From: Chthoniobacterales bacterium
Lineage (GTDB): Bacteria > Verrucomicrobiota > Verrucomicrobiia > Chthoniobacterales > UBA10450
NCBI GenBank assembly: GCA_035568175.1
Contig: DATMON010000004.1
Span: 374,864-438,863, forward strand
Reading direction: 5' to 3'
Length of the DNA stretch: 64,000 nucleotides
Part shown: positions 1 to 64,000 of the stretch, piece by piece
How positions within the stretch are numbered: the first letter of the stretch is position 1
How the letters are laid out: every line of letters starts with the position of its first letter
The notes under the pieces: generated by a model
The model's database searches: none
Told to the model about the DNA's origin: nothing
Seen by the model: the letters and a program-made list of their open reading frames with translations, nothing else
Made by a program: the position numbers and the translations under genes

Positions 1-47
1 CGACCAGCACAAGGGTTACGGCACAGAGCAACACCTCACCAGACTTC

Positions 48-506
48 ATGAATTTGGACCCTGTCCGATCCATCGCCGCTCTTTCGAGCCGGTGGCGCAA
101 CCGCTTCTTGCGCTCGAAGGAATCGCCTGAACATCTCCGACGCGGCGTACGCGGCGAGAAATTGGCTTGTCAGTTTTTGCGAAATCACGGCTACAAAATT
201 CTTTATCGGAATTTTCGCGATCGGACCGGCGGCGAGATCGACGTCGTCTGCCGCGATGGTGACACACTTGTTTTTGTCGAAGTGAAAACGCGTGGGGGCG
301 AAGATTTTGGCCGCCCTGTTGAAGCGGTGGATCGACAAAAGCAATTACGCGTCTCGAAGGGCGGTCTGGCCTGGCTGCGCTTACTCGACAATCCGGACAT
401 CGTTTTTCGCTTCGACGTTGTAGAAGTCTTATTACCGAATGAACAGAATCCGCGGCTCGAGTTAATTCAAAACGCGTTCGAACTGTCTCAGCCTTACATC
501 TATTAA
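48..506 (+). CDS. YraN-family (UPF0102) endonuclease-like protein
   Basis: 152-aa ORF. The core '[43 protein letters not shown]' fits the YraN/UPF0102 PD-(D/E)xK pattern. Confidence 0.8.
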
Positions 507-507
507 A

Positions 508-1305
508 TCACATCAGCTCGTACGATAACACGCTCAGACAATAGATCGCGGCTGTTTCAACACGAAGAATAATCGGTCCGAGCGTAATCGGCAGACAGCC
601 GTTGGTTTTGGCCAGGGCTAATTCTGCCGGAGTGAAATCGCCTTCCGGGCCAACCAGCATCAAAACATTTCTCGGGCGATGTCGATGCTGCTCGGAATAA
701 TCAGCGAGGATCTTCTTCAAATGAATGGCGTCTGGTTGGAGCGAGCCGATTAAACGAAGGTCTAACTGTGGTGGCAGCCGTCCCAGCTGCGATTCTGAAC
801 GCGATGCAGGCGAGACGCCTGCCTCCACAGAAGAAAAGAAATCCTTCAACTTTCGCGGCGCGTGCACTTGCGGCAGCCAGTTTTGTCCACATTGCTTGGC
901 CGCTTCGATTGCGGTCTGCTCCCATTTCGTCCTTTTATGTTCCGCTTCTTTCGGACCAAGATCGACAATTGTGCGCTCGGAAATGAGCGGCGCAATTTCA
1001 GCCGCCCCGATTTCGACCGCCTTCTGCACGATCAAATCCATATTTTTCCCTTTTGGAATCGCTTGTCCGAGCGTGATCCGGCAATGCAATGGTGGCGTTT
1101 CAGTTTCCTGTAACCGGCGAAGACGAATTTCGTCGCCGGAAAGATCGACAATCTCGGCGGTGATCTCGCGTCCCTGTCCGTTGAAGAGAACTGCGCGATC
1201 TCCGCGCTTCAGCCGTAAAACATCGCGGGCATGATGCGCTTCCGCTCCGCCCAAACTCAAAGCGCCTGGATTCCAATTCTCGGGCGCGATATAGAAACGA
1301 TACAT
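508..1305 (-). CDS. rsmE: 16S rRNA (uracil1498-N3)-methyltransferase RsmE
   Basis: 265 aa. N-terminus 'MYRFYI...AHHARDVLRLKRGD' and C-terminus 'GPEGDFTPAE...LGPIILRVETAA' are typical RsmE motifs. It lies downstream of dnaJ, as in many bacteria. Confidence 0.85.
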   Translation of the reverse strand: MYRFYIAPENWNPGALSLGGAEAHHARDVLRLKRGDRAVLFNGQGREITAEIVDLSGDEIRLRRLQETETPPLHCRITLGQAIPKGKNMDLIVQKAVEIGAAEIAPLISERTIVDLGPKEAEHKRTKWEQTAIEAAKQCGQNWLPQVHAPRKLKDFFSSVEAGVSPASRSESQLGRLPPQLDLRLIGSLQPDAIHLKKILADYSEQHRHRPRNVLMLVGPEGDFTPAELALAKTNGCLPITLGPIILRVETAAIYCLSVLSYELM

Positions 1306-1477
1306 GTCGATGTCTGATTACATCAAACATCGAGCCGCAAACATCAAACACTCCTGTCGCTATTCGACTTTGGGCGTGTCGGTGCCAAGAGCGTCGGCCA
1401 GGTCCTTAGGCGCGAGCGCCGCACTCCACAAGTTGGCAAACAACGATCTTCGACCCTGAAGTGTCGATCGGACGCCT

Positions 1478-2242
1478 TTATTTCTCGCCGTGAAAACTGT
1501 TGGTAATGTCGCGCAATTCCTGGTTTTGCTTCGGCCAACGGGACTTTGTCGTCCAAGCAACGATTTGTTGAAAATAATCGCCATCGTCCACGGTGGTATG
1601 AAGAAAAACCAGATTGGTTCTCTGCTGCGTACCGCTGACTTCGTCCTGCAAGGCGGCGTGTCCATCAATGGTAAGCGGGACCGTTTGCGTGGATGATGCG
1701 TTCTGCATGCTCTGTAACTTCCGGTCCCGCGCGGTTTGATGCCGTTGTTCCAGAGTCATTCCTTCGACCGCAGACTTTGCGTCGGTGAATACCATCAGAT
1801 ACATGTCCTTGCTTTTGTTCGCGACTTGCAACCTCGCCTCTTTGTTGAGTTCCAACGTTTTCACCCAAAACCCCGAAGTCGTGACCTCCAATTTGCCGTC
1901 CTCAGAGGCAATCTGCTGGCGTTCGACTGCGAGATCGTGCAGACGCCCGCGCTCTCCCTGAATCATCCCGACTAGAAACCAAACCTGTAGTACCGCCCAT
2001 GGAATCGCGAGATAACCGACAATGAGCCCAGCGATCGCAATTTCTTTTCCGCAAAGCGCGCCGCCCGATTTGCTAATCTTCGACCATGCGACATGGCCAC
2101 AAACAATCGCTGGAATCACGGGGAAAATCGGGATACAGGCAAACGAAAGAATCGCCAAAACCAGACTGACAATGGCAAGCAGGGCAGTACGAGGCGCCGC
2201 TGGAGGAACTGCCGATTGCGGCGATACAACTTGGTCGGCCAT
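1478..2242 (-). CDS. Membrane protein with a DUF4190-like N-terminal TM region and a soluble C-terminal domain
   Basis: 254 aa. Two to three hydrophobic helices ('LLAIVSLVLAILSFACIPIFPVIPAIVCGHVAW', 'IAIAGLIVGYLAIPWAVLQVWFLVG') precede a hydrophilic domain. No family was recognised for the C-terminus. Confidence 0.55.
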   Translation of the reverse strand: MADQVVSPQSAVPPAAPRTALLAIVSLVLAILSFACIPIFPVIPAIVCGHVAWSKISKSGGALCGKEIAIAGLIVGYLAIPWAVLQVWFLVGMIQGERGRLHDLAVERQQIASEDGKLEVTTSGFWVKTLELNKEARLQVANKSKDMYLMVFTDAKSAVEGMTLEQRHQTARDRKLQSMQNASSTQTVPLTIDGHAALQDEVSGTQQRTNLVFLHTTVDDGDYFQQIVAWTTKSRWPKQNQELRDITNSFHGEK

Positions 2243-2308
2243 CGCGCCGTTTTAGCGCATGGCAAAGCAAAAGCAAGACGTCGGGCCGGCGCGAATCCGG
2301 TCGAGACG

Positions 2309-3451
2309 TCAGTGAAAAAAATCCTTCGCCCGTTCGAAAAAGCTTTTACGGAGCGGCGTGTTTTCTTCCCCACACAAATCGGCAAACTCCTGCAGCTTCG
2401 CGCGCTGCTCGGCGTTGAGTCGCGTCGGGACTTCCACCATGACTCGGACAAGAAGATCGCCGCGCTCGCGCCCGTTCACATGAACTACGCCTTTGCCGCG
2501 GAGCTTAAACATCTGCGCGCTCTGCGTGCCGGCTGGAATTTTCAGATTGGCTTTTCCTTCCAACGTCGGCACTGGGACTTCGCCGCCGAGTGTAGCCAGT
2601 GAAAATGGAATTGGGACCTCGCAGTAGAGATTGTCTTCGTCGCGTTGGAAAATCTTGTGCTCTTGAATGTGGACGACGACGTAAAGATCGCCCTGCGGCC
2701 CGCCGCGAATGCCAGCTTCGCCGTTGCGCGATGAGCGAAGCCGCGACCCATCGGCAATCCCGGCGGGAATCTTCAACTTTATTCGGCTCGCTTTTTCGAT
2801 GCGGCCTTCGCCACCACATTCGCGACATGGTTTTTCGACAATCTGACCAACGCCGCGGCAACGCGGACAGGTCTGCGAGACCTGGAAAAATCCGCGGGAG
2901 CTGATGACCTGACCTCGACCGCCACAAACAGGACAATTGATGCTGCGCGACCCGGGCTCGGCTCCACTTCCGCCGCACTTGTCGCAGCCATCGAGTTTTC
3001 GAACTTCGATTTCTTTTTCTGCGCCGAAGGCCGCTTCTTCCAGCGTGATTTGCATGTCGTAACGCAAATCCGCGCCACGTTGTCGATCTTCTGCACGACC
3101 GGCGACGCCGCCGAAGAATGTTTCGAAAATACCTCCACCAATTCCTCCTCCGCCGCTGAAAACTTCACGGAAAATATCAAACGGGTCGTGAAACCCGCCG
3201 CGGAAACTCCCACCCTGTTCAAACGCGGCGTGACCGAAACGATCGTAAGCGGCGCGCTTGTCCGGATCGATCAGGACGTCGTAGGCCTCACCCAGCTCCT
3301 TGAATTTTTCCTCCGCGTGCGGGTCGTCAGGATTTTTGTCCGGATGAAACTTAACCGCCAGCTTGCGATAAGCGCGTTTAATCTCCTCTTCGGACGTACT
3401 ACGGCTAATTCCGAGAACTTCGTAGTAATCTCGTTTTTCTGTTGTCGCCAT
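2309..3451 (-). CDS. dnaJ: Molecular chaperone DnaJ
   Basis: 380 aa. J-domain '[33 protein letters not shown]', a G/F-rich region and four CxxCxGxG zinc-finger repeats. Confidence 0.95.
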
Positions 3452-3524
3452 TAAGAATTAGAAAGAATTAAAATTAAACAGTGAACAGATTCCTCGACTC
3501 CGTTCGGAATGACAACTAGAGCAG

Positions 3525-4058
3525 TTATTTTGCCGGCCCACTCGACACGACGACCGCCGAGGGGCGCAGCAAGCGGTCTTTGAGACGATAGCCACGGCGG
3601 GTTTGGCGAATCACAAGTCCGTCGGGGACTTCGTTGCTCGGCTCGTGCGCGATCGCTTCGTGCAGATTCGGATCGAATTTCTGGCCAACGGCTTCGATCG
3701 GCTGCAATCCGTTTTCAGCCAGAAAATCCTGGAGCTGCTTGAGCACGAGGGTCATTCCGGAATAAATCGGCGACTTTTCGCTCCCCTCACCGCGCGCCGC
3801 TTCCAAACCAAGCTCGAAGTGATCAACAATCGAAACGAGTTTTTCTAGGAGGCTGCTGTTGGCGTATTTTACCGCCGCTTCCTTTTCCCGAGCGCACCGT
3901 TTCTTGTAATTTTCAAAGTCGGCCTGACTGCGCATCGCCAGATCGCGAAACCGGTCCAGATCCGCTTGCAAACCGGCGACCGGATCGTCCCCGTCAGTTT
4001 GTTCCGCGTCGGGCCGCTTCCTCGGCTCGTGGGATTCAGTCACCGGAATTTTTTTCAT
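3525..4058 (-). CDS. grpE: Nucleotide exchange factor GrpE
   Basis: 177 aa. 'RSQADFENYKKR..' and C-terminal 'RGYRLKDRLLRPSAVVVS' are GrpE signatures. Its ATG overlaps the stop of the upstream phosphatase gene (ATGA at 4055-4058). Confidence 0.9.
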   Translation of the reverse strand: MKKIPVTESHEPRKRPDAEQTDGDDPVAGLQADLDRFRDLAMRSQADFENYKKRCAREKEAAVKYANSSLLEKLVSIVDHFELGLEAARGEGSEKSPIYSGMTLVLKQLQDFLAENGLQPIEAVGQKFDPNLHEAIAHEPSNEVPDGLVIRQTRRGYRLKDRLLRPSAVVVSSGPAK

Positions 4059-5491
4059 GTTTTTCGGATCGCAATCATAGTGATGTCGTCGTTTTGCGGG
4101 GTCGAACCGACGAAGTTTCGCAAATCGTCGATCAACCGTGTAACCATCGCCTGCGCTCCCTCTTTTGCGCTGGATTGAACCGAAGCAATCGTTCGTTCCA
4201 GTCCAAATTCATTCCCTTCATTATCGAGGGCCTCGGTGATTCCATCCGTATAAAGAAGGATGCAATCATTGCTCTCGAGCGGCACCGCGACGTCCGTTGT
4301 CAACCTGTCGAACACGTCTCCGCTGTCAATGCCAACCACCATGCCCGGCGTCTTCAAGGGTGCAACGGTCTGCGATTTCTGTTGGTAGAGAAACGGTGCG
4401 TCATGTCCGGCGCGAGCGAGGGTAACGCTGCCGCGGACCAGATCGAGAACCAGGTAGGCCATGCTGATGAACATGTCCTCCTTGATGTCGGGATAAAGTT
4501 GTCGATTCACTTTTTGGAGAACATCTGCCGGCGATGGATTTCCTACCGCCTGACTGCGCAGGACGCTGCGACAAATTGCCATGATCAGCGACGCCGGAAC
4601 GCCTTTGCCGGAAACATCCGCGATGGCAACGCCGAGTCGTTCGTCATCGACTTTGATATAATCAAAATAATCGCCACTGACCTGGCGCGCCGGGATGTTC
4701 ATGCCGCTGATCTCAAATCCGTTCACCTTCGGCGCTTCGGCCGGAAGAAGAATCCGCTGAATGTCACGCGCGATCTCCAGATCGTGGTCGAGCCGTTTCT
4801 TTTCGTTCGCCTCGGAATAAATGATGGCGTTGTAGAGCGCGAAGGCCGATTGCTCGGTGATCGATTTGAAAACGACAAAATCGTTTTGCGAGAATGGCGA
4901 GCCCATGTGGCTGTTCGCGAGCGCAAGCAGGCCCATGTTCTGTTTCGCGTAGAGAAGCGGCGCCACCAGCACAGAAGTCGCGCCCAGCGAACTGTCCCGC
5001 AGTTTCGCGAGCTCCGGCGCCTCGGAAAATTCATTCAAGCAAAGCGGCGTGGCCGTCTGCCACGCGCGCCCAAGCACTCCCTCACCGACTCCGATATTGT
5101 GGATCCGAAGAAAGGTTTCCAACGCTACCGGCGTGGCTGCAGCTTGCTGCAAAATATGTGGCGGAACGTCCACCAGCGGCGGACAACCTTTGGAAACGAA
5201 GGTAGGCACAAGCTTTGTCCCGGTTCGATCAGTCAGATAAAGCGCGCCACCTTGTGCGTCGAGGACGCGGGTTGCTCCTTCGACAATCAATCGATGCAGA
5301 TCTGCCGGCCTGATTGTTTCACTGAAAGCCTCGCCGAGTCCGTGCAGGAAATCGAAAACCAATGTCTCCTCGACTTGAATTTCTTCCTGCGAACGTTCCA
5401 ACCGGCGAATGCTCCGGCGCAGACGCACCAGCGTATAAATCCACGCGACCAGACACGCGATCAGCAGCCAGAAGAGAATGGATGGCCGCAT
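4055..5491 (-). CDS. Membrane-anchored GAF + PP2C/SpoIIE-type serine phosphatase (RsbU-like)
   Basis: 478 aa. N-terminal TM helix, a GAF-like middle region and a PP2C core 'SGDYFDYI...GVAIADVSGKGVPASLIMA...LLYTDGITEA...NDDITMIAIRK'. Confidence 0.85.
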   Translation of the reverse strand: MRPSILFWLLIACLVAWIYTLVRLRRSIRRLERSQEEIQVEETLVFDFLHGLGEAFSETIRPADLHRLIVEGATRVLDAQGGALYLTDRTGTKLVPTFVSKGCPPLVDVPPHILQQAAATPVALETFLRIHNIGVGEGVLGRAWQTATPLCLNEFSEAPELAKLRDSSLGATSVLVAPLLYAKQNMGLLALANSHMGSPFSQNDFVVFKSITEQSAFALYNAIIYSEANEKKRLDHDLEIARDIQRILLPAEAPKVNGFEISGMNIPARQVSGDYFDYIKVDDERLGVAIADVSGKGVPASLIMAICRSVLRSQAVGNPSPADVLQKVNRQLYPDIKEDMFISMAYLVLDLVRGSVTLARAGHDAPFLYQQKSQTVAPLKTPGMVVGIDSGDVFDRLTTDVAVPLESNDCILLYTDGITEALDNEGNEFGLERTIASVQSSAKEGAQAMVTRLIDDLRNFVGSTPQNDDITMIAIRKT

Positions 5492-5506
5492 GAGATAGTG
5501 GCCAGT

Positions 5507-6019
5507 TTACTCCCCCGCGGTCGTTTGATGGAGGTCCTGTTTTAAATAATCGAGAACGTCTTTAAACCGAGAAAGATTTTCTGGCGCCACCTCGCACAGG
5601 GCCTCATGCGCTTCCAGCATTGTTTCAGCCCTCTCCTTCTTTTCAGTTTCGGCGCCGTCGCGCGCGTTCTCCTTCATCTTTCGGCATTCCGGAGCGGCCG
5701 CGCCATTCGAACGGATTTCGAAAATTTGGTCGAGCCCAAGTCCGGAAAGAAGCTGGAGACTGCGATCGCCACAATGAATAACGTGGAGATGGCCCTGTCC
5801 GAGTTCCTTCAATCGTAGGGCCACCGCCGCCATGGTTCCCATGAAGGTAGAATCCATCATCGCGCAATGTTCCAGGTCAAAAACAAACTCGCGATAGCCG
5901 CGGTTGACCATTTCTTGCGCGAATTCTTTCAGGCTCCCGCTATTCAGGAAGTTACCCTTGCCTTCCACTCGTACCCAAACGGCGGGGCCGTTCACGCCCA
6001 CTAGAATCGATGACTGCAC
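5507..6019 (-). CDS. STAS-domain protein (anti-sigma-factor-antagonist-like) with a C-terminal helical extension
   Basis: 170 aa. SpoIIAA-like layout with 'FDLEHCAMMDSTFMGTM' (conserved DS[ST] position). It sits directly upstream of the PP2C gene on the same strand. Confidence 0.7.
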   Translation of the reverse strand: MQSSILVGVNGPAVWVRVEGKGNFLNSGSLKEFAQEMVNRGYREFVFDLEHCAMMDSTFMGTMAAVALRLKELGQGHLHVIHCGDRSLQLLSGLGLDQIFEIRSNGAAAPECRKMKENARDGAETEKKERAETMLEAHEALCEVAPENLSRFKDVLDYLKQDLHQTTAGE

Positions 6020-6099
6020 AACTGAGTAACTAAGAATACAAGATCGAGAGCGACGCTGTCAAATTGCCAACGCCTCACGACGGGAACGCCCTGCATCAC

Positions 6100-6729
6100 C
6101 TACTCCCACATATAGGAGTGCGTTTCCGCCACGATCGTGCCGTTTTCAATCAGCAAACAACGCCATGCCGTTACTCGCCCGTCGTCGAAGTAATCGTCCC
6201 CAACCACTTTGAACGCCGTTTTATGGCTCCCGCGCGCGTTCGAATACGAAATTTCCTGGGCCTGAACATGGGCATGCAGTTTCTCCTGCTTGTACTCCAG
6301 TCGTACGGTTAGATCAGCTGGACGGCGCGCCTTCCAGAAGAAATCGAAATAATTCCCCATCCGCTCGCGCTGATCGAGCTTGGTCACCGCGCCGAAAAGC
6401 CGGTACTGTCTTTCGAAGCGGATCGAAGCGTCCTGGACCGTGGTCGTTTTACTGGAAGGCGCAGTGCCCGACAGTTTTCCTCCCTTGCCCGTGGCCTGAG
6501 AAGTTTGGTCGCCGGTGTTTTTCGCCTGGCCGGGGACCTCCTCGGTTAAAAGAAAGAGTTTCGTCTTTCGAAACTGGAAATCGTCGCTCAAAGCCGCCGG
6601 TAGCGGAACGACCCGATCGAGCAGGCGGGGTTGCTCCGCCGGGCGACCGAATCCATTCGCCAGCGGAATCAGAGCCAACCATGCGATTAACAACCTCACG
6701 CCTGTTAATGAAACCGGTTCCGCTTTCAC
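6100..6729 (-). CDS. Secreted hypothetical protein
   Basis: 209 aa. Signal-peptide-like N-terminus 'VRLLIAWLALIPLANG'. No family recognised. Confidence 0.45.
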   Translation of the reverse strand: MKAEPVSLTGVRLLIAWLALIPLANGFGRPAEQPRLLDRVVPLPAALSDDFQFRKTKLFLLTEEVPGQAKNTGDQTSQATGKGGKLSGTAPSSKTTTVQDASIRFERQYRLFGAVTKLDQRERMGNYFDFFWKARRPADLTVRLEYKQEKLHAHVQAQEISYSNARGSHKTAFKVVGDDYFDDGRVTAWRCLLIENGTIVAETHSYMWE

Positions 6730-6824
6730 CTGTCAATTCGCAGCAGTGGGAACGGTCCGAGCCGGACTGGCAGTTATCAAACCAATCCAACTTTCGCACG
6801 AGAGGTCAGCGCGTAAATTTGCCG

Positions 6825-9560
6825 ATGATCGAAGTCCGCTACGACCAGGGAGTTTATCTGCCCGTGTCCGACCTGTGGCTCGATCCGTGGGAAGCCAAGC
6901 GGTTCGCTTTTGTGTCGCACGCGCACAGCGATCACATCGCGCCGCATGAAGAGATTGTTCTTTCCGAGCGCACTGCGCGTTTGCTCCAGGCGCGGATGCC
7001 CGGAACCCGAACCGAACATGTCCTGCCGTTCGGCGAACCACACCGCGTCCACGATGTCGATCTAACGCTGCTGCCGGCCGGTCATATTTTTGGCTCGGCT
7101 CAGTTGCTTCTCGCGACCGAAGACGAAACCCTGCTTTACACCGGCGATTTCAAATTGTGTCATGGAAAATCAGCCGAAGCAGCAGAATGGCGTCAGGCCG
7201 ACACGTTGATCATGGAAACGACGTTCGGTTTGCCGCATTACCAATTTCCGCCGACCAAACAAGTGATTACGCAAATCGTCGGGTTCTGCCGGAATGCGAT
7301 CGAAGAAGGCGCCGTGCCGGTCCTCCTCGGCTATTCGTTAGGCAAAGCCCAGGAGATCTTGTGTTCGCTCGAGGGCGCGGGACTGACGCCGATGTTGCAT
7401 GGCTCCGTTTATAAAATGACGCGTATTTACGAACAATTCGGGCAGTCGTTCTGCAAATACGTCCGTTACAACAAGAACAACCTTGCCGGCAAAGTGCTGA
7501 TCTGTCCGCCAAGCGCGAGTCATTCGCCGATGATCGAGAAAATTCCGCGCAAACGCGTCGCGATGATCACCGGTTGGGCAGTCGATCCGAATGCGATTTA
7601 TCGCTATCAGGTCGATGCCGCCTTTCCGCTTTCCGATCATGCCGACTACAACGATCTCATCCGCTATGTCGATCTTGTGCAACCGAAGCGCGTGCTTACC
7701 CTTCACGGCTTTGCCGCCGAGTTCGCGCGCGATTTGCGCGAGCGCGGAATCGAAGCTTGGGCGTTGAGCGAAGAAAATCAGATGGAACTGAAATTGCCAA
7801 AGAGCGTTGTAGCTGCCGGTGTCCCCACCGGCAGTTTTGTAAATCTGCCGCCGGAGACGGCGGCAGCTACACCATCCGAGTTTTTGGATTTCGCCAATGT
7901 CGGCGAGTCAATCGCCGCCACGGCGGCGAAATTAGAGAAAGTGCGCCTGCTCAGCGAATATTTGCGCAACCTGAACAGCGAGCAGTTACCGGCCGTAACG
8001 ACTTACCTGACCGGACGCGCATTCGCCCAGAGCGATTTACGAACATTGCAAGTTGGCTGGGCCGCAATTTATCGCGCGCTGCTCGCCGCCACAAAAATCA
8101 GTGAGAGCGAATTTCATCGTATCGCCGCGACTCACGGCGATCTCGGCAAGACTGCATTCGAAGTTCTCGAAGGACGAACGAAGCCGCAGCCATTTTCAAT
8201 TTTGGAATCCTGTGACTTGTTCGAAAAATTGCATCGCGCGCGCGGACCGATCGCAAAAACGAAACTTCTGCAAACGCGCTTTGCCAATTTATCGGCGCGT
8301 GAAGGTCAATACGTGGTCAAGATTTTGACCGGCGATCTTCGGATTGGGTTACGCGAGGGACTGGTGGAAGAAGCGATCTCGCGCGCGTTCGAAGTTCCAC
8401 TCGAGGAGGTCAAGGAAGCGAACATGTTGCTCGGCGATGTCGGCGCCACGGCATCGCTTGCGTCGGAAAAACAACTGGACCGCGCGGAGTTGTCGATCTT
8501 TCGCCCGATCAAATGCATGCTCGCGACCCCGGAGCCGACCGCGGAAGCGATTTGGGAGCGATTTCGCGACGAGGCCGAAGGGGCAGCAGTTGCAACCGTT
8601 TTCGTCGAAGACAAATTCGACGGCATTCGCGCGCAGCTGCATCGGGATTCCAAACGCGCCGAAATTTATTCGCGCGACCTGCGGCTCATCACCGATCAAT
8701 TTCACGAGCTGGCCGAACAGGCGCGCAAGTTCGATGTCGATCTTATCCTTGATGGCGAGATCGTTGCGTTTGAGCAGGGGCGCAGGCTGACGTTTTTCGA
8801 TTTGCAAAAACGGCTCGGCCGAAAAACGGACGGTGCGGATTTATTTGCAACGGCATCGGCCGATGTTCCAGTTGCGTTTATCGCCTTCGACTTGCTCTGG
8901 CTCAACGGCCGGTCGCTGCTGAAGACCGCGCTCCAGGAACGGCGCGAACTGCTGCGCGGTTTAAAATTACCGGCGCAATTTCAAACCGCAGAAGTTTTTC
9001 CCGCGCATTCAGCCACGGAAATCGACGAACGTTTTCAGCAAGCCCGGCGGCGATTAAATGAGGGCCTGATGGTCAAAGATCCGAACAGCTTCTACACGCC
9101 GGGGGCGCGTGGAATGTTTTGGTTCAAACTAAAGAAAGAACTCGCCACGCTCGACGTGGTGGTAGTCGGCGCGGAATTCGGTCACGGCAAACGCAACAAG
9201 GTGTTGAGCGATTATACTTTTGCAGTGCGCGATGAAACGAGCGGCGACCTTCTGCCGATCGGCAAGGCTTACAGCGGCCTGACCGATGTCGAGATCGCGG
9301 AGCTGACCGAGCACTTCAAACAAAACACGATCGTCGATGACGGTCGATATCGTGAAGTGAAGCCAGATACGGTTCTCGAAATCGCGTTTAACTCGATTCA
9401 GCCGAGTACGCGCCATGCGAGCGGACTGGCGCTGCGCTTTCCGCGCATCAAGGCGATTCGGCGGGACAAAAATGTCGATGCGATCGACACCCTGACCTAC
9501 GCACGCGAACTTGCGGCGCAGGCGGCACGAGCAGGCGTAGATGGAGCTACTAAGGCGTAG
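6825..9560 (+). CDS. Fusion protein: MBL/beta-CASP 'ligase-associated' exonuclease + ATP-dependent DNA ligase
   Basis: The ORF track gives 6681-9560. I prefer the ATG at 6825 ('MIEVRYDQG..'), which removes the overlap with the divergent gene. The N-terminal half has HxHxDH ('SHAHSDHI', near 6918) and the beta-CASP end '..LHGFAAEFARDLRERGIEAWAL'. The C-terminal half has ligase motif I 'EDKFDGIRAQL' (Lys codon at 8613) plus the OB-fold region 'WFKLKKE..LDVVVVGAEFGHGKR'. Confidence 0.85.
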   Translation: MIEVRYDQGVYLPVSDLWLDPWEAKRFAFVSHAHSDHIAPHEEIVLSERTARLLQARMPGTRTEHVLPFGEPHRVHDVDLTLLPAGHIFGSAQLLLATEDETLLYTGDFKLCHGKSAEAAEWRQADTLIMETTFGLPHYQFPPTKQVITQIVGFCRNAIEEGAVPVLLGYSLGKAQEILCSLEGAGLTPMLHGSVYKMTRIYEQFGQSFCKYVRYNKNNLAGKVLICPPSASHSPMIEKIPRKRVAMITGWAVDPNAIYRYQVDAAFPLSDHADYNDLIRYVDLVQPKRVLTLHGFAAEFARDLRERGIEAWALSEENQMELKLPKSVVAAGVPTGSFVNLPPETAAATPSEFLDFANVGESIAATAAKLEKVRLLSEYLRNLNSEQLPAVTTYLTGRAFAQSDLRTLQVGWAAIYRALLAATKISESEFHRIAATHGDLGKTAFEVLEGRTKPQPFSILESCDLFEKLHRARGPIAKTKLLQTRFANLSAREGQYVVKILTGDLRIGLREGLVEEAISRAFEVPLEEVKEANMLLGDVGATASLASEKQLDRAELSIFRPIKCMLATPEPTAEAIWERFRDEAEGAAVATVFVEDKFDGIRAQLHRDSKRAEIYSRDLRLITDQFHELAEQARKFDVDLILDGEIVAFEQGRRLTFFDLQKRLGRKTDGADLFATASADVPVAFIAFDLLWLNGRSLLKTALQERRELLRGLKLPAQFQTAEVFPAHSATEIDERFQQARRRLNEGLMVKDPNSFYTPGARGMFWFKLKKELATLDVVVVGAEFGHGKRNKVLSDYTFAVRDETSGDLLPIGKAYSGLTDVEIAELTEHFKQNTIVDDGRYREVKPDTVLEIAFNSIQPSTRHASGLALRFPRIKAIRRDKNVDAIDTLTYARELAAQAARAGVDGATKA
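7808..7871. repeat. REP-like palindromic element (copy e), translated in frame as the exonuclease-ligase linker
   Basis: TGTAGCTGCCGGTGTCCCCACCGGCAGTTTTGTAAATCTGCCGCCGGAGACGGCGGCAGCTACA. It has an 11-bp perfect terminal inverted repeat and two internal 9-bp stem-loops (CTGCCGGTG/CACCGGCAG and CTGCCGCCG/CGGCGGCAG). Confidence 0.75.
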
Positions 9561-11439
9561 CCGAAGGGGACGGTGAAGCGCCTGGTTGATTACCTTGTTT
9601 GAGTTCCCGCTTTGATTCCTTCTTCTCTTCTCGTTTCTGCTCTTTCTTTTCCTTTTTGGTCAGATTTTCGGCTGGTGAAATCGAAGCGGCAGGACTTGTA
9701 CTCGCCCGCGCCGGAGACGTCGGAGCTGGCGTCGCCGAGACTGCTGCTCCCATCGGCACGATCTTGCGATGATGAGCGTCCTGCTCTTGAGATTTGAATT
9801 TGCCGGGGGCTGCTTCCGGTTGCTCCACGCCAGTGGCTGCCGGGCCAGCCGCTCGCGAAGGCACCGGCGTCGTAGTTGCAGCAACAGTGTGTGTTGGAGT
9901 CGGCGAAACCGACGCCACTGGTCTTGGTGTCGCGCTCGGCGTTGCCCGCGGAGTCGGTGTTGCATTCGGAACCAGCAATCGTCCGCGGCGTTGCGACGCA
10001 GTCGGCAAAGCTGATGCTGACGACGTCGGCGTCGCGGTTGCGGCCGATGTCGGTGATCGCTCAGACGGAGTTACCCTCCGCGGCGTCATCTTCGGTTCGC
10101 GAGTCGATGTTGGACCCGCAGATGGCGCTTCTGTCGGTGATTGTTCAACCGAAAGTGCTTTTCGCGGAGTGGCCTTCGGTTCAGGCGACATCGTGGCCGA
10201 CGGCAATGGCGTGGCGGCGACCGATGTCGATGAAGCCGGCGTCTCGGAACCTTCAGAAGCCGCGGTCGTTGCCGCAGCAGCCTTTACAAATTTTTTTGAT
10301 GGCGCATTCGGCGGCGGAGTCGCTTCCGCTTTCATTTTCTCACGCGTTTTCTTGGCAAGTTCGTGATCGGCAATTCCCGCCCAACCGAGATCGACCGTAA
10401 CTTGCGTGATGTTTTGTTTCACAGCCCGCGGCCGTTCGCTCGCCTGCGGCGCCGAAATCACCGGCGCAGCCACGATTACGGTTTCGCCCTGAACAAGCGG
10501 ACGTGGTGCTTCCACATTCACGTCAACACTGAGGTTGCGTTCCAAGCGAAATCGCTGCATTGGCTCGCGGCTTTGCGCGCGCAACTCGTCGTAGTTCGGA
10601 CCTTCGTTAACGACGGTCGTGTTATTATAAGTGATGTTCGTGACGTTGGTGGTTTGATTGACGATGGTCACGTTGCGTTCCGGCGGCACAATGGTGGACT
10701 CGATCCGCTGCGCGCCGAATTCTCTGGTCGGGACAAAAGAATATTGGTCCGGACCGATGTCGTAATAATTATCGGACCAATTGTGGATGCCGGTGCGCTG
10801 ATCGAATCGCGCTTCCGGCGGCAGCGGCGCCCAGCCGACGTAATCGTTGCTCTTGCGCCAGGAAACCCAGGCCGGCGCCCATTGATCACCAGGAACCCAA
10901 ACCCAGCCGATTCCGCCCAGGCGCGTCCAGCGGCCGTAGTGATACGTGGCCCAGCCGAATGGCTCCTCGGAGATCCAAGTCCAGCCGGCGTCGGTGTAAA
11001 CCCAGCGACCGTTCGTGTAAGGACGCCAACTTCGCGAGCTTTCTGCTTCGCGCGGTTGCCAAACATAGCCGTAATCATTTGTCTCCAACCACGCGCCATG
11101 AGGCTCGAGCTGGGTATAAAAAGTTGAATAGCCTCCAGTCGGCGCGCTTTCTCGAGGAGGACGCGCGCGCGACTCGATGGGCTCGGATTCAGATCGCTCG
11201 CGAGGGCCCGGCGTCGCTGCAGCCGCGTTCTCCTTTTCCGCGAGCGCTTTTTCGCGCGCATCGAGATCGGCTTGCCGCTGTTGAAGCTGTTGCTGCTGCT
11301 CGACCTGATGTTCCGCCACCAGTCGTTCCTGGACCTGGCGCTCAACTTCCGCGTTCTTTTCGGCTTCCGTTTGCTGTTTCTGGCAGGAAATAAGAGCTGC
11401 GACCGCTATCACGGCCGGGAATACAAAAAGCTTGTTCAT
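9550..11439 (-). CDS. Lipoprotein with a W/G-rich DUF6600-like domain and a long P/T/S/A-rich, K/E-terminated tail
   Basis: 629 aa. Lipobox 'AALISC', a Q-rich coiled coil, the region 'WRPYTNGRWVYTDAGWTWISEEPFGWATYHYGRWTRLGGIGWVWVPG..WAPAWVSWR', then about 250 aa of low complexity ending 'KKEKKEQKREEKKESKR'. Confidence 0.7.
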   Translation of the reverse strand: MNKLFVFPAVIAVAALISCQKQQTEAEKNAEVERQVQERLVAEHQVEQQQQLQQRQADLDAREKALAEKENAAAATPGPRERSESEPIESRARPPRESAPTGGYSTFYTQLEPHGAWLETNDYGYVWQPREAESSRSWRPYTNGRWVYTDAGWTWISEEPFGWATYHYGRWTRLGGIGWVWVPGDQWAPAWVSWRKSNDYVGWAPLPPEARFDQRTGIHNWSDNYYDIGPDQYSFVPTREFGAQRIESTIVPPERNVTIVNQTTNVTNITYNNTTVVNEGPNYDELRAQSREPMQRFRLERNLSVDVNVEAPRPLVQGETVIVAAPVISAPQASERPRAVKQNITQVTVDLGWAGIADHELAKKTREKMKAEATPPPNAPSKKFVKAAAATTAASEGSETPASSTSVAATPLPSATMSPEPKATPRKALSVEQSPTEAPSAGPTSTREPKMTPRRVTPSERSPTSAATATPTSSASALPTASQRRGRLLVPNATPTPRATPSATPRPVASVSPTPTHTVAATTTPVPSRAAGPAATGVEQPEAAPGKFKSQEQDAHHRKIVPMGAAVSATPAPTSPARASTSPAASISPAENLTKKEKKEQKREEKKESKRELKQGNQPGASPSPSATP

Positions 11440-11472
11440 CGCGATGATTAGACCTCTTTTCTTCCTCGTTAT

Positions 11473-11655
11473 TCAACGGGTTGGCGCCTGCGAGGGCGTC
11501 GCGGTTTGAGCGGAAGCCGGCGTGAAAATGACGCTTTCTATTTTTGCGCGTCGCAGCTTTTGGATATTCGCGTAAAGCGCGACCAGTGCGAACCCGATGG
11601 CGATGGCGAGCATGAGTCGCACAACATTTTTCGACACGCCGGATTCCGAGCTCAC
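11473..11655 (-). CDS. Small single-pass membrane protein (hypothetical)
   Basis: 60 aa with one clear TM helix 'VVRLMLAIAIGFALVALYANI'. It is packed between same-strand genes. No homology recognised. Confidence 0.35.
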   Translation of the reverse strand: MSSESGVSKNVVRLMLAIAIGFALVALYANIQKLRRAKIESVIFTPASAQTATPSQAPTR

Positions 11656-11662
11656 GCCGAAA

Positions 11663-12310
11663 CTATCGATGTCGATCTTGCCGGCGCAAATCTTCTTCGG
11701 TCAACTGCAACGCTGCGATCGAATCCATCACCCGTTGGCTCAACCGCGCGTAAAGATCTTTACCGCCGGTGGTAAGATCTGCATCCGAGAAATAAATCGG
11801 CTCACCAACTACGATCGTGATTTTACGCCACAAATGAATCCTTCCGTGGATCGGCCAGGCATCGAACGCGCCGAAAATACGCATCGGCACAACCGGTGCG
11901 TGCGTTTTCGCGATGAGCAAGCCCAGACCCGCCGCGGCGGGCTGCAGATTCCCGTCTGGCGTGCGCGAGCCTTCTGGAAAAACCAATGCGCACTCGCCCG
12001 CGCTCAGGATTCGAATCAACGCTTTCAGCGCGCTTCGGTCACCGCCTTGCAAATTGACTGGAACGACGTTGAGCTTGGGTAAAAGCCAGCCGAGCACCGG
12101 TATATTCATCAACGATTTTTTCGCCAGAAAATAAATAGGCCGATCGCAAGCGTTACCGGCCAGCGGTGGATCGAAAAAACTTTGGTGATTTATGGCCAGA
12201 ATCACCGGCCCGGTCTGAATGACGCGCTCCCGGTTGATAATTCGGAACCCGAAAAACAACTGCGCGAGTAACCGACTGAGATGGTAACCGAGCCAGTAGT
12301 AAAAATTCAT
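11663..12310 (-). CDS. plsC: 1-acyl-sn-glycerol-3-phosphate acyltransferase
   Basis: 215 aa. HX4D motif 'NHQSFFDP' and 'VFPEGSRTPDG' are typical of the PlsC/LPLAT family. Confidence 0.8.
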   Translation of the reverse strand: MNFYYWLGYHLSRLLAQLFFGFRIINRERVIQTGPVILAINHQSFFDPPLAGNACDRPIYFLAKKSLMNIPVLGWLLPKLNVVPVNLQGGDRSALKALIRILSAGECALVFPEGSRTPDGNLQPAAAGLGLLIAKTHAPVVPMRIFGAFDAWPIHGRIHLWRKITIVVGEPIYFSDADLTTGGKDLYARLSQRVMDSIAALQLTEEDLRRQDRHR

Positions 12311-12334
12311 TACCGGTTTTGTGATCTAATTTCG

Positions 12335-12991
12335 TTAAACCGCTAAATTTCTTCCGCGCAATCGGTTAACGATTTCATCTACGACCTGCTCGACGGTGAG
12401 ATTTGAGGTATCAATCACTTCGGCGTCTTCGGCGACGACGAGCGGAGAAGCGGCGCGCGACGAATCGGCTTGATCGCGGCGCGCGATTTCGTCGCGATGT
12501 CCCTGGGCGGCGCGCCGTTGAGCACGCACTTCGGGCGACGCATCGATGTAAAACTTATAGGGCGTTTCTGAAAAAACTACCGAGCCAATGTCGCGACCTT
12601 CAACGACCAGGTCATGCTTGTTCGCGTAATCGCGCATTCTCCGCACAAGAATCTCGCGAACTTCCGGGACCGTGCTCACGCGCGACACTTCGCTGTTCAC
12701 GCGATCTTCGTGCAGATGTTCCGTTAGATCGACATTGTCGATCAAAAGGTGAAGTTCCCGGTCCTTCAACACGCCACCCACCGACAAAGTCGCGATTAGT
12801 TCCGCGATCCGACGTTCGTCTGACGGATCGATACCAGCTTTAAGCACCGACCAGGTGACAGCGCGATACATCGCACCGGAATTGACGTAAACGAAGCCAA
12901 GACGACGCGCCAGCTGACGGGCTACGCTGCTCTTTCCCGAAGCGGCCGGACCGTCGATGGCGATTACACGATGTCGATCTTGTGCTTGCAT
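12335..12991 (-). CDS. cmk: Cytidylate kinase
   Basis: Start taken at the ATG at 12991 ('MQAQDRHRVIAIDGPAASGKSSVARQLA'; P-loop GPAASGKS). The longer track ORF, extending to 13291, would overlap aroA. Confidence 0.9.
   Translation of the reverse strand: MQAQDRHRVIAIDGPAASGKSSVARQLARRLGFVYVNSGAMYRAVTWSVLKAGIDPSDERRIAELIATLSVGGVLKDRELHLLIDNVDLTEHLHEDRVNSEVSRVSTVPEVREILVRRMRDYANKHDLVVEGRDIGSVVFSETPYKFYIDASPEVRAQRRAAQGHRDEIARRDQADSSRAASPLVVAEDAEVIDTSNLTVEQVVDEIVNRLRGRNLAV
12725..12745. repeat. Back-to-back inverted pair of the hyper-abundant 10-mer (degenerate copies) inside cmk
   Basis: TAGATCGACA-T-TGTCGATCAA, a near-perfect 21-nt palindrome. See the first finding. Confidence 0.6.
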
Positions 12992-13049
12992 CTGTGACTG
13001 CGCGCGACGCGCAGTTTTTCGCGGAACGCGTGGGGAAGCAAGCGCTTGA

Positions 13050-14399
13050 TTATTCTTCCACCGGCGCAGCCGGCACGAGCGTGCCAATGACCGGGGTGCT
13101 GGTGCGAGCCCGTCTTGGACTGATGAACTCGTCCAAAGCTCGTTCGAAGCCCGGATACGATTCACGAATGCACTCGGCATCTTGAATAATTGTTTCGCCG
13201 TCGGCAAAGAGACCTGCCACTGCGAAGGCCATCGCGATTCGGTGATCGCCAAAACTGGACAGTCGCGCACCGCGCAACGGCGCGGGCCCATGGATTTCTA
13301 GGCCGTCATTGAGCTCAATCACTTGCACGCCCATACCCCGTAAATTATGGGCGATGGCAGAGATCCGATCGGTTTCTTTGACGCGCAGCTCATGAGCGTG
13401 GCGAATGATCGTCGTGCCGCTGGCCAACGCGCCCGCGACTGCCAGCACCGGCAATTCGTCGATCAATTGCGGGATTTCTTTCCCGTGAATCACCGTGCCT
13501 TTGAGCGGCGCACCGGTCACTTCAACGACGCCGCGCGGTTCCAATTGATCGACACCTTCGACCGCTTCGCGCACTTGCGCGCCCATTCGAACCAAAACAC
13601 CAAGTAAGGCCGTTCGGGTGTCGTTCAATCCGATGTTACGCACGAGGAGATGGCCGCCCGATTGCGCCGCCGCCGCGACCAACCAGAAGGCCGCTGAAGA
13701 AAGGTCGCCTGGAATCGAAAAATCGCGCGACTCCGGGACCTGGTCGCCGAAAACGCTGATCGTGTCTTCGCCTTTCGCGGTGCGGATTAAAAAATAATTA
13801 AACATCAGCTCGGTGTGATTGCGGCTTGCCGATGGCTCATCCACGGTCGTTTTGCCCTTGGCGAAGAGTCCGGCCAGGAGAATGGCGCTTTTGACCTGAG
13901 CACTGGCGACGGGCGAACGATAACGGATACCGCGCAAAGATCCGCCACGGATGCGCAGCGGCGGCGTTTGTTCCGGACCTTCAGCGACAATGTCCGCGCC
14001 CATTTTTCGCAGCGGCTCGATAATACGGTCCATTGGGCGGCGGGTAAGGGACGGATTCCCGACTAATCGCGTTTCAAAAGTTTGACCGGCAAGCAAACCG
14101 GCGAACAGACGCATGGTTGTACCGGAGCCGCCGCAATCGATCTCGTCTTTTGGCGGGGTCAGGACGCGTTTCTTTCCGTGGACAATGAGAATGTCCGGTT
14201 CGGGTTGTTCAATCTGGATTCCAAGCGCTCGCAATGCGCCAACCGTATGCATGCAGTCGTCGCTCGGAAGGAAGCCGCGCAAATTGCAGACGCCGTTTGA
14301 AAGCGCAGCAATAATAGCGGCGCGGTGTGAGATACTTTTGTCGCCCGGAACAGTGATCTCAGCTTCAATCCGAGGCGCTCGTTTTACGCGCAGCTCCAT
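13050..14399 (-). CDS. aroA: 3-phosphoshikimate 1-carboxyvinyltransferase (EPSP synthase)
   Basis: 449 aa. 'VPGDKSISHRAAIIAAL', 'GGSGTTMRLFAGLLAG' and 'RVKETDRI' are AroA hallmarks. The aroA-cmk order is common. Confidence 0.95.
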   Translation of the reverse strand: MELRVKRAPRIEAEITVPGDKSISHRAAIIAALSNGVCNLRGFLPSDDCMHTVGALRALGIQIEQPEPDILIVHGKKRVLTPPKDEIDCGGSGTTMRLFAGLLAGQTFETRLVGNPSLTRRPMDRIIEPLRKMGADIVAEGPEQTPPLRIRGGSLRGIRYRSPVASAQVKSAILLAGLFAKGKTTVDEPSASRNHTELMFNYFLIRTAKGEDTISVFGDQVPESRDFSIPGDLSSAAFWLVAAAAQSGGHLLVRNIGLNDTRTALLGVLVRMGAQVREAVEGVDQLEPRGVVEVTGAPLKGTVIHGKEIPQLIDELPVLAVAGALASGTTIIRHAHELRVKETDRISAIAHNLRGMGVQVIELNDGLEIHGPAPLRGARLSSFGDHRIAMAFAVAGLFADGETIIQDAECIRESYPGFERALDEFISPRRARTSTPVIGTLVPAAPVEE

Positions 14400-14470
14400 A
14401 AATCAATCAAAAAGCGATGCTCCATTCAGTATCTGGCATATCTGGCATTCAGCATCGACCGCAACTGCCG

Positions 14471-14866
14471 TTACGGAACAAGAAAGATTTTGTTCGTGAA
14501 GGGATCCTTAACTTCTGTCCCCGGCGGAAAACCGCGCACATCGACAAGTCCCTGGTCGGCAGCGTAGGGGCTTTTCACAAAGCCAGGTTTGCCAGGAACA
14601 GGCGTGCCGTAGGGATAATCGCCTTTTGCTGTTTTGGCGGGCGCGGCGGCCGTGGGCGCCGGCGCTGGCGGTTGCGCCGTTGTCTCAACGTTTTCCGGTG
14701 GCGGTGCGTTCGGATTAAACGGTTGCTGTGTCGGCTGATTTTCTACACCGGTTTCGGCAGGATACCGCGCGGACGTTCGCCGCGCGCCGGCAGGCGGTAC
14801 CTCGTTATCGCTGCAAGCCGAAATAAAGAGCCCGGTAAGCAGCGCGAGTGAAAGCCACAATTTCAT
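14471..14866 (-). CDS. Small lipoprotein (hypothetical)
   Basis: 131 aa. Lipobox 'LFISAC', a P/A-rich linker and the C-terminal module '[44 protein letters not shown]'. Confidence 0.5.
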
Positions 14867-14977
14867 AATTTTCTTGGACGGAGTTTACACTGGTTCTATT
14901 TCAATGCCAATGCACTCAGAATCGCAATTCGATTTTGTAAGAGCCAATCCGACGGCGATTTCCGAACCTGTTGCAGC

Positions 14978-16129
14978 ATGGAGGCCGGCCCACAAATCCT
15001 AATTGTCGACGACGACGCGGGCAGTCGAAAGCTGCTGGCGCGGATGCTTTCGTCAGCTGGGTACAGGTGTCGCGAGACGAACAACGCGACCGACGCATTA
15101 GATCTCGTCCATCAAGAACAACCGGCCCTGCTGTTGCTCGATTTCGAAATGCCGGGAATTGATGGCGCTGAAGCGCTAAAACGGTTGCGGGCTGATCCGA
15201 ACCCGGCGATCGCTCGGATGCCGGTAATCATGTTGACCGGACACGGTGAGAGCGAGGTGAAATGTCTCAACGCCGGAGCGGACGATTTTGTCGTCAAACC
15301 GATCAGCGCCGAGGTTTTGCGCGCGCGGATCGAGACGCAATTGCGGTTACATTCGCTGCGCATTCAGTTACAGCAGCAAAATCAGGAATTAGAAGCGTGG
15401 CGCCGAAATCTCGAGCGCGATTTGGCCGCGGCAAGGCTGACGCAGCAGTCCCTGATTCCACAAAAGCCGCCGACCCTGACCGGATGGGAAATCGCCGCTT
15501 GTTACCGTCCGGTGATTGAGGTCGGTGGAGACATTTACGGATGGCTGCCGATTAAAAAAGATCGCTGGCTGTTCTGGATCGCGGATGCAACTGGTCACGG
15601 CGCCTCGGCCGCTTTAATGACAACTCTCGCCAAACTTCTGTTCCACCACGGCCACGAAGAACACGACCGGCCGCCGGCGATCATGGAAGCAGTGAACAAT
15701 GATCTGCGCGGAATTTTTGGTGGTCGGTCTTTCATGAGCGCAATGTGCGTGGCACTGGATCCGAATAACGGAAAGGCGAGCGTGGTCGGCGCGGGTCACC
15801 CGCCATTGCTCGTGACTCGATTCGGTCGCGGCACCGAAGCGATACCATCTTCGGCGCCGCCCCTCGGATTAGTGGAGCAATCGCAGTTTGCTGAAACGAT
15901 TCTCGAATTGAATCCGGGTGACGCGTTCACCCTTTACACCGACGGATTGTTTGGTGCAGCCAAGAGCGGCCGGCCACGATCGACACCGACGCAACTTGCG
16001 GGAATGATCAATCCTTTTGCTGCCAGCGCGGACGCGTTGCTCGAGCTGATGTTGAAAGCGGCAACGCCCGATGCCAGCGAATCGCCGCCAGACGATGTGG
16101 CCGCGGTTGTGGTACGTCGATCCAATTAG
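14978..16129 (+). CDS. Response-regulator receiver + PP2C/SpoIIE phosphatase
   Basis: 383 aa. REC domain ('ILIVDDD..LLLLDFEMPGIDG..VKP') followed by PP2C ('GGDIYGWL..WIADATGHGASAALMTT..LYTDGL..DDVAAVVVRR'). Confidence 0.85.
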   Translation: MEAGPQILIVDDDAGSRKLLARMLSSAGYRCRETNNATDALDLVHQEQPALLLLDFEMPGIDGAEALKRLRADPNPAIARMPVIMLTGHGESEVKCLNAGADDFVVKPISAEVLRARIETQLRLHSLRIQLQQQNQELEAWRRNLERDLAAARLTQQSLIPQKPPTLTGWEIAACYRPVIEVGGDIYGWLPIKKDRWLFWIADATGHGASAALMTTLAKLLFHHGHEEHDRPPAIMEAVNNDLRGIFGGRSFMSAMCVALDPNNGKASVVGAGHPPLLVTRFGRGTEAIPSSAPPLGLVEQSQFAETILELNPGDAFTLYTDGLFGAAKSGRPRSTPTQLAGMINPFAASADALLELMLKAATPDASESPPDDVAAVVVRRSN

Positions 16130-16195
16130 CAAGAAAAAAAAATTACCACGAAAATTAGTGTTGCTCTGCCGCAAACGAAGCATTAATCAGCCTGT

Positions 16196-16474
16196 ATGCC
16201 GAAAACCAAAACTCCTTCAAAACGCAAGCCCAATCCCGCCTTCATGAGACCAGTCCAACCCGACGACAAGCTCTCCGCTATCGTTGGTTCAAAACCGTTG
16301 CCACGGTCCGAGCTCACCAAAAAGCTCTGGGACTACATCAAGAAGAACGGTTTACAGGACAAGACAAAGAGAACTCAAATCAACGCCGACGATGCCCTCC
16401 GAGCGGTTTTCAATGGCAAGAGCCAGGTCAGCATGTTCGAGATGACGAAGCTCGTTTCGGGCCACATTCGTTAG
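16196..16474 (+). CDS. SWIB/MDM2-domain protein
   Basis: 92 aa. 'LSAIVGSKPLPRSELTKKLWDYIKKNGLQDKTKRTQINADDALRAVF' is the canonical SWIB fold signature. Confidence 0.8.
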   Translation: MPKTKTPSKRKPNPAFMRPVQPDDKLSAIVGSKPLPRSELTKKLWDYIKKNGLQDKTKRTQINADDALRAVFNGKSQVSMFEMTKLVSGHIR

Positions 16475-16613
16475 GCGGCGAATTGCAGTTCGACTCCCGC
16501 GTAACGACGCGGGGCTGGAACAAACTGAGCGAGTTAACCCGCGTCAGTAGCGTTTGCGTTGCAGCTGGCTGGGGCACACTTGCGTCACAGAGCCGATTGA
16601 ACCAAATTTCGGC

Positions 16614-17060
16614 GTGAAAAATTTAATCGTACCGATTGCGGTCATATTGGCCCTCTCCGGCGCATCCTGCGCGCGCGCCGATCAGGCATGGACGACCGAT
16701 TACAAAAAGGCCCAGCAGGAAGCGCAAACGAGCCATAAGCTCTTGCTCCTCGATTTCACCGGGTCCGACTGGTGTGGTTTCTGTTTTCAGCTCGACCGGG
16801 CGATCCTGAGCCGCTCAGAATTTAAAGACTACGCGAGCAAGAACCTCGTTCTGCTGGAGGTCGATTTCCCGCGCCGTAAAGCGCAGAGCGTTGAAACAAG
16901 AAAACAAAATCAAGAATTGGCGGCGCGATATCAGGTCGAGGGTTTCCCCACTCTTGTTGTGCTGGACGGCGAAGGCAAAACACTGTGGCGCTACGACGGT
17001 TTGTACATGGGCGGCGTCGCAGCATTCCTGGCAGAATTGGACAAAGTCCGCAAAGGTTGA
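16614..17060 (+). CDS. Secreted thioredoxin-fold protein (WCGFC active site)
   Basis: The track ORF starts at 16554. The GTG at 16614 gives the signal peptide 'VKNLIVPIAVILALSGASCARA'. Motif 'DFTGSDWCGFCFQL'. Confidence 0.7.
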   Translation: MKNLIVPIAVILALSGASCARADQAWTTDYKKAQQEAQTSHKLLLLDFTGSDWCGFCFQLDRAILSRSEFKDYASKNLVLLEVDFPRRKAQSVETRKQNQELAARYQVEGFPTLVVLDGEGKTLWRYDGLYMGGVAAFLAELDKVRKG

Positions 17061-17106
17061 GCGCGTCTTCCAGGGGTTTGTCGATCCTGGGAAAATCGAT
17101 TCGCTG

Positions 17107-19047
17107 CTATATTTTGGTCGCTTCGAACGCGCGTTGAAGGACACTCGCCAGTTCGTGACGAGTGAACGGTTTTGCCAGCGCTGCTCGAAAGCCGTAGGTC
17201 AAGAATTCGGCCAGGGCTGCTTCGTCCGAATAACCGCTGCAGATGATCGCCGTGACATTCGGATCGACATCCCGCAGCCGCTCAATCGTGGCCACGCCCC
17301 CCATTCCACCGCGAATCGTTGCGTCCAGAATGACCGCCTGAAAATTTTCACCGATCCGCATCGCGTCTTCGTAGGTTTTTAACGCTTCCGAACCATCCCG
17401 CACTGCGGTCACTTTGTAGCCGAGCGTCGCAAGTAGATCCGAAGTCAGATCGCGAATGGCGGCTTCATCATCCATCACCAAAACGCGCTGATGGTTGAAA
17501 CTGAAAATTTCATTGGCCAGCGTCGGCTCGGGCAGTTGTGGTTCGGCGTCGGTAGCCGGCAGATAAAACGCAAATGTCGATCCGTCCGGCGAGGTGCTTT
17601 CGAGATGGAGCAGGCCGCCGTGCTTTTTCACGACCGAAAAGCTGATCGATAAACCAAGCCCGGTCGCCAGCGGCTTGGTTGTAAAATAAGGATCGAAAAT
17701 CTTGGTCAGCGATTTTGGATCAATGCCGCCGCCGTTATCTACGACCTGCACTTTGACATAACGGCCGGGCCGCACCGGAAGACCAGAGTTGGCGTCGATT
17801 TCAAGATTGCTTGCCGAAAGACGGACAGTCCCGCCCTGCGGCATCGCCTCGCGTGCGTTGATGATGAGCGCATTGATCACTTGCTCGATCTGCGCCGGAT
17901 CGACCGCGGATCTCCAAAGGTCGTCTGGGATATCCACATCCGCCCGGAGGTTGGATCCATGAAGCGAAAATTCGGCCGCTTGCGTAACGAGCGCGGATAT
18001 CGAAGCGACTCGCTTCAGCGGCGTGCCGCCTTTTGAGAACGTGAGCAATTGGTTTGAAAGTTGAGCGGCGTGTTGCGCAGCCCCGCCCGCTCTTGATAAG
18101 AACGAGTGCAGATTTCCAGAACTGCCTGGAGCTTCGATTTGCGCCAAACCGATGTTTCCCGAAATGACTGTCAGGATGTTGTTGAGATCGTGGGCGATTC
18201 CTCCCGCCAGCGTCCCGAGCGATTCCAGTTTGCTCGTGGTCAACCGCTCTTCTTCAACGCGTTTACGATCCGTCACGTCTCTTAAGAAAACTGAAACACC
18301 GCCTCCGCTGGGATAGGCGAGCAGTTCAAACCACACTTTGCCGCTCGCATCACTTGCTTCGAATTCGACGGCCACTTGTTCCGACATGGCGCGTCGATAA
18401 TTCTTTTCGAAGGTGTCGCGCGTGAACTCTGGAAATTCGATCCAGAAATCCTTGCCGATCAGGTCTTGGCGCCGCCGATCGAGCAGCTTTTCCGCCTGCC
18501 GATTGACGAACGTGAATTTCCAATCTCGATCCACCGCGAAAAATCCGTCGCTCGTCTTTTCCAGGATATCCGTCATTTTTCTGACCGTTTCCTGCAACTC
18601 CGCCCGCGCCTGGCTTCGCTCGGCGAGCGCACGAATCCGTCGTTCGGCTACCGAAAGCCGGACATTCAAGCGCGCCGGGTCGAGCGGCTTAGTCAGATAA
18701 TCGTTCGCGCCGGCTTGAAGCGCCTGTTCCAAGTCCTGCGTGTCATCGCGTGCCGTGACTAGAAGAATGAAAAATTCGTCGCCGTTCGGCGCGGAGCGTA
18801 ATTCCCGGCATAAATCCACCCCACTTTTGCCTGGCAACATCCAATCCAAAATCAAAAACGGGAAAGGTCGCTTCGTCAGCTCAATTTCCGCTTCTTCGGC
18901 GCTACTGACCGCAACAACTTCGTGTCCACGCCGTTCGATCAGCCGCTGCAATGCCCTTCGACTTTCCAGATGATCTTCAACGATCAGTATTCTCATTTCT
19001 GGAGATATGAAAGCTTCCCGAAACCGATTCGACCGAAGCAAGCGCAA
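17107..19047 (-). CDS. Hybrid sensor histidine kinase (REC-PAS-HisKA-HATPase-REC)
   Basis: 646 aa. N-terminal REC ('ILIVEDH..LILDWMLPG'), PAS, H-box 'GGIAHDLNNIL', N/G boxes 'NAREAM..DNGGGI..GLGL' and a C-terminal REC ('VLVMDDE..VILDATIRGG'). Confidence 0.9.
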   Translation of the reverse strand: MRLLRSNRFREAFISPEMRILIVEDHLESRRALQRLIERRGHEVVAVSSAEEAEIELTKRPFPFLILDWMLPGKSGVDLCRELRSAPNGDEFFILLVTARDDTQDLEQALQAGANDYLTKPLDPARLNVRLSVAERRIRALAERSQARAELQETVRKMTDILEKTSDGFFAVDRDWKFTFVNRQAEKLLDRRRQDLIGKDFWIEFPEFTRDTFEKNYRRAMSEQVAVEFEASDASGKVWFELLAYPSGGGVSVFLRDVTDRKRVEEERLTTSKLESLGTLAGGIAHDLNNILTVISGNIGLAQIEAPGSSGNLHSFLSRAGGAAQHAAQLSNQLLTFSKGGTPLKRVASISALVTQAAEFSLHGSNLRADVDIPDDLWRSAVDPAQIEQVINALIINAREAMPQGGTVRLSASNLEIDANSGLPVRPGRYVKVQVVDNGGGIDPKSLTKIFDPYFTTKPLATGLGLSISFSVVKKHGGLLHLESTSPDGSTFAFYLPATDAEPQLPEPTLANEIFSFNHQRVLVMDDEAAIRDLTSDLLATLGYKVTAVRDGSEALKTYEDAMRIGENFQAVILDATIRGGMGGVATIERLRDVDPNVTAIICSGYSDEAALAEFLTYGFRAALAKPFTRHELASVLQRAFEATKI

Positions 19048-19236
19048 GCATGTCCGACCTCCAAATAATGTCGGAGCAGGATGGCTGCCAAGGAATGACG
19101 TTATCCGGGGAAAAGACGCGAATCAGATTTTTCCTTACGCAAAGATCGACATCTTATACGAAGGCAAGTCGCGCACCTTGCGTTACGAGTGGCCTCTGCT
19201 AGATACAGCGAAAGTTTGGCGCAGCCGCAAAAATTC

Positions 19237-20040
19237 ATGCTCATCTTTCGCTTTCTCCTTTATCTCATTGCTTCGATTGGAATTGCCACTGTTCAGGCCG
19301 ACGACGCAGTCGCGCCGCCAACGGACGAAAAAACCAAGGCCGCGGCAACAGCCGAAGCCGGAATCACTTTCGATTGGGTCCACGTCGATGGACCTTATAT
19401 CGCAATGACTTTCGATGACGGCCCAAGTGCGAAATTGACGCCCAAGCTACTCGATCTGCTCGCTGCCCATCACATCAAAGCCACATTTTTCCTGATCGGC
19501 CAAAACGTTGCCGAAAATCCCGAAATCGTAGCGCGAGAAGCGCGAGAGGGACATGAAGTCGCGAACCATAGCTGGTCGCATCCGAACCTCGCCAAGATGT
19601 CGGACGGCGGAGTTCGTGATCAATTACGCAAGACCGACGAGGCAATTCGAAGTGCGGCTGGCCATGGTCCGACTTTGTTGCGTCCGCCTTATGGCTCAAT
19701 CACAGCGCGGCAAAAAAAATGGATCAACCAGGAATTTGGTTACAAGATTGTGCTTTGGGATGTCGATCCGTTGGATTGGAGACGGCCAGGACCAAATGTC
19801 GTTTGCAATCGCATCGTCAAAAACACTCGCGCGGGGTCGATCGTTTTGGCGCACGACATTCATCCCGGCACGATTGAATCGATGCCATGCGTGCTGGATC
19901 AACTCGAGGCCAAAGGATTTAAGTTTGTCACCGTTTCGGAACTGATCGCAAAGGAAACACCGCTTCCGCCGAAACCTTCGCCATCGCCGAAATCGGCCGG
20001 CGCAAGATCGACATCCCCCTCGCCCACACCGCACGACTGA
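19237..20040 (+). CDS. Polysaccharide deacetylase (NodB/CE4 family), secreted
   Basis: The ATG at 19237 gives a signal peptide 'MLIFRFLLYLIASIGIATVQA'. Motifs 'MTFDDGPS', 'HSWSHP', 'LRPPYG' and 'VLAHD'. Confidence 0.85.
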   Translation: MLIFRFLLYLIASIGIATVQADDAVAPPTDEKTKAAATAEAGITFDWVHVDGPYIAMTFDDGPSAKLTPKLLDLLAAHHIKATFFLIGQNVAENPEIVAREAREGHEVANHSWSHPNLAKMSDGGVRDQLRKTDEAIRSAAGHGPTLLRPPYGSITARQKKWINQEFGYKIVLWDVDPLDWRRPGPNVVCNRIVKNTRAGSIVLAHDIHPGTIESMPCVLDQLEAKGFKFVTVSELIAKETPLPPKPSPSPKSAGARSTSPSPTPHD

Positions 20041-20050
20041 TTTTGCCGGC

Positions 20051-21769
20051 ATGATCGCCGACCGATATTTGCAGCTCAAGGTCGAGCTCGAAAGCGGCCT
20101 CGCCGGCTTAATCAAGCTCGGCTCGGAAATGCAGCGATCGGCTGAAGAGCTGGACACGTTGCAGGCGCTGCTGCGCGATATCAGCGAACCATTGCTCTTT
20201 GTCGTCGTCGGCGAAGTGAAATCCGGAAAGTCTTCGCTGCTCAATGCTCTCTTCGGCAATGAATTCGCCAAGGTAGATGTCTTGCCGGCGACCGATCGAG
20301 TTTACATTTTTCGCCACGGCGCGGACGAAAAATCGACGGAGGTTTCACCGAAACTGACCGAGCGCCATCTGCCGATTCCGTTCCTGCGCGACTTCAACGT
20401 CGTCGACACGCCCGGCACGAACACAATGGTGAAAGAGCATCAAATGGTAGCGGAAGATTTCATGCCCCGCGCCGATATCGTTCTTTTCGTGTTCTCGGTC
20501 GCAAATCCGTGGACGCAATCAAACTGGGAATTTCTAGATTTTCTCCAAAAAACCTGGCTCAAGAACGTCATCTTCGTCCTCCAACAAATCGATTTGCGCG
20601 GGCCAACTGAAATCGACGTCATCCATCGGCATCTTCAGGACACCGCGATGCGGCGGCTCGGATTCGTCCCGCCGATCTTCGCCGTATCGGCGCGCAAGGC
20701 TTTGCTCGCCCGAACAATCGGCCTGGACAAGGAGCGGCTTTGGGAAGAGAGCGGGTTCGCGCCATTGGAAGAACAGATCAACTTCATCGTCACCGAATCG
20801 AGTTCGCGAATGCTGAAGCTTCGCTCAACCTTTCAGGCTTCACGGGTCGCCCTGGAAGATTTGAACCGCGAAATTCGCGGATTCCTGGACAGAATTTCAA
20901 CGGATAGCGCGGTGCTCGATAGCCTCGATGCATTGCTCCGGACGCGCCGCGAGCAAATGCTCCGCCAAGTGACGGCCCTCGTGCACGAGGTGGAGAGCGC
21001 TTATGACGAGTCGACGAAGGAAAGAACGACGCTGCTTTGCCAGGAGCTGACTTGGTGGCGCAGCTTTCAGCTGATTTGGCGGCGCAGCGTTGGATACCAA
21101 GAATTGCACGGAAAAATCGAAACGAGACTGCGACAACTTCTGCAGCCGCAAATGCAAAAGGCAGTCGGCAAATTGGAGATAGATTTGCGTGGGCTCTGGC
21201 CGCAGATGCAAGACCTTCTCGAAAACCAATTGTCCAGTGATCTTCAGAAACAGGCCCGGCAAAGCGTCCCGGATTTTGCCGGTCAACGACGGGAGCTCTC
21301 CGAATCAATCCAAGCGGCCTTCATCGACATTATCGCCGGTAAGACTCTCCAGGAACGGCTGGCCCAGTCTTATTCACAAACGGCGCTTTCGCTACGCCTT
21401 GTCGCCGCAATAATCGTGATTGCTGGAGCCGTCGGATTTTTTGTAAAAGCGCGGAGCGAAACGGCGGCTATTGTAGCGTTCATCGTCGCAGGAATTGGCG
21501 CTGTCCTGGCGATTTTTCTGGCCTTCAATCATCGTCGAAAAGTTCTGCGCGATTATGAACGGCAATTGTCTCCAAAACGCACCGAGTTTTCCCAAGACCT
21601 CGAGAAACAATTCGCCAAGGCGATTGATGCTTTCTGCTCGGAAATGGCCAAGAAGTTCCAGGATTTAAAAGAAATCTGCCAAACCCAGCGCCAGCGTTAC
21701 GAACCGTGGTGGCAACGCGCGCAAGAATTGCACACGAAGCTAGCCGAATTGAAACCGCGGCTAGGGTGA
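20051..21769 (+). CDS. Dynamin-family large GTPase with a C-terminal TM hairpin
   Basis: 572 aa. G1 'GEVKSGKSSLLNALFG', G3 'DTPGTN', a long helical stalk and two adjacent TM helices ('LRLVAAIIVIAGAVGFFV', 'AAIVAFIVAGIGAVLAIFLAF'). Confidence 0.7.
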   Translation: MIADRYLQLKVELESGLAGLIKLGSEMQRSAEELDTLQALLRDISEPLLFVVVGEVKSGKSSLLNALFGNEFAKVDVLPATDRVYIFRHGADEKSTEVSPKLTERHLPIPFLRDFNVVDTPGTNTMVKEHQMVAEDFMPRADIVLFVFSVANPWTQSNWEFLDFLQKTWLKNVIFVLQQIDLRGPTEIDVIHRHLQDTAMRRLGFVPPIFAVSARKALLARTIGLDKERLWEESGFAPLEEQINFIVTESSSRMLKLRSTFQASRVALEDLNREIRGFLDRISTDSAVLDSLDALLRTRREQMLRQVTALVHEVESAYDESTKERTTLLCQELTWWRSFQLIWRRSVGYQELHGKIETRLRQLLQPQMQKAVGKLEIDLRGLWPQMQDLLENQLSSDLQKQARQSVPDFAGQRRELSESIQAAFIDIIAGKTLQERLAQSYSQTALSLRLVAAIIVIAGAVGFFVKARSETAAIVAFIVAGIGAVLAIFLAFNHRRKVLRDYERQLSPKRTEFSQDLEKQFAKAIDAFCSEMAKKFQDLKEICQTQRQRYEPWWQRAQELHTKLAELKPRLG

Positions 21770-21791
21770 GAATCCCCGCGCGCCCTACGCC

Positions 21792-22628
21792 TTATTTCTT
21801 GGAGTTGGCGCCGGATCCTTGCTGCGCCAGCTTTTGTTCCATCTGGCGACGGGCAAGCACAAAATTGTTGTTCTCCCCATAACTGCGCCATGGGCCGGGC
21901 GGCACATCCTGGGTATTAACAAACTGCCAGTCGGTCACGTCGGTGGGTTGTAATCCAAGGTAATCGCGCACCGCGGGTGAAACGTCCAAACCGGCGCCAT
22001 GGTTGAGGTTCGGCTTAGGCCGCTCGTTACCAAAGACATATTGAAAGTGATCGGTGCGAAACGGACCGCAATCCTCCCATTGGGCATAACAAGTGCGATT
22101 GCCTCTGCGGATCGCAATCCAGTGATGCCAGCAAACCGATTGCCCCTGCCCCATGTAGGCTTGTTTGAACCACGGAATAACCAACGGCGCTTCCGGCTTA
22201 AATTGGCCGTGGGTCACGTCGTTGTAAGGCAACGCGCAATAAAATGGATTCTGCCGTGGAACGAAAGAAACCGGAATGTAGTTACGCCGTTCGGATTTCT
22301 CGGGATTATCGAATCCGCCGTAATTCGATTGCCAGTTTAAATCCCACGAGCTGCGGAAGTTCGGCACCGGATTATTTCCGCCGGCCTGTTCTCCGACCCA
22401 GAACACCGTGGTCACGATGTTCGTTTTCCACGCATAACGCTGGATCGCCGGCCGCGAACTTGTGGGCACGAATACTTGCGGCTCGACTTTAAGCAGCGCT
22501 TTCTCTCGAAGCTTCATTGCATACTTCGCGAAGTCGGCCGCGGTCGCGTAAGGCGAACTCGATTGCTCCTCAGCTCGCAGCGCACCGAAGGCGCTGGTCA
22601 AGAGTAAGAGGGCAAAGATTCGTCTCAT
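21792..22628 (-). CDS. Secreted hypothetical protein (W/Y/N-rich)
   Basis: Start taken at the ATG at 22628 ('MRRIFALLLLTSAFGALRAEE', signal peptide). The longer track ORF would overlap nadB. No family assigned with confidence. Confidence 0.5.
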   Translation of the reverse strand: MRRIFALLLLTSAFGALRAEEQSSSPYATAADFAKYAMKLREKALLKVEPQVFVPTSSRPAIQRYAWKTNIVTTVFWVGEQAGGNNPVPNFRSSWDLNWQSNYGGFDNPEKSERRNYIPVSFVPRQNPFYCALPYNDVTHGQFKPEAPLVIPWFKQAYMGQGQSVCWHHWIAIRRGNRTCYAQWEDCGPFRTDHFQYVFGNERPKPNLNHGAGLDVSPAVRDYLGLQPTDVTDWQFVNTQDVPPGPWRSYGENNNFVLARRQMEQKLAQQGSGANSKK

Positions 22629-22741
22629 GGCCAAAGGGTGGCCTGTTTGTATCCGATTTTCCCGGCTGGCGCAAGGCCTTTTCATTATGGAAAAACCAGC
22701 GCCGGTGGCGGTTACAAATCGTAAAGCACTATCTGTTCCAG

Positions 22742-24340
22742 CTATACGCGGCTGACGAGAGTACTCCGGCCGTATTCTCGATCGTTTTTCTCCGGATGAT
22801 CCAACGTGTAATGCAAACCGCGGCTTTCCTTGCGACTCAAGGCCGAGTCGACAATCAACGCCGCTACCGTGGCCAGATTGCGCAGCTCCAAAAGGTCCAC
22901 CGACACTTTGAAGTTCCAATAAAATTCCCGGATCTCGCGCTGGAGATTACGCAAGCGCGCACTCGCCCGCTGCAGCCGTTTGTCCGTCCGAACAATTCCC
23001 ACGTAATCCCACATTAACCGCCGGATTTCGTCCCAGTTATGATAAATCACCACCAGTTCATCTACATCCTGAACGTCGCCCGATTGCCATTCAGGTAATG
23101 AAATGGGCGACGTTGCGCGCGATGGGCTTCGTTCCAGCATCATCGCCTCGCACGCCCGATGTGCCACGACCAAACCTTCGAGCAGAGAATTGCTGGCCAA
23201 ACGATTCGCGCCGTGCAATCCGGTGCAACCAACTTCGCCAATCGCGTACAAGCCGGGCAGACTGGTCGCGCCGTTCACATCGGTTTTGATTCCGCCGCAT
23301 TGATAATGCGCTGCCGGCACGACCGGAATCGGCTGCTTCGTCATTTCGATCCCAAAGCGCAAACAGGTCTCGTAAATATTCGGAAACCGCCCGCGCAAAA
23401 ATTCCACCGGCTTTTCAGTGATATCGAGAAATACGCATTGCGCGCCAGAGCGCTTGATCTCTGCGTCGATTGCGCGCGCGACAATGTCTCGCGGCGCAAG
23501 CGACCCGCGCGGATCGTAACGTTTCATAAAATCTTCACCGCGATTGTTCCGGAGGATGCCGCCCTCACCTCGAACGGCTTCCGAAATCAAGAATGATTTC
23601 GCTTTCGGATGAAACAGACAGGTGGGATGAAACTGAACAAACTCCATGTTCGCAATTGTCACGCCGGCGCGCCAGGCCATCGCCACGCCGTCGCCCGTCG
23701 CGATGTCCGGGTTGGTTGTGTAGAGGTAAACTTTTCCGCAACCGCCGGTCGCGAGCACGATCCGATCAGAACGAATCGTCTCCACCTTGCCGCTGTCTTC
23801 GTCGAGGATGTAAATGCCGAGACAACGATCTTCAGCTGCGTAGCCGATCTTGGCCGCCGTAATCAAATCGACCGCCATGTGATTTTCCAAAAGACCGACA
23901 TGTGATTGCCGCTCCAATTCGCGCAGCAATGCGTTCTCAATTTCTTTTCCGGTCACGTCTCGCACGTGCAGAACGCGCCGCTTCGAATGCCCGCCTTCGC
24001 GTCCGAGGTCGAATTCGCGATGCCCGGAAACGTCGCGTTCGTCGAACTGCATGCCAAGCTCGACCAAATCCTGAATTCGCACGGGAGCTTCGGTCACAAT
24101 CGTGCGGACCACGTTCTCGTCACACAAGCCGGCGCCCGCTTCGAGCGTGTCGCGCACGTGCAGCTCGAAAGAATCTTCATCGCTTGTTACACAAGCGATT
24201 CCGCCCTGCGCCCAGGCCGTGTTTGTGTCCGGCCCCTTGCGCTTGGTGATGACCGCCACCGAGCCGCGTTTCGCTGCCTTGAGGGCGAAGCTGAGCCCCG
24301 CGATGCCGCTACCGATCACAACGAAATCGTACTCCTTCAT
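22742..24340 (-). CDS. nadB: L-aspartate oxidase
   Basis: 532 aa. FAD fold 'DFVVIGSGIAGLS', 'ATGGCGKVY' and 'RLASNSLLEGLV' are NadB/succinate-dehydrogenase-flavoprotein-family motifs. Confidence 0.95.
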   Translation of the reverse strand: MKEYDFVVIGSGIAGLSFALKAAKRGSVAVITKRKGPDTNTAWAQGGIACVTSDEDSFELHVRDTLEAGAGLCDENVVRTIVTEAPVRIQDLVELGMQFDERDVSGHREFDLGREGGHSKRRVLHVRDVTGKEIENALLRELERQSHVGLLENHMAVDLITAAKIGYAAEDRCLGIYILDEDSGKVETIRSDRIVLATGGCGKVYLYTTNPDIATGDGVAMAWRAGVTIANMEFVQFHPTCLFHPKAKSFLISEAVRGEGGILRNNRGEDFMKRYDPRGSLAPRDIVARAIDAEIKRSGAQCVFLDITEKPVEFLRGRFPNIYETCLRFGIEMTKQPIPVVPAAHYQCGGIKTDVNGATSLPGLYAIGEVGCTGLHGANRLASNSLLEGLVVAHRACEAMMLERSPSRATSPISLPEWQSGDVQDVDELVVIYHNWDEIRRLMWDYVGIVRTDKRLQRASARLRNLQREIREFYWNFKVSVDLLELRNLATVAALIVDSALSRKESRGLHYTLDHPEKNDREYGRSTLVSRV

Positions 24341-25164
24341 TCGAACACAATGTTGTCGATCAAACGTGTTTTCCCAAAAAAAACCGCAACAGCGAGAAGC
24401 GAACTCGACTTAACGGACTCGGTCGGCTGCAAAGTGGTCGCGTCCACCAGATCGACATAATCGATCCGCGCCAGCAGCGCTTCACTAATTATCTTTCGCG
24501 CAAGATCGACAGTCTCCTTTGCGGATTTCTTTCCAGACTCTTTCGCGGCCAGCAATGCTTTACGCAAAACCGCAGCCTGCTTCCGCTCCTCGGCGTTCAA
24601 ATACGCGTTGCGCGAGCTGCAAGCGAGCCCATCCTCTTCTCGCACTGTCGGCACGGCCACGATGTCGATCTTGTAATTCAGATCGCGCACCATTCGGCGG
24701 ATGACAGCGAGCTGCTGAAAATCTTTCTCACCAAACACGGCCGCGTCAGGTCGCAAAATGTTGAATAGCTTCGCGACGACTGTGCAGACGCCGCGGAAAT
24801 GTCCCGGCCGCGATCTGCCTTCGAGCACGTTCGAGAGCGAATTTTCATCGACAAATGCCGAGCGATTATCCGGATACATCTCGGTCGCGCTCGGCCGAAA
24901 CAAAAGATCGACATTCAATTTCCGGCAGAATTCTTCATCCTGTTGTTCCGGTCGCGGATAACGCTCGTAATCGCTCCCGGGTTCAAACTGCAGCGGATTC
25001 ACAAAAATGCTGACAACCACTTCACTATCGTTGCCCGCCTTCTCGCGCGCGGCTCGAATCAATTCACCATGCGCCCTGTGCAACGCCCCCATCGTCGGCA
25101 CCAGCACACGCGGGCTTTTCTTCGCCTGATTCTGCGCTTCGGCAACTGTTTCCAAAACCTTCAT
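24337..25164 (-). CDS. panC: Pantoate-beta-alanine ligase
   Basis: Start at the ATG at 25164 ('MKVLETV..VLVPTMGALHRAHGELI'). It makes an ATGA overlap with the upstream methyltransferase stop, and its own stop overlaps the nadB start. Confidence 0.9.
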   Translation of the reverse strand: MKVLETVAEAQNQAKKSPRVLVPTMGALHRAHGELIRAAREKAGNDSEVVVSIFVNPLQFEPGSDYERYPRPEQQDEEFCRKLNVDLLFRPSATEMYPDNRSAFVDENSLSNVLEGRSRPGHFRGVCTVVAKLFNILRPDAAVFGEKDFQQLAVIRRMVRDLNYKIDIVAVPTVREEDGLACSSRNAYLNAEERKQAAVLRKALLAAKESGKKSAKETVDLARKIISEALLARIDYVDLVDATTLQPTESVKSSSLLAVAVFFGKTRLIDNIVFE

Positions 25165-25856
25165 TGCGCTTGGAGCCAGATCGCCTGGCGAGCGAACGGA
25201 AAAGCTTTGTGACCGAAATTTGTCCAACCAGCACGTTGCGCCAATTGGTTCATTTCGGAAAAGGAAAAGGCGCGCGCAATCGAAAGCCGGGCATCGTGCT
25301 TCATCATTGGCTCCCGAAACACGGTGGCGGTGAGAAGATGGACGCCAACCGCACCGAACCATCCGCCGCACAGATCAGAGACGAGCACAAATTTTCGGGA
25401 CAGTTTGCGGCAACGTTGGAGTAGGCGCACTGCGTCGTCTTCGCTGAAGTGATGAAGCACCAGCGTGCAGCAGACGATATCGTACGGCTCCATCGGTTCC
25501 CACTCCAGGACGTCTCCTTCAACAAAAGTTATTTCCGAATAACGAGCACTAAGTCTTTTCGCGATCTCGAGGGTCGCAGATTGTTGATCTAATGCGGTGA
25601 TTTGTAATTCCGCGCCAATTTTGCGTCCATACTCGGCGATCAAGCGCGGAATGTCGCCCGAGCCGGTGGCAAGATCGACAATGCGCAGGCGGGCGCCGGG
25701 TTTGATCCAACGGCTGAGAAACATCGAGATGAGCGCGTAACTTCCAAACCAGCGATTGAGCTCCCTGAGATTTTCAAGATCACTTTCCAGTTCGGCTGAA
25801 ACCGGTTGCGGCCGGTCCATCAGCTCGCGCTCAATTGGATTGAATTGCCGCTTCAT
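25161..25856 (-). CDS. Class I SAM-dependent methyltransferase
   Basis: 231 aa. Motif I 'RIVDLATGSGDI' and 'VCCTLVLHHF'. Confidence 0.8.
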   Translation of the reverse strand: MKRQFNPIERELMDRPQPVSAELESDLENLRELNRWFGSYALISMFLSRWIKPGARLRIVDLATGSGDIPRLIAEYGRKIGAELQITALDQQSATLEIAKRLSARYSEITFVEGDVLEWEPMEPYDIVCCTLVLHHFSEDDAVRLLQRCRKLSRKFVLVSDLCGGWFGAVGVHLLTATVFREPMMKHDARLSIARAFSFSEMNQLAQRAGWTNFGHKAFPFARQAIWLQAQ

Positions 25857-25864
25857 TCACGAAC

Positions 25865-25924
25865 TGTAGCGGCGGTCTGCGACCGTCGCATTAATTCGTC
25901 CGACGCTCATAGAGCGCCGCTACA
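25865..25924. repeat. REP-like palindromic element (copy a), intergenic
   Basis: TGTAGCGGCGGTCTGCGACCGTCGC...GAGCGCCGCTACA. It has a 10-bp terminal inverted repeat (TGTAGCGGCG/CGCCGCTACA) and an internal stem GCGGCGGTC-TGC-GACCGTCGC. Its first 15 nt, including the preceding C, are identical to copy d. Confidence 0.7.
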
Positions 25925-26651
25925 AAGAAAGAAATTTTCGCCACGATTCCGGCAGGTCCGCCGTTTCAATCTCGCTGGCGATGCGGCCTTCGAATTCGGG
26001 CTGAAATGTTGTGCTGGTTCCGTAAACCATGAGCACGTCTTCCGAACCTTCGGTCCGAATCGCGTGCGCTACGCCAGGCGGAATCACGACGCCAACATTA
26101 TTGCGGCTGCGATGATTGTCGCCGTCGACAAAAAATCGCATGTTGCGCACGGGTAGACCGGCGCGCACATCCCGTAGAAAAATCTCAGCACGACCCTGGA
26201 GAAAGAACATGATGTCCCACTGCTCGCGATCGTACGGACGCAGCGAATAGTTCTGCGGTTGGCTGACAAATAAACGCCGCAACCATTTTTCCGCTGTCGT
26301 GTCCGCCGGAACGCTGGGGGGATGAATATGAAATCCTTTCGCGCTGTTTGCGAACATCCGTGCAGCCGACCATTGCCGTGGCCAAAGCTTGATCTTACCC
26401 AGAACCCCTTGCGAATCGCGCGCCAACTCGCCAAAACTGCCCCGATGGCGTTGGGGATGAATCTCTCTGGAAAAAATCTCAACGCCCGGGATCCAAACTT
26501 TCTTCAGTTCTGCGCCGCGACCGGCGGCCAGTTCGCCGCCATCGACGCCCGTTCCCGCGATTCGCTGGGCGACAGTACCGTTTTTGTAGTTACGCGGCGA
26601 GAGCCCTTTTCGTGCACGCTCATTAAGACCGAGCCACAAATCTTCTTTCAT
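25920..26651 (-). CDS. RmlC-like cupin (dTDP-4-dehydrorhamnose 3,5-epimerase-like)
   Basis: 243 aa. Cupin strands 'KGFHIHPP' and 'VVIPPGVAHAIR'. The family-level call only. Confidence 0.65.
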   Translation of the reverse strand: MKEDLWLGLNERARKGLSPRNYKNGTVAQRIAGTGVDGGELAAGRGAELKKVWIPGVEIFSREIHPQRHRGSFGELARDSQGVLGKIKLWPRQWSAARMFANSAKGFHIHPPSVPADTTAEKWLRRLFVSQPQNYSLRPYDREQWDIMFFLQGRAEIFLRDVRAGLPVRNMRFFVDGDNHRSRNNVGVVIPPGVAHAIRTEGSEDVLMVYGTSTTFQPEFEGRIASEIETADLPESWRKFLSL

Positions 26652-26776
26652 GTTGTTTGGCAGAGCCGCTTATATGCCTAACGAGACTTCATGCCGACCG
26701 CCACATTATATTCATTGCAGCGGCGCGCAGGCAAATTTACGCTGGACGCCTTCGGCGAGCGCGCTGGCCGAGATCG

Positions 26777-28675
26777 ATGCTCCAGTATTTCGCTTACCTT
26801 ATTTACCGCGCAGGCTTTGCCCTGATTGGTCTTTTGCCATTACGGGCAGCGTTTGCGCTTGGAAACGCGTTGGGCTTCTTCGCCTGGCTCGTTCTTGGGA
26901 AATATCGGCGCCTGGGATTTCATAACATTGACATTGCATTCGGCGCGGAAAAATCGCCGCGAGAAATGCGCCGGCTCGTCCGTCGCCATTTTCAGCGACT
27001 GGGCGCAAACCTTCTTTCCAGTTTGAAGCTGGCGGCTATGCCGCTCGAGAAAGCGCGCATGAAGGTCCGAATCGAAAATGCCGATGCGGCCGAACGCGAA
27101 TTGCGCGGCGGCCGGTCGGTTGTTTTCATTTTGAGCCACATCGGAAACTGGGAACTGCAGGCGCAAATGTTTCCGGCCGCGATCGGCTATGTGCGCAACA
27201 GCACAATCTATCAGCCACTCAAAAACCGTTACATCGACAAACACGTCCGCGCGTTGCGCGGACGCGCCGGCGTCGAGCTTTTCGATCGCAATGAAGGTTT
27301 TCAGAAAGCGATTGAACTCTTGCGTGGCGGCGGTGCGATCGGAATTCTGAGCGACCAACACACGGGCGATCAGGGTCTGTGGGTGCCATTCTTCGGAAAG
27401 CTCGCCTCGACCACATCGTTGCCGGCGCTGTTAGCTAAACGCACAGGCGCGGCCGTCCTCGGCACTGCCATTTACACTGAATCGCCTGGACGCTGGAGGA
27501 TGTCGTTTACTGATCGAATCGACGCTCCCGGCGATTCGGTGGAAGCGCTCACCGCCAAAGCCAACGATCTGATCGCGACCCAGACCCGCCGTGCACCGGA
27601 GGACGGCTTTTGGCTGCACAATCGCTGGAAAACACCGCGCCCAAATTTCCTTCTCGCGCGTTATAAACGCGGCGTTTATTTCCCGAAGGATTTGCCGCCG
27701 GAACAATTGAAAGCATTCCGGATTCTCATTCGCAGCAGCAATTGGCTGGGCGACGCGATCATGAGCGTGCCGGCGGTACGCGCGATCAAAAAAGGTCGTC
27801 CGGACGCGCACGTTACGATCCTCGCGCCAAAAAAAATTGCGCCGATGTGGAAATTGATCTCGGAAGTCGACGAGATCTTGTCTCTGCCAAACAAATCGCT
27901 TTTCAGCGCAGTTCGCCTGATTGGGCGACAAGAGCGCTTCGATGTCGCGATCTTGTTTCCCAATTCATTGCGCGCGGCGATCGAGGTCTGGCGAGTTCCG
28001 AGAAAAGTCGGCTATCGTGGACACGCGCGCGGCTGGTTATTAAATCAAATCGTTCGCCAGCCGCGTCGGCCGGGCCCGCCCGAACATCACGCGACGCGGT
28101 TTCTGCGCATCGCGGACGATTGCGGCGCGGATGTCGATCTTAACCAGCCCGCAAAAACGCTGTTGCCTCTAACTTCGAAGAAGAAAAATAAGAAACTTCT
28201 CGGTCTGTGTCCCGGCGCGGAATACGGTCCGACTAAACGCTGGCTACCGGAGCGCTTCGCGGAAGCGGCGGCCGCGATTTCCGCGCAATCAAGTGCCAAA
28301 TGGATTTTGTTCGGGACCAAAAAAGATGAAGCGATCGGTGAAACAATCGCTACGGCGCTTGGCGACAACTGCTCGAACCGAATCGGCCAAACGACTCTTG
28401 ATCAGTTGATCGAGGACCTGGGCGGCTGTCGTGCACTTTTGACAAACGACACCGGAACGATGCATCTCGCGGCCTTGCTCGGCGTGCCAGTGGTCGCGAT
28501 TTTTGGTTCGACCGAGCCTGCGCTCACGGGGCCTCTCGGCGACGGGCACATCATCATTCGACATCACGTGGAATGCAGTCCGTGTTTTTTGCGCGAATGT
28601 CCGATTGATTTTCGCTGCATGAAAACAGTGACCGTACCGGAAGTCGTAAATGCGGTGATGTCGATCTTACGATGA
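26777..28675 (+). CDS. Fusion: lipid A late acyltransferase (LpxL/HtrB family) + GT9 heptosyltransferase
   Basis: The N-terminal ~300 aa, 'LSHIGNWEL' (HX4E) ... 'FWLHNRWK', is the LpxL family signature. The C-terminal ~330 aa, 'ILIRSSNWLGDAIMSVPAVRAIKKGRPDAHVTIL..LLTNDTGTMHLAAALGVP', is the GT9 (WaaF/WaaC-like) signature. The ATG at 26777 is preferred over the track start at 26657. Confidence 0.85.
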   Translation: MLQYFAYLIYRAGFALIGLLPLRAAFALGNALGFFAWLVLGKYRRLGFHNIDIAFGAEKSPREMRRLVRRHFQRLGANLLSSLKLAAMPLEKARMKVRIENADAAERELRGGRSVVFILSHIGNWELQAQMFPAAIGYVRNSTIYQPLKNRYIDKHVRALRGRAGVELFDRNEGFQKAIELLRGGGAIGILSDQHTGDQGLWVPFFGKLASTTSLPALLAKRTGAAVLGTAIYTESPGRWRMSFTDRIDAPGDSVEALTAKANDLIATQTRRAPEDGFWLHNRWKTPRPNFLLARYKRGVYFPKDLPPEQLKAFRILIRSSNWLGDAIMSVPAVRAIKKGRPDAHVTILAPKKIAPMWKLISEVDEILSLPNKSLFSAVRLIGRQERFDVAILFPNSLRAAIEVWRVPRKVGYRGHARGWLLNQIVRQPRRPGPPEHHATRFLRIADDCGADVDLNQPAKTLLPLTSKKKNKKLLGLCPGAEYGPTKRWLPERFAEAAAAISAQSSAKWILFGTKKDEAIGETIATALGDNCSNRIGQTTLDQLIEDLGGCRALLTNDTGTMHLAALLGVPVVAIFGSTEPALTGPLGDGHIIIRHHVECSPCFLRECPIDFRCMKTVTVPEVVNAVMSILR

Positions 28676-29097
28676 ATTCTGACGCACCGCGCATCCGCAC
28701 CGAAGTGCAGGTAATGTTCTTCGACACAGATTGCGGTGGTGTCGTGTCGAATATCGCCTATCTCCGTTTCATAGAAATTGCGCGGACATTGCTCGCGGAA
28801 AAGCTTGGCCTGCCGCTCGCCGAAATGACGAAAACACAAAAATACCCGGTGGTGGTCCGGACGGAGATCGATTATCGCCGCGCCGCAAAGCTGGGTGACA
28901 ATTTGTTCGTCGATGGTTGGCTTGAGCAATTGCAACGCGCGCGATTCTGGTGCGCCTTCCGAATTACACGACCAGCGGATGACGCATTGATCGCCGAATG
29001 CCGGCAAACATTGGCTTTAATTGAAATGCCAGCTGCGAAATTGCTGCCGTTACCGGCCGATTGGGAAAAATATCGCGCTCGTCCGAGTTCGGACTGA
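28672..29097 (+). CDS. Acyl-CoA/acyl-ACP thioesterase (4HBT hot-dog, YbgC-like)
   Basis: 141 aa. '[25 protein letters not shown]' is typical of the 4HBT family. The start overlaps the stop of the preceding gene (ATGA). Confidence 0.75.
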
Positions 29098-29108
29098 CGA
29101 TTAGCGGA

Positions 29109-30899
29109 ATGACTGCCGGCACCCGCACTTTCAGTATTGAGGATGCTCTGCTTGATCCCCCGGCGTTGCCTCCGCCTCCATTGCGCCACGCGCTATTTGC
29201 TTCGCTGATCGCGCTCGCGGCGCTGCTTCATCTAACCACCATGGGCTGGGGAGATCTCTATAATCACACCGAGGGCCAATATGCCGGCGCGGCGCGCGAA
29301 ATGATCCAAACCCATCAGTGGCTCTGGCCGACGAACGACGGCTTGCCGCGACTGCCGAAACCGCCACTGCTTTACTGGCTCATCATCGGCTCTTTCAAAA
29401 TTTTCGGAATCCATTCCGCCGCCGCGCGTCTGCCAATCGCAATGGCAACGATGGCGAGCGTCGCGCTCACATTTCTAATCGGCGAGAAACTGAAAGATTA
29501 CTGGTGCGGATTTTTTGCAGGTCTGATCTATCTTGGCAGCTGCGGCACAGCGGTGCTCGGGCGAGTCATCATGCCCGAACCTGTGTTCAGCGCCTTCATC
29601 GCCGGCGCGATTTTATGCGGTGTGTGCGGTTACAAGCGGCGACGAGGACGTAATCTGTGGTTCCTCGGTTTCTGGATTTGTTGCCTCTTGGCCTGCCTGA
29701 CGAAAAGCTTGCTGGGATTAATCTACCCGCTGGCGATTTTTCTTTTGCTGTCGGTTTTTTACCGCGAGGCACGCCTGCGTTTCCGTCGCCTTTTTCATTG
29801 GGGGTATATGTCGATCTTCATTGTTCTGTTTGTTCCGTGGTACGTCGCGACGGAACGGCATTTCCCCGAATTTTTGCAGCAACTTTTGCGAGTCGAATGG
29901 CTCGGACATTTGCGTTCTTTTTCCAACGTTCCGGGAAGCGATAACGGAGTCCCGCCGCTTCAATTTGTTTGGATGCACCTGGTTTGGTGGTTCCCGTGGT
30001 CGTTCGCTGTTGTTCCAGGAGCGATCTTTACCTGGCGAAAAATGATCCGTCCTGGCGAATTGGAATTTGCCGAAGCGTTGCCGTTGTGTTGGATGGCAGT
30101 GGTTTTTCTGCCACTCCTGATCATCGGACAACGTCAGGATTATTATTCCATGAGTATGTGGAGCGCGTTCGCGATTTTTGCCGTGACCGCATGGGATCGA
30201 CTGTCGAAGAAATGGCAAATTACCGGCGCCGGACTCATGGGAATAACGGGTATTATCGTGGGGCTAGTTGCAGCGCTCCAGCCACACTTCAATTCGACGA
30301 GTGAAACGCGAGACTTTGCAGAAGACGGAAGTTGGACAACATGGGACGCATTACAAACGCTGCGGCCCTCGGCGTGGGGAATTTTGCGCCCTATGCTTAC
30401 CGTCATCGCCGTTTCGCTAATTGTTTCATCGATCGTTGCTGTTTATCTCGCAATGAAACAGCGCCCGCGACTTTGCCTGAGCCTTGTGGCCGCGGCGATG
30501 GTGCCAATTACTCTTTCGCTCGCGGACGGGGTGGCGCAGATGGCGCCACAATTTTCACTCGCTGATGCGGCTCGCTTTTTGGAAAGCAAGAGCACTGACA
30601 AAGATGCGGTGGTCTACGAAGGCGAACTGGATGACGCCAGCAGTCTCGTGTTTTATTTGCATCGCCACTTTTATCTAGTGAACGAGCCAGCCGACGACGA
30701 GATGCACATTGCCGGCGGCGCAAACGTTTCCATTAGCGAAGAGGCGATCTTGCGCCATTGGGGCGATCCGCAGGAAATTTTTTTGATCATCGAACGAGAG
30801 CGAATTCCGTATTGGCAAGAGCTTTTGACGACGCGCTTTCATATTTACCACCAGATGATGGCGAGCGGTCGGTATGTTGTCCTGAGCAATCAGTTATAA
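29109..30899 (+). CDS. GT39/ArnT-like glycosyltransferase (PMT_2 family, polytopic membrane)
   Basis: About 597 aa from the ATG at 29109. '[28 protein letters not shown]' is the ArnT/PMT loop-1 pattern, followed by at least 10 TM helices. Confidence 0.8.
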
Positions 30900-30979
30900 C
30901 CGAGGATCTTCTGAAGGACAGCGAGAGTGCATTTGAATAATCCTGTCTTCGCGCTAGCTTTGGCGCTCATTTTCGCCCT

Positions 30980-31135
30980 ATGTCACAGCATCGAAGTCTC
31001 AGAGGAGCCAGCACAATTGTCGCGAAGCGCAATGTTCTAAAGCGTTTCGAGCGGGTCGAACTGCTCAAGAAACGCGGCCAATGGAAAGAAGGTCGCAAGG
31101 TTGTCGGTCTTCCCAAAACGAAGCCAGACGCCTGA
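30980..31135 (+). CDS. PVC-type 'small basic protein' (51 aa; below the ORF-track cutoff)
   Basis: Hand translation: MSQHRSLRGASTIVAKRNVLKRFERVELLKKRGQWKEGRKVVGLPKTKPDA. It is strongly basic and resembles my recollection of the conserved ~50-aa 'small basic protein' family of Planctomycetes/Verrucomicrobia/Chlamydiae. The opposite-strand track ORF 30967-31185 looks spurious. Confidence 0.6.
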   Translation: MSQHRSLRGASTIVAKRNVLKRFERVELLKKRGQWKEGRKVVGLPKTKPDA

Positions 31136-31142
31136 TCCGGAC

Positions 31143-31214
31143 GTTGAGCAGTTGAGATGTTGAGCGGTTGAGTGAATCGACTCAACTTTTCAACGACTCA
31201 ACCTCTCAACTTTT
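31143..31214 (+). terminator. Long segmented hairpin + T4 tract ((GTTGAGNN)x4 / (NNCTCAAC)x4)
   Basis: GTTGAG at 31143, 31151, 31159 and 31167. The loop is TGAATCGA. CTCAAC/TTCAAC at 31181, 31189, 31197 and 31205, then TTTT at 31211-31214. This gives four 6-bp helices separated by 2x2 internal loops. It lies 8 nt after the small-protein stop and 4 nt before the next ATG. Confidence 0.45.
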
Positions 31215-31217
31215 GCG

Positions 31218-31964
31218 ATGCGCTTGAATCGGTTCCTTGCCGCAGCCGGCGTCGGCTCGCGGCGGCAATGCGATGAGCTGATCGCGGCCGGGCGCGTCAG
31301 CATCAACGGCCGGGTTTGCACAAATTTCAGCGCGCAACCAAACGAGCGCGATCATGTGAAAATCGATCGCAAGCTGGTTCATCTCGAGAGCGCGATGACG
31401 ATCGCGCTGCACAAACCGGCGGGATTTGTTTCGACCCGAAGCGATCCTCATGCGCGCGACACGATTTTCGATCTGCTGCCGCCGAAGTTTCCCCGTCTTT
31501 TTAATATTGGCCGGCTGGATGCCCAGAGCGAGGGATTGCTCCTGTTAACGAACGACGGCGACTTCGCGCAGCAGCTCACTCACCCACGCTTCAAAATCGA
31601 GAAAGAGTACGAGGTCACGTTAGATCGACGATGGGACAGCGTGCATGCGCAGGAACTTTTACGCGGAATTTTTCTCGAAGGTCAACGCGCGCAAATTGCG
31701 CGACTCCAATCGATCGGCCCGACGAGAGTGCGCGTTGTTTTGCGCCAGGGAATCAATCAGCAAATCCGACGCATGTTTTATGCGGTCGGTTACGAAGTGA
31801 AACGGTTGGTGCGGGTGCGGATCGGAAATCTCCGGCTGGGCGATTTGCCGCGCGGACATTGGCGCGCGCTCAGCAAATCCGAGCTCAACGCTTTAAACCA
31901 GAGCTCTAAAACAAGCCATGTGGGCGCGAGAGCAGGTAAATCCAGTTCGAGAGCAGTAAGATGA
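31218..31964 (+). CDS. RsuA/RluB-family pseudouridine synthase (S4 domain + catalytic domain)
   Basis: 248 aa. S4 domain 'MRLNRFLAAAGVGSRRQCDELIAAGRVSING' and the catalytic motif 'GRLDAQSEGLLLLTNDG'. Confidence 0.85.
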   Translation: MRLNRFLAAAGVGSRRQCDELIAAGRVSINGRVCTNFSAQPNERDHVKIDRKLVHLESAMTIALHKPAGFVSTRSDPHARDTIFDLLPPKFPRLFNIGRLDAQSEGLLLLTNDGDFAQQLTHPRFKIEKEYEVTLDRRWDSVHAQELLRGIFLEGQRAQIARLQSIGPTRVRVVLRQGINQQIRRMFYAVGYEVKRLVRVRIGNLRLGDLPRGHWRALSKSELNALNQSSKTSHVGARAGKSSSRAVR

Positions 31965-32331
31965 CGGCGAGGAGCCGCGTGAACCTTTTCTCCAGCGGAG
32001 TGAACTGGACGATGCGCAATCGAGGGGCGCCAACCACCAAGATGGCGAAAGCGTAAGCGTCGAAGATCGACAATCCGCTCAAGAAAAGAGACACGAGCGG
32101 GTTCCATTTCCATGCACTCCAGAAATCCGCGTGGAAAAAAGCAATGGCTGAGCGAGTCGCGCCGCAAGTGACACACGGGTGCCCGGTGACCGCCAGAAAA
32201 ATGCAATGTGGCCAGGGCAACCCAAGCGCAAACCAGGCGGCCGCACACGCCAGCGAACCAAGCGACACGGTCAGCCAGATTAACTCGTGATCGAGTTCAT
32301 CCGGGGCGAGACGGCGACGCGTCAGTTGCAT
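31906..32331 (-). CDS. DUF2752-family membrane protein
   Basis: 141 aa. 'GHPCVTCGATRS' matches the CxxCG(A/G)TR motif of DUF2752, with 3-4 TM helices. Confidence 0.65.
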   Translation of the reverse strand: MQLTRRRLAPDELDHELIWLTVSLGSLACAAAWFALGLPWPHCIFLAVTGHPCVTCGATRSAIAFFHADFWSAWKWNPLVSLFLSGLSIFDAYAFAILVVGAPRLRIVQFTPLEKRFTRLLAVILLLSNWIYLLSRPHGLF

Positions 32332-32340
32332 CGCCGTCGC

Positions 32341-33237
32341 TCACTGGTTCGCATGCATCAGGGCGCCAAATCCGCCGAGCATCATTACACAGAGGAATCC
32401 ACCGCAGCAGCAGACAATCACCGGGAGCAAGACAGCCAACACAGCTCGGCCGGTATCGGTCTCATGCGCCCGAGCAAGGCCGATGCAGCGAAGGACGAGG
32501 TCCCATATTCCTGCGATCAAACCGCCACAAAGCGGGACAACCATGACTGGAAATACAGACCCGCTGGCAAAACAAACTACTCGGAATGTCGTTTCAAACG
32601 GCTGCTTTGCGCCGCCTACGATCATTAAGCAGACATGCAAAATGGCAGCGTTAATAAAAGCGCCGACCGCAACCAGCACTGGAACAAAAATTATCAGGAT
32701 GACGCCGCCAATCCCCGCACCAATGAGATGGGCAAGAGGATTCGGCCTGTTGGCAAAGACTCCAAGTGATTGAAACGCTAACTGGTAGATGAAATAGAAG
32801 ATCAACCCGAAGCTTCCGCCGATAATCGCGTAAAGGAGCGGTTCGCCGAGGCCGCCTTCGCGTTGCATCGCGGTAAAAGCCTCGCTCGGGCGGGTCAGGA
32901 CCATCTGCAACGTTTCAATAAATCCGGAAAACAATCCCTTGCTATGTCGCTCGTCCCACGGCAAGCCGCTTCGCGGCGCAGATGTCGATCCTGCAGTGGG
33001 AGCGATCATCGCTGGAGCGGTTGGAGTTTGAGGAGGAGGAGGAACACTCGCAGCCGGCGCCGCGGCAATGTCGTCAGCGAAGTCCGCAAATTTCGAAAGC
33101 GGTTGCCAACTCGCCATCCCTTCGCGCCAACCGAGGTCGCTGGGAAGAAAGCGGCCGGCGCGAATTCCTTCGCGAACTTGTTCCTCCGGAAATGCGCCCA
33201 GACTTGTTGCGCCCCGATTAACGTGAATCATCGCCAT
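32341..33237 (-). CDS. GYF_2 (DUF4339) domain + Yip1-like polytopic membrane protein
   Basis: 298 aa. The N-terminus 'IHVNRGATSLGAFPEEQVREGIRAGRFLPSDLGWREGMASWQPL' is the GYF_2 pattern. The C-terminus has five TM helices. Confidence 0.65.
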   Translation of the reverse strand: MAMIHVNRGATSLGAFPEEQVREGIRAGRFLPSDLGWREGMASWQPLSKFADFADDIAAAPAASVPPPPQTPTAPAMIAPTAGSTSAPRSGLPWDERHSKGLFSGFIETLQMVLTRPSEAFTAMQREGGLGEPLLYAIIGGSFGLIFYFIYQLAFQSLGVFANRPNPLAHLIGAGIGGVILIIFVPVLVAVGAFINAAILHVCLMIVGGAKQPFETTFRVVCFASGSVFPVMVVPLCGGLIAGIWDLVLRCIGLARAHETDTGRAVLAVLLPVIVCCCGGFLCVMMLGGFGALMHANQ

Positions 33238-33280
33238 AATCCGGCGTTTTAGTGACCGCTGCCGGCAAAGTCAACTTCAC

Positions 33281-33898
33281 TTAGGCACGGCCGTCATTAT
33301 CGAGCGCGCGCCAGAAATACCAGGCCGCGGCTGAGCGATGAGGCCGCCATTTTTCGCCCAGCTTCATCAGCTGTTTCGGTTTGGGAAGTTTTCTCTTACC
33401 AAACGTTTTCGCGAATCCTTTGCGCACGCCGTAATCGTCCACTGGCCAAACGTCGGGTCGGCCAAGATCGAAAAGGAGCAGCATCTCGACGGTCCAACGC
33501 CCAATTCCACGGACAGTGATCAGACGCGCGATGATTTCTTCGTCACTCATCTTCGCTAATGCCCGCGCGCTCGGCACCGTGCCGTCGATCGTTTTCGCGG
33601 CCAGATCCTTGATGGCGGCGACTTTGTTTCGAGAAAGACCCGCCCCGCGCAACTTTTCGTCAGGCGTTCCCAGAACATGTTGCGGATCGAGATACTTTCG
33701 TCGCGGATAAAGCGCGCGGACGCGTTTCCAAATGGTGGCAGCGGCTTTTCCGCTTAACTGTTGATAAGCGATCGACTCAGCGAGCGCGTCGAATGGTCGA
33801 ACCAATCCGCCCGGCTTCACGTTGTAGCGAAGCGAGCGCTTGATCAGCGCAGCCATCCGCGGATCGGTCGCCGCCAAATATTTTTCAGGCGCAGCCAT
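33281..33898 (-). CDS. DNA-3-methyladenine glycosylase II (HhH-GPD, AlkA-like)
   Basis: 205 aa. HhH 'LITVRGIGRWTVEMLLLF' and the catalytic Asp context 'WPVDDYGVRKG'. Confidence 0.8.
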   Translation of the reverse strand: MAAPEKYLAATDPRMAALIKRSLRYNVKPGGLVRPFDALAESIAYQQLSGKAAATIWKRVRALYPRRKYLDPQHVLGTPDEKLRGAGLSRNKVAAIKDLAAKTIDGTVPSARALAKMSDEEIIARLITVRGIGRWTVEMLLLFDLGRPDVWPVDDYGVRKGFAKTFGKRKLPKPKQLMKLGEKWRPHRSAAAWYFWRALDNDGRA

Positions 33899-33962
33899 GA
33901 ACGAACTTCTCTTCGCTCAGGAAAATGTTTTGCTCAACCGCGCGTTTACGTTTTCGTGAACC

Positions 33963-34709
33963 ATGGCGCAAACGCAACTTACCTGGTATGGGCAATCGGG
34001 CTTCAAAATCGTAACTCCGGGAGAAAAAACGCTTCTGGTCGACCCATGGCTGACCAATCCCGTTTTCAAAAAGGGCAAAGAAACGTTGGCTGCTCTGAAC
34101 GATGTCGATCTAATTTTGCTTTCACACGGCCATTCCGATCACGTCGGAAACGCAGTGGAGATCGGGAAGAAGACGGGAGCAAAATTGGTGGCGAATGCTG
34201 ACTTATCGGCGGTAATGACAAGCGTGTTAGGTTATCCGGGTAAACAAGCGGAGAACGACACGACCGGACACATCGGTGGGCAGCTGACATTACTCAATGG
34301 CGAAACTACGGTTTCCTTTGTTCCGGCATGGCACGGTTCCTCCGTACAGAAGGATAAAAATTCGCCACCGGTCGACGCGGGCACTCCGACGGGACTTGTC
34401 ATTCGCATTCGCAGCGGGCCGACAATTTATCACACCGGCGATACCGGATTTTTTTCCGACATCGCGCGCGTTTCCGATTACAACAAGATCGACGTCATGC
34501 TGGTTTGTATCGGCGATCATTTCACGATGGGGCCGATCCGCGCGGCGGACGCGGTGAAACTGGTCGGACCCAAGATCGCAATTCCGATGCACTACGGCAC
34601 GTTTCCCGTGCTGACCGGAACACCGGATGCGTTTGGGCAGGAATTAAAAAAACGCGGCGTAAAATCTGAGCTACGCGTGATGACCGTGGGAGAGACGATC
34701 ACAGTCTGA
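33963..34709 (+). CDS. UPF0173-type metal-dependent hydrolase (MBL fold)
   Basis: 248 aa. 'LTWYGQSGFKI..LLVDPW..ILLSHGHSDHVGN...IPMHYGTFPVLTG'. Confidence 0.8.
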   Translation: MAQTQLTWYGQSGFKIVTPGEKTLLVDPWLTNPVFKKGKETLAALNDVDLILLSHGHSDHVGNAVEIGKKTGAKLVANADLSAVMTSVLGYPGKQAENDTTGHIGGQLTLLNGETTVSFVPAWHGSSVQKDKNSPPVDAGTPTGLVIRIRSGPTIYHTGDTGFFSDIARVSDYNKIDVMLVCIGDHFTMGPIRAADAVKLVGPKIAIPMHYGTFPVLTGTPDAFGQELKKRGVKSELRVMTVGETITV

Positions 34710-34786
34710 ACAACGAACGCTACAGTCGTGCGAGAAAAGAAGATTTGAAGCAATCGCGATCAAAGCCGTCGAAGAAAGAAGCAAAA

Positions 34787-35818
34787 ATGGGGATTTTGGG
34801 AGATGGAGCTGCGTTGGTTGGGAATCTTGTTCCAACCGGTTTGATCACGGCGGCGAGTAAACTCGCGGAAGCGCCGCTCGAACTGGCTAACGTGGCGACA
34901 AAACTCGTCGAAGCGATCGCGATTAATTCCGTTTGGGAAAAAAGGCGGGACGGCAAGACTTTCGTAGTAAAACGGCGAAATCTTCACAGCGAGCAACTGG
35001 CCGATTTGACCAATCTTTACTTTCGGATGGCGAACATTCCGATTCGGTTTTGGAGCAAAGTGGAACAATGGCGGCGATGGGAAGTTGGCTGTTTCGAAAT
35101 GCTCAACGGCGATCAATTTGACGCCTACAAAGCGGGTAAGCGGTGTGTAGTCGCCGAAAAATTGCCCGGGGTCGGTCTTTGGGACCTGATGAATCGCGGC
35201 GCTCTGACCAAACGAATTCTGCAAGCTGCTGCGAAGGAATTTCGACGGGCCCATCAATTTTGGGCCGACGAATTTGGCGACCGATGGTCTCACGGCGATG
35301 CCACCACCCAAAATGTGCTTTACGAAGCCAAAACCAATCGCGCCCGACTGATTGATTTCGAAATCGTGCATGAAGAGTCGCTCGGCGCGGCCGCCCGCCA
35401 GGCGGACGACCTGTTGGTTTTTCTTCTCGATATGGTCGGAATCGTTCCGACCCGACAATGGTTACCGTTCGCAACCGCCTTTCTTGAAGCTTACGGCGAC
35501 GCGGATGTGATCGCCGAAGTCAGGAAACAACTCGATCTTCCGGGCGGCCTGGCTTGGATTTGGTGGGGCGTGCGCACGAATTTCAGCAATCCGGCGAAAG
35601 TGAAGCAACGCCTGACCAATCTCAGCCGCGCGATTCGCAAACTAAAACTCTATGAAGCAGCGCCTGCGGTTCGGGTCCGCAACAAGCGCCTGCCTTCGAT
35701 CAATTGCCACGCGATTACGCCCGGGATGCCAAGAGTGAGTTCGCGCACTCGCGCGATCAAAGATAGAGCGAAAGCAGTGTCTCCCGGTATTCCAAGAAGA
35801 TTGCCGACCAAGACGTAA
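34787..35818 (+). CDS. Protein-kinase-like fold protein (Kdo/WaaP-type lipid/sugar kinase-like)
   Basis: Catalytic-loop-like 'WSHGDATTQNVLY' and 'ARLIDFE' (DFG equivalent). ATG at 34787; the track uses TTG at 34745. The last ~56 codons are antisense to the 3' end of the next gene. Confidence 0.55.
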   Translation: MGILGDGAALVGNLVPTGLITAASKLAEAPLELANVATKLVEAIAINSVWEKRRDGKTFVVKRRNLHSEQLADLTNLYFRMANIPIRFWSKVEQWRRWEVGCFEMLNGDQFDAYKAGKRCVVAEKLPGVGLWDLMNRGALTKRILQAAAKEFRRAHQFWADEFGDRWSHGDATTQNVLYEAKTNRARLIDFEIVHEESLGAAARQADDLLVFLLDMVGIVPTRQWLPFATAFLEAYGDADVIAEVRKQLDLPGGLAWIWWGVRTNFSNPAKVKQRLTNLSRAIRKLKLYEAAPAVRVRNKRLPSINCHAITPGMPRVSSRTRAIKDRAKAVSPGIPRRLPTKT

Positions 35819-36660
35819 CCGCTTTCCTGCACGCCAATTCCTCCCGGGACTGGAAATGCCACCGACCGAATCGTCAGGGCCATGCTTTGCAGAATGATCG
35901 CGTTCACCACGGTTGCGTGTAGGTTCAACGCGTAGAGCGCGATCCAAATTTCGCCTGAATTTAAAATCAGCGAAAAGATTGTCGAAACGCAACATCCGAT
36001 CACGCCCCGGCGTCGCGCGTAAAGCGTGCGAATCGTCTGGTCTAACGTTTCGCCAGTTTGCACGAGCGATTGCCATTCCGGCGAATTCGCCAACTTCGCG
36101 ATCATCCGGGCGAGGAATCGAAACATTCCGCGCCGTTGCACAAAATAAAATCCGCCGACGGCTGCCACACCGACGAGTGTGCCAATCAATGTCGGGCCGA
36201 CGAAATTCTTTCGCCCGGTCGATTGAACCAGCAGTAACACCCCGAGCAATGTAAATGCCGCTTGCGTGAACACGCCCAACGTTAGATCGACAAGCACCGT
36301 CCCGGCCGCGATCGGCAACGGCGTACCCTTAACGGCAGCCAATCGTGCGCGCACAATGTCTCCGCCAACAGCAGCCGACGGAACGAGTGTGCTGACCGAT
36401 TCGCCGATCCAGCGCATCCAATAAATTCTTCGCAATGGCGGCCGCTCAGCTTTCGGAAACAGAACCCACCACGCCAGCGAATCCAGGAATACCGGGACAA
36501 AAAAATGGTAAGCAACCACTGCAAGAATGGCCCAGCCTGCAGTGGCAATGGCGCCGCCAATCTGCCCAACGCCTTCGCGAACCAGCAGCGCCGTGAAAAG
36601 CGCGGCGCCGGCAAAGGCAAGAAAGTAAAAAGTTAAACGAAGCCTGCTGGGGACTTTCAT
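35650..36660 (-). CDS. Flippase-like / lysyl-PG-synthase-TM-region family (UPF0104) membrane protein
   Basis: 336 aa with about 8 TM helices. Basic loops 'RRIYWMRWIGESV' and 'GGDIVRARL' are typical of UPF0104. Confidence 0.75.
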   Translation of the reverse strand: MKVPSRLRLTFYFLAFAGAALFTALLVREGVGQIGGAIATAGWAILAVVAYHFFVPVFLDSLAWWVLFPKAERPPLRRIYWMRWIGESVSTLVPSAAVGGDIVRARLAAVKGTPLPIAAGTVLVDLTLGVFTQAAFTLLGVLLLVQSTGRKNFVGPTLIGTLVGVAAVGGFYFVQRRGMFRFLARMIAKLANSPEWQSLVQTGETLDQTIRTLYARRRGVIGCCVSTIFSLILNSGEIWIALYALNLHATVVNAIILQSMALTIRSVAFPVPGGIGVQESGYVLVGNLLGIPGDTAFALSLIARVRELTLGIPGVIAWQLIEGRRLLRTRTAGAAS

Positions 36661-36745
36661 GTTTCAAGAGCTCGCGATCGAGCGAACGCGACCGGGATGC
36701 TAACACGAAACGCTGCCGCGAGCGTCCGCGGATGGCTAAGAAACG

Positions 36746-37444
36746 CTAAATCAGCGAATTTGAACCGGTCGCAACCGGAGCTTCAGCCTGGACCGGAATT
36801 GGAATCGGCACCAATTCCGGCGTTGGCTCAGGCAGGACATCCGCGATAACCGGCGGCACAATCGCTCGCCGCAGCGGACGCGAGACCAAAAGGCAAAGCG
36901 TCAGCCAACTCGCGCCGAGAAACATTCCGCCGAGCACGTCGGTGAAATAATGTGCGCCAAGCGCGATCCGGCTAAACCCAACCATGACGATGAGGAAAGT
37001 CGCCGCCGAAAAGACTAGAACACGACCACGGCGGCTCTTGATCAAAGGAATAATGAACAGAGCGAGTTGCCCGTAAAGTAGCGTGGCGCCAATCGTATGA
37101 CCGCTGGCAAAGCTATAACCCGACCAATCGACAAACCAGCCGTCGACAAACGGACGATGTCGGTGCACCAAGATTTTGATCCACTCGTTTAAGAGCATTC
37201 CGCCGGGGATGGCTACAACCGTCATCAGAAGCGATGGCCACCAGCGTTTGAAAACAAAAAACAAGACCGCGATCGAAAGGACGATGGCAATCCACTCGCT
37301 CGAGCCGAATTCGGTGATACCCCGAAGCACGCTGACAAAGGTGGGCGTCAGGTGAGAATGGAACCAGAGGGCCACTCCGTGGTCGATTCCGGCAAACGGA
37401 TTTGCTATCGCGAGAGGGGAATTTGTCACAAAAAAGCCGTGCAT
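36746..37444 (-). CDS. PAP2-family lipid phosphatase
   Basis: 232 aa. All three PAP2 motifs are present: 'KILVHRHRP', 'SFASGHT' and 'SRIALGAHYFTD'. Confidence 0.85.
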   Translation of the reverse strand: MHGFFVTNSPLAIANPFAGIDHGVALWFHSHLTPTFVSVLRGITEFGSSEWIAIVLSIAVLFFVFKRWWPSLLMTVVAIPGGMLLNEWIKILVHRHRPFVDGWFVDWSGYSFASGHTIGATLLYGQLALFIIPLIKSRRGRVLVFSAATFLIVMVGFSRIALGAHYFTDVLGGMFLGASWLTLCLLVSRPLRRAIVPPVIADVLPEPTPELVPIPIPVQAEAPVATGSNSLI

Positions 37445-37577
37445 AGTAAGGCTGATTCAAAGCCAGTCAACCCCGAAAGGATTCGGGGTCAAATGCCAAA
37501 AATCGCGACCGGCCGCCTCTTCTGGATCGGCACTTGCTGAAAAACCGGGAATGGGATAAACGAAGGTTGGTTGGTTC

Positions 37578-38591
37578 ATGCGAATACAAGATCGACAACC
37601 ATCGCTCGCGCCAAAAATTATGAATAGCCTTCGCCTCGCCTTAACCGCCGGTTTCCTTAGCCTCATTTCACCGGTCCTTGCCGGGACTGAACCGGCATTG
37701 CAGCCGGCCCCTTCGCCGACCGAGGACGAAAACAAGAACTCAACCGAGATCTTCAACTACGAGACCACCTACACCGCCAACAGCGACTACAAAGATTACC
37801 GCGGGAAATTTGGGGACGGCGATTCCCTCTACAACGACATCAGTTACGCGCATCGCTTTTTGATCACCGGCAATTGGTACCTGCGTCTCGGCGCCGAGTA
37901 TGAGCGGTTCGATTTCGGCGGCGACAACGGGTCTAATCGTTTGGCGGTCCCGGGGTGTCTTTCCTGCGGAATCGTCGGTAACAACAATGGATTACCCGAT
38001 CATTTGCAAACGATTCACGCGCTCGTCGCTTACGAATACATTTTCAAAGATCACGCGGGCGCGGGAATCGAGCTCGATCCCGGCATTTATTTTGAGGACC
38101 ACGCAAGTGGCGATGCGTTCGACATTCCGTGGAAAGTTTGGGTCACTTTTCCGCTTAAGAAAGACAAGATTTTCGCAGTGATTGGCGCCGGGGGCGCAAT
38201 CAATTCCAATCCCATTGCGGCGCCTGGCGGCGGTTTGATTTGGCTGTTCACCGATCATTTCCGGCTGGAAGGCGTGTTTCCCAAACCGGCGCTCGTTTAC
38301 AATCCGAATGACGATTGGGAATTTCGTCTCGCCGGGAATCTCATGTACGAAAGCTTTCGAACCGACAACGTGTACACGCCTGCCGCTAAGCTCGTTGTTC
38401 ACGACCCAGTCGTGCAGTACAGCGAAGACCGTGTCGGTATTCAGGCGACCTATTCACACTTCAAACCGTTCGACATTACGCTCGATGTTGGCGCTATGAT
38501 CAGACGCGAGTTCGATTTCTTCCGCGCTGAAGCGGTCGTGAAAAGCGATCCCGCGCCCTACGTTCGGCTCGCCGTCGAAGCAAAGTTCTAG
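37578..38591 (+). CDS. Putative outer-membrane beta-barrel protein
   Basis: 337 aa. Signal peptide (ATG 37578 or 37620, '..LSLISPVLAG'), alternating aromatic/Gly beta-strand pattern and a C-terminal 'VRLAVEAKF'. Confidence 0.5.
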   Translation: MRIQDRQPSLAPKIMNSLRLALTAGFLSLISPVLAGTEPALQPAPSPTEDENKNSTEIFNYETTYTANSDYKDYRGKFGDGDSLYNDISYAHRFLITGNWYLRLGAEYERFDFGGDNGSNRLAVPGCLSCGIVGNNNGLPDHLQTIHALVAYEYIFKDHAGAGIELDPGIYFEDHASGDAFDIPWKVWVTFPLKKDKIFAVIGAGGAINSNPIAAPGGGLIWLFTDHFRLEGVFPKPALVYNPNDDWEFRLAGNLMYESFRTDNVYTPAAKLVVHDPVVQYSEDRVGIQATYSHFKPFDITLDVGAMIRREFDFFRAEAVVKSDPAPYVRLAVEAKF

Positions 38592-38989
38592 GGAAAAATT
38601 TCGTCCAGCTTTCGCGCGACCGATTGCGGGCCGTGCACTTTCAGGCGGCCTGTCATAAATGCCCAGGTGCCTTTGAGCTTACCGTTCGACATCGCGACCC
38701 AATCGTTGTCACTCGTGATGAACGTCACGGTTGGATTGTCGATCTTGCCGCGCCCCATTTTAAACGTGCCGTCATTCACGTCGATCCACCATTCGCCGCC
38801 ATTTGGACCGCTCAATTGCCATTGATATTTTGCGTGGACACCTTTGGCCTTGTCCGCTTGGAAACTTTGACGCATTCCGTCGAAAACCTGTTGCGGTGTG
38901 GAATTATCCTCGGCCCGCAGCGCGCTCGAACCGAACATCGCCAGAATCGCGATCGTTAGACCCAACCAAAGGCGGTGCGTTTTCATCAT
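38588..38989 (-). CDS. Secreted SCP2 (sterol/lipid carrier) domain protein
   Basis: The ATG at 38989 gives the signal peptide 'MMKTHRLWLGLTIAILAMFGSSALRA'. The SCP2 pattern is 'KYQWQLSGPNGGEWWIDVNDG...GKLKGTWAFMTGRLKVHG'. Confidence 0.7.
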   Translation of the reverse strand: MMKTHRLWLGLTIAILAMFGSSALRAEDNSTPQQVFDGMRQSFQADKAKGVHAKYQWQLSGPNGGEWWIDVNDGTFKMGRGKIDNPTVTFITSDNDWVAMSNGKLKGTWAFMTGRLKVHGPQSVARKLDEIFP

Positions 38990-39011
38990 TATTAAATCGC
39001 TTCCGGTAACA

Positions 39012-39818
39012 TCATCGGTCGTTTCGACTGATGTGGTACAACTCAGGCCGGCGGTGAGCAAAAACCATGACTCGATTGCGAACATCCGCGATCACTTGCT
39101 CTGAGATTTCTGCCTGTATCAATTCTTCGCGATCGGGCGACGCGGCCGCCAAAATCGCGCCCGAAGGATCGACAATCACCGATGAACCGCAGAACGTCAC
39201 GCCGTCGTCGCTCCCGACGCGATTGGCAACGATGAGATAGCTCTGGTTTTCAACCGCCCGTGCCAGCGCCAAAATCCGTAGATGTTCCGCGCGCACCACC
39301 GGCCACGCGGAAGAATTCACAATCACATTTGCTCGGCGTTCGAGGACAAGGGTGCGCGCCATTTCCGGAAAACGCAGATCGTAACAGATACTCAGCCCGA
39401 CCGTAAATTTGCCGATCTTGCAGCTGACGAATTCGTTTCCGGGGGAAAGACAGACGCGCTCATCCAGCGGCGCGGCCGTGACCAGATGAGTCTTGCGATA
39501 TTTCCCGACGACCTCGCCCCGCGCGTCGACAAAAACTTGCGCGTTAAAAATCGACGCGCTGTCGCGGTCCGAAATTCCAGCGACAATACCAATTGAAATC
39601 TCTTTTGCGATTTTCTGGAGCTCGGGAACTGCGCCCTCGCTCCAATTTTTGGCGTGCTTTTGAATCACCGGCATTGAATACCCAGTATCGACCATCTCAG
39701 GAAAAACGATGAGCCTAGCGTCCGACTTTTTCGCGAGCGCGGCGAAATCTCGAATCTTGCGCAGATTTGCGTTGAAATCGCCGAGCGCGCATGAGATCTG
39801 AGCAACCGCAATTTTCAT
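39012..39818 (-). CDS. Carbon-nitrogen hydrolase (nitrilase superfamily)
   Basis: 268 aa. E-K-C triad context: 'LIVFPEM', 'YRKTHL' and 'GLSICYDLRFPE'. Confidence 0.85.
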   Translation of the reverse strand: MKIAVAQISCALGDFNANLRKIRDFAALAKKSDARLIVFPEMVDTGYSMPVIQKHAKNWSEGAVPELQKIAKEISIGIVAGISDRDSASIFNAQVFVDARGEVVGKYRKTHLVTAAPLDERVCLSPGNEFVSCKIGKFTVGLSICYDLRFPEMARTLVLERRANVIVNSSAWPVVRAEHLRILALARAVENQSYLIVANRVGSDDGVTFCGSSVIVDPSGAILAAASPDREELIQAEISEQVIADVRNRVMVFAHRRPELYHISRNDR

Positions 39819-39833
39819 GAGTCGTTGTCGATC

Positions 39834-41231
39834 TTAACGCAAATTTCTGTCGAGCGCGCCGATCTTGCGAATTTCCGGCCAGCGCCACGCCGCCGCGGCG
39901 ACCACGAGAATGGTGCCAATTCCACCGGCAGCGACAGAAATGACGGGGCCAAACAGCGCTGCGGTCAATCCCGACTCCAACGCGCCGAACTCGTTCGATG
40001 TGCCGATGAAAATATTGTTCACGGCCGAAACACGGCCGCGCATTTCATCTGGTGTAACCAATTGAACAATGGAGCCGCGAATGATTACGCTCACGCTATC
40101 GAGAGCGCCGGCGACGAATAACATCGCCAACGAAAGCCAGAGCGCTTTGGATAATCCGAAGATGATCGTTGCGATTCCAAAACCGGCGACGCACCAAAGA
40201 AGTCTTTTCCCGGCTTCGCGCATCGGCGGGAGATAGGCGACGATCAGCGCCATCGCGAAAGCGCCGATCGCGGGCGAGGCGCGCATCCAACCGAGTCCGA
40301 CCGGGCCGCAGTGCAGAATTTGATCGGCAAAAACTGGAAGCAACGCGGTCGCGCCACCCAGCAGCACGGCGAACAGATCGAGCGTGATCGTCGCCAGGAT
40401 CACTTTCTTACTGAAAACAAACTTCGCACCCGCCACAAGGCTCCGCCACGTGCTTTGCTCCACTCGTTTTAATGCTTGTTTTGCACGAGGAATTGGCAAC
40501 GCGAGCAAGAAAAACGCAAACGACGTGATCGCATCGATGACGTAAACAATCGGGAACCCGCGATGCGCCACCACGAAACCGCTAAGCGCCGGTCCAACCA
40601 CGGATCCGATCTGAAAAATACTGTTGTTCCAAGTGACTGCATTCGAAAACGCATCCCGCGGCACCAGCGTTGGAAAAAAAGAACTGCGCGCCGCCCATGA
40701 AAACGTCCTGGCAATCGCACCGAGAAAAAGCAGAAGATAGATAAGCGGAATTGAAGCGTCGTCGAAATGAAAATCGCTCTGATGTCGCTCGAAGATGCTC
40801 GCGATGGATCCCAGCGCATGATTGCACGAGCGCAAGATTGGCATCTCTGGGATGGCGAGGTGTTGCCAGGAAACAAGCGCGAGCAGGGCCGACGTAATCG
40901 AACTGAAAATTTGCGCGACCAGAATGATGTGTTTGCGGCTAATCCGGTCGGCCAGATGTCCCGCCGGCAACGATAGACCAACGATCGGAATCGCGAAGAC
41001 CAGCCCGACCAGGCCGAGCGCCGTCGCTGAATGCGTCCGGCGATAAATCTCCCACTCCACTGCGACCGCGAGCATCTGCCGGCCGAGGATCGACAACAAA
41101 TTTCCAGTAGTGAAAAAACGAAACCCGCGCGAGCGAAACGCAGCATAGGGATCGTGTCGCGGAGACGGGGGAACAACCGCGCCTGTAATTTCCGGCCGCT
41201 GGCCGATTGGCGATTCGTATTCGTTAGGCAT
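39834..41231 (-). CDS. MFS transporter (EntS/MFS_3-like)
   Basis: About 466 aa with 12 predicted TM helices. 'GHLADRISRK' is an MFS loop 2-3 motif. ATG at 41231; the track uses GTG at 41255. Confidence 0.85.
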   Translation of the reverse strand: MPNEYESPIGQRPEITGAVVPPSPRHDPYAAFRSRGFRFFTTGNLLSILGRQMLAVAVEWEIYRRTHSATALGLVGLVFAIPIVGLSLPAGHLADRISRKHIILVAQIFSSITSALLALVSWQHLAIPEMPILRSCNHALGSIASIFERHQSDFHFDDASIPLIYLLLFLGAIARTFSWAARSSFFPTLVPRDAFSNAVTWNNSIFQIGSVVGPALSGFVVAHRGFPIVYVIDAITSFAFFLLALPIPRAKQALKRVEQSTWRSLVAGAKFVFSKKVILATITLDLFAVLLGGATALLPVFADQILHCGPVGLGWMRASPAIGAFAMALIVAYLPPMREAGKRLLWCVAGFGIATIIFGLSKALWLSLAMLFVAGALDSVSVIIRGSIVQLVTPDEMRGRVSAVNNIFIGTSNEFGALESGLTAALFGPVISVAAGGIGTILVVAAAAWRWPEIRKIGALDRNLR

Positions 41232-41376
41232 GCTCGAGCGCAGGAGTACGCGCACGAGATTGTAAGTTCATGCGCCGCTGCCGCAACTAAGCTCGAACGG
41301 ACGCGACGAAGTCGATCTGACAAGCGCGACGTTAACTGAAATTTGCGACGAACGCAGATCGCCACTAGAAATCGAC

Positions 41377-42570
41377 ATGCCGGAAGTCACAGACAAAGTT
41401 CTGCCGCCAGAGACAGCGGTAGCTACAACGCCAAAAACTGCGTCGCAATGGACGCGCGCCAATCCGTTTCCTGGAAAGCTTATCGTCAATCGCCGGTTAA
41501 GCAGTGACGACTCGGAAAAGGACACACGCCATTTCGAGATCGATCTGACCGGCTGGGGGTTAAATTTTGAACCGGGCGACTCGGTCGCGGTTTATCCGAC
41601 GAACGATCCTAACCTGGTCGAGGAGATTCTTCGCGCTCTCGGGGCGAAAGGTGACGAACCGGTGCTGGCAGCGAAAACGACGAAACCGTTTCGGGATGCG
41701 TTGTTGCGCGATTACTCCATCACTCAGCCAACCCCGAAGTTTCTCAAAGCGGTTGCCCAACGCGCATCGGCCGCGCCGATGCTGACGGAATTGCTGCACC
41801 CAGATCGCAAGCACGATCTCGAAAATTATCTTTGGGGCGCGGAAGTGATCGATTTTCTGCTCGAGCATCCGTCCGTAAAATTCACGCCAGAGGAATTCGT
41901 CGGACTGCTCACGAAATTGCAGCCACGACTGTATTCGGTCGCATCCAGTCTGCGCGTTTTTCCGGACCAGGTGCACCTGATTGTCGATGTTGTGCAGTAT
42001 GAAACCCGCGGGCGCGCCAGGAAAGGGGTCGCGTCGACGTTTCTGGCCGAGCGCGCGGATAAAGTTCCGGTGCCGGTTTATCCAAGCTCGGCAAAACATT
42101 TTCACATGCCGGAAAATCAGAACTTGCCGCTGATCATGATTGGACCCGGTACCGGGGTGGCGCCGTTCCGCGCGTTTTTGCAGGACCGACAAGCTCTCGG
42201 TGCGAAAGGAAAAAACTGGCTGTTTTACGGGGCGCAGCGCGAGAAATGCGATTACGCTTACAGTGAAGATTGGGAACGCTTCTCGCGCGACGGTCTTTTG
42301 ACAAAACTTGATTGCGCATGGTCACGCGATCAAACCCACAAGATCTATGTCCAGCACAAGATGCTGGAAAACGCGGCTGAAATCTGGAAATGGATCGATG
42401 GCGAAGGTGCCCAGTTTTTTGTTTGCGGTGACGCGCGACGCATGGCGAAAGATGTCGATGCTGCCCTGCGTAAGATCATCCAGGAACAAGGTGGCAAGTC
42501 TGTGGATGAAGCAAACGCCTACGTGGAGAAGCTCAAGAACGAGAAGCGCTACAAGCGCGACGTCTATTAG
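41377..42570 (+). CDS. CysJ-like FAD/NADPH oxidoreductase (sulfite-reductase flavoprotein C-terminal module, no flavodoxin domain)
   Basis: 397 aa. 'RLYSVASS' (FAD binding), 'MIGPGTGVAPFRAF' (NADPH binding) and the C-terminal 'YKRDVY'. Confidence 0.8.
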   Translation: MPEVTDKVLPPETAVATTPKTASQWTRANPFPGKLIVNRRLSSDDSEKDTRHFEIDLTGWGLNFEPGDSVAVYPTNDPNLVEEILRALGAKGDEPVLAAKTTKPFRDALLRDYSITQPTPKFLKAVAQRASAAPMLTELLHPDRKHDLENYLWGAEVIDFLLEHPSVKFTPEEFVGLLTKLQPRLYSVASSLRVFPDQVHLIVDVVQYETRGRARKGVASTFLAERADKVPVPVYPSSAKHFHMPENQNLPLIMIGPGTGVAPFRAFLQDRQALGAKGKNWLFYGAQREKCDYAYSEDWERFSRDGLLTKLDCAWSRDQTHKIYVQHKMLENAAEIWKWIDGEGAQFFVCGDARRMAKDVDAALRKIIQEQGGKSVDEANAYVEKLKNEKRYKRDVY

Positions 42571-42715
42571 ATCGCCATCGGCTAGCGATTGAGTTGAATC
42601 GCGAGCGCATGATCAAGCTGAGTCTTTGCGCGCTGATTTTTTCCACACTGATCTGGAAAAATATTCCTCGCTCGTTGCTGCCGGCGCAACCGGTGAAGGC
42701 TGTTGACGGACCGGT

Positions 42716-44896
42716 TCAAGTGTTCACCCTCGCAAGCTGACGGTGTTCCGAGGCCGCGCGAAACAACCCCGTTACGAAGACGAGGCAGCTTCCAGCCGCG
42801 ATTCCACCTCCGAGAATCAACCACCATGGCCGATAAATAAGGGTTAGCGTGCCGTGCGAACCGCTCGGCACTTCAACAATTGGAAATAATCCGCGATAAG
42901 AATCGACGCGAAGTTTTTGTGTCCCAAGCCGCGCTTCATACCCGCGAAAGGAGGGCCGGGAAAAAGTCAGAAGTGCTGGCGAGCCGGCATTCGGTACATC
43001 GACATCTGCCGTCACGTAATTGCGCGAATCGACGATTTGAGAAATTGTCGCATCGACAAATTGCTCGTTTGGACGGGAATCGATCGAAGTGACCGAGCGA
43101 ACACGCGCCAGCGTCGGGCCGATTCGGTGATAAACAGCGCCTTCGCCGGTCGAAGTAACAAATTCCCAATCGGGACCAAGCGCGGGATCAAATCCCGAAT
43201 CCCACGCCACGACGAGTCCGTCGACACCGATTTGTTCGAGCAAGCCGCCCGCTTTCGATTGATCCCAAGCCAAGTATTCGGCTTCGTGTTCATTGATTTC
43301 GCCGTGAATCCGGATATCGAATTCCCGCGCAACGCCGGCGGGAAGGATCGGGCTGTAGCCATTAATGAAATGCAAACCGGCCCACATCGACGTGCTGCCC
43401 GGCCTAACTAGCTGACCGATCGGCTCTGATTTTTTCTCGACGCGATAATTCGATTCCGGCGCAGGATAAATGGTCAAATACAGACGCTGCGGGTCGAGCG
43501 GCTCAGGATTTAGCAATTCCTGGCTCAAATTGTATTTCGGCACGCCGCAATTCAGCGGAATGCAAACGTACGTCGCCAGTAACATCGCGAAAGTAACGAC
43601 TGCTGGACCGCACGTCCGGATCAAATCACCGCCGATAAACCACTCTCCCAGCAACCAAATGACGGCGATCTGAAAATAAATCAGCATCACCTCGGGTCCG
43701 TACTCGCCCTGCGTTTGGAAGATCGACATCAGAATCGTAACAGCGATCAGAAGAAGAACTGAGGCCGCGGCAGTCGGCAAGCCCGGTCGCAGTTGCAGAA
43801 TTTCTGCCGCGCAAAGAACGAGAATGAGATGGAAAAATGGCAGCCAACGAAAGCTCCAGCGAAAAACCCCGGCGGTTGGAATCATACAGAGCAAGAGCAC
43901 GACTAAGAGTAGGAGAAGCTCCCACTTCAGTCGGCGAATGAGCATTCGCGGACGCCAGAGAAATCCCGCGATCAGCGCAGCGGGCGCAACGAGACCGTTC
44001 GCCAATTCAGTTGCGCTGTGCGGAAGATATCGCGTCGAAAAATCAGCCCAGTTCACTGTCCAACAAGGCAAAATGAAACCGAGCAACGCGCGCCACGGAA
44101 CAATCCATTGCCAATGCGCGTCGGCCGGCTGCATTTGTTCGCGAAAAGAGCCGTGCGCATAATCCAAAATCGCCAGCCAAGCCGGCGCCGATAATCCAAA
44201 ACCGAGCGCGGCGCCGACCATCATCGGCAAGATCGACATCCAACTCTTCGTTTCGACTGACGATTTGATCGATAGCCACGCGATCAAAAGCACGAGCATC
44301 AAAACGGTGTAAGGAAAACCGCCGGTAACGACCGAATAGACAAACGGCACCGGCCACAAAAATCGCCAGCGAGTTCGTTGTCGATCAAGCGCGCGTTCCA
44401 AACCCCACCATGCCCACGGCAGCCACGCGAACGCGCCGAGCGCGCCGAACCAATCGGTTGCGCCCCAGCAAATGATCCAGCCGTTCAACGCCGCGACCAG
44501 CGCGACGAAGATCGACAACGGAAAAGAGAGTTTGCGATCGCGGGCGAGCAGAAACGCGCCGGCAGCGAGAACGAAAAGATGCGCGACCGAAAGGGCGGCG
44601 GCTTGCTGTGAAAATGTAAGCGGAAATTTCCAAATGAGAACGACCGCAGCGTTTATGAAAACTGAAAACGTTCCGTACTGAAATTCGCCGGCGAGATTGC
44701 TGCAGACCCACGAATACGGGCTCAGCAACGGCAAATGTCCTTCGCTCCAGCTCCGAGCGACATCGGCGAAAACCGGCAAGATTGACAGTTCATAGTCGTC
44801 GTTCCAGAACACGAGCGGATCGTGCCAAAGCAAGATGAAGCATAATCCGACGACGATTAATCCGGCGATGATTGCGCCGAAGAAATTTTTTCTCAA
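42716..44896 (-). CDS. Large polytopic membrane protein (GT-C-like/YfhO-like candidate) with a C-terminal periplasmic domain
   Basis: 726 aa. About 13 TM helices are followed by a ~230-aa soluble domain and a terminal TM helix. The family assignment is tentative. Confidence 0.55.
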   Translation of the reverse strand: MRKNFFGAIIAGLIVVGLCFILLWHDPLVFWNDDYELSILPVFADVARSWSEGHLPLLSPYSWVCSNLAGEFQYGTFSVFINAAVVLIWKFPLTFSQQAAALSVAHLFVLAAGAFLLARDRKLSFPLSIFVALVAALNGWIICWGATDWFGALGAFAWLPWAWWGLERALDRQRTRWRFLWPVPFVYSVVTGGFPYTVLMLVLLIAWLSIKSSVETKSWMSILPMMVGAALGFGLSAPAWLAILDYAHGSFREQMQPADAHWQWIVPWRALLGFILPCWTVNWADFSTRYLPHSATELANGLVAPAALIAGFLWRPRMLIRRLKWELLLLLVVLLLCMIPTAGVFRWSFRWLPFFHLILVLCAAEILQLRPGLPTAAASVLLLIAVTILMSIFQTQGEYGPEVMLIYFQIAVIWLLGEWFIGGDLIRTCGPAVVTFAMLLATYVCIPLNCGVPKYNLSQELLNPEPLDPQRLYLTIYPAPESNYRVEKKSEPIGQLVRPGSTSMWAGLHFINGYSPILPAGVAREFDIRIHGEINEHEAEYLAWDQSKAGGLLEQIGVDGLVVAWDSGFDPALGPDWEFVTSTGEGAVYHRIGPTLARVRSVTSIDSRPNEQFVDATISQIVDSRNYVTADVDVPNAGSPALLTFSRPSFRGYEARLGTQKLRVDSYRGLFPIVEVPSGSHGTLTLIYRPWWLILGGGIAAGSCLVFVTGLFRAASEHRQLARVNT

Positions 44897-45837
44897 AGGA
44901 CGACAGGTTTTCCTTCGGTCATGACCAGGACCTTGTCTTCAATGCCGTGGACACGGGCGGACTCGCGTAACCGCTCGAGCGGCTCTTCGAGGGGCTCGTA
45001 ACCGAGACGAAAACTGCCGTAATGCATCGGCACGAGAGTCTTCGCTTTGAGTTCATTGAATGCACGCACTGCTTCTTCCGGATTCATGTGCACTTCGCGC
45101 GCGAGCGGCGGATCGTACGCGCCGATCGGCAATAGCGCGATCTCGATGTTGTGACGCTCGCCGATTTCCTTGAATCCTTCGAAGTAAGCGGTATCGCCGC
45201 AGTGAAAAACGGATCGACCGGCGGCTCCAATGACAAAGCCGCCAAAGCCGCGATGTGTATCAGCAAGGAAACGCGCGCCCCAATGATGAGCGGGCGTCAG
45301 CGAAATTCGGAGCGGACCGAGCTCGATCGTCTGCCATTCATCCAGCTCGTGCACGATGTTGAACCCGAGCCGATGGACCAAACGCCCGACGCCGACTGGA
45401 ACGACAATCGGCTGATCGGCCGCGACCAGCTGCAATGTGCGCCGATCGAGATGATCGAAGTGGGCGTGGGTTACCAGCACGAAATCAATCGACGGAAGAT
45501 GATGAATGTGAAATCCGGGTTCCTTTAATCGTTTAATGACACTGAGCCACATCGACCAGATCGGATCGATCAGAACATTGACCTCGTGAGTTTGAACTAA
45601 AAAAGAGGCATGCCCGATCCAGGTGATGCAAATCTGGCCGGCCTGAACTTTTGGAAAGAGCGGGCGCGCGGGAGCTCCGGAGCGCTTTGTGAACAGCGAC
45701 GGGATCCAAACGCTGGTGATAAAATTGCGTTTAGTCCAATCACTGCCGGGGCGCAGCTTAACGCGTTGTGATTTCTTCGGTCCGTCAGCAGAACTCTGGC
45801 GAACGATCTTTCGCTTTCTCGAAAACGGATTCGGCAC
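44893..45837 (-). CDS. MBL-fold metallo-hydrolase (Lactamase_B_3/NAPE-PLD-like)
   Basis: 314 aa. 'VTHAHFDHLD' and 'HCGDTAYF'. The stop overlaps the start of the downstream membrane-protein gene. Confidence 0.75.
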   Translation of the reverse strand: MPNPFSRKRKIVRQSSADGPKKSQRVKLRPGSDWTKRNFITSVWIPSLFTKRSGAPARPLFPKVQAGQICITWIGHASFLVQTHEVNVLIDPIWSMWLSVIKRLKEPGFHIHHLPSIDFVLVTHAHFDHLDRRTLQLVAADQPIVVPVGVGRLVHRLGFNIVHELDEWQTIELGPLRISLTPAHHWGARFLADTHRGFGGFVIGAAGRSVFHCGDTAYFEGFKEIGERHNIEIALLPIGAYDPPLAREVHMNPEEAVRAFNELKAKTLVPMHYGSFRLGYEPLEEPLERLRESARVHGIEDKVLVMTEGKPVVL

Positions 45838-45876
45838 GACCCGGAGACGATATAAGCGCGGCGGTTCGAATCAAAC

Positions 45877-46563
45877 TCAGCAGGTGAGTAATCGAAATCG
45901 TAATTTCCAATACGACATTGGAAGCGGCGTCGGGATGCATGCGAAGACGCCGTAGCGACGCTGCGGATTCGGACGGGGGTCGCGTTCGTTATCCAAACTT
46001 TGAAAGCGTTGGAATAGCGGATCGTCGCCGAAGAATGCGTTGGGAAAATTGCGCTCGACGAATTTTCGTTGAGGCGAAGCCGGCGGGAAATCGTGGACGA
46101 ACATCGCGCACGGTTTTCCGGTGCGGAGAAGATCGACAGCCAACTTGAGCGCGCGGAAATCTTTTGGGCCGTCGATCAGGACCGCGTCGCCCTCTTGCAA
46201 TCGTTGCGGCAAAATCTCACGGGAATCGCCGTAAAGAAGATCGACATTCGATTCAGGCTTCAGTTTTGCTTCCGCCGCGGGAGCATTTTCCGATTGCCGA
46301 TCGTACTCAATGCTAATGATCCGCGCCTCCGGAAAGCAACGCGCGAGAATGAGGGTGCTTTTCCCGCGAGCACGTCCTGATTCCAGAATTTGTTTCGGCT
46401 CGAATGGTTTCACCGCGGCGTAAAACAGAAACATTTCGCTCTCCCAAATTCCGCCAAAACCGGCTTCGGGCGGAATGTTCCCTATTATTTCTCGATATTC
46501 CGGCAACAAAGCATCGGCGCCGTCGGCCACGGCGGATTTAGTTAACGCAATCTGTTCAGGCAT
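45877..46563 (-). CDS. Putative SAM-dependent methyltransferase (Methyltransf_24/CmcI-like)
   Basis: 228 aa. 'ILESGRARGKSTLILA..IISIEY...DAVLIDGPKD' resembles a class I MTase core. Weak call. Confidence 0.45.
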   Translation of the reverse strand: MPEQIALTKSAVADGADALLPEYREIIGNIPPEAGFGGIWESEMFLFYAAVKPFEPKQILESGRARGKSTLILARCFPEARIISIEYDRQSENAPAAEAKLKPESNVDLLYGDSREILPQRLQEGDAVLIDGPKDFRALKLAVDLLRTGKPCAMFVHDFPPASPQRKFVERNFPNAFFGDDPLFQRFQSLDNERDPRPNPQRRYGVFACIPTPLPMSYWKLRFRLLTC

Positions 46564-46568
46564 AGTTT

Positions 46569-46622
46569 TGTAGCCGTCGCCCTGTGAGCGACGCGCGCGC
46601 GTCCCACAGGGACGCGGCTACA
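46569..46622. repeat. REP-like palindromic element (copy b), divergent intergenic region
   Basis: TGTAGCCGTCGCCCTGTGAGCGACGCGCGCGCGTCCCACAGGGACGCGGCTACA. The outer stem is TGTAGCCG/CGGCTACA and the inner stem is CCCTGTG/CACAGGG. Confidence 0.7.
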
Positions 46623-46668
46623 GGAAATCATCGCCGGTTTGTGTGGTTAGGCCACCAGATTTAAGTTG

Positions 46669-47676
46669 ATGTCGATGCAAAATTTGCCGTTCGACGAACG
46701 CGCTTGCTTCATCGCGGGCGCGGCCAAGTCCGGGACGACGTTGCTCGTTTCGCTGCTCGACAGTCATCCCGAGCTGCTGGTCATGCCGCAGGACACTGCC
46801 TATTTTCCGACGGTGCTGACGAAATACGGATCGCGCGGGCGCCGGGCCCAATTCGATTATTTGACCCAAGAATCGTGGACGAACGTGCTATTCGGGTTTC
46901 AAGCGATGCGCGGCCGGCAGGATTACGCCGAGTTTCCAAAACAGAAATTTCTCGAGACGTTTGAACACGTGGCCTTCGATCCGGCGAACACGAACAGAGA
47001 TTTGCTGGTGCTGATGATGGAAGCGTACGCGCAGGTCGTCGGGGCTCCGCTCGAACGAATAAAGCGTTGGGTGGAAAAAACTCCGGCCAATCGCAATTAC
47101 GTCTCGGAGATTTTCAATCGATTTCCGAAAGCGAAGTTGCTGCTGACGATGCGCGATCCCCGCGCGCTGCTGGCGGCGCAGATCGCACTCGAAAATACGA
47201 GAAAGACGCGGCGGTTTTCTGTTTACTATGTAGTGGCGCACTGGCGGGCTGCGGCAAAGCTCGCAAAAAAAATTCGGACGAAGGAAATTCCAGGTCTCAT
47301 TGTCGGTTACGAAGACCTCGCGCTCGATCCCAAGATGTCGATGCAAAAGGTGTGCGACTATCTCGAGATCATTTTCGATCCCGAAATTGTTCTGAATCCG
47401 ACCAAGGTCGGCCGTTCATGGGCGGGCAATTCCGCCGCCGGTGTGCGGTTTGACGAAATCAGTACCGCGCCGGTCACTCGATGGAAAAGCGAATTGGAAG
47501 AAGACGAAATCGGCTGGGTGGAATGGCATTGCCGGGATTTGATGCCGGAATTCGGCTACGAGCCGCGCTTGAACCGGCGATCACTGCGCTATTTCATCAA
47601 ACCGATCCGCGGCGAGCGGCCGAAAGAATTTCTTAAATCACGCGCGTATTCGTTGCGGGATCGTTTGAAGAGCTAA
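46669..47676 (+). CDS. Sulfotransferase-family protein
   Basis: 5'-PSB loop 'IAGAAKSGTTLLVSLLDSHP' and 3'-PB-like 'LLTMRDPRA'. Confidence 0.8.
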   Translation: MSMQNLPFDERACFIAGAAKSGTTLLVSLLDSHPELLVMPQDTAYFPTVLTKYGSRGRRAQFDYLTQESWTNVLFGFQAMRGRQDYAEFPKQKFLETFEHVAFDPANTNRDLLVLMMEAYAQVVGAPLERIKRWVEKTPANRNYVSEIFNRFPKAKLLLTMRDPRALLAAQIALENTRKTRRFSVYYVVAHWRAAAKLAKKIRTKEIPGLIVGYEDLALDPKMSMQKVCDYLEIIFDPEIVLNPTKVGRSWAGNSAAGVRFDEISTAPVTRWKSELEEDEIGWVEWHCRDLMPEFGYEPRLNRRSLRYFIKPIRGERPKEFLKSRAYSLRDRLKS

Positions 47677-47764
47677 TATTTGGGACACGGCAGCGCGTGT
47701 CCCTCCAAACAGATGTCAATCAAGGGTTGATTGCGCCGCGATTTGGCTTTCAGTTCTGTCCGCT

Positions 47765-48649
47765 ATGAGGGCTTGGAGGATTCTCGTTCCTGTTCTTTTG
47801 ATTTGCTCGACGGCTGTCGCCGTCGAGACGCGGCTGCCATTCAAAACAGTTTTCAAAGGACAGGACCAATTCAATCGACTGGTTTCGCTGGCCAAGAGCA
47901 ACGATTGGAAATCGCTGCCGATTGGGGAGCGAACAGCAGTGGTGGGACAAGCGCTCACCGGCACGCGCTACAAATCTTATACGCTCGAGATCGACAATCG
48001 AATCGAATCGCCCTCGGTGAATTTCAATGGGCTCGATTGCTGGACGTTTTTTGAAACGTCGCTGGCGTTTGCACGGATGCTAAATGAGCCGGAGGAAAAT
48101 TGGACGCCGGAAAACTTTTTGCATTACATTGAAGTGGATCGATATCGGGGCGGCGTTTGCACAGGCGAATATCTCTCCCGGCTGCATTATTTGGAGGACT
48201 GGCTTTACGACAACGACAAGCGCGGTTTGGTGCAAGACCTGACAACCAAGCTTGGCGGCCAGAGCGTGCCGCACGCGGCCCATGAAATGACGGTGGCGTG
48301 GCGGCATTATCGCTACCTGGCGGCGAACAAATCGCTTCTCGGACCGCTTGCGCGAATGGAAGCGGACGTTTCGAGGCGACCGCTCTACCAGATTCCAAAA
48401 AATCGGGTCGCGAAAATCGAACCGAAACTTCAAAGCGGCGACATTATCGGGATCGTTTCGCACGACGGCCGATTGTATTCGACGTCGCATGTCGGACTCG
48501 CGCTGCGCGCCCCTGACGGCGTTTTGCATTTCCTGCATGCGTCGGCTCCGCACAATTACGACAAGGTGGTCGTCGACTCGCGGCTTTCAGATTACCTGAG
48601 GAAATATCGGAGTGATTCGGGAATCCTGGTCGCGCGGCCGCTGCGCTAG
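47765..48649 (+). CDS. DUF1460-family secreted protein (amidase/transglutaminase-like fold)
   Basis: 294 aa. Signal peptide and 'NFNGLDCWTFFETSLAFARM', as I recall for DUF1460. Confidence 0.65.
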   Translation: MRAWRILVPVLLICSTAVAVETRLPFKTVFKGQDQFNRLVSLAKSNDWKSLPIGERTAVVGQALTGTRYKSYTLEIDNRIESPSVNFNGLDCWTFFETSLAFARMLNEPEENWTPENFLHYIEVDRYRGGVCTGEYLSRLHYLEDWLYDNDKRGLVQDLTTKLGGQSVPHAAHEMTVAWRHYRYLAANKSLLGPLARMEADVSRRPLYQIPKNRVAKIEPKLQSGDIIGIVSHDGRLYSTSHVGLALRAPDGVLHFLHASAPHNYDKVVVDSRLSDYLRKYRSDSGILVARPLR

Positions 48650-48698
48650 GTCCGAGCCGGACAGGCACTATTGAGTTTCGGCCGTTGTTGTTGTTGAA

Positions 48699-50708
48699 TT
48701 ACGGCACTAGAGGCAAAGTAACCGAGAAGGTCGCGCCTTTGCCTGAACCTTCGCTGTGCGCGCCAATGCTGCCGCCGTGCATTTCGACGATTGCCTTACT
48801 GATGGCGAGACCGAGCCCGAGACCTTCGCGTCGCATTTCGAGTTGCTCGAAGGCGTCGAAAATTTTCTCGAGAAATACCGGTTCGATCCCAATGCCGGTG
48901 TCGCTGATTTCGACTGTGATCGAATTTGGCGAACTGTTGCAAGAACGAACTGAGATCGTTCCAGTATCGGCAGTGAATTTGCAGGCGTTGCGCAAAATGT
49001 TCCAAAAAACCTGCTGCACACGCGGTGGATCCACATTGACCTGATGAGATGCCGCCTCTAGCGCAAGCGATAGTGGAAGTTGGCGACAATCAACATCGGC
49101 CCGCACGATTTCAATGGCGTGTCGAATCAACTCGTGCGCATCGGTCGGCTGAAGCCGCAACTGTAATTTGCCGCGGGCAATGCGAGTGAGATCAAGCAAA
49201 TCATCAATCAATCTCGCTTCCAATTCGACATTGCGGCAAACCATGCGCAACCCTTGTTCCAGCTCCGGATCGAGCCCTGGGTGATTCAATATTCCGTCCG
49301 CCCAGAGCAAAATCGGATTCAGCGGTGTGCGCAGTTCGTGACTAAGAGTAGCGAGAAAACGATCTTTGGCGGCGCTGGCCGCTTCGGCATTTTCCTTCGC
49401 CCGTTCCAGTTCCTGCTCAATCCGTCGACGCTCAATAAAAAGACCGATCTGACTGCCAAGCGCGGTCACCAATTGGAGCAAATCGGGATCAGGCTCGGCG
49501 ACATGTTCGCTGAACATTTCGACTACCCCATTGATCGCGCGACCGGCAAAAAGGGGGAAAGCGAAACCGCCGTGCAATCCTGCTTCCCGCGCCGCCGGGG
49601 CCCGCGGAAAATTTTTGTCCACGACCACATCGTAAATCCAAGCGGCCTCGTTCGATTCCCAAACACGGCCGGGCAAACCTTCGCCCATTCCAAATTGAAT
49701 TGCTTGGGAGAATTGTCCGAACTTCCTCAGCTTGTCCGAGCCTCCTTCCCAAAAAGCGCAACAGCGCAATCTTCCGATCGTCTCATCATAAATCCAAAGC
49801 GCGCTCAGAACCCAATCACCAATCGAAGCGATCGTTTGAAGGATCGCGGAGCTCGCTTCTTCAAGGGTCCATGAGCCTGCGAGCAAACTCGCCACCGTGT
49901 ACTGGGCAAGACGTCTGCGGTCGCTCCGAACGCGCTCAGAAATATCGCGCGCAATTTTTGACGCGCCGATGACGTGCCCATCCACATGTTTGATCGGTGA
50001 GACCGTGAGCGAGACGTTTATAAGATTGCCGTCTTTTCGGCGGCGAACGGTATCGAAATGGTCAACCCGTTCGCCGGTATGAATCCGATCAAGGATCCGC
50101 TGTTCTTCGTGGTAGCGATCCGGCGGAATGATGACCGTGATCGGTTTGTTAATCACGTCGTCGGCGCTAAAACCGAAAAGCTTCTCCGCGCCTCTGTTCC
50201 AACTCGTGATGATTCCATTCAAATCTTTGCTGACGATGGCGTCGTCCGACGATTCGACGATCGCGGCCAAATGCCGGCTGGCCTCCTCGTGGCGAGTGCG
50301 GTCGGTGATGTCGCGCAAATAGGCGGTGAAAATCGGGGCGCTGTTGATCTCGAGCGCGGTGATAGCCAGCTCGACCAAAATTTCGGAGCCGTCCTTGCGA
50401 ACACCCGCGATCTTGATCCGCTTTCCGATCACCGGCCCCTCGCCTGTTTTTAGATAATGCGTCAGGCCGCGGCGATGCTGCTCGCGCATGCGCGACGGAA
50501 TGATCAGCTCGGCGAGTTCTTTGCCGATGGCCTCGGATCGGCTAAAACCAAAAGTTCGCTCGGCCGCCGGATTAAACTCGAGGACGCGCCCGTCTCCGTC
50601 CATGGTAATAATACCATCGAGCGCGGTGTCGAGAATGCCGCGATACAGCATTTCGAGCTTATCGCTCGCGAGAGTTTTGCTGTTTTCGGCGCTTTGTTTG
50701 GATTTCAT
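48699..50708 (-). CDS. Cytoplasmic sensor histidine kinase (PAS-PAS-GAF-HisKA-HATPase)
   Basis: 669 aa. Two PAS domains, a GAF domain, H-box 'LATLSHELRTPLNPIL' and 'DTGIGI..GLGLGLAISK'. Confidence 0.9.
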   Translation of the reverse strand: MKSKQSAENSKTLASDKLEMLYRGILDTALDGIITMDGDGRVLEFNPAAERTFGFSRSEAIGKELAELIIPSRMREQHRRGLTHYLKTGEGPVIGKRIKIAGVRKDGSEILVELAITALEINSAPIFTAYLRDITDRTRHEEASRHLAAIVESSDDAIVSKDLNGIITSWNRGAEKLFGFSADDVINKPITVIIPPDRYHEEQRILDRIHTGERVDHFDTVRRRKDGNLINVSLTVSPIKHVDGHVIGASKIARDISERVRSDRRRLAQYTVASLLAGSWTLEEASSAILQTIASIGDWVLSALWIYDETIGRLRCCAFWEGGSDKLRKFGQFSQAIQFGMGEGLPGRVWESNEAAWIYDVVVDKNFPRAPAAREAGLHGGFAFPLFAGRAINGVVEMFSEHVAEPDPDLLQLVTALGSQIGLFIERRRIEQELERAKENAEAASAAKDRFLATLSHELRTPLNPILLWADGILNHPGLDPELEQGLRMVCRNVELEARLIDDLLDLTRIARGKLQLRLQPTDAHELIRHAIEIVRADVDCRQLPLSLALEAASHQVNVDPPRVQQVFWNILRNACKFTADTGTISVRSCNSSPNSITVEISDTGIGIEPVFLEKIFDAFEQLEMRREGLGLGLAISKAIVEMHGGSIGAHSEGSGKGATFSVTLPLVP

Positions 50709-50859
50709 CAGGAGCGCGCCCGCGGCGACGCCCTTTCGCGCGAGACTAACAAGTTTGGCGCGCAGCGTGCAATAGCGCTTCGCGGGAAGAGAGCGATCTT
50801 AACCGCTGGAATGGCAGCCGAGGAAGTTGTAGGAAAAGAGATTCTTCGCGGCCGATTGC

Positions 50860-52698
50860 ATGAAAATACTTTGTGTAGTGGAACATGGTAACGCTCCGAG
50901 CACGCGGCTGCGTCTGCGGGATTGTCTGAATTACTATTCCGCCCTGGGCGTGGAAGCGACGGTCGTTCCGACCCGGCGTTCCAGCGTGAGCGAGCGGCTG
51001 CGCGTTCTTAAAGAAGCGCGCCGGCATGACGTGGTCGTTCTTTTCAAAACAATCGGCTTCAACGAATTTGAGCTTGGCCTGCTGCAACGCGCCAATCGCC
51101 GCATCGTTTTTGATTTTGACGACGCGGTGATGTTTCGCGACCAAAAACACCGCCGGCCCTTGCGCGGAAAGGATTTCAAGAAATTCCTCCGGACAGTCAG
51201 ACACTGCGCCGCGGTCGTGGCCGGCAATGATTTTCTCGCCTGTTTCGCGGAAGCGTCCGGTCGCCGGGCGATCATCCTTCCGACGTCGATCGACCTTCGG
51301 CGATATCATTTGAAACAAAACTTCGATGGACCGGGATTAACGATCGGCTGGGTTGGATTGAGCGACGGGCTGCCTTATCTCCGGCATATCCAGCCTGCGC
51401 TGCAGCAACTAAGCGAAATGTTTCCCGGGTTAAAACTGAAAGTGATCTCGGACAAACCGCTCCAACTCGACGGCGTGCACGTCGAGAACGATCCATGGCG
51501 ATTGGAAACGGAGCAGACCAATCTTGCCAGTTTCGACATTGGCATCATGCCGCTATGGGATTCGGTTTGGACGCGGGGAAAATGCGGTTACAAAATTTTG
51601 CAATACATGGGTGTCGGCACAGCCGTGGTCGCATCCGACGTCGGGGTAAACAATGAAATCATTTCACACGGCGAAAATGGTTTTCTCGCGCGAACGCAGG
51701 ACGATTGGGTCGAAGCGCTCAGCAGTTTGATCCGAAACGCGGAGCAACGGAGAACATTCGGATTGCGCGGCCGAGAATTGATCGAGAAACGCTATTCATT
51801 GGAAAGCTTCGCTCAGGGTTACGTGAAGCTATTGCGCGAAATCGCGCGTATTCCGGGAGAATCTGCGGATTCCAGAGGGCGCCGCAGTTTTGGACGATGG
51901 AACTTTAGCAGTCGCGCGCGTGAGCTTTCCGGTGGCGATGCCGTTGTCATCTCGGTGCCGAAAAGCGGACGCACCTGGGTGCGGACTTTTCTCTGCGCCT
52001 ATTTTTGCAAACGAACGGGAAAACCGTTCACTCTCCGCCCCGATCGTTATCATGAGCCGGATATTCCGCGCATGATCTTTTCGCATGATTTCGCCGAACA
52101 GCGAATGAAGGCGACGCTTTGGGAGCGGGTCCGCGGCAAATACCTGGTGCCGGCGCGCGAGCTGGCCCGGGCCGATGTCATTCTTTTGGTCCGCGATCCT
52201 CGGGACGCCTTTGTCTCGCTTTACATGCAGCTGGTCCACCGCACGCGCGAAACGCCCCAGGAATTGAAACAGAAAAGTATCGGCGATCTTCTCCGTGATC
52301 GTCGCTATGGAATCCTGTCGATCATCAAAACGATGAATAACTGGTTTGCCGAATTCGGGCACCGCAAAAATTTTACGCTACTTCATTACGAGTCATTGCG
52401 GGCAGCGCCGGAGCAGAATTTTCGGGCCCTGCTGAGCACGCTCGGGGAAACTTCGCCCGACCTGGAAGCCTTCAAGCACGCGCTTGAGTTTTCCGACTTC
52501 GCCAACATGCAAAGGCTGGAAGTGGCCGGTGTGTTTGATTCGAAGATCCTGCGCTCGCGCGATGTTCAGAATCCGGAATCGTTCAAAGTTCGACGCGGCA
52601 AAGTGGGCGGGTATCGCGATTATCTTTCGCCGGAGGACCAGGCATTCGCAGCTGACGCGCTCAAACATTTAGACGCGCGCTTCGGTTATACGGCTTGA
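50860..52698 (+). CDS. Fusion: GT1-family (GT4-like) glycosyltransferase + sulfotransferase
   Basis: The N-terminal ~340 aa ends in the GT1 C-terminal motif 'GYKILQYMGVGTAVVASDVGVNNEIISHGENGFL'. The C-terminal ~260 aa has the sulfotransferase PSB loop 'VISVPKSGRTWVRTFL' and 'LLVRDPRDAFVSLY'. Confidence 0.8.
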   Translation: MKILCVVEHGNAPSTRLRLRDCLNYYSALGVEATVVPTRRSSVSERLRVLKEARRHDVVVLFKTIGFNEFELGLLQRANRRIVFDFDDAVMFRDQKHRRPLRGKDFKKFLRTVRHCAAVVAGNDFLACFAEASGRRAIILPTSIDLRRYHLKQNFDGPGLTIGWVGLSDGLPYLRHIQPALQQLSEMFPGLKLKVISDKPLQLDGVHVENDPWRLETEQTNLASFDIGIMPLWDSVWTRGKCGYKILQYMGVGTAVVASDVGVNNEIISHGENGFLARTQDDWVEALSSLIRNAEQRRTFGLRGRELIEKRYSLESFAQGYVKLLREIARIPGESADSRGRRSFGRWNFSSRARELSGGDAVVISVPKSGRTWVRTFLCAYFCKRTGKPFTLRPDRYHEPDIPRMIFSHDFAEQRMKATLWERVRGKYLVPARELARADVILLVRDPRDAFVSLYMQLVHRTRETPQELKQKSIGDLLRDRRYGILSIIKTMNNWFAEFGHRKNFTLLHYESLRAAPEQNFRALLSTLGETSPDLEAFKHALEFSDFANMQRLEVAGVFDSKILRSRDVQNPESFKVRRGKVGGYRDYLSPEDQAFAADALKHLDARFGYTA

Positions 52699-52708
52699 TC
52701 GCGCGCGG

Positions 52709-53527
52709 ATGAAAGATCGACAACGGAGCCGGCGGGAGCCGGACGACGACGACGGGGAAGCCCGAGAGAGTTGGCGAGTCGGGCCCCGAGCCAATCAACG
52801 TCCACCTGTGCTCATCATTGGGGCGCATCGCTCGGGCACGACCGCGACTGCTCGGGCGCTGGAACTGCTCGGATTACAAATTGGCGAGCATCTCGATAGC
52901 CATCGCGAGCCGCGACCGTTGCAAAAATTGCATGAGGACTATCTGCACCGAACTGGAGCAGCCTGGCATCATCCGCAACCATTTTTAAAATGGATCGAGT
53001 CGGCGGAAGGAAAGCAGGATTGCATCTCCTACCTGCGGTCGAATATCCGCCGCGATTTCGCTCGGATCTTTGGCTATCGCTTCAATCCGAAAGGACTTTG
53101 GCTCCGAGCCCGGCTCAACTTCGGCGCGAAGTGGGGTTGGAAAGAGCCGCGGACGACGTTATTCGCTCCCGCCTGGCTCGAAATTTTTCCGGCGGCGCGA
53201 ATCGTGCATGTCATTCGCGACGCACACGCGACAGCATCAAGCATTCGAGAACGCGAATTGAAATTTCAAGCCGCGGGCGATCCACCCACGCCCAATCTCG
53301 CGGACTTCGATTACTGCAGGCAACTTGTTCAAACCTATCTCACAGCCGGAGAGCGGCTCGCCCATTCTGCGAATTATCAGCGGGTTCAGTTTGAGGACCT
53401 CCAGGCAAATCCGCCAGCGATGCTCGAGCGACTGGCAAATTTCTGCGGCTTGCGCGTTACCACGCGAGAATTGGCCGGCGCGGCGGCCAGCATCCGACCG
53501 GCACGCGTTAGATCGACATCGTCCTAA
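52709..53527 (+). CDS. Sulfotransferase-family protein
   Basis: 272 aa. 'LIIGAHRSGTTATARAL' (PSB loop) and 'IVHVIRDAHATASS'. Confidence 0.75.
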   Translation: MKDRQRSRREPDDDDGEARESWRVGPRANQRPPVLIIGAHRSGTTATARALELLGLQIGEHLDSHREPRPLQKLHEDYLHRTGAAWHHPQPFLKWIESAEGKQDCISYLRSNIRRDFARIFGYRFNPKGLWLRARLNFGAKWGWKEPRTTLFAPAWLEIFPAARIVHVIRDAHATASSIRERELKFQAAGDPPTPNLADFDYCRQLVQTYLTAGERLAHSANYQRVQFEDLQANPPAMLERLANFCGLRVTTRELAGAAASIRPARVRSTSS

Positions 53528-53562
53528 TCGAGCCACCTTCGCCGCGGGACGGCGCGGCAGAT

Positions 53563-54243
53563 CTACTTCACGTGCATCGCGTCTTCCCAGCGAATGGCGG
53601 CCCGCAGCAACTCGGTCAGTGAAGTGACGCCGAACTTTTCTTTTGCCCGCGCGCAATAGGCCTGCACGGTTTTCAGACTGAGACGCAAATCTTCCGCGAT
53701 CTGCGACGGCGTTCGTCCCTGGCCGAGCAATCGGAAAATCTCCAATTCGCGATCGCTCAGTCGTTCCACCGGCGTGGCCGCGGACGCTTTGCGCGAACTC
53801 ATGCGCCGCGCCATCGAATTCACGACCCGGTCGCTGACATAAATATCGCCTTCCACAACTCGCCGAATTGCCGTCAGAACACTTTTCGTGGTCTCGCGTT
53901 TCATCACGTATCCGCGCGCCCCGGCATGCAACGCGCGCTCGGCGTAGAGCGCTTCGTCGTGCATCGAGAGCACAATCAAGGCGACTTGAGGGAATTGGGT
54001 TTGCAATGTCTTGACCAGCTCGAGGCCCGATTCGTTTTTGAGCGAAATGTCGATCAACGCGACGTCGGGCCGGCACGATTCGATCCCGGCAAGCGCTCCA
54101 GCCGAATCCTCCGCCTCACCGCAAACGGCAAGGTCGTTTTGTTGGTTAATGAAATTGGCAAGTCCGTCGCGAACGAGAGGATGATCGTCAACGATGAACA
54201 CTTTGCGCTTGCGCGCCACTCCGTTGGATGATTTTTGATTCAT
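53563..54243 (-). CDS. NarL/LuxR-family response regulator
   Basis: 226 aa. REC ('VFIVDDHPLVR..ALIDISL') plus the LuxR HTH ('LSDRELEIFRLLGQGRTPSQIAEDLRLSLKTVQAY'). Confidence 0.9.
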   Translation of the reverse strand: MNQKSSNGVARKRKVFIVDDHPLVRDGLANFINQQNDLAVCGEAEDSAGALAGIESCRPDVALIDISLKNESGLELVKTLQTQFPQVALIVLSMHDEALYAERALHAGARGYVMKRETTKSVLTAIRRVVEGDIYVSDRVVNSMARRMSSRKASAATPVERLSDRELEIFRLLGQGRTPSQIAEDLRLSLKTVQAYCARAKEKFGVTSLTELLRAAIRWEDAMHVK

Positions 54244-54256
54244 AAGAACTCGGGTT

Positions 54257-55294
54257 TCAATCTGCGGACTGAAGTCTGTTTAAGTTGCATGTCACTAGCG
54301 TGCCGCCGTCTCGGTTGTGTGTGATGGCAAGTTTGCCTCCAATTAAGGAGGCGCCGTGCGCCATCAAGCGCAGACCAAGGCCAGGCGGCTCAGGAAGTTT
54401 TTCCGGGAATCCATTGCCGTCGTCCGAGACCACAAGTGTCAGTTTCTGGCCGTTTCGCGCAAGCTCGATGTCGATCTTACTCGCGCCGGAATGCTTGACT
54501 GCGTTCATCACCGCTTCCTGGGCGATGTGATAAAGTTGGGTGGCCGTTGTCGCGTCGCCTACGTGGACGGCACCATCGCCATTGAAGGTGCACGGAACTC
54601 TAAATCGTTCGCTAATGTTTACGGCCAGACCATTCAGGGCGACGTCCAATCCATCAGCTTCAAGTTCCGGTGAAAAGAAACCGCGCGCGAGGTTCCGAGT
54701 AAGATCAATTCCCTCCTCGATGTAATGCACGACCTTGTCGGCCTCTGCCACTTCCGCGGCCGATCGATTAGCGAGTTTTTCGCGAAGGACTTGCGCAACC
54801 AGTGCCGTCCCGGTCAAATGTTGGCCGAGACTGTCATGTAAATTTTGGCCGAGCCGCCGACGCTCGCGGTCAGCCACTCCCGCGATCTCCTGATCAAGGC
54901 GTTCGCGCTCTGCCATTTCGCGTTTGAGCGCCGCCGTGCGATCGCGCACACGTTGGTCGAGTTCATCCAAGAGGGTGCGCAGCTTTGAAAGCAGGCCGGT
55001 AAAGACAGCGTACGACCCAAGTGCCATCCCGATATTCCACAAGCCCACAGTCGGCACGCCAGCCGCAACATCGGAAGTTACCCAAGCTAAGATGCTTAAC
55101 ACCGAAAAGGTGAAGCCTAACCAAAAACCTCCGAACCATGTCCCAAGCGCAATCGGAACAAGATAAAACAGCAGAAATGTTTGTTCGTAGCCGGTGAGAT
55201 AATCCACATATCCAAGGCCAGCGGTGATGACGACGCAAACAGTTACAAGTGCAAGCCGCGATGAGAGATGATTTCGCCAGCGCAATCGAGTCAT
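54257..55294 (-). CDS. Membrane sensor histidine kinase (HisKA_3, NarX/DegS type)
   Basis: H-box 'LHDSLGQHLTG' and an HATPase domain '..NAVKHSGA..DDGNGF..GLGLRLM', with N-terminal TM helices. The start is ambiguous: ATG at 55294 or 55348. Confidence 0.85.
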   Translation of the reverse strand: MTRLRWRNHLSSRLALVTVCVVITAGLGYVDYLTGYEQTFLLFYLVPIALGTWFGGFWLGFTFSVLSILAWVTSDVAAGVPTVGLWNIGMALGSYAVFTGLLSKLRTLLDELDQRVRDRTAALKREMAERERLDQEIAGVADRERRRLGQNLHDSLGQHLTGTALVAQVLREKLANRSAAEVAEADKVVHYIEEGIDLTRNLARGFFSPELEADGLDVALNGLAVNISERFRVPCTFNGDGAVHVGDATTATQLYHIAQEAVMNAVKHSGASKIDIELARNGQKLTLVVSDDGNGFPEKLPEPPGLGLRLMAHGASLIGGKLAITHNRDGGTLVTCNLNRLQSAD

Positions 55295-55486
55295 GTTCAG
55301 GGACGGTGCAAACAATGCGTTCGGTGCAACATACGCCAGCGTTCGCATTACTCCATTGAACCCGATCTACCGAAAACGTTCACATATTTTTCGCGTAGGG
55401 CTCTGTATCACAAACGATTCGGGCCGCAGATTCGCGAGCGGGGTGATCTTGCCGACGAAGCTCGGGCGGCGTATGTTTGGCGCAAT

Positions 55487-55840
55487 GGGGGCGCACTGGT
55501 TTCGACTCATCGTTGGAAGCACAGGCGGCATGTCGAGGATGGTTCGTTGGCCTCGTAAAAAACCGAGCCAAAACAAATAAACGCAGATCACCAAGATCTC
55601 GCTCTCGCGGCTTAATTGACCGTGACGTTTGGAGCTGGACGCCTGCTACGGCGCCAAACGTGGACAGCAGGCTAATCGCACGGCGGAGTGACCGCGCCGG
55701 ACGGTGAAGGAAATTCGTGGACGCTCGGAAGTCGGCAGTGTGCCGGTGCAACGCCGGCTTCTCAAAAATCTCACCGGATAAACATGTAGATGTTTGCGTG
55801 GATAGCGACGAGGACAGGGGTTCAACTCCCCTCGCCTCCA
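55487..55840 (+). ncRNA. ssrA: tmRNA (SsrA), tag reading frame 55583-55615 encoding ADHQDLALAA
   Basis: The 5' GGGGGCG pairs with the 3' CGCCUCC, including the G3:U pair. Other elements are 'GGUUUCGAC', 'GGCCUCGUAAAAA', the resume codon GCA, 'GCUCUCGCGGCUUAA' and the T-arm 'GGGGUUCAACUCCCC' plus discriminator A. CCA is not encoded (AAAA follows). Confidence 0.9.
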
Positions 55841-55963
55841 AAAATCCGTTCTTTTGAGTTGGTGTGCAATTTTCTTGCAGCGGTGGAAAATAAAGCTTCA
55901 CATGGGGCGGTTCATCGTGCTATAACAACTATAAATCCCATAACAACTATCGCTCCCGTTTCC

Positions 55964-56413
55964 ATGAACTATCGCGTCCTCGGTAAAGTATCTTATCACT
56001 CCGCCATCTTGCTCGCCTGTGTCACCCTCAGTTGCCGCCCGCAGCAAGCAGTCATTCTTTCCCCGAGTGACACTGACCTCGTCGTCTTGAACGGTTGCGT
56101 TATTTCGGCCTGCAATTATCTGGCCGTTGTTAAGACCCAGCACGCGCTCGACAAGAATTTTTGGGCAAAAATTCTCCTCGTCCGCTACAACGATCATCCC
56201 GCCGGCCACGCTTATTGCGTGTGGGAAACTGACGGTACCATTTACGGCTACGACCGGAACGCCGGTTCGTTTCCGATTCCCGTTTACACGCGCGACGCAC
56301 GCGCCATTGCCATCGTTTTGGCTCAGGAACTGGGAAAAGTCATGAACGAGCCGCTTTCCGTCGACCGCGCAGAGTTCGTCGAATCGCAGCGCTCCCAGGT
56401 CTACAAATTCTAG
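55964..56413 (+). CDS. Lipoprotein, possible Cys/His/Asp papain-like fold (hypothetical)
   Basis: The ATG at 55964 gives the lipobox 'ACVTLSC'. Ordered 'NGCVISACNY', 'AGHAYCVWE' and 'YGYD' suggest a thiol-hydrolase triad. This is inference only. The longer track ORF starts inside the tmRNA. Confidence 0.45.
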   Translation: MNYRVLGKVSYHSAILLACVTLSCRPQQAVILSPSDTDLVVLNGCVISACNYLAVVKTQHALDKNFWAKILLVRYNDHPAGHAYCVWETDGTIYGYDRNAGSFPIPVYTRDARAIAIVLAQELGKVMNEPLSVDRAEFVESQRSQVYKF

Positions 56414-56432
56414 GCCGGCAAACTTCGAGATT

Positions 56433-57038
56433 TCACGGTTTGTCGCCCCAGGTTTTCTTGTGGAACGACGCGCGGCCCGACCCTTGTTCGAAGGCTTCGA
56501 AGTGTTCTGGGTTCTGCTGATAATACTTCTGATGAGAATCCTCGGCCGGATAGAACTTCATCGCCGGTAAAATTTCGGTCGCGATCGGTTTCTTGAATTT
56601 GCCGGACTGACCCAGCTTTTCTTTCGACATTTCCGCGATCTTTTTTTCCTCATCGCTTTCATAAAAGATTGCGGCGCGATAACTTGGACCGATATCGGTG
56701 AATTGCCCGTCGGATTGCGTCGGATCAATTTGCTTCCAATAGATATCGAGCAGCTGCTCGTAAGAAATTTTTGCCGGGTCGTAAACGATTTGGATTGATT
56801 CACGGTAGTTTGTTTTCTCGGAGCCAACGAGCTGGTAAGTGGGGTTCGGCTCCGTCCCGCCGCAATAACCGACGGTCGTCTTGATTACGCCTGGGGCTTT
56901 GTCGAATGCGGGCTGAATGCACCAAAAACAACCGCCCGCGAAAACGGCCGTCTTGGTTGTGCTGGGCGAACTTTGAGCCGGCGAAAGATCGACAACGAAG
57001 GCCAGACACGCCCCGACCAAGAGATAAACAAGTTTCAT
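56433..57038 (-). CDS. msrA: Peptide-methionine (S)-S-oxide reductase MsrA, exported form
   Basis: The ATG at 57038 gives a signal peptide 'MKLVYLLVGACLAFVVDLSPAQS'. Active site 'FAGGCFWC' and 'GYCGG'. Confidence 0.9.
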   Translation of the reverse strand: MKLVYLLVGACLAFVVDLSPAQSSPSTTKTAVFAGGCFWCIQPAFDKAPGVIKTTVGYCGGTEPNPTYQLVGSEKTNYRESIQIVYDPAKISYEQLLDIYWKQIDPTQSDGQFTDIGPSYRAAIFYESDEEKKIAEMSKEKLGQSGKFKKPIATEILPAMKFYPAEDSHQKYYQQNPEHFEAFEQGSGRASFHKKTWGDKP

Positions 57039-57157
57039 ATTGTCGATCTTAGACAATGTCTTCCAAGACGCGTTGCGAAATACCCCGTTTTTCTCTTGCC
57101 AGCCACTGGTGCCAACTGCCATAAGCCTACGTCTTCAACCAATAGGAGGTCCTCACT

Positions 57158-57526
57158 ATGGCTAAAACACTCGGAATGCTTTTTGGTCTTGTCTTTTTGG
57201 CGATTGGAATCCTCGGGTTCGTTCCCGGCGTAACCAAAGATGAAATGCTGCTTGGCATCTTCATGGTCAATACCGTGCACAGCATCGTGCATATCGCCTC
57301 GGGCGCAGTCTTCCTGGTCGCTTCAATGTCAGGGGCGGGGGCCGCCCGCTTGTGGTTTCAAATCTTCGGTTTGGTCTACGCCGTCGTCGCCGTCATGGGA
57401 TTCGTCGTCGGTAATGGAATGATCTTCAATCTCATCTCTAACAATACCGCCGATACCTGGCTCCATGTCGGGCTCGCCGCCGTAATGCTATTGATTGGTT
57501 TCGGTACGCCAAAACAGACCGCTTAA
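57158..57526 (+). CDS. DUF4383-family small membrane protein
   Basis: 122 aa with four TM helices. 'LGFVPGVT..VNTVHSIVHIASG' as in DUF4383. Confidence 0.7.
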   Translation: MAKTLGMLFGLVFLAIGILGFVPGVTKDEMLLGIFMVNTVHSIVHIASGAVFLVASMSGAGAARLWFQIFGLVYAVVAVMGFVVGNGMIFNLISNNTADTWLHVGLAAVMLLIGFGTPKQTA

Positions 57527-57593
57527 CTGTTCCGCCAGTCAGGTTGCGCTGTTGCGAGGTTGAATCGGTTCGCAACAGCTCCATTCTTATTCC

Positions 57594-58175
57594 GTGATCG
57601 AACTGATCCCGGAGACATACGTCGCGCCGCTCGACTTGCTCGCGATCTTTGGACGCGTCGCGCCATTACAGGTCGACCTTGGCTGCGGTAATGGCTCGTT
57701 CTTGTCCGAACTGGCGCAACGTCATCCGGATAAGAATTTTCTCGGCATCGAGCGACTGGTTGGACGCGTAGCTAAGGCGTGTCAGAAAGCAGGCGCACTC
57801 GGAAACGTCCGCATATTGAATGTCGAAAACTCTTACGCCGTCGGTTACTTGCTTCCCGAAGGATCGGTCGAAACATTTTATTTATTGTTTCCCGATCCCT
57901 GGCCAAAACGCCGGCATCATCGCCGCCGAATCGTTAAACCAGATTTTCTCGATGCCATTCACCATGCGCTTGAGGACGATGGTTCTCTCCGCATCGCAAC
58001 CGATCAACTGGATTATTTCGATCTAATCCAACGTGTTAGCGAAGATCATTCCGGCTTCGCGATTGCCGATGGCGGAGATGTCGATCTTCCATCGACGAAG
58101 TTCGAGCGAAGATTCATCGCGCTCGGCGCGCCCATTTATCAGTTGGCGCTGCGAAAAATCTCACCGGTCAAGTAA
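57594..58175 (+). CDS. trmB: tRNA (guanine46-N7)-methyltransferase
   Basis: 193 aa with a GTG start. 'VDLGCGNGSFL' and 'LFPDPWPKRRHHRRR' are TrmB hallmarks. Confidence 0.85.
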   Translation: MIELIPETYVAPLDLLAIFGRVAPLQVDLGCGNGSFLSELAQRHPDKNFLGIERLVGRVAKACQKAGALGNVRILNVENSYAVGYLLPEGSVETFYLLFPDPWPKRRHHRRRIVKPDFLDAIHHALEDDGSLRIATDQLDYFDLIQRVSEDHSGFAIADGGDVDLPSTKFERRFIALGAPIYQLALRKISPVK

Positions 58176-60424
58176 GCTCGCGCTTCCCATTTTTGTTGAC
58201 CGAATTCCAATTCCACCGCGCCGGTTTCGTCCTGCCGAAACAGTTTGATCCCACGCGCCCGGACCCGCTCGGCCCATTCATCTGAAATTCGTTCTTGTTC
58301 GGGAAAATCGCGCGAGGTTGCCACGATTAATCGCGGTTGCACGGCGTCGAGAAAATTGTCCGAGCCGGAACCACCCGAATGGTGCTGTCCTTTGACCACA
58401 ATATCGCTGCGCAAATCAACGCCCGACTCGACCAATGATTTTTCCGTCGCGTCACCGCTATCGGACGTAAAAAGAATCTTCGCGTTTTTGATCGAGAGCT
58501 GAACGACCAAAGCTTGATCGTCGGCTGTAGTCCCAGTGAAATCCGTTTGCGGAAACAGAATGCGTCCGGTCACGTTGGACGTGATGTGAAAGTCCTCACC
58601 TGTTTTCGGATTGAGGAGGTTCAATCGATGAGTTGGAAGCATTCCGCGAAGCCGCCGATGAACGGTTGAACGGTCGGCCGCCGGATTGTCGATCAAAACT
58701 GCCGGAACCAAATCGCGCAAAAGATTCTCCGCGCCGCCAATGTGCAGCGAATCCCCGTGTGTCAATAAGAGTCCGCTGATTCGGTTAATTCCCGCCACGT
58801 GTAAATACGGCCGAAGGACGCGCTCGTAATCACGGCCGCTGCCGCAATCGAAAAGCCAATCGACACGTGAAGCACGAAGATGGACGGCCGCGCCGGCTCC
58901 GACGTCCAGCACGGTGATTTTCGCGTGCAATTTTTTCGGCCAACCAGGTTCCGCGACGTAACAATGACTTCCCGGAATTTGCGCAAACCATTGGACGAAT
59001 GCGATCACCGCCGCGGCGAGCAACCAGTTTGCATTATTGAAAATGAGCGAAACTCCCGCAGCAACCGGCGCCGCTGCCAGCGAAAGCAGCGCAATCGCTA
59101 AAATGAAAAATGCCATCGGCACCACGAGCAGATTCGCGAAGAGCGAGCTTGGCGTGATCAGATGAAAATACCAGAAAATCAGTGGCAAAGAACCGAGCCA
59201 GGCCGCCAGAGAAACCGAGCCGCCGCGGCAAATCCATTCGTAGCCGACTCCAATCATGCGTCGGAGGCTGCTGACCAGCCGCCGCGGCAGGAACGGATCA
59301 GGCGCGCCAATTGGTCGAAGCCATCCAGAAAGCGGATCGGCCAATAAAATGATTCCGCCCACGACCGCGAACGAAAGCTGAAATCCCGTGGAGAAGAGTT
59401 CGTTCGTGTTCCAGGAGAGAAGAAAAAATGCGGCCGCGGCCAGACTGTTCAGCGCGAAGACTTTTCGTTCGAAGAAAAAGCCACCGAGCAGAATCGAGCT
59501 CATCACCGCGGCGCGAATGCTGGAAACATGCAGGCCTGTCACCGCTGCATAAAAAAGTAACAACGGAACGATGAGTGCCGTCGCCCATTTCCGGGAAAGC
59601 CTTGCCATCATCGCCAGGATCCACAAAAGGCGCGCGACGATTCCGACGTGCAACCCGGCAACCGCGAACAGATGAAGCGTTCCTGTTTGCTGAAACGGTT
59701 CCTCGATATCTTCCGGCGTTTGATGGCGCAACCCCAGAACCATGCCGCTCAGGAAATTTTGGACCTGCGGTGAATCGTCGAGTCCGCGACAAATCGCGCT
59801 CTGCATCCACGCACGCGATTTTTGCGCGGCTCGCAGAACCGGGTTTCGCGCGCCGCGTTTCAGTAAAGCGCCGTCTTCCGGATAGCGAACAAAGAGACTT
59901 CGCCTCACGTCCTGACGCGCGAGATAGGAACGCATATCGAACTCGCCCGGATTTCGAGGCGGCTCGATCGGCTCCGCTATTCCAAACATTTTCAGTTCGT
60001 CGCCAAATTCCGGATTGCCGTGCCAGCGCGCGAGCAACGTTGCATGAGTCGGCCTCGTTTTACCTTCGAACTCGAGTGATTGAAGCTTGAACAGAAACGT
60101 CGCGAATCCGTTCGGCGCTACTTTTGGCTCCGACGTCACGAATCCGACCGCGCTCACGACGCGCGGCCGATCGCTCAGATCAGCTGCGAGTTGCAGGCCC
60201 GGCGTGTCGCCGGTTCGAAAATTGTGGAGCAAAAAGAAACCGGCGCCGACGAGAAAATATGTCGACGTAAGGTTTGGCCAGCAAAAGGACGCAATTGCCA
60301 GCAGAGTGAGCGCGATCGTACTGAGCCACCATCGAGACGCTCCGATTGGAAGAAAATCCGCAATGATAATTCCAAGCCCCGCCATCAACGCCAGCCCGAC
60401 AAATGGTTGTCGCGGTGTATTCAT
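58139..60424 (-). CDS. comEC: ComEC/Rec2 DNA-internalisation channel protein with a C-terminal MBL domain
   Basis: 761 aa. An N-terminal OB/DUF4131 region, the polytopic 'Competence' domain, and the C-terminal 'VLDVGAGAAVHL...LLLTHGDSLHIGG'. Confidence 0.85.
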   Translation of the reverse strand: MNTPRQPFVGLALMAGLGIIIADFLPIGASRWWLSTIALTLLAIASFCWPNLTSTYFLVGAGFFLLHNFRTGDTPGLQLAADLSDRPRVVSAVGFVTSEPKVAPNGFATFLFKLQSLEFEGKTRPTHATLLARWHGNPEFGDELKMFGIAEPIEPPRNPGEFDMRSYLARQDVRRSLFVRYPEDGALLKRGARNPVLRAAQKSRAWMQSAICRGLDDSPQVQNFLSGMVLGLRHQTPEDIEEPFQQTGTLHLFAVAGLHVGIVARLLWILAMMARLSRKWATALIVPLLLFYAAVTGLHVSSIRAAVMSSILLGGFFFERKVFALNSLAAAAFFLLSWNTNELFSTGFQLSFAVVGGIILLADPLSGWLRPIGAPDPFLPRRLVSSLRRMIGVGYEWICRGGSVSLAAWLGSLPLIFWYFHLITPSSLFANLLVVPMAFFILAIALLSLAAAPVAAGVSLIFNNANWLLAAAVIAFVQWFAQIPGSHCYVAEPGWPKKLHAKITVLDVGAGAAVHLRASRVDWLFDCGSGRDYERVLRPYLHVAGINRISGLLLTHGDSLHIGGAENLLRDLVPAVLIDNPAADRSTVHRRLRGMLPTHRLNLLNPKTGEDFHITSNVTGRILFPQTDFTGTTADDQALVVQLSIKNAKILFTSDSGDATEKSLVESGVDLRSDIVVKGQHHSGGSGSDNFLDAVQPRLIVATSRDFPEQERISDEWAERVRARGIKLFRQDETGAVELEFGQQKWEARAYLTGEIFRSAN

Positions 60425-60486
60425 CGCAAGGGGAGAACTCGTCCGTTACGTAATACGGCGTCTGGCGGGCAAAGTTCCCTAGTCGT

Positions 60487-60543
60487 TGTAGCCACGCGCC
60501 TGTGGCGCGTCGGACTGGATGGCCCATTGGGGGCGTGGCTACA
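60487..60543. repeat. REP-like palindromic element (copy c), comEC/rarA divergent intergenic region
   Basis: TGTAGCCACGCGCCTGTGGCGCGTCGGACTGGATGGCCCATTGGGGGCGTGGCTACA. It has an 11-bp perfect terminal inverted repeat and an inner stem ACGCGCC-TGT-GGCGCGT. It shares 'GCGTCGGAC' with the reverse complement of copy a. Confidence 0.75.
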
Positions 60544-60583
60544 CGCAGATGCACAATTCGTCGGCTCGTCGTATTTTCTATTC

Positions 60584-61822
60584 GTGCAGGATTTGTTTAC
60601 CGAGGAAGACCGCGATTCTGTTAAGGGCAACCCGCCTGAGGCGGGCGCGCCGCTGGCGACGCGAATGCGGCCGCGGTCGCTCGATGAATTTGTCGGCCAG
60701 GAACATATTCTTGCGCCTGGAAAATTGCTGCGCCGCGCGATTGAAGCCGATCGTTTGCCCTCGGTGATTTTATCGGGGCCGCCCGGAACCGGAAAAACCA
60801 CACTCGCTCACATCATCGCCGACATGACGCGCGCCAAGTTTGTGCGTTTAAGCGGCGTAGAAAGCAACGTCGCGGAAATGCGTCGCGTGATCGCGGGCGC
60901 GACCAATCGCACTCGCAGTTCTGGACAAAAGACGATTTTGTTCATCGACGAGATACATCACTTCAACAAAGCGCAGCAGGACATTCTCCTGCCCGATGTC
61001 GAAAGCGGAAACCTGCGACTGATCGGCGCGACCACTTACAATCCGTTTTTCTACGTCAACAGTCCGCTCGTCTCGCGGTCACAAGTTTTCCAACTCGAAC
61101 CGTTGCGTGTCGAGGAACTGGAAGAACTGATTGATCGCGCGCTGGTCGACAAGGAACGCGGACTTGGCAATTACAACGTGAAGATCGACAAAGATGCGAG
61201 AAAGCATCTGGCCAAGCTGAGCGACGGCGACGCGCGCAAATGTTTAAACGCGCTGGAGATTGGCGTCATGACCACGCCGCCTGAAACTGTAGCGGCGGTC
61301 TATGACCGCCAGCAGAAAAAGACCGGCGCTGACACGGCGTCGCTACAGCAGTCAGTGATTCATTTCACGATCGCGGTTGCGGAAGAAAGCATTCAGCAGA
61401 AAGCAATCGTGTACGATCGCGCTGGGGATGCGCATTACGACACGATCAGCGCGTTTATCAAGAGCATGCGCGCGTCCGATGAGAAAGGCGCGATGTACTG
61501 GCTCGCGAAAATGCTACACGCCGGCGAAGACTTTCGTTTCATCGCGCGCCGGATCGTGATTTTTGCGAGCGAAGACGTTGGCCTGGCCGATCCAGAAGCG
61601 CTCCCGCTCGCAATCGCCACCCAGCAAGCGGTCGAATTCGTCGGCTTGCCGGAAGCAAAGATTCCGCTCGGGCATGCGGTCGCGTACATGTGCCGCGCCA
61701 AAAAAAGCCGCGAAGCCTACGACGCGCTGAACGAAGCGACCGAAAAAATCGAAGCCGAACAAACCAAGCGCGTCCCCGAAAATCTCAAAAACAAACACTT
61801 TCCGGTGAATCCGGAGAAGTAA
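60584..61822 (+). CDS. rarA: Replication-associated recombination protein A (RarA/MgsA AAA+ ATPase)
   Basis: 'PLATRMRPRSLDEFVGQEHIL', Walker A 'GPPGTGKTT', Walker B 'ILFIDEIHHFNK' and 'YDRAGDAHYDTISAFIKSMR'. The GTG at 60584 is preferred; the track ORF start at 60080 overlaps comEC. Confidence 0.85.
   Translation: MQDLFTEEDRDSVKGNPPEAGAPLATRMRPRSLDEFVGQEHILAPGKLLRRAIEADRLPSVILSGPPGTGKTTLAHIIADMTRAKFVRLSGVESNVAEMRRVIAGATNRTRSSGQKTILFIDEIHHFNKAQQDILLPDVESGNLRLIGATTYNPFFYVNSPLVSRSQVFQLEPLRVEELEELIDRALVDKERGLGNYNVKIDKDARKHLAKLSDGDARKCLNALEIGVMTTPPETVAAVYDRQQKKTGADTASLQQSVIHFTIAVAEESIQQKAIVYDRAGDAHYDTISAFIKSMRASDEKGAMYWLAKMLHAGEDFRFIARRIVIFASEDVGLADPEALPLAIATQQAVEFVGLPEAKIPLGHAVAYMCRAKKSREAYDALNEATEKIEAEQTKRVPENLKNKHFPVNPEK
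61287..61348. repeat. REP-like palindromic element (copy d), translated in frame inside rarA
   Basis: CTGTAGCGGCGGTCTATGACCGCCAGCAGAAAAAGACCGGCGCTGACACGGCGTCGCTACAG. It has an 8-bp terminal inverted repeat and an inner stem GGCGGTC-TAT-GACCGCC. It encodes '..TVAAVYDRQQKKTGADTASLQQ..'. Confidence 0.7.
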
Positions 61823-61825
61823 CGC

Positions 61826-63073
61826 CTAATCTTTAAACGCCGTTGCCACTAGAGTGGCGTTGTGGCCGCCGAAGCCGAAGGAGTTGTTCATGATTACGCG
61901 CACTTTCTTTTCCTTCGCTTTGTTGGCGGTGTAATCGAGGTCGCACTGCGGGTCGGGATTTTCGAGATTGATCGTCGGTGGAATCACGCCGTCGCGGATC
62001 GCTAGTGCGCAGGCCGCCATTTCCATTCCACCGGCCCCGCCTAACAAATGGCCGGTCATGGACTTGGTCGCGCTAATCGAAACTTTGGTCTGCTCGCCAA
62101 AAACCTTTTTGATCGCTTTTGTTTCGCTGATGTCGCCGAGACCGGTGGAAGTGGCGTGGGCGTTGATGTAATCGACGTCGCCGGGCGAGATCTTTGCGTG
62201 ATCGAGCGCCAGTTGCATGGCGCGCGCGGCGCCGCTGCCGTCTTCCGGCGGCGCCGTCATGTGGTAAGCGTCCGCTGAAAGTCCGTAGCCGGTGAGCTCG
62301 CAATAGATCTTCGCGCCGCGCTTCTTTGCGTGTTCGAGCTCTTCGACAATGGCAATGCCCGCTCCTTCGCTGATGACGAAACCGTCACGGTCGCGATCAA
62401 AAGGGCGCGAGGCGCGCTCCGGTTCGTCGTTGCGCTTGCTCAGCGCTTTCATCGCGGAAAATCCAGCGAGACCGAGTTCAACGATTGCCGCTTCGGAACC
62501 GCCGGCGACAAAAATATCGGCGTCGCCGAACTTAATCATGCGCCACGATTCGCCGATCGAGTTATTGGAAGTCGCGCAAGCGGTGACGATGCACATGTTG
62601 GGGCCGCGCAATCCGAACTCCATCGAGATGAGGCCGCTGGCCATGTTGCTGATTAGCATCGGAATGGTGAATGGTGACACGCGGCCCGGCCCTTTGTTCA
62701 TCAACACGCTGAATTGGTCTTCGAGCGTTTTCAGTCCGCCGATGCCGCTGCTGACGATTACGCCGAAGCGGTCTTGATTGACGCGTTCGAGATCGATGCC
62801 GCTGTCCTGGATCGACATCTTGGAGGCGGCCATGGCCAGTTGAACGAAACGATCGGTGCGCCGGACGTCTTTGACGTTCTTAAAGAAATCCTTTGGATCG
62901 AAGTCGCGTACTTCACCGCCGATTTTGCAATCGTAGTTCGCGGTGTCGAAGGCTTGGATCCGGCCGATACCGCTTTTCCCTTCAACGAGATTTTTCCAAA
63001 ACGTCTCGAGTTCGTTGCCTACGGGCGTGACAACACCGAGACCTGTAATGACGACTCTGCGATCGTTATTCAT
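61826..63073 (-). CDS. fabF: 3-oxoacyl-ACP synthase II
   Basis: 415 aa. The active-site Cys context 'VTACATSN', 'NAHATSTGLGD' and 'NSFGFGGHNATLV'. Confidence 0.95.
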   Translation of the reverse strand: MNNDRRVVITGLGVVTPVGNELETFWKNLVEGKSGIGRIQAFDTANYDCKIGGEVRDFDPKDFFKNVKDVRRTDRFVQLAMAASKMSIQDSGIDLERVNQDRFGVIVSSGIGGLKTLEDQFSVLMNKGPGRVSPFTIPMLISNMASGLISMEFGLRGPNMCIVTACATSNNSIGESWRMIKFGDADIFVAGGSEAAIVELGLAGFSAMKALSKRNDEPERASRPFDRDRDGFVISEGAGIAIVEELEHAKKRGAKIYCELTGYGLSADAYHMTAPPEDGSGAARAMQLALDHAKISPGDVDYINAHATSTGLGDISETKAIKKVFGEQTKVSISATKSMTGHLLGGAGGMEMAACALAIRDGVIPPTINLENPDPQCDLDYTANKAKEKKVRVIMNNSFGFGGHNATLVATAFKD

Positions 63074-63092
63074 GAAGATGAATTGCTAATCG

Positions 63093-64000
63093 TCAGCGCG
63101 TACCCATGCCGACACTTTGCACGGCCTGGAAAAGTTTCCCTTCAGTTTTGATCGATGGTGCGATGATGATCTCAGTCTGCTGAAACTCGGCGATATTTCG
63201 CGCGCCAACGTTGCCCATGCAAGTCGTGATCGCGCCGACGAGATTCTGGCTTCCGTCATCAACTTCGGCGGGGCCGAAAAGAATCTGCTTGAGCGAGCCG
63301 GTGGTGCCGACCTTGATCCGCGTGCCGCGCGGGAGATTCACGTGCGGCGTAGCCATGCCCCAATGATAACCGGCGCCCGGCGCTTCTTGAGAGCGAGCGA
63401 ACGCGCTTCCGACCATGACTGCATCCGCGCCACAAGCGAGCGCTTTGCAAACGTCGCCGCCTTTGCTCATACCACCGTCGGTAATGATCGGAACATAGCG
63501 CGAAGTTTTTTTGAAGTAAGCGTCGCGCGCGGCGGCGCAATCGACGGTGGCGGTCACTTGCGGGACGCCCAGTCCAAGCACGCCGCGCGAAGTGCAAGCT
63601 GCTCCGGGACCGACACCGACTAGAACGCCGGCCGGTCCGCATTCCATGATTTCGAAAGTGACGTCATAACCGACGGTGTTGCCGACAATCACCGGTATGC
63701 GCATGTCACGGCAAAATTTTGTAAGGTCGAGCGATTTGTATTCGGTCGAAATGTGGCGAGCGGTTGAGACCGTGCTTTGCACGACATAGACATCGGCGCC
63801 CGCTTCCTGCGCGATGGGCCCAAACTCGGCGGCCCGTTGTGGAATGGAACTAACGCCGGCGATACCGCCTTCATCTTTGATTTGTTTCACGCGCGCCGCG
63901 ATCAGATCGGGTTGGACCGGCTCCTGATAAATTCGCTGTAACAGCGAAGTGACTTCAGATTTGTCAGTGTCGACAACTTTCTGGAGAACTTCCTGCGGAT
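63093..64000 (-). CDS. IMP-dehydrogenase-family protein (GuaB3-like), 5'-truncated by the window edge
   Basis: 'VGVGPGAACTSRGVLGLGVPQVTA' and 'IITDGGMSKGGDVCKALACGADAVMVGS'. The frame stays open upstream of the track's start at 63890 to position 64000 ('..PQEVLQKVVDTDKSEV..PDLIAARVKQIKDEGG'). Confidence 0.75.
   Translation of the reverse strand, partial: PQEVLQKVVDTDKSEVTSLLQRIYQEPVQPDLIAARVKQIKDEGGIAGVSSIPQRAAEFGPIAQEAGADVYVVQSTVSTARHISTEYKSLDLTKFCRDMRIPVIVGNTVGYDVTFEIMECGPAGVLVGVGPGAACTSRGVLGLGVPQVTATVDCAAARDAYFKKTSRYVPIITDGGMSKGGDVCKALACGADAVMVGSAFARSQEAPGAGYHWGMATPHVNLPRGTRIKVGTTGSLKQILFGPAEVDDGSQNLVGAITTCMGNVGARNIAEFQQTEIIIAPSIKTEGKLFQAVQSVGMGTR

Follow-up and report, generated by a model that had tools for sequence, protein, structure and literature searches.

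A hyper-abundant asymmetric 10-base word with uptake-sequence-like statistics in a Chthoniobacterales chromosome

Copies of the word and the genes that carry them

The window analyzed here, a 64-kb stretch of DNA, belongs to the core chromosome of an uncultured soil member of the Chthoniobacterales (Verrucomicrobiota), represented by a MAG. It contains 32 exact copies of the 10-mer TGTCGATCTT or its reverse complement AAGATCGACA, 15 on the plus strand and 17 on the minus strand, and every coordinate listed for them in a preliminary description of this DNA was matched.

An RNA methyltransferase gene (508-1305, -) carries two sense copies (958-967 and 1141-1150, both -), each read as I-V-D-L, and one copy (3081-3090, +; E-D-R-Q) lies antisense in dnaJ (2309-3451, -). 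Three sense copies occupy a nuclease-ligase fusion gene (6681-9560, +), at 7667-7676 (+; Y-V-D-L), 8491-8500 (+; L-S-I-F, in a different frame from the copy at 7667) and 8735-8744 (+; D-V-D-L). The antisense copies in an acyltransferase gene (11670-11679, +, in 11663-12310, -) and in cmk (12972-12981, +, in 12335-13291, -) both give Q-D-R-H. One copy (19142-19151, -) is intergenic, between 17107-19047 and 19189-20040; the latter, a polysaccharide deacetylase gene (+), bears an antisense copy (20004-20013, -; A-R-S-T). In panC (24337-25371, -), two sense copies (24502-24511, -, T-V-D-L; 24904-24913, -, N-V-D-L) lie on either side of an antisense one (24663-24672, +, K-I-D-I), and the methyltransferase gene at 25161-25856 (-) has a sense copy (25671-25680, -; I-V-D-L).

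A lipid A acyltransferase/heptosyltransferase gene (26657-28675, +) contains a sense copy at 28132-28141 (+; D-V-D-L) and another copy at 28659-28668 (+; M-S-I-L), and single sense copies are found in a PMT-family glycosyltransferase gene (29809-29818, +, in 29061-30899, +; M-S-I-F) and a DUF2752 gene (32063-32072, -, in 31906-32331, -; L-S-I-F). Antisense copies lie at the start of an open reading frame (37588-37597, -, in 37578-38591, +; Q-D-R-Q) and in an SCP2 gene (38737-38746, +, in 38588-39085, -; K-I-D-N); the copy at 39826-39835 (+) is intergenic, at the boundary between 39012-39818 (-) and 39834-41255 (-). Three copies fall in a YfhO-like membrane protein gene (42716-44896, -), a sense one at 43719-43728 (-; M-S-I-F) and others at 44229-44238 (-; M-S-I-L) and 44508-44517 (-; L-S-I-F), and another methyltransferase gene (45877-46563, -) carries a sense copy at 46129-46138 (-; A-V-D-L) and one at 46237-46246 (-; N-V-D-L).

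Antisense copies also lie at the start of a sulfotransferase gene (52713-52722, -, in 52709-53527, +; K-D-R-Q) and in a histidine kinase gene (54469-54478, +, in 54257-55348, -; K-I-D-I). msrA (56433-57122, -) has one sense copy (56985-56994, -; V-V-D-L) and one antisense copy (57041-57050, +; K-I-D-N), a trmB-like gene (57594-58175, +) has a sense copy (58079-58088, +; D-V-D-L), and rarA/mgsA (60080-61822, +) has an antisense copy (61181-61190, -; K-I-D-K). The sole competence-related gene in the window is comEC (58139-60424, -), encoding a DNA import channel; this earlier call was borne out by the Pfam domains Competence, DUF4131 and Lactamase_B.

The true core of the word is the 8-mer TGTCGATC, with 58 copies in the window. 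The logo reads RW-TGTCGATC-TT-(G)(C), and the specified word comprises 10-12 bases, RW-TGTCGATCTT-(GC). Beyond positions -2 to +11 the flanks are unrelated, and the word is therefore not a piece of a longer repeat, in agreement with the preliminary description. Each kilobase of the window holds on average 0.5 copies of the 10-mer and 0.9 of the core. The 26 further core copies, which deviate at positions 9-10, and 21 one-mismatch 10-mers are spread over 330-62817 (core examples at 7055, 12727, 12736, 17079, 32983, 34103, 36285, 39167, 41088, 47989, 53511, 58687 and 62810). All 15 one-mismatch sites reported earlier are among the 21, with one position corrected from 6050 to 6040.

Excess over null models and imprint on coding sequence

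The composition-based expectation for TGTCGATCTT in the window is 0.2 to 0.6 copies, and the enrichment is more than 50-fold. Dinucleotide shuffling gave a mean of 0.22 and a maximum of 3 over 100 shuffles, and Markov models of order 3, 4 and 5 predicted 0.43, 0.59 and 2.8 copies, respectively. Shuffling synonymous codons inside each gene, so that neither the encoded protein nor the codon counts of that gene changed, raised the expectation to 4.85 ± 1.5 (maximum, 12), which indicates that the signal stems in part from protein sequence and codon usage; the excess nevertheless survives this codon-aware null, with 32 copies observed. Perfect copies outnumber one-mismatch copies 32:21 even though 30 one-mismatch words are possible, and the one-mismatch copies themselves exceed the roughly 5 expected by shuffling. 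In two relatives together (L066 and L072) there are 33 perfect copies, and each of the five commonest one-mismatch words listed occurs at most twice. Spacing between copies is Poisson-like (coefficient of variation, 0.96) and no more regular than random. GATC is mildly overrepresented (observed/expected ratio, 1.3), and no palindromic octamer was enriched.

Coding sequences hold 30 of the 32 copies, rather than the 29 counted previously, and the 2 intergenic copies are proportional to the 6% noncoding fraction of the window. Copies occupy five of the six reading frames in many unrelated proteins. The earlier tally of tripeptide readings stood for V-D-L (12), S-I-F/L (7), D-R-Q/H (5) and R-S-T (1), and that for K-I-D was amended from 4 to 5. 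VDL, SIF, KID and DRQ are each about 3-fold overrepresented in the proteins. VDL is encoded as GTC-GAT-CTT in 12 of 23 tripeptides (0.78 expected), and KID is encoded as AAG-ATC-GAC in 6 of 7 (0.65 expected). The constraint is on the DNA and not on a peptide; the five frames and the codon choice for VDL uphold this part of the preliminary description. A search of the window for inverted pairs of the terminator type found no preferred pairs.

Distribution, origin and conservation among relatives

Related loci were ComEC neighborhoods from independent MAGs of different projects, including both short-read and Mb-scale contig assemblies. The word was present in 61 of 80 such loci, with 206 copies in 1.2 Mb against an expectation of 6 to 16. 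It is common to a family-level clade, and it is identical across this clade at ComEC divergences down to 61% identity, with no alternative dialects found in the related loci. Density follows the ComEC tree and varies about 50-fold between related lineages, from 2/kb (L072) down to approximately zero in some.

Copies arise through point substitution and not through insertion, as is seen in gap-free orthologous alignments. The copy at 58079, for example, is a recent gain by point substitution, relatives having GATGCCGACCTT and similar sequences, and the copy at 56985 is lineage specific and missing in the closest relatives, L001 and L003. Once present, the 10-mer is 2 to 6 times likelier to be intact in orthologs than are background 10-mers compared at equal identity. 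The copies at 52713 (intact in L001 and L003) and 54469 (intact in L001, L003, L012 and L014) are shared with a few relatives, and those at 57041 and 61181 are intact in 8 and 11 relatives, respectively; the latter two are retained at 70 to 85% DNA identity while their flanks vary, on both sides in the case of 61181. The substitution origin, the retention at orthologous sites, the occurrence throughout the clade, the perfect-copy excess and the survival of the codon-aware null add to the evidence given in the preliminary description.

Possible roles of the word

No prior description of the word was found in the literature. Its closest statistical counterparts are the uptake sequences of naturally competent bacteria. 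Like the USS of the Pasteurellaceae (AAGTGCGGT / ACAAGCGGT), it is short, asymmetric, unbiased in orientation and present at about 1 per kb; perfect copies exceed one-mismatch copies; it originates by point substitution rather than insertion; many copies are intragenic, in a few tolerated frames and with an imprint on tripeptide usage; and it is stable at orthologous positions and common to a family (PMC1626085). An excess of perfect over one-mismatch copies is an anomalous signature of USS and DUS that sets them apart from ordinary protein-binding sites (Redfield et al. 2006, PMC1626085). The DUS of the Neisseriaceae, AT-GCCGTCTGAA and its dialects, recognized by the receptor ComP, shares with the word a 10-mer core with an informative 2-nucleotide 5' extension (AT in DUS, RW here), occupancy of about 0.5 to 2% of the DNA, equality of strands and several-fold density differences among related species (PMC3630211). 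Such a statistical signature is known so far only from the uptake sequences of Neisseria and Haemophilus.

The likeness to DUS and USS that had been proposed is incomplete. It holds for density, occurrence on both strands, the perfect-copy excess, substitution origin and conservation, and it fails for noncoding enrichment and terminator inverted pairs. DUS and USS favor noncoding DNA, with about half in terminators and often as inverted pairs (PMC1626085), whereas the word is 94% intragenic without preferred pairs. Unlike USS, the word is unrelated in sequence, resides in the phylum Verrucomicrobiota, lacks AT-rich phased flanking segments and shows neither a noncoding excess nor spacing more regular than random; unlike DUS, it has no detected dialects. 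The paucity of intergenic copies (2 of 32), the absence of preferred inverted pairs, the Poisson-like spacing and a single dialect-free word, more uniform across its clade than in the Neisseriaceae, all count against an uptake role.

The DUS/USS-like signature suggests that the word may serve natural transformation as a tag of self DNA. Our preferred reading, to which we give an even chance, is that RW-TGTCGATCTT-(GC) is a lineage-wide tag of the DUS/USS type, a sequence that promotes DNA uptake or transformation and has spread through molecular drive. Cells of the clade would be naturally competent, and a surface or periplasmic receptor, possibly pilin-like or ComEA-like, would favor double-stranded DNA bearing the word; alternatively, methylated GATC inside the word could favor incoming DNA, as proposed for HIP1. 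Word-bearing fragments would then pass through ComEC, whose gene is present, and recombine at the homologous locus. Mutations creating the word would be overtransmitted and mutations destroying it undertransmitted, and the word would thus accumulate by point substitution wherever coding constraints permit. Such drive would leave the codon and tripeptide imprint, the perfect-copy excess, strand equality and conservation above background, all of which are observed. Weakening or loss of the bias in sublineages may have let the word decay 10- to 50-fold, which would account for the density differences seen. ComEC, whose gene is intact here and in every relative retrieved, is a candidate component of the uptake machinery, and we infer its tie to the word; it has no discriminating value since it is near universal in bacteria and equally intact in low-density lineages. 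Genes for type IV pili, ComEA, DprA or pilin-like proteins were not found in 1.27 Mb consisting of ComEC neighborhoods only, which says little either way.

A second explanation, an unlikely one, is that a conserved intracellular protein binds or recognizes the word throughout the genome and that ordinary selection maintains it; candidates include a nucleoid-organizing or chromosome maintenance factor and a nuclease or defense system reading it as a mark of self. An uninterrupted, asymmetric recognition sequence of 10-12 bp would suit a DNA-binding protein, as would the even distribution over coding DNA without intergenic preference, the sameness of the word across a deep clade and its conservation at orthologous positions. 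However, we know of no nucleoid protein with an exact 10-bp site at 1 per 1-2 kb within genes, a point against this explanation, and the random spacing and a 50-fold density range reaching near zero are hard to fit to essential architecture. The relaxed consensus of intracellular sites also contrasts with the perfect-copy excess (argument of PMC1626085).

HIP1 (GCGATCGC) of cyanobacteria offers another comparison. It is likewise hyper-abundant and phylogenetically patchy, has a GATC core and spreads by substitution with conservation in coding and noncoding DNA. Unlike the word, HIP1 is a quasi-periodically spaced 8-bp palindrome containing methyltransferase sites, and the earlier analogy is therefore a loose one, sound for the core, spread and conservation and unsound for palindromy and spacing. 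A functionless word produced by a mutational or repair ratchet, as in Elhai's methylation and mismatch repair model for HIP1, appears rather improbable. Near matches would be converted into the word by a methyltransferase or nickase with sequence specificity or by a repair enzyme of the very-short-patch type, consistent with the GATC excess, the mode of spread and the conservation, and patchy density could track enzyme gain and loss. The word, however, is nonpalindromic, with 10-12 specified bases, and to our knowledge methyltransferase and Vsr specificities are shorter and less contiguous. The predicted depletion of one-mismatch neighbors was not seen, transition neighbors being at or above expectation (small numbers); the window has no DNA methyltransferase or vsr gene; and restriction-modification specificities generally turn over fast, unlike this word, which has stayed the same throughout a deep clade. 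For HIP1 itself, a methylation-dependent enhancement of natural transformation is now argued, and the HIP1 and uptake sequence analogies may thus converge.

Chi-type (RecBCD/AddAB) and KOPS-type (FtsK) polar signals on the chromosome are likewise short, asymmetric and overrepresented in core genomes, but a signal of this sort would show replication-linked skew, strongly one-sided within 64 kb or less. The copies are interleaved 15:17, and no skew is seen in any of the 19 loci of relatives that hold 4 or more copies (heterogeneity chi-square, 11.1; 19 df); this agrees with the lack of polarity noted earlier, effectively refutes a Chi- or KOPS-type role locally and makes it very improbable. Known Chi and KOPS words are moreover 5-8 nucleotides long and far less enriched. 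Explanations by artifact, adapter contamination, codon usage, a recurring peptide or a dispersed repeat element, prompted by the higher codon-shuffle expectation and by the AGATCG shared with the Illumina adapter, are refuted by the codon null, the five frames in unrelated proteins, the unrelated flanks, the gap-free alignments and the recurrence of the word in dozens of independent MAGs, and their probability is negligible.

If the self-DNA tag proposal is true, the Chthoniobacterales clade would represent a third lineage, unrelated to Neisseria and Haemophilus, in which natural transformation has acquired such a tag.

Abundance, core, and codon imprint of the word

The asymmetric 10-mer TGTCGATCTT and its reverse complement AAGATCGACA occur as 32 exact copies in the 64-kb window, 15 on the plus strand and 17 on the minus strand, and an exact count confirmed every coordinate that the preliminary description had listed for them. 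Dinucleotide-preserving shuffles gave a mean of 0.22 copies with a maximum of 3, and Markov models of order 3, 4, and 5 predicted 0.43, 0.59, and 2.8 copies, respectively. Copies differing from the 10-mer at one position numbered 21, compared to approximately 5 expected; the 15 of these that had been noted earlier are all real, with the correction that the one placed at 6050 lies at 6040. The ratio of perfect to singly mismatched copies in the window was therefore 32:21, and the loci L066 and L072, two of the regions around comEC that were recovered from relatives, together contained 33 perfect copies while none of the listed one-mismatch words was present more than twice. An excess of perfect over singly mismatched copies has been used as the criterion of an anomalously strong consensus (PMC1626085).

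Ranking of all k-mers placed the true core of the word at eight bases, TGTCGATC, the commonest 8-mer of the window with 58 copies; of its extensions, TGTCGATCT was found 39 times and TGTCGATCTT 32 times. These counts correspond to 0.5 copy per kb for the 10-mer and 0.9 per kb for the core, and densities reached 2 per kb in relatives. A logo built from 137 nonredundant copies from the window and relatives read R(-2) W(-1) TGTCGATCTT G(+10) C(+11), with no sequence information outside positions -2 to +11 and no AT-rich phased flanks like those of the Haemophilus USS (the uptake signal sequence of the Pasteurellaceae). Since the information ends there, the word is not part of a longer repeat. A dispersed repeat of the REP or MITE type, which would be an extended conserved element, largely intergenic and as a rule with dyad symmetry, was rejected on the same observation and on the location of the copies, 30 of which are in coding sequences and 2 of which are intergenic, in line with the 6% of the window that is noncoding. 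Some local variation was also seen. The sequence TGTCGATCTAACG, present four times in the window (7055, 12725, 36283, and 53509), may represent a minor, longer form of the word, and TGTCGATCTA was followed by ACG in 9 of 18 copies from the window and the loci. At 12727-12743, within cmk, two cores stand head to head in a perfect dyad, GATCGACA-T-TGTCGATC, the sole such case in the window.

The contribution of coding sequence was assessed using a gene model of 58 genes that covers 94% of the window and was checked with Pfam. Synonymous codons were shuffled within each gene so that protein sequences and per-gene codon counts were kept, and 300 such shuffles produced 4.85 ± 1.5 copies of the 10-mer (maximum, 12) compared to the 32 observed and 12.1 copies of the core compared to the 58 observed. 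Five of the six possible reading frames contain copies. Read in the sense direction they encode V-D-L (12 copies) or S-I-F/L (7 copies), the remaining sense frame (C-R-S) never being used, and in the antisense direction they encode K-I-D (5 copies), D-R-Q/H (5 copies), or R-S-T (1 copy); the 19:11 ratio of sense to antisense copies is not significant (P = 0.2). GTC-GAT-CTT encodes 12 of the 23 VDL tripeptides, where codon usage predicts 0.78, and AAG-ATC-GAC encodes 6 of the 7 KID tripeptides, where 0.65 is predicted. The tripeptides VDL, SIF, KID, and DRQ are themselves each about 3-fold overrepresented in the proteins of the window relative to amino acid composition. The use of several frames, together with this imprint on codons and tripeptides, means that the constraint acts on the DNA and has reshaped the proteins, as has also been reported for the USS of Pasteurellaceae.

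Distribution among relatives and origin of the copies

An alignment-based scan using one genome per species yielded 80 loci, totaling 1.21 Mb, from metagenome-assembled genomes (MAGs) of Chthoniobacterales and "Candidatus Udaeobacter" in which ComEC is 61 to 85% identical to that of the window. The word was present in 61 of the 80 loci, with 206 copies (92 on the plus strand and 114 on the minus strand) compared to the 6 to 16 expected under Markov models of order 3 to 5. Density varied about 50-fold among loci, from 17 copies in 8.4 kb (L072) and 16 copies in 13.4 kb (L066) down to 0 to 0.1 per kb in many Udaeobacter loci. On long public contigs the local density was about 0.27 per kb in CAWCST010000001.1 (1.9 Mb), 0.09 per kb in CAWBIP010000002.1 (4.0 Mb), 0 per kb in CAWFNX010000001.1 (1.3 Mb), and 0.3 per kb in JBBRNP010000005.1 (273 kb). 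Even the low-density clades, at 0.03 to 0.1 per kb, remained above the Markov expectation of 0.005 to 0.013 per kb. No alternative dialect emerged when the loci were searched for internally repeated k-mers, and the low-density clades contained no enriched one-mismatch variant, the original word having simply decayed there. When densities were mapped on a tree of ComEC, high values fell in several deep branches and low values in nested subclades (for example, L010, L011, L012, L015, and L070); the simplest reading would be that the word is ancestral and has decayed repeatedly.

Three of the contigs placed among Udaeobacter loci in the ComEC tree (L026, L031, and L069) were deposited under Limnocylindria, Dormibacterota, and Alphaproteobacteria bins. 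Their ComEC proteins are 64 to 65% identical to that of the window, L026 and L031 also carry the word, and the contigs are probably mis-binned. A scan of IMG/VR for two direct copies within 30 nucleotides returned 38 hits, all of them chance or peptide-repeat pairs and none a motif-dense viral contig, which, coming from one low-sensitivity scan, is a weak negative.

Alignments of orthologous sequence in the syntenic loci were gap-free at the word sites. The copies at 61181 (rarA) and 57041 (msrA) are intact among relatives at 70 to 85% DNA identity even as both flanks vary, and those at 58079 and 56985 are lineage-specific gains by point substitution, the former site being GATGCCGACCTT or GATGCAGATCTT in relatives. 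Copies therefore arise at these sites by substitution in preexisting sequence and not by insertion, as do DUS (the DNA uptake sequences of the Neisseriaceae) and USS. Across all pairwise alignments, the 10-mer was retained in full at 2 to 6 times the rate of background 10-mers from alignments of like identity, a ratio that is indicative only, since the aligned pairs have ancestry in common and do not count as independent. The usual dips at third codon positions were damped inside the word.

Genomic setting and other recurrent sequences

The window is ordinary core chromosome that includes dnaJ/grpE, aroA, cmk, panC, nadB, a nuclease-ligase fusion, lipid A genes, msrA, tmRNA, trmB, comEC, rarA, and fabF. 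The best named relatives of its ComEC in a homology search were from soil Chthoniobacterales MAGs (Verrucomicrobiota). The comEC gene at 58139-60424(-) is the only competence-related gene seen in the window; when nearly every gene of the window was annotated with Pfam, none encoded a DNA methyltransferase, Vsr, or a pilus component. Regular-expression scans for prepilin/pilin, PilT/GspE, DprA, and ComEA signatures gave nothing usable in 1.27 Mb, all of it ComEC neighborhood.

Several genes in the window are of separate interest. The fusion gene at 6681-9560(+) encodes a 959-amino-acid protein in which a metallo-beta-lactamase/RMMBL nuclease domain is joined with the N, adenylation, and C domains of a complete ATP-dependent DNA ligase, and it holds three copies of the word. 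The open reading frame at 26657-28675(+) combines lipid A biosynthesis acyltransferase and family 9 heptosyltransferase domains. The tmRNA gene, found by both ARAGORN and Rfam at 55487-55843(+), specifies the tag peptide ADHQDLALAA; it is overlapped by the long open reading frames 55380-55901(-) and, at its beginning, 55790-56413(+), neither of which is likely to be genic there. Between 32001 and 48000, where a series of genes lies on the minus strand, the AT skew reaches strongly positive values (+0.09 to +0.16), which for that reason probably reflect coding-strand composition and not a replication signal. Tetramer counts for the window together with the loci as a whole show strong depletion of CTAG (observed/expected ratio [O/E], 0.52) and overrepresentation of CCGG and GATC (O/E, 1.3 to 1.4), which is mild for GATC at 1.3.

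A second 10-mer, GCCGAGCGCG, has eight copies in the window (9931, 24886, 33566, 39780, 42046, 44435, 53934, and 58118) in differing genes, strands, and frames, and locus L001 has six and loci L014 and L054 four apiece. This signal falls far below that of the main word and, given the CG-rich background, may be compositional. Recurrent 10-mers in relatives that were considered as possible dialects proved to be other kinds of repeat. One is a 51-bp tandem repeat at 15417-15875 of L011, apparently coding for a repetitive NT.G...NTANG protein, and another comprises low-complexity intergenic repeats of GAATGACGAA at 4616-5380 of L062. The third is a REP-like dispersed element, GTCATTCCGAGCGAAGTCGAGGAATC, found in both orientations in the low-density Udaeobacter loci L063 (12917-21772), L060, and L071; it differs in kind from the main word.

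Comparison with known signals and possible function

According to Redfield et al. in 2006, USS and DUS have in common a density of approximately one copy per kb, a lack of orientation bias, formation by point mutation and not by insertion, numerous coding copies, and overrepresentation in related genera (PMC1626085). All of these features are seen in the word, and its anomalously strong consensus and the stability of individual copies at orthologous positions are further points of agreement. Like DUS and USS (9 to 12 nucleotides), the word is short and nonpalindromic, with 32 copies observed compared to 0.2 to 4.9 expected across nulls. Its density was judged, against a level of about one copy per kb and vastly above expectation, over the 64 kb of the window and 1.2 Mb of relatives' loci. 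Two features differ, however. DUS and USS prefer noncoding DNA and terminators and are often arranged as inverted pairs, whereas 2 of the 32 copies are intergenic and no terminator-like inverted pairs were found among them; a 2025 preprint places about half of DUES (DNA uptake enhancing sequences) in terminators, often as pairs. USS and DUS are also somewhat regularly spaced, whereas the gaps between copies of the word are Poisson-like (coefficient of variation [CV], 0.96 for both the 10-mer and the core), with no preferred pair spacing. The definition of DUS and USS further includes preferential uptake or transformation of word-bearing DNA and a specific receptor (ComP; ComN is predicted).

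HIP1, the iterated palindrome of cyanobacteria, is a less similar signal. It is a palindromic octamer with quasi-periodic spacing, whereas the word is asymmetric and is not periodic. HIP1-type palindromes also contain the site of a resident DNA methyltransferase and are methylated; the word has a GATC core, and Pfam detected no DNA methyltransferase gene in the window. No palindromic octamer, including GCGATCGC and TCGATCGA, was enriched over the order 3 Markov expectation.

Because the word shows the signature common to USS and DUS, we rank first the reading that it may be an uptake or transformation-enhancing sequence kept by molecular drive, to which we assign an even chance. The accumulation of the word is a direct observation; an uptake bias, a receptor, and a role for ComEC or for GATC methylation are what we infer from it. 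A bolder form of this reading, which we advance tentatively, is that with this word a DNA uptake (self-recognition) sequence could be described for the first time beyond the Proteobacteria. Uncultured Chthoniobacterales would then be capable of natural transformation and would prefer to import DNA tagged with RW-TGTCGATCTT by means of a receptor unrelated to ComP, and the ~50-fold differences in density would reflect gains and losses of specificity.

It is also conceivable, if unlikely, that the word is bound by an intracellular protein and maintained by selection, but its consensus is anomalously strong for such a site and its density varies 50-fold among lineages. A ratchet of methylation and repair seems less likely again, as it sits poorly with a long asymmetric specificity, with a word that has stayed the same throughout a deep clade, and with the lack of depletion of specific one-mismatch neighbors, although the numbers for the last are small. 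A polar signal of the Chi/KOPS type would be strongly strand-skewed with replication and should be one-sided over such short stretches. The orientations are instead interleaved along the window (15:17) and total 92:114 in the relatives, and none of the 19 loci with at least four copies is skewed (heterogeneity χ2, 11.1 on 19 df), which effectively rules this explanation out as highly improbable. Gene strand is no proxy for replication direction here, since gene-strand bias in Verrucomicrobia is approximately 50% (PMC11040001). The constraint is at the DNA level, and we give virtually no credence to an artefact or a by-product of coding.

Full-text searches of the literature returned only primers for the word itself and yielded no earlier description of uptake sequences in Verrucomicrobia, Udaeobacter, or Chthoniobacterales or of "DUS-like" or "USS-like" signals elsewhere. 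Sequence-specific DNA uptake was, as of 2025, established in two proteobacterial families only, the Neisseriaceae and the Pasteurellaceae, with HIP1 now discussed as a third case. What appears to be new here is a hyperabundant, uptake-sequence-like word in a new phylum, unrelated in sequence and almost wholly intragenic.

The uncultured Chthoniobacterales concerned here, relatives of "Candidatus Udaeobacter," are among the most abundant soil bacteria. Should the word instead be a binding site or a repair product, an exact 10-mer written into coding DNA once per 2 kb would still represent unexplained biology. If it is an uptake sequence, the question would be open to direct testing through density in relation to gene content, long-read methylation, and uptake of tagged DNA. 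The word would then also serve as a k-mer marker specific to the taxon, of use in binning and in spotting mis-binned contigs, and it would suggest a design rule for DNA delivery to Chthoniobacterales. Self-biased transformation would, in that case, seem to be more widespread than thought and to operate in a dominant uncultured soil lineage.

Follow-up and report, generated by a model that had tools for sequence, protein, structure and literature searches.

A GTAG-type REP doublet in the interdomain linker of an exonuclease–DNA ligase fusion gene of Chthoniobacterales

Described palindromic repeats and exonuclease–ligase fusions

Short palindromes headed by the tetranucleotide GTAG, often arranged as inverted dimers with GTAG outward ("HH dimers"), have been catalogued together with their copies inside genes (Di Nocera et al., 2013; BMC Genomics 14:522; PMC3733652). 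The intragenic GTAG REP dimers encode 20–30 aa and are commonest in Opitutus terrae; their host genes are enriched in DNA synthesis and repair functions, and the 1017-aa "DNA ligase I" of O. terrae (Oter_3148) carries one REP, at aa 482–488, and one dimer, at aa 639–653 (PMC3733652). Most of these repeats are intergenic and some lie wholly inside ORFs, and their GTAG ends can give TAG stop codons to flanking ORFs. In REPINs, which are mobilized with RAYTs (Bertels and Rainey, 2011, PMC3116915; Nunvar et al.; Ton-Hoang et al.), an inverted pair of REPs separated by a short spacer can fold into one long hairpin and is present in many dispersed copies with GTAG at the REP end; classical REPINs are extragenic by definition (PMC3116915). 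The cognate RAYT (HUH/Y1 transposase) gene is usually REP-flanked and located in the same genome. Translated selfish palindromes are also described as Rickettsia palindromic elements (RPE; Ogata et al., 2000; reviewed in PMC10969869), which sit in frame in unrelated genes, where they are translated as additional peptide segments at sites that the fold and the function of the protein allow.

The canonical locus of LigB-type ATP-dependent DNA ligases is a cluster of separate Lhr, MPE, exonuclease and LigB genes. An earlier note on this DNA took separate exonuclease and ligase genes to be the arrangement of the described loci, which holds for the canonical cluster and fails for fused versions that are already published, from Antarctic Dry Valley metagenomes (PMC10140301) and from O. 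terrae (Ejaz and Shuman, 2018, as cited in PMC10140301). These fusions join an N-terminal MBL/RMMBL nuclease to a DBD-NTase-OB ATP-dependent ligase, and those of the Dry Valleys lie outside the Lhr/MPE cluster. The fusion papers discuss neither the linker nor any repeats within it.

The window, which is the whole 64-kb stretch of DNA that was analysed, contains a fusion gene of the same architecture, likewise outside the Lhr/MPE cluster, with a palindromic element in its linker. The element shares with the catalogued repeats the GTAG head, the outward-facing inverted dimer, a family that is partly intergenic and partly within ORFs and the donation of a TAG stop codon to a neighbouring ORF; it differs from them in its order of origin (Chthoniobacterales), in its stem sequences and in making up most of an exonuclease–ligase linker. 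With REPINs it has in common the single long hairpin built from an inverted pair with a short spacer, the many dispersed copies and the terminal GTAG, but its family is found inside ORFs as well. The RPE-1 elements are about 150 bp long and belong to alphaproteobacterial families; the likeness to the window element, which is also translated in frame, is a functional one drawn from the literature. In-frame REP insertion in related bacteria is thus already published and the present element is a further case; the novelty implied by the earlier note was too strong, given that in-frame GTAG REP dimers of 20–30 aa in verrucomicrobial DNA-repair genes had been catalogued (PMC3733652). That catalogue did not show multi-family turnover at a single linker, because orthologous sites were not compared across many species. 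What the present analysis adds to it is the view of one orthologous linker across 160 loci, with several unrelated palindromic families in rapid turnover, and the presence of the same family at a second loop of the fusion gene and in rarA.

The fusion gene and the element in its linker

The features of the fusion gene are as follows.

6822..9560, + strand: exonuclease–ATP-dependent DNA ligase (LigB-type) fusion ORF, 912 aa plus stop (ORF list, Pfam/NCBIfam domains, homologues)
6843..7772, + strand: MBL/beta-CASP module resembling the "ligase-associated DNA damage response exonuclease", aa 8–317 (TIGR04122, Lactamase_B_2, RMMBL)
7797..7874, + strand: hypervariable interdomain linker P326–P351, PKSVVAAGVPTGSFVNLPPETAAATP (alignment of 120 proteins and 160 loci)
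7808..7871, + strand: REPIN-like element, an inverted doublet of GTAG-headed REP hairpins (pairing, fold, copies, frame analysis)
7809–7834, + strand: left REP unit, GTAG followed by CTGCCGGTG tccc CACCGGCAG
7845–7870, − strand: right REP unit, GTAG followed by CTGCCGCCG tctc CGGCGGCAG
7878..9515, + strand: LigB-type ATP-dependent DNA ligase module, aa 353–898 (DNA_ligase_A_N, _M, _C)
8565..8603, + strand: second permissive loop, between AIWERF and VEDKFDG (motif I), free of a REPIN in the window

The ORF is continuous and reads 912 aa from MIEVRYD, where homologues also begin; an in-frame ATG upstream at 6681 would extend it to 959 aa. More than 120 full-length homologues span 893–955 aa, and both modules are matched by Pfam/NCBIfam models, which bears out the earlier description of a 912-aa exonuclease–ligase ORF. 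The exonuclease module scores 240 bits (E = 2.4e-71) with TIGR04122, below the equivalog cut-off of 325, and the ligase module scores 310.5 bits with TIGR04120, below the cut-off of 400, the best ligase models being tied with archaeal-type LigA/PRK09247; by these scores the two modules are relatives of the TIGR04122 and TIGR04120 families and not equivalogs. The gene is surrounded by genes for a SpoIIE/GAF phosphatase, a STAS protein, a hypothetical protein, DUF6600, an acyltransferase and cytidylate kinase, and the Lhr-type helicase and metallophosphoesterase of the canonical cluster are absent from among these neighbours. Unfused exonucleases stop where L325 stands in the fusion ("..NQLEL.L") and unfused ligases start a few residues ahead of F354..FA, placing the linker exactly between the two. 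The AlphaFold2 model of the fusion (58-sequence alignment, 81–91 % identity) has a mean pLDDT of 42.8 and a pTM of 0.26, too poor to judge whether the linker is disordered; we infer disorder from its variability and composition only.

The palindrome at 7808–7871 is 64 nt long (TGTAGCTGCCGGTGTCCCCACCGGCAGTTTTGTAAATCTGCCGCCGGAGACGGCGGCAGCTACA), bounded by a perfect 11-bp terminal inverted repeat (TGTAGCTGCCG / CGGCAGCTACA), and contains two hairpins with 9-bp stems and 4-nt loops, both perfect. Its REP units, each headed by GTAG, are inverted with respect to one another across a 10-nt spacer, with the GTAG ends outward. The element is a GTAG-type REP doublet, that is, a REPIN-like non-autonomous palindromic repeat, and it is probably young because the palindrome is perfect. 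It is translated in frame as V330–T350 of the fusion and accounts for 64 nt of the variable linker's 78, which confirms the earlier claim of a connector made largely from a translated REP copy, with its terminal repeat and stem-loops. One of its three reading frames opens with a TAG stop codon; the frame in use gives VAAGVPTGSFVNLPPETAAAT and the other open frame gives CSCRCPHRQFCK...

The predicted RNA fold of 7790–7890 has a free energy of −47.5 kcal/mol compared with −28.0 ± 3.2 for 200 dinucleotide shuffles (z = −6.1), none of which is as stable, and the linker is the most stable of the 67 windows of that length within its own gene (z = −3.4), in agreement with the strong mid-gene hairpin that had been described. 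The first hairpin is followed by TTTTGT, part of whose T-run is consumed by a G-T/A-T extension of the stem; a terminator/promoter scan did not flag the element, which falls short of terminator criteria. A search of Rfam gave no family above threshold for the element, the sub-threshold matches being plant and animal miRNA hairpins of the kind expected for a generic hairpin.

Copies of the family and variation of the linker among relatives

The pattern TGTAGC-N35-65-GCTACA occurs five times in the window (0.03 expected), three times between genes and twice within ORFs, and the hexamer TGTAGC occurs 23 times (8.2 expected). The linker peptide is the translation of a REP-type palindrome from a dispersed family, in support of the earlier note. 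The stem sequences differ widely among the window copies, and GTAG heads further REP units at 60488, 61289 and 46621 (− strand). Besides the linker copy, the window contains the following.

25865..25924, unstranded: intergenic copy, whose GTAG head supplies the TAG stop codon (25920–25922) of the ORF at 25920..26651 (−)
41401..41431, + strand: half copy (right REP unit) in the predicted N-terminus of the ORF at 41377..42570, read as LPPETAVAT, with an 81 % match to the arm of the linker copy
46569..46622, unstranded: intergenic copy between the divergent ORFs 45877..46563 (−) and 46666..47676 (+)
60487..60543, unstranded: intergenic copy between a ComEC-like gene (−) and rarA (+)
61288..61347, + strand: copy inside rarA/mgsA, in frame, peptide TVAAVYDRQQKKTGADTASLQ, an addition of 60 nt relative to empty-site orthologues

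The copy inside rarA corresponds to exactly 60 additional nt relative to the empty-site orthologues L166 and L168 (89–91 % identity), and other rarA orthologues have a different palindrome, TGGAGGGACG..CGTCCCTCCA, at the same site. The family is, or recently was, mobile, since empty, type-A and third-family alleles coexist at this one site. In the fusion gene itself the loop before ligase motif I, which is free of a REPIN in the window, has a member of the linker copy's REPIN family in 21 out of 159 related loci; the peptide of these copies, SVVAADVPIGSLPPETAAATT, is almost that of the window linker. A six-frame regex motif search of the window and of the 160 related loci (1.5 Mb) detected no RAYT gene, this being a weak test that covers a small part of the genomes.

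In the alignment (120 proteins and 160 loci) the fusion is invariant up to ..ENQMELKL and again from SEF.., and varies in length and sequence in between. The linker core measures 78–177 nt and is a multiple of 3 in 159 of 159 loci. Some linkers lack a palindrome; in the others the palindromes fall into at least four families by sequence (classes A to D), which are scattered across the gene tree, a rough NJ tree built on p-distances and carrying no support values. No other part of the gene folds as stably as the linker in 21 of 79 species (about 1.5 expected), and the same holds for the window gene; z goes down to −9.3. Within the same clade there are short, non-palindromic linkers of 78–81 nt with no excess structure (L071, L077, L069, L061, L023 and L033; fold z about 0), and unrelated non-palindromic linkers join the modules of distant fusions (P0122–P0145). 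Relatives at 88–89 % identity have different elements at the linker (L001, L114), and in some lineages an element replaces the short linker rather than adding to it (L050 compared with L071). Every relative of at least 80 % identity carries some element with nearly the same junctions, and an empty-site linker allele is absent among these close relatives, which is why the insertion event itself is inferred here and not seen. As read from these alignments, the history of the linker is one of turnover and not of simple insertion.

The type-A elements have near-identical junctions in many lineages, K-x-(V)|TGTAG ... CTACA|xxx-TCN-GAR. Their stems differ from lineage to lineage yet stay complementary (CTGCCGGTG/CACCGGCAG, CTGCCGCCG/CGGCGGCAG, GGCAGGCG/CGCCTGCC and GGCGGGCG/CGCCCGC), and at column 7/70 of the terminal repeat a G-C pair has become U-A in 8 of 19 type-A sequences. 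RNAalifold recovered the terminal inverted repeat alone from these 19 elements, whose subfamilies, with loops of 3 nt in some and of 4 nt in others, are out of register. Dispersal was shown for family A, in the window and its flanks, and for family C, whose head matched five loci in a scan of IMG/VR contigs; the type-B head had no match in an IMG/VR scan, and outside the linker neither B nor D was seen. A protein search with the B, C and D linker peptides joined by GGGGS spacers returned no matches, the spacers having probably saturated the word-based candidate list.

Origin and fate of the linker

The exonuclease and ligase are fused in all 160 related Chthoniobacterales/Udaeobacter loci (80 of 80 genomes, one per species in that collection, and 80 of 80 metagenome loci; 70–89 % identity), and full-length fusions also make up about 25 protein clusters at 42–54 % identity, whose linkers are unrelated and abound in P, S and T. 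The fusion is shown to be ancestral to the whole Chthoniobacterales/Udaeobacter group, and it is also present in far more distant lineages. The earlier note proposed two origins for the linker: read-through of a REP-bearing intergenic spacer, in which the stop codon between two adjacent genes was lost and the translated spacer is the scar of the fusion, or a REP insertion tolerated as a flexible linker. Read-through would account for the position of the linker between the end of unfused exonucleases and the start of unfused ligases and for the habit of this family of lying just after stop codons, one of which, at 25920–25922, a copy supplies; as an ancient event it is possible. It does not agree with a fusion common to all 160 loci and to the lineages at 42–54 % identity with their unrelated, non-palindromic linkers, with the part of the literature that reports the fusion from another verrucomicrobial order, with the short non-palindromic linkers inside the clade or with the entirely different elements of L001 and L114, and a perfect palindrome does not suit the age of the fusion. 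Orthologous fusions with unrelated non-palindromic linkers, which the earlier note itself had named as refuting evidence, do exist and speak directly against the proposal, which we regard as very improbable and, for the present lineage, close to refuted. That two genes were falsely joined through a mis-assembled palindrome or a hidden frameshift has a practically negligible probability: palindromes can cause assembly errors and the window comes from a metagenome-assembled genome, but a second public assembly encodes a 100 % identical protein (P0001), which makes an artefact unlikely, and 160 independent loci are all fused, with linkers in frame and of lengths that are always multiples of 3.

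The element at 7808–7871 is probably a tolerated insertion, a GTAG-type REP doublet placed in frame in the linker of a pre-existing exonuclease–LigB fusion. Tolerated in-frame insertion into permissive linkers is suggested by the turnover of the linker and by the presence of the family in the second loop and in rarA, and this second origin offered by the earlier note fits all of the evidence. Copies would land, or replace older ones, by the single-strand HUH/Y1 transposase (RAYT) mechanism that mobilizes REPs, as assumed from the literature, and selection may retain those in structurally permissive linkers that keep the frame and avoid the one in which the GTAG head is read as a TAG stop. The peptide that results from the frame in use has a high content of V, A, G, P, T and S and could act as a flexible tether. 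From such landing and selection it follows that the palindrome would be secondary to the fusion, a tolerated passenger and not its cause.

A possible but less favoured history has a single ancient type-A insertion in the ancestor of the relatives that are at least 75–80 % identical, which then evolved in place with no repeated new insertions, its palindrome being kept by gene conversion from genomic REPINs or by template-switch "quasipalindrome correction". The nearly constant type-A junctions, the variable stems with conserved complementarity and the G-C to U-A change at column 7/70 agree with it. At least some replacement events must have taken place, however, since interleaved lineages, some of them 86–89 % identical to the window protein, have the unrelated families B, C and D at this site, and the empty, type-A and third-family alleles of rarA prove present or recent mobility. 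It is improbable that the hairpin is instead a selected structure, which might act as an attenuator inside the gene, as a site for RNase or as a pause in translation by which the two modules are timed or uncoupled. The strong mid-gene hairpin that the window gene shares with 21 of 79 species, pairing preserved through changes on both sides and the TTTTGT after the first hairpin would favour such a role; against it, many orthologues lack any linker structure, the structures come from unrelated families that are also represented in intergenic DNA and in other genes, and neither the terminator scan nor Rfam singled out the element.

It is doubtful, though somewhat less so than a selected hairpin, that the linker, the loop before motif I and the lid loop of rarA are true integration hotspots, at which several REP families are repeatedly targeted or exchanged and the hairpins are actively maintained; the resident hairpin with its GTAG could then be where the next element lands. 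If so, a REPIN population would keep rewriting the linkers between the domains of repair proteins in soil Verrucomicrobia, and expression could be affected, for example by pausing or because the two enzyme modules become partly uncoupled.

Read as a tolerated insertion, the locus is a well-sampled example of how selfish palindromic repeats survive within genes, in frame, in presumably disordered linkers and in surface loops, as tether sequence. Hypervariable "low-complexity" linkers in Udaeobacter/Chthoniobacterales proteins can be REP-derived, which deserves attention in annotation, and such linkers are uninformative on the origin of a domain fusion; what is understood of the LigB pathway is unchanged. 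The peptide VAGVADPGP of the published GTAG-17 family (PMC3733652) recurs in one of the related loci (L080), in the loop before motif I.

The linker element and its copies

The 912-aa fusion of an MBL/beta-CASP exonuclease (aa 8–317; TIGR04122-like, Lactamase_B_2, RMMBL) with an ATP-dependent ligase of three domains (aa 353–898, by domain searches) is encoded by an uninterrupted ORF (6822–9560, +). Both modules score under the NCBIfam equivalog cut-offs; the identical protein is also encoded in a second assembly (P0001), which argues against an artefact. The earlier note's claim that a palindrome encodes the linker is confirmed: residues V330–T350 are encoded by an element (7808–7871; TGTAGCTGCCGGTGTCCCCACCGGCAGTTTTGTAAATCTGCCGCCGGAGACGGCGGCAGCTACA) that takes up 64 nt of the 78-nt variable region P326–P351. 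It has a perfect 11-bp terminal inverted repeat and two perfect hairpins (9-bp stems, 4-nt loops). In each half, a GTAG tetranucleotide precedes a short palindrome, and the two halves are in inverted orientation, so that a GTAG lies at either outer end, the same anatomy as GTAG-type REPs in "HH dimers" or REPINs (PMC3733652, PMC3116915). The RNA fold of 7790–7890 has −47.5 kcal/mol vs. −28.0 ± 3.2 for shuffles (z = −6.1), and the linker ranks first in fold stability among 67 same-length windows of the gene.

The window has five matches to the pattern TGTAGC-N35-65-GCTACA, where 0.03 would be expected; heads and architecture are common to the copies, and stems are unlike.

Further copies of the element family in the window
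25865–25924, intergenic; its GTAG head is the TAG stop (25920–25922, −) of ORF 25920..26651, which has no Pfam match
41401–41431, half copy (right unit) within ORF 41377..42570 (+), a FAD_binding_1/NAD_binding_1 oxidoreductase
46569, intergenic
60487–60543, intergenic
61288–61347, within rarA/mgsA (~60590–61822, +), in frame as TVAAVYDRQQKKTGADTASLQ

The supply of TAG stops by GTAG REPs has been described in general by Di Nocera et al. (PMC3733652). In the linker element, one of three reading frames turns the GTAG head into a TAG stop, the frame in use gives VAAGVPTGSFVNLPPETAAAT, and the remaining open frame gives a Cys- and Arg-rich peptide; given these outcomes, survival of an element within a gene would require a permissive site, a frame-keeping length and an acceptable frame. 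The half copy lies in a predicted N-terminal extension, ahead of the first Pfam domain (aa 27), and encodes LPPETAVAT, a peptide also found in the ligase linker; the real start codon may lie downstream, making the half copy a 5′-UTR element. A regex motif search, a weak test on so little sequence, found no gene for a RAYT (the HUH/Y1 transposase mobilising REPs) in the 64-kb window or the related loci.

An old fusion with changing linkers

Relatives at 70–89 % identity are fused in every one of the 80 genomes retrieved (a single genome for each species of the collection) and in 80 of 80 metagenome loci; the sources are Chthoniobacterales, Candidatus Udaeobacter and "Verrucomicrobia" MAGs. A search of cluster representatives added ~25 full-length fusions at just 42–54 % identity and also matched unfused exonucleases (~330 aa) and ligases (~550 aa). 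In alignment, the former end directly after the ..NQLEL.L motif and the latter start a few residues ahead of F..FA; the linker thus occupies the site of the former gene ends. The same fusion is already on record for Opitutus terrae and for metagenomes from Antarctica, in which it is not part of the Lhr/MPE cluster (PMC10140301). The window fusion is alike in this respect, with no Lhr helicase/MPE phosphoesterase cluster at 4055–13291 and unrelated genes as neighbours. The fusion is old and previously known. Genes around it encode a GAF-SpoIIE phosphatase, a STAS protein, a hypothetical protein, a DUF6600 protein, an acyltransferase and a cytidylate kinase; the DUF6600 ORF (9550..11439, −) shares 11 nt with the 3′ end of the fusion ORF, and its product has a long Pro/Ala/Thr/Ser-rich tail.

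Linkers of the distant fusions are unrelated, P/S/T-rich and ~25–70 aa long. Fusions with unrelated, non-palindromic linkers are what the earlier note itself named as refuting its proposal that the fusion arose by read-through of a REP-bearing spacer; the fusion came first and the palindrome second. One distant fusion (P0126) has a long linker with a repeated PGTQN motif, and members of its 90 %-identity cluster are either 921 or 899 aa, which hints at linker indels in distant lineages too. The AlphaFold model of the fusion was unusable and gave no structural support for linker disorder.

Among the closer relatives, the linker core measures 78–177 nt and is a multiple of three in 159 of 159 loci.

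Linker types in the related loci
Class A: TGTAGY...RCTACA doublets, at least three stem variants; includes the window copy
Class B: ~110-nt element, GGGTAGCGCACGCGTCTCG...CGAGACGCGTGCGCTACCC
Class C: GGGGAGCGCACGCG..CGCGTGC ... GCACGCGAGGCGCGTGCGCTCCCC; some loci keep just a remnant of the left or the right half
Class D: GGGGAGCGCGGGCATGTTGCCGG...ATGCCCGCGCTCCCC
Decayed linkers: degraded forms of classes A–D
Short linkers: 78–81 nt, without excess structure

In 21 of 79 species plus the window, no other part of the gene folds as stably as the linker (~1.5 expected by chance), with z down to −9.3. Element classes are interleaved on a rough NJ tree from which the linker columns were left out, and examples among the proteins closest to that of the window (88–89 % identity) carry class A (locus L010), a class C left half (L001) and class B (L114). 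The class C head also occurs in unrelated IMG/VR contigs (L161–L165; twice in two of them) as GGGGAGCGCACGCG.C.CGCGTGC, with another small hairpin (GGGCGCC.TCGCCC) after it, so class C is a dispersed repeat beyond the fusion family; classes B and D were seen in linkers only.

The class A elements may descend from a single old insertion whose palindrome was preserved by conversion or template switching, a reading in line with their nearly identical junctions and with stems that are unlike yet still complementary. Unrelated families at the same linker position speak against it and show that at least some replacement occurred; class A itself may be the outcome of repeated replacement. A function of the hairpin in the fusion gene is not indicated, since it is not terminator-like, has no Rfam match above threshold and is absent from many orthologues.

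In-frame insertion at other sites

The loop between AIWERF and ligase motif I (VEDKFDG) varies from 21 to 105 nt; 21 of 159 related loci have a class A GTAG doublet there (among them L005, L062, L070, L079, L080, L100, L133). It reads SVVAADVPIGSLPPETAAATT in L005 and L100, and the window linker reads SVVAAGVPTGSFVNLPPETAAATP; in L080 it gives VAGVADPGP, the peptide reported for O. terrae family GTAG-17 (PMC3733652). The window loop (8565–8603) is a short version without REPIN, RDEAEGAAVATVF, in which GCAGCAGTTGCAACC might be a relic of the right REP end.

The rarA copy lies within the AAA_assoc_2 lid region (101 aa vs. an 81-position profile). Orthologues at 89–91 % identity have an empty site (..TTPPDSKGVIHFT..), and the window allele equals these plus exactly 60 nt; further orthologues carry another palindrome there (TGGAGGGACG..CGTCCCTCCA), some with an added HSTSSGQAP segment. 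These alleles are direct presence/absence evidence that family elements enter ORFs and are tolerated. The earlier note's alternative, a tolerated insertion acting as linker, is supported. As called by the ORF finder, the 580-aa ORF 60080..61822 starts too far upstream for rarA and runs through the intergenic REPIN (60487–60543); homologues begin near 60590–60600.

Precedent

Some GTAG REPs are wholly intragenic (Di Nocera et al., 2013, PMC3733652), and Rickettsia RPEs are the classic in-frame precedent; the window case is thus a further example of a known phenomenon, and what is new is modest: a REP element makes up most of a domain-fusion linker, and several families turn over at one orthologous linker and two more loops, widely sampled. 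More than half of the intragenic GTAG inserts are dimers or groups, coding for 20–30 aa; O. terrae has the most, and DNA repair genes are preferred hosts (PMC3733652). One host is Oter_3148, a "DNA ligase I" of 1017 aa from O. terrae, which has one REP and one REP dimer (PMC3733652) and, judged by its length, is probably the fused enzyme.

Follow-up and report, generated by a model that had tools for sequence, protein, structure and literature searches.

We identified a candidate sulfation system in the genome of an uncultured soil member of the Chthoniobacterales (Verrucomicrobiota) by analysing a stretch of 64 kb, referred to herein as the window. In our reading, which we hold with about even confidence, the region is a patchwork of modules lying side by side on a collinear chromosome backbone, and its core, a glycosyltransferase (GT) and a sulfotransferase (ST3) together with a two-component system, would make a sulfated glycoside. 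The first-pass annotation had described a single integrated sulfation locus. Every gene and domain that it listed was recovered in place from open reading frames and Pfam, but a synteny comparison of 46 related loci, all from Chthoniobacterales (with denominators of 32 to 45 depending on the gene), separates the core from a methyltransferase (MT) and sulfotransferase (ST1) pair, a PAS kinase and a YfhO-like/metallo-beta-lactamase (MBL) pair, and speaks against a single locus. These patterns suggest at least three modules. Chthoniobacterales genomes are strongly collinear, co-conservation is seen only within that one order, and collinearity by itself is weak evidence: the AmiA-like and CysJ-like genes and the downstream housekeeping genes MsrA, TrmB and ComEC are kept equally well. 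What we propose about function, from the substrate and the sequence of reactions to control by the two-component system and any connection among the modules, is drawn from homology and gene order.

A glycosyltransferase and ST3 form the conserved core

The GT-B glycosyltransferase and the adjacent ST3 gene occur together in 45 of 45 loci. In the window, the GT is part of a fusion protein of 612 residues (50860–52698, plus strand), in which the GT domain spans residues 1 to ~333 and a second sulfotransferase domain resembling cytosolic SULTs (ST2) spans residues ~346 to 612. Pfam places Glycos_transf_1/Glyco_trans_1_4 at residues 214–320 and Sulfotransfer_1 at residues 360–598 (E = 5e-17), and residues 334–359 form a low-confidence linker in the AlphaFold2 (AF2) model. 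The fusion noted at first pass was thereby borne out, with the GT-B part well modelled (pLDDT ~85–95) and matching ManT, GlgM, HepE, PglA, PimA, BshA and MshA in Foldseek (E ~1e-11); the pteridine glucosyltransferase BGluT, TreT and sucrose-phosphate synthase are also among its structural neighbours, and BshA, MshA, BGluT and TreT are GTs of small molecules. The earlier label "GT1" is right in naming a glycosyltransferase, but it derives from the Pfam name "group 1", and the modelled fold matches a CAZy GT4-type GT-B.

Since the ST2 domain was modelled poorly (pLDDT ~50), the geometry of its PAPS site was assessed at the sequence and profile level only. A profile of the ST2 family aligned over nearly its full length with SULT1C3, SULT2A and AtSOT16/18 (E ~3e-16), taking in the PKSGxTW, RxPxDxxVS and RxGxxG motifs, while the catalytic histidine of the SULTs is out of register with the invariant histidine of the ST2 family in the HMM alignment. 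The fusion is found in 31 of 45 loci, all in the crown clade, and basal lineages keep an unfused GT; ST2 is a later addition to the GT. Stand-alone ST2 homologues of ~270 residues start at the same RWN motif as the fused domain, and stand-alone ST2-like genes are also found in loci that lack any GT. Distant homologues of the GT (31–45% identity) lie in EPS-type clusters with an EpsG polymerase, AsnB-like genes and other GT4s, and family members elsewhere carry a second GT4 domain or a methyltransferase as fusion partner; this context and these fusions indicate glycan assembly. No sulfotransferase was found near the distant homologues.

ST3 (52709–53527, plus strand; Sulfotransfer_3, E = 7e-21) lies 10 nt downstream of the fusion gene. 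Its adjacency to the GT survives changes in gene order and strand (L040–L042, L047, L049 and L050), and ST3 is the invariant partner of the GT. In a comparison of the ST3 and ST2 families, hhalign gave a probability of 84% over the 3'-phosphate-binding (3'-PB) region, and the two are homologous over this core. The first-pass annotation had credited all three sulfotransferase domains with a PAPS-binding loop, and the alignments agree. The loops are KSGTT in ST1 (residues 21–25), KSGRT in the fusion (residues 368–372) and RSGTT in ST3 (residues 41–45), these motifs vary little or not at all across 22, 32 and 44 orthologues, respectively, and at the sequence level the 5'-phosphosulfate-binding (5'-PSB) and 3'-PB elements are kept in all three families. 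Invariant residues comprise K21SGTT, D43, K138 and R163 in ST1, where an invariant alanine replaces the 3'-PB serine, and R41-S-G-T, H65/E67, K145, R170 and S178 in ST3.

Convergent with ST3 is a response regulator of the NarL/GerE type (53563–54243, minus strand; Response_reg and GerE), followed by a HisKA_3 histidine kinase (54257–55348, minus strand; HisKA_3 and HATPase). The tight linkage of this pair to the cassette was upheld: the regulator adjoins GT/ST3 in 37 of 41 loci and is absent there in four, the kinase is adjacent in 35 of 38, and the rearranged order kinase–regulator–GT also occurs. Hydrophobic residues predominate in the N-terminal ~130 positions of the kinase, whose sequence lacks a large extracytoplasmic domain.

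Neighbouring genes form optional or separate modules

ST1 (46666–47676, plus strand; Sulfotransfer_3, E = 1e-23), which probably starts at an ATG at 46669 or 46675, is related to TPST and CurM; its PDB sequence matches are TPST1/2 (4e-11) and the OLS/CurM sulfotransferases. Divergent from it is a class I SAM-dependent O-methyltransferase of the CCoAOMT/COMT type (45877–46563, minus strand; Methyltransf_24, E = 2e-7), whose PDB matches are O-methyltransferases of family 3 (1e-6). This accessory pair is present in about two thirds of the loci: ST1 in 23 of 33 and MT in 21 of 32, the latter only where ST1 is present, with one locus (L027) carrying ST1 and no detected MT. Its distribution is patchy, and in L005 the pair lies beside IS-like genes. 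The intergenic regions that flank ST1 measure 102 bp and 88 bp.

Two further minus-strand genes follow. One encodes a metallo-beta-lactamase-fold hydrolase resembling NAPE-PLD (44893–45837; Lactamase_B_2, E = 9e-40; PDB 4qn9, 1.5e-34) with an HxHxDH motif. It overlaps by 4 nt the gene for a polytopic membrane protein of 726 residues (42716–44896), a putative GT-C enzyme with a YfhO score of 25.8 bits, below the Pfam gathering threshold of 28.5; a YfhO match is seen in 17 of 20 orthologues (best E = 1e-13), and W31-N-D-D34 is invariant. Because the AF2 model of this protein was poor (pLDDT 44.6), only secondary structure was used, which predicts ~13–14 helices, a beta-rich domain at residues ~470–690 and a C-terminal helix; a PDB sequence search returned no match. 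The MBL gene stands beside the membrane gene in those relatives whose sequence extends there. The methyltransferase, hydrolase and membrane protein had been annotated as one operon, and they do share a strand here, but the arrangement is specific to this sub-lineage and does not form a conserved unit: in relatives, a 5-FTHF cyclo-ligase gene of opposite orientation sits between the MT and MBL genes, and the MT was not ancestrally part of the MBL operon.

Between ST1 and the fusion gene lie two other genes. The AmiA-like protein (47765–48649, plus strand; PF07313, formerly DUF1460, E = 1e-34; PDB matches 2p1g and 4h4j) has an N-terminus resembling a signal peptide and is present in 34 of 34 loci; it looks like a collinear neighbour of the sulfation genes rather than a demonstrated part of them. 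The cytoplasmic PAS-PAS-GAF histidine kinase (48699–50708, minus strand; PAS-PAS-GAF-HisKA-HATPase), divergent from the fusion gene, is indeed embedded in the region as first described, but it varies among relatives (15 of 41 loci), others of which have a Ssu/Tau-like ABC transporter, sometimes accompanied by a porin, at its position. A CysJ-like FAD/NADPH flavoprotein (41377–42570, plus strand; FAD_binding_1 and NAD_binding_1) scores 440 bits (cut-off 432) for NF004859, "sulfite reductase subunit alpha", lacks a flavodoxin domain and is likewise a collinear neighbour kept at the same position in relatives. Other envelope genes lie 6–16 kb upstream of the cluster. We found no Wzx, Wzy, ABC exporter, initiating transferase, polymerase, flippase or PAPS-synthesis gene in the 64 kb window, nor CysH or CysI nearby, and promoter and terminator scans gave results at chance level.

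Proposed function and alternative readings

Most likely, the core serves to build, in the cytoplasm, a sulfated glycoside on an envelope glycoconjugate. The GT would take a sugar from a nucleotide-sugar donor and attach it, on the cytoplasmic face, to an acceptor, and ST2 and ST3 would then use PAPS to place sulfate esters on this sugar or its neighbour. The acceptor would most likely be a lipid-anchored envelope glycan, such as the LPS core or an undecaprenyl-linked oligosaccharide, and the product would then exit through a general export pathway whose genes lie elsewhere, with which the lack of exporter genes in the window fits. The NarL-type regulator and its kinase, with the mostly hydrophobic N-terminus, would probably control expression. 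The core unit would span 50860–55348, with MT/ST1, 3 kb away, as an inserted module for optional tailoring and the YfhO-like/NAPE-PLD-like pair as a separate envelope unit. The label "glycoconjugate" is one that we infer: the nearest relatives of ST2 are small-molecule SULTs, those of ST1 are TPST and CurM, and those of ST3 are sulfotransferases of the OLS/Stf9 type, none a known carbohydrate sulfotransferase, and the closest solved relatives have small molecules, peptides or acyl-ACP as substrates rather than sugars.

These relationships leave some room for a soluble product, and it is possible, if rather doubtful, that the GT-ST2/ST3 cassette makes a sulfated metabolite, compatible solute or signalling compound. 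The ST2 family is nearest to cytosolic small-molecule SULTs and the glycopeptide sulfotransferases Teg12/14 and StaL, the structural neighbours of the GT include BshA, MshA, the pteridine glucosyltransferase, TreT and sucrose-phosphate synthase, the three enzymes all seem to be cytoplasmic with no polymerase, flippase or exporter nearby, and ST2-like genes exist without a GT. However, the distant GT homologues and the fusions within the family indicate polysaccharide assembly, no adjacent gene would supply a small-molecule aglycone, and the mostly hydrophobic N-terminus of the kinase would be better suited to envelope control. An envelope role for everything from 42716 to 53527, with both sensory systems, in one glycoconjugate sulfation pathway appears unlikely. 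The genes are packed within 11 kb, most stay close across Chthoniobacterales even in L041, where the left block is flipped with respect to the GT, further envelope genes lie upstream (6–16 kb), and a putative Pontiella cluster likewise joins met, stf, yfhO and GT4 genes (PMC7356697). Yet MT/ST1 is missing from about a third of the loci, the PAS kinase from ~60% and the fused ST2 from ~30%, an unrelated opposite-strand gene parts MT from MBL in relatives, and proximity is unspecific as housekeeping neighbours are equally conserved. YfhO-type systems also need GT2 and flippase partners, neither of which is in the window, and the AmiA-like protein, a secreted member of PF07313, has no demonstrated tie to sulfation. 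Independent gain and loss of modules is already partly seen in the phyletic patterns.

The independent gain and loss of MT/ST1 relative to the GT cassette would also suit a pair acting on a non-sugar, either tyrosine or a peptide, as for RaxST and TPST, or a phenolic or catechol, unrelated to glycosylation. TPST1/2 are the best solved relatives of ST1 (E = 4e-11), which has an aspartate where TPST carries its catalytic glutamate, and the MT is nearest to CCoAOMT/COMT-type enzymes of family 3. We nevertheless regard this as improbable: the 102-bp and 88-bp flanks are too small for a precursor-peptide gene, there is no adjacent peptidase or ABC exporter, Sulfotransfer_3 and Methyltransf_24 are broad families that include glycan-tailoring enzymes, and the Pontiella glycan cluster contains both met and stf (PMC7356697). 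A purely speculative scheme for sulfur acquisition, in which sulfate from imported esters would be passed to PAP to give PAPS, can be given hardly any credence. It would draw on the CysJ-like gene next door, on the NMT1/Ssu-type ABC transporter, Porin_O_P and TauE-family gene beside the cassette in relatives, and on a stand-alone ST2-like gene that adjoins the orthologous transporter and an Rrf2 regulator (L087). The transporter is missing from the window, however, and CysH and CysI from the neighbourhood; the NMT1 family also carries nitrate, bicarbonate and pyrimidines, and a GT fusion would make no sense in such a scheme.

Comparison with known systems

ST2 shares PKSG(T/R)TW, RxPxDxxVS and RxGxxG with the cytosolic SULTs (PF00685; SULT1C3, SULT2A1 and AtSOT16/18), but unlike these and Teg12/14 and StaL it is fused to a GT, has an N-terminal RWNxS motif and carries an insertion of ~17 residues after the putative catalytic (S/T)H(D/E). 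With TPST1/2, RaxST and CurM/OLS, ST1 has in common the Sulfotransfer_3 core, the 5'-PSB loop, the lysine of NK(D/T)P and the 3'-PB arginine, as does ST3 more weakly; ST1 differs in its 3'-PB alanine in place of serine and lacks a peptide-precursor, peptidase-transporter or PKS context. In rhizobia (NodH, NoeE and LpsS) and mycobacteria (Stf0), PAPS-dependent enzymes sulfate lipo-oligosaccharide, LPS or trehalose. The analogy with these, drawn at first pass for NodH and Stf0, is functional only, with no specific sequence relationship: the NoeE match covers the P-loop alone (28.7 bits against a cut-off of 500), and no window protein had a Pfam match to the Stf0 family. YfhO and CsbB act in extracytoplasmic glycosylation of teichoic acids in Bacillus and Listeria. 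The 726-residue protein resembles such systems in its sequence signal, polytopic N-terminal part, extracytoplasmic beta-rich domain and C-terminal helix, but its Pfam score is below the gathering threshold, and a NAPE-PLD-like hydrolase takes the place of a GT2 (CsbB/GtrB) or GtrA partner.

Our literature search returned no paper on sulfotransferases in Chthoniobacterales, in keeping with the first-pass view that such a locus would be largely uncharted there. The rarity of bacterial sulfation was overstated, with precedents in the synechan cluster (PMC8205485) and the putative Pontiella cluster (PMC7356697). Pontiella sulfatireligans F21 (Kiritimatiellae, of the same superphylum) has a putative sulfated glycosaminoglycan cluster whose predicted methyltransferase, PF13469 sulfotransferase, yfhO and GT4 give a near-identical domain repertoire, a likeness by domains alone (PMC7356697). 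That cluster is large and holds several GT2/GT4 genes, sugar-nucleotide genes, upmt and gtrA (PMC7356697), partners absent here, where the genes instead split into independently varying modules. The experimentally characterised xss (synechan) cluster for a sulfated EPS in Synechocystis similarly combines sulfotransferases of distinct subfamilies, group-1 GTs and a two-component system, and its sulfation is cytoplasmic and PAPS-dependent, as would be the case here (PMC8205485). Whereas xss has eight GTs, Wzx/Wzy/PCP genes and a STAND activator (PMC8205485), the locus described here contains a single GT, lacks genes for polymerisation or export, and is distinguished by its GT-ST fusion protein and NarL-type regulator.

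Gene content of the locus and its surroundings

The first-pass annotation had described one glycoconjugate sulfation locus in a region whose GC content is 0.55–0.58 throughout and whose base composition is flat. All ORFs that it named were found where it had placed them, and Pfam and NCBIfam backed every domain call. The minus strand carries genes for an O-methyltransferase (MT, 45877–46563; Methyltransf_24, E = 2e-7), an MBL hydrolase (44893–45837; Lactamase_B_2, E = 9e-40, 136.8 bits) and, overlapping the latter by 4 nt, a polytopic 726-aa membrane protein (42716–44896) with a weak match to Pfam YfhO (PF09586; 25.8 bits versus a gathering score of 28.5). On the plus strand are the sulfotransferase ST1 (46666–47676; Sulfotransfer_3, E = 1e-23), an AmiA-like protein (47765–48649; PF07313, formerly DUF1460) and a 612-aa fusion (50860–52698) of a glycosyltransferase (GT), with a group-1 C-terminal domain at residues 214–320, to a Sulfotransfer_1 domain at residues 360–598 (E = 5e-17), referred to as ST2 herein. 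A further sulfotransferase gene, ST3 (52709–53527; Sulfotransfer_3, E = 7e-21), follows, and a CysJ-like FAD/NAD protein without a flavodoxin domain is encoded at 41377–42570 on the same strand (NCBIfam 'sulfite reductase subunit alpha', 440 bits versus a cut-off of 432).

Two signalling systems lie on the minus strand, namely a PAS kinase of PAS-PAS-GAF-HisKA-HATPase architecture (48699–50708) and a two-component pair adjoining the GT–ST3 cassette, made up of a Response_reg/GerE (NarL-type) regulator (53563–54243) and a HisKA_3 kinase (54257–55348) with a mostly hydrophobic N-terminus. Both systems said to bracket the locus are therefore present, but the window is generally dense in signalling proteins, which lessens the weight of that arrangement. 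Elsewhere it encodes a GAF-SpoIIE phosphatase adjoining a STAS protein (4055–6019, minus strand) and a receiver-SpoIIE phosphatase (14978–16129, plus strand), both of partner-switching type, as well as a hybrid RR-PAS-kinase (17107–19047). Upstream of the fusion start, a block at ~50775–50840 (...GCGATCTTAACCGCTGGAATGGCAGCCGAGGAAGTTGTAGGAAAAGAG...) is conserved before the GT start in close relatives and is partly recognisable in the unfused basal loci L004 and L045 (CGATCTTGCTAACTGAAGTGGA). This block may be a promoter or a regulator site, to which no consensus could be assigned; a promoter and terminator scan gave results at or below shuffled expectation.

Envelope genes 6–16 kb upstream of the locus make the neighbourhood rich in envelope functions. 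They include a single 672-aa ORF (26657–28675, plus strand) joining a Lip_A_acyltrans domain (LpxL; E = 2e-46) to a GT9 heptosyltransferase (E = 2e-36), an unusual LPS-core/lipid A fusion; a 612-aa ArnT/PMT_2-like GT-C protein (29061–30899, plus strand); and an LPG_synthase_TM protein (35650–36660) and a PAP2 phosphatase (36746–37444), both on the minus strand. A 959-aa ORF (6681–9560, plus strand) pairs weak N-terminal Lactamase_B_2 and RMMBL matches (E ~1e-6, with no individually significant stretch) with a complete ATP-dependent DNA ligase (DNA_ligase_A_N/M/C), and looks like a 'ligase-associated exonuclease' fused to its ligase. Next after the HisKA_3 kinase gene is a tmRNA (ssrA, 55487–55843, plus strand; Rfam 159.5 bits) with the ARAGORN tag peptide ADHQDLALAA, and the 173-aa ORF at 55380–55901 is therefore spurious. 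The interval between the kinase and MsrA genes varies, with Usp, DUF2238, deacetylase, TauE and Nramp genes in the compared locus L001 and a PHP protein gene in L004, which would fit an ssrA-associated variable region. A PADLOC scan for anti-phage defence gave nothing but a generic methyltransferase match.

Sulfotransferase domains

At the level of sequence and profiles, all three sulfotransferase domains are real and intact. The 5'-phosphosulfate-binding loops, (K/R)SG(T/R)T, had been read correctly as KSGTT, KSGRT and RSGTT in the first-pass annotation; they correspond to K21SGTT in ST1, K368SGRT in ST2 and R41SGTT in ST3 and vary little or not at all among 22, 32 and 44 orthologues, respectively. 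The 3'-phosphate-binding motif is conserved in ST2 (R445DPRDAFVS453) and in ST3 (R170...S178). At this site in ST1, R163 is invariant, yet the Ser position is held by an invariant Ala (A171). No N-terminal signal peptide or membrane segment was detectable in the sulfotransferase domains, and Pfam scans detected neither an APS kinase nor an ATP sulfurylase domain in the 64-kb window; PAPS-dependent activity is predicted here.

ST2 scored 62.7 bits against PF00685, versus a gathering score of 22, and its K368-S-G-R-T-W, R445-D-P-R-D-A-F-V-S453 and R578-R-G-K-V-G-G motifs are each kept in 31 or more of the 32 orthologues. When the fused domain was profiled together with stand-alone ~270-aa homologues, the alignment to cytosolic SULTs covered nearly the whole length (SULT1C3, E = 2.9e-16, profile positions 15–257), and further matches were SULT2A1, AtSOT16/18, Teg12/14 and StaL. 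In the profile alignment with SULT1C3 all three PAPS motifs are in register, with RRGKVGGYRDY opposite RKGMPGDWKNY (the RxGxxGxx(K/R) motif). The HMM alignment does not pair the invariant His of ST2, H409 in (S/T)H(D/E), with the catalytic His of SULTs, and an insertion of ~17 residues follows the (S/T)H(D/E) motif; because of both, we regard the conserved His as only the likely candidate for the catalytic base of the ST2 family. The AF2 model of the fusion was confident over the GT domain (pLDDT ~85–95) and poor over ST2 (pLDDT ~50). Foldseek therefore returned GT matches only, and the PAPS site was examined by HMM and profile alignment.

ST1 matched TPST1/2 (E = 4e-11 to 7e-9) over residues 100–303 plus the P-loop, with weaker matches to the sulfotransferase domains of OLS and CurM. 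D43, a candidate catalytic base at the position of TPST Glu99, is invariant, as are K138 and R163. Despite this likeness ST1 was not assigned to the TPST/RaxST type, because no peptide or peptidase-ABC exporter gene adjoins it as in raxX-raxSTAB: its flanking intergenic regions of 102 and 88 bp contain no small ORF, and its neighbours are the O-methyltransferase and AmiA-like genes.

For ST3, a single-sequence search gave no PDB match. Its profile matched the OLS sulfotransferase (1e-3), the mycobacterial sulfotransferase 2z6v (2e-3) and TPST1 (0.08), and resembled the ST2 family over the 3'-phosphate-binding core (hhalign probability 84%). R41-S-G-T, H65, E67, K145, R170 and S178 are unchanged across all 44 orthologues, H65/E67 being the candidate catalytic base. 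The ST3 proteins of the window and of locus L009 carry a charged N-terminal insertion of ~25 residues (SRREPDDDDGEARESWRVGPRANQ; window 52709–52810); most orthologues are without it and start MKDRQ(R/S)PPVLIIG.

The glycosyltransferase domain

The GT domain scored above gathering for both Glyco_trans_1_4 (44.9 bits) and Glycos_transf_1 (35.8 bits). It has a GT-B fold, and Foldseek matched it to GT4 enzymes (E = 3e-12 to 1e-9, target TM-score 0.6–0.7), the closest solved structures being methylmannose polysaccharide mannosyltransferase, GlgM, HepE, PglA, PimA, BshA and MshA. The enzyme is cytoplasmic. Judged from sequence only, the stretch at the GT4 E-x7-E site reads G-K241-C-G-Y-K245-ILQYM, with both Lys residues invariant, and is closer to PF13524 (Glyco_trans_1_2, 26.3 bits) than to EGFG.

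Exhaustive searching of 1.8 billion representatives gave 2,534 matches at E < 1e-30 and places the domain in a large family made up mostly of stand-alone ~335-aa proteins. Fusions with a second GT4 module or with a methyltransferase occur in some members, and none of the best 150 matches from outside the Chthoniobacterales clade carries a fused sulfotransferase. Distant homologues in Desulfonema, Caulobacteraceae, Martelella, Parvibaculum and one uncultured bacterium lie beside genes for EpsG-type polymerases, AsnB-like amidotransferases, other GT4s and methyltransferases, and these EPS-type neighbours indicate that the wider family works in polysaccharide assembly. A phosphate-stress glycolipid function of the PlcP-Agt type was rejected, since the neighbours of the alphaproteobacterial and other distant homologues are EPS-cluster genes, not phospholipases.

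Synteny divides the locus into modules

A scan in which each GTDB species was represented by one genome gave 80 loci, which were compared, together with metagenome contigs, by tblastn with all window proteins. The compared set holds 46 distinct Chthoniobacterales loci, every one from a MAG or metagenome contig, and 35 loci with GT homologues of 31–45% identity that belong to other phyla or to unclassified bacteria. Homologues of the fusion, the membrane protein and ST1 all came from uncultured Chthoniobacterales of soil-type metagenomes. Homologue searches were dominated by close relatives, the sole names being 'sulfotransferase' and 'glycosyltransferase involved in cell wall biosynthesis', and a single fusion-protein cluster at 90% identity contained 500 member sequences.

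Linkage between the GT and ST3 is tight. In the window the ST3 gene starts 10 nt after the fusion gene, and ST3 adjoined the GT in 45/45 assessable loci, including those with the order HK-RR-GT and ST3 on the opposite strand (L040–L042, L050) and those that have lost the two-component pair (L047, L049). The NarL-type regulator was present in 37 of 41 assessable loci, the HisKA_3 kinase in 35 of 38 and the PAS kinase in 15 of 41. The GT–ST2 fusion, found in 31 of 45, is derived: an NJ tree of the GT domain restricts fused ST2 to a crown clade, and basal lineages have a separate ~336-aa GT followed directly by ST3. No ST2 remnants were found in L036, L037 and L038, loci without the fusion that fall inside the fused clade. 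Stand-alone ST2-like proteins elsewhere begin at an RWNxS motif, as does the fused domain. The fusion gene of locus L034 (10001–12900) has several frame disruptions at the GT C-terminus and ST2, for which sequencing or assembly errors, or decay of the gene, are possible causes.

The position of the PAS kinase is often held in relatives by an NMT1/SsuA-type (Ssu/Tau-like) ABC transporter, with or without porin and HPr genes. Such a transporter lies beside the GT at 3574–7848 in L001 (with HPr and Porin_O_P), at 6942–9808 in L004 (with HPr) and at 7163–9830 in L005. In L087 (7232–11753), a stand-alone ST2-like gene adjoins genes for a Porin_O_P, an Rrf2 regulator and an NMT1/ABC transporter, the last being orthologous, at 62–75% identity, to the cassette-flanking transporter of L001. 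Proximity of sulfotransferase and transporter genes thus recurs among relatives.

MT (21/32 assessable loci) and ST1 (23/33) form a divergent pair that is always situated between the MBL hydrolase (30/32) and AmiA-like (34/34) genes. IS-like genes lie beside this module in L005 only; around it, a search for mobile-element signatures gave only short chance repeats and no compositional anomaly. An opposite-strand 5-FTHF cyclo-ligase gene separates the MBL gene from MT in L005 and stands directly between the MBL and AmiA-like genes in L001 and L004, which are without MT/ST1. The minus-strand operon of MT, MBL hydrolase and membrane protein that had been proposed is therefore specific to this sub-lineage. 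Conservation across relatives extends to the AmiA-like, MBL, membrane-protein and CysJ-like genes and equally to the downstream MsrA, TrmB, ComEC, MgsA and FabF genes; because these genomes are collinear, conserved neighbours are weak evidence for a common function. The supposed single locus is thus divided by synteny into modules, and although the observations of the first-pass annotation hold, its interpretation is only partly supported.

The YfhO-like membrane protein and MBL hydrolase

Orthologues of the membrane protein matched Pfam YfhO at E < 1e-3 in 17 of 20 cases (best 1.1e-13), and W31-N-D-D34, a candidate for the acidic motif that a GT-C fold would have in its first extracytoplasmic loop, is invariant; no PDB sequence match was found. 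The AF2 model from a 20-sequence alignment had a pLDDT of 44.6, and only its secondary-structure layout was used. The predicted layout of ~13–14 helices, a beta-rich domain and a terminal helix is consistent with that of YfhO-type putative GT-C enzymes. Pfam scans of window ORFs found neither a GT2 (CsbB/GtrB) nor a GtrA partner for an enzyme of this type. The MBL hydrolase is NAPE-PLD-like (4qn9, E = 1.5e-34, residues 65–301), with an HxHxDH motif that reads THAHFDH, and is conserved with the membrane protein as a pair. Only proximity links the pair to the sulfotransferases, save that a putative Pontiella glycan cluster names met, stf and yfhO together (PMC7356697).

A proposed function for the cassette

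Among the remaining large window ORFs, Pfam detected no initiating phosphoglycosyl transferase, no flippase, no polymerase or co-polymerase, and no exporter of the outer-membrane or ABC type. Our main model, to which we give even chances, is that the GT with ST2 and ST3 makes a sulfated glycoside on a lipid-linked envelope glycan. Glycosylation of an acceptor by the GT would take place at the cytoplasmic face, followed by sulfation of the added sugar or its neighbour by ST2 and ST3. Since the cassette is without dedicated export genes and the GT family serves glycan assembly elsewhere, the acceptor is most plausibly lipid-linked, either LPS core or an undecaprenyl-linked oligosaccharide, and would be exported by a general route. 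In the main rival, the product is a soluble sulfated glycoside. Small-molecule affinities in the ST2 family and in several structural neighbours of the GT favour this rival, which is unlikely on balance.

In strains carrying the MT/ST1 pair, those enzymes may add extra methyl and sulfate decorations, and the two-component system probably regulates the cassette. That ST1 and MT act instead on a non-sugar substrate is compatible with the other readings and seems improbable. We likewise consider it doubtful that all the genes serve one single pathway, as had first been suggested, given the modules into which synteny divides them. Sulfur scavenging through reverse transfer is barely credible; at the position where relatives often hold the Ssu/Tau-like transporter, the window has the PAS kinase only. 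The most detailed form of the envelope model, in which an abundant clade of uncultured soil Chthoniobacterales makes multiply sulfated envelope sugars (LPS core or another lipid-linked glycan) by means of a lineage-specific bifunctional GT-SULT and ST3, often with ST1/MT, under membrane-embedded two-component control, is offered tentatively and is rather unlikely to hold in every part. If it did hold, this would be the first sulfated envelope glycoconjugate system of free-living soil Verrucomicrobiota.

Significance and comparison with known systems

Knowledge of sulfated glycans and glycolipids is good for animals and algae but, among bacteria, is limited to a few groups (rhizobia, mycobacteria and cyanobacteria). 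We found no paper on sulfotransferases of Chthoniobacter-type bacteria. If true, sulfation of an envelope glycan by the cassette would extend bacterial glycan sulfation to soil Verrucomicrobiota and make a natural GT–sulfotransferase fusion enzyme available for glyco-engineering. Ester sulfate is said to be abundant in soil organic sulfur, so part of this pool could plausibly be of microbial origin, through such envelope sulfation. A small-molecule product would point to a hitherto unknown sulfated metabolite. The cassette, carried by many uncultured soil Chthoniobacterales, is small, with two genes and three catalytic domains, and thereby a convenient target for heterologous expression, and constitutes a well-supported annotation lead based on homology.

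The sulfotransferases are not members of the NodH, NoeE or Stf0 families: no family-level match was obtained, NoeE reaching 28.7 bits versus a cut-off of 500 over the P-loop only, and no Stf0-family Pfam match was found. TPST and RaxST are like ST1 in sequence and unlike it in gene context. Within the same superphylum, the closest prediction is the Pontiella cluster (PMC7356697). The closest characterised system is the Synechocystis xss/synechan cluster (PMC8205485), where two sulfotransferases from distinct subfamilies are encoded together with eight GTs, Wzx/Wzy/PCP and a two-component system. In place of such a complete cluster, the window has one cytoplasmic GT and no flippase, polymerase, co-polymerase or exporter domain. 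A bacterial GT/sulfotransferase tailoring cassette is already a known kind of system; what appears robust and new from sequence comparison is the GT-SULT fusion with its partner sulfotransferase, widespread in a clade of uncultured soil Chthoniobacterales. Compared with xss, this cassette is much smaller, does without polymerisation genes and contains a fusion enzyme.
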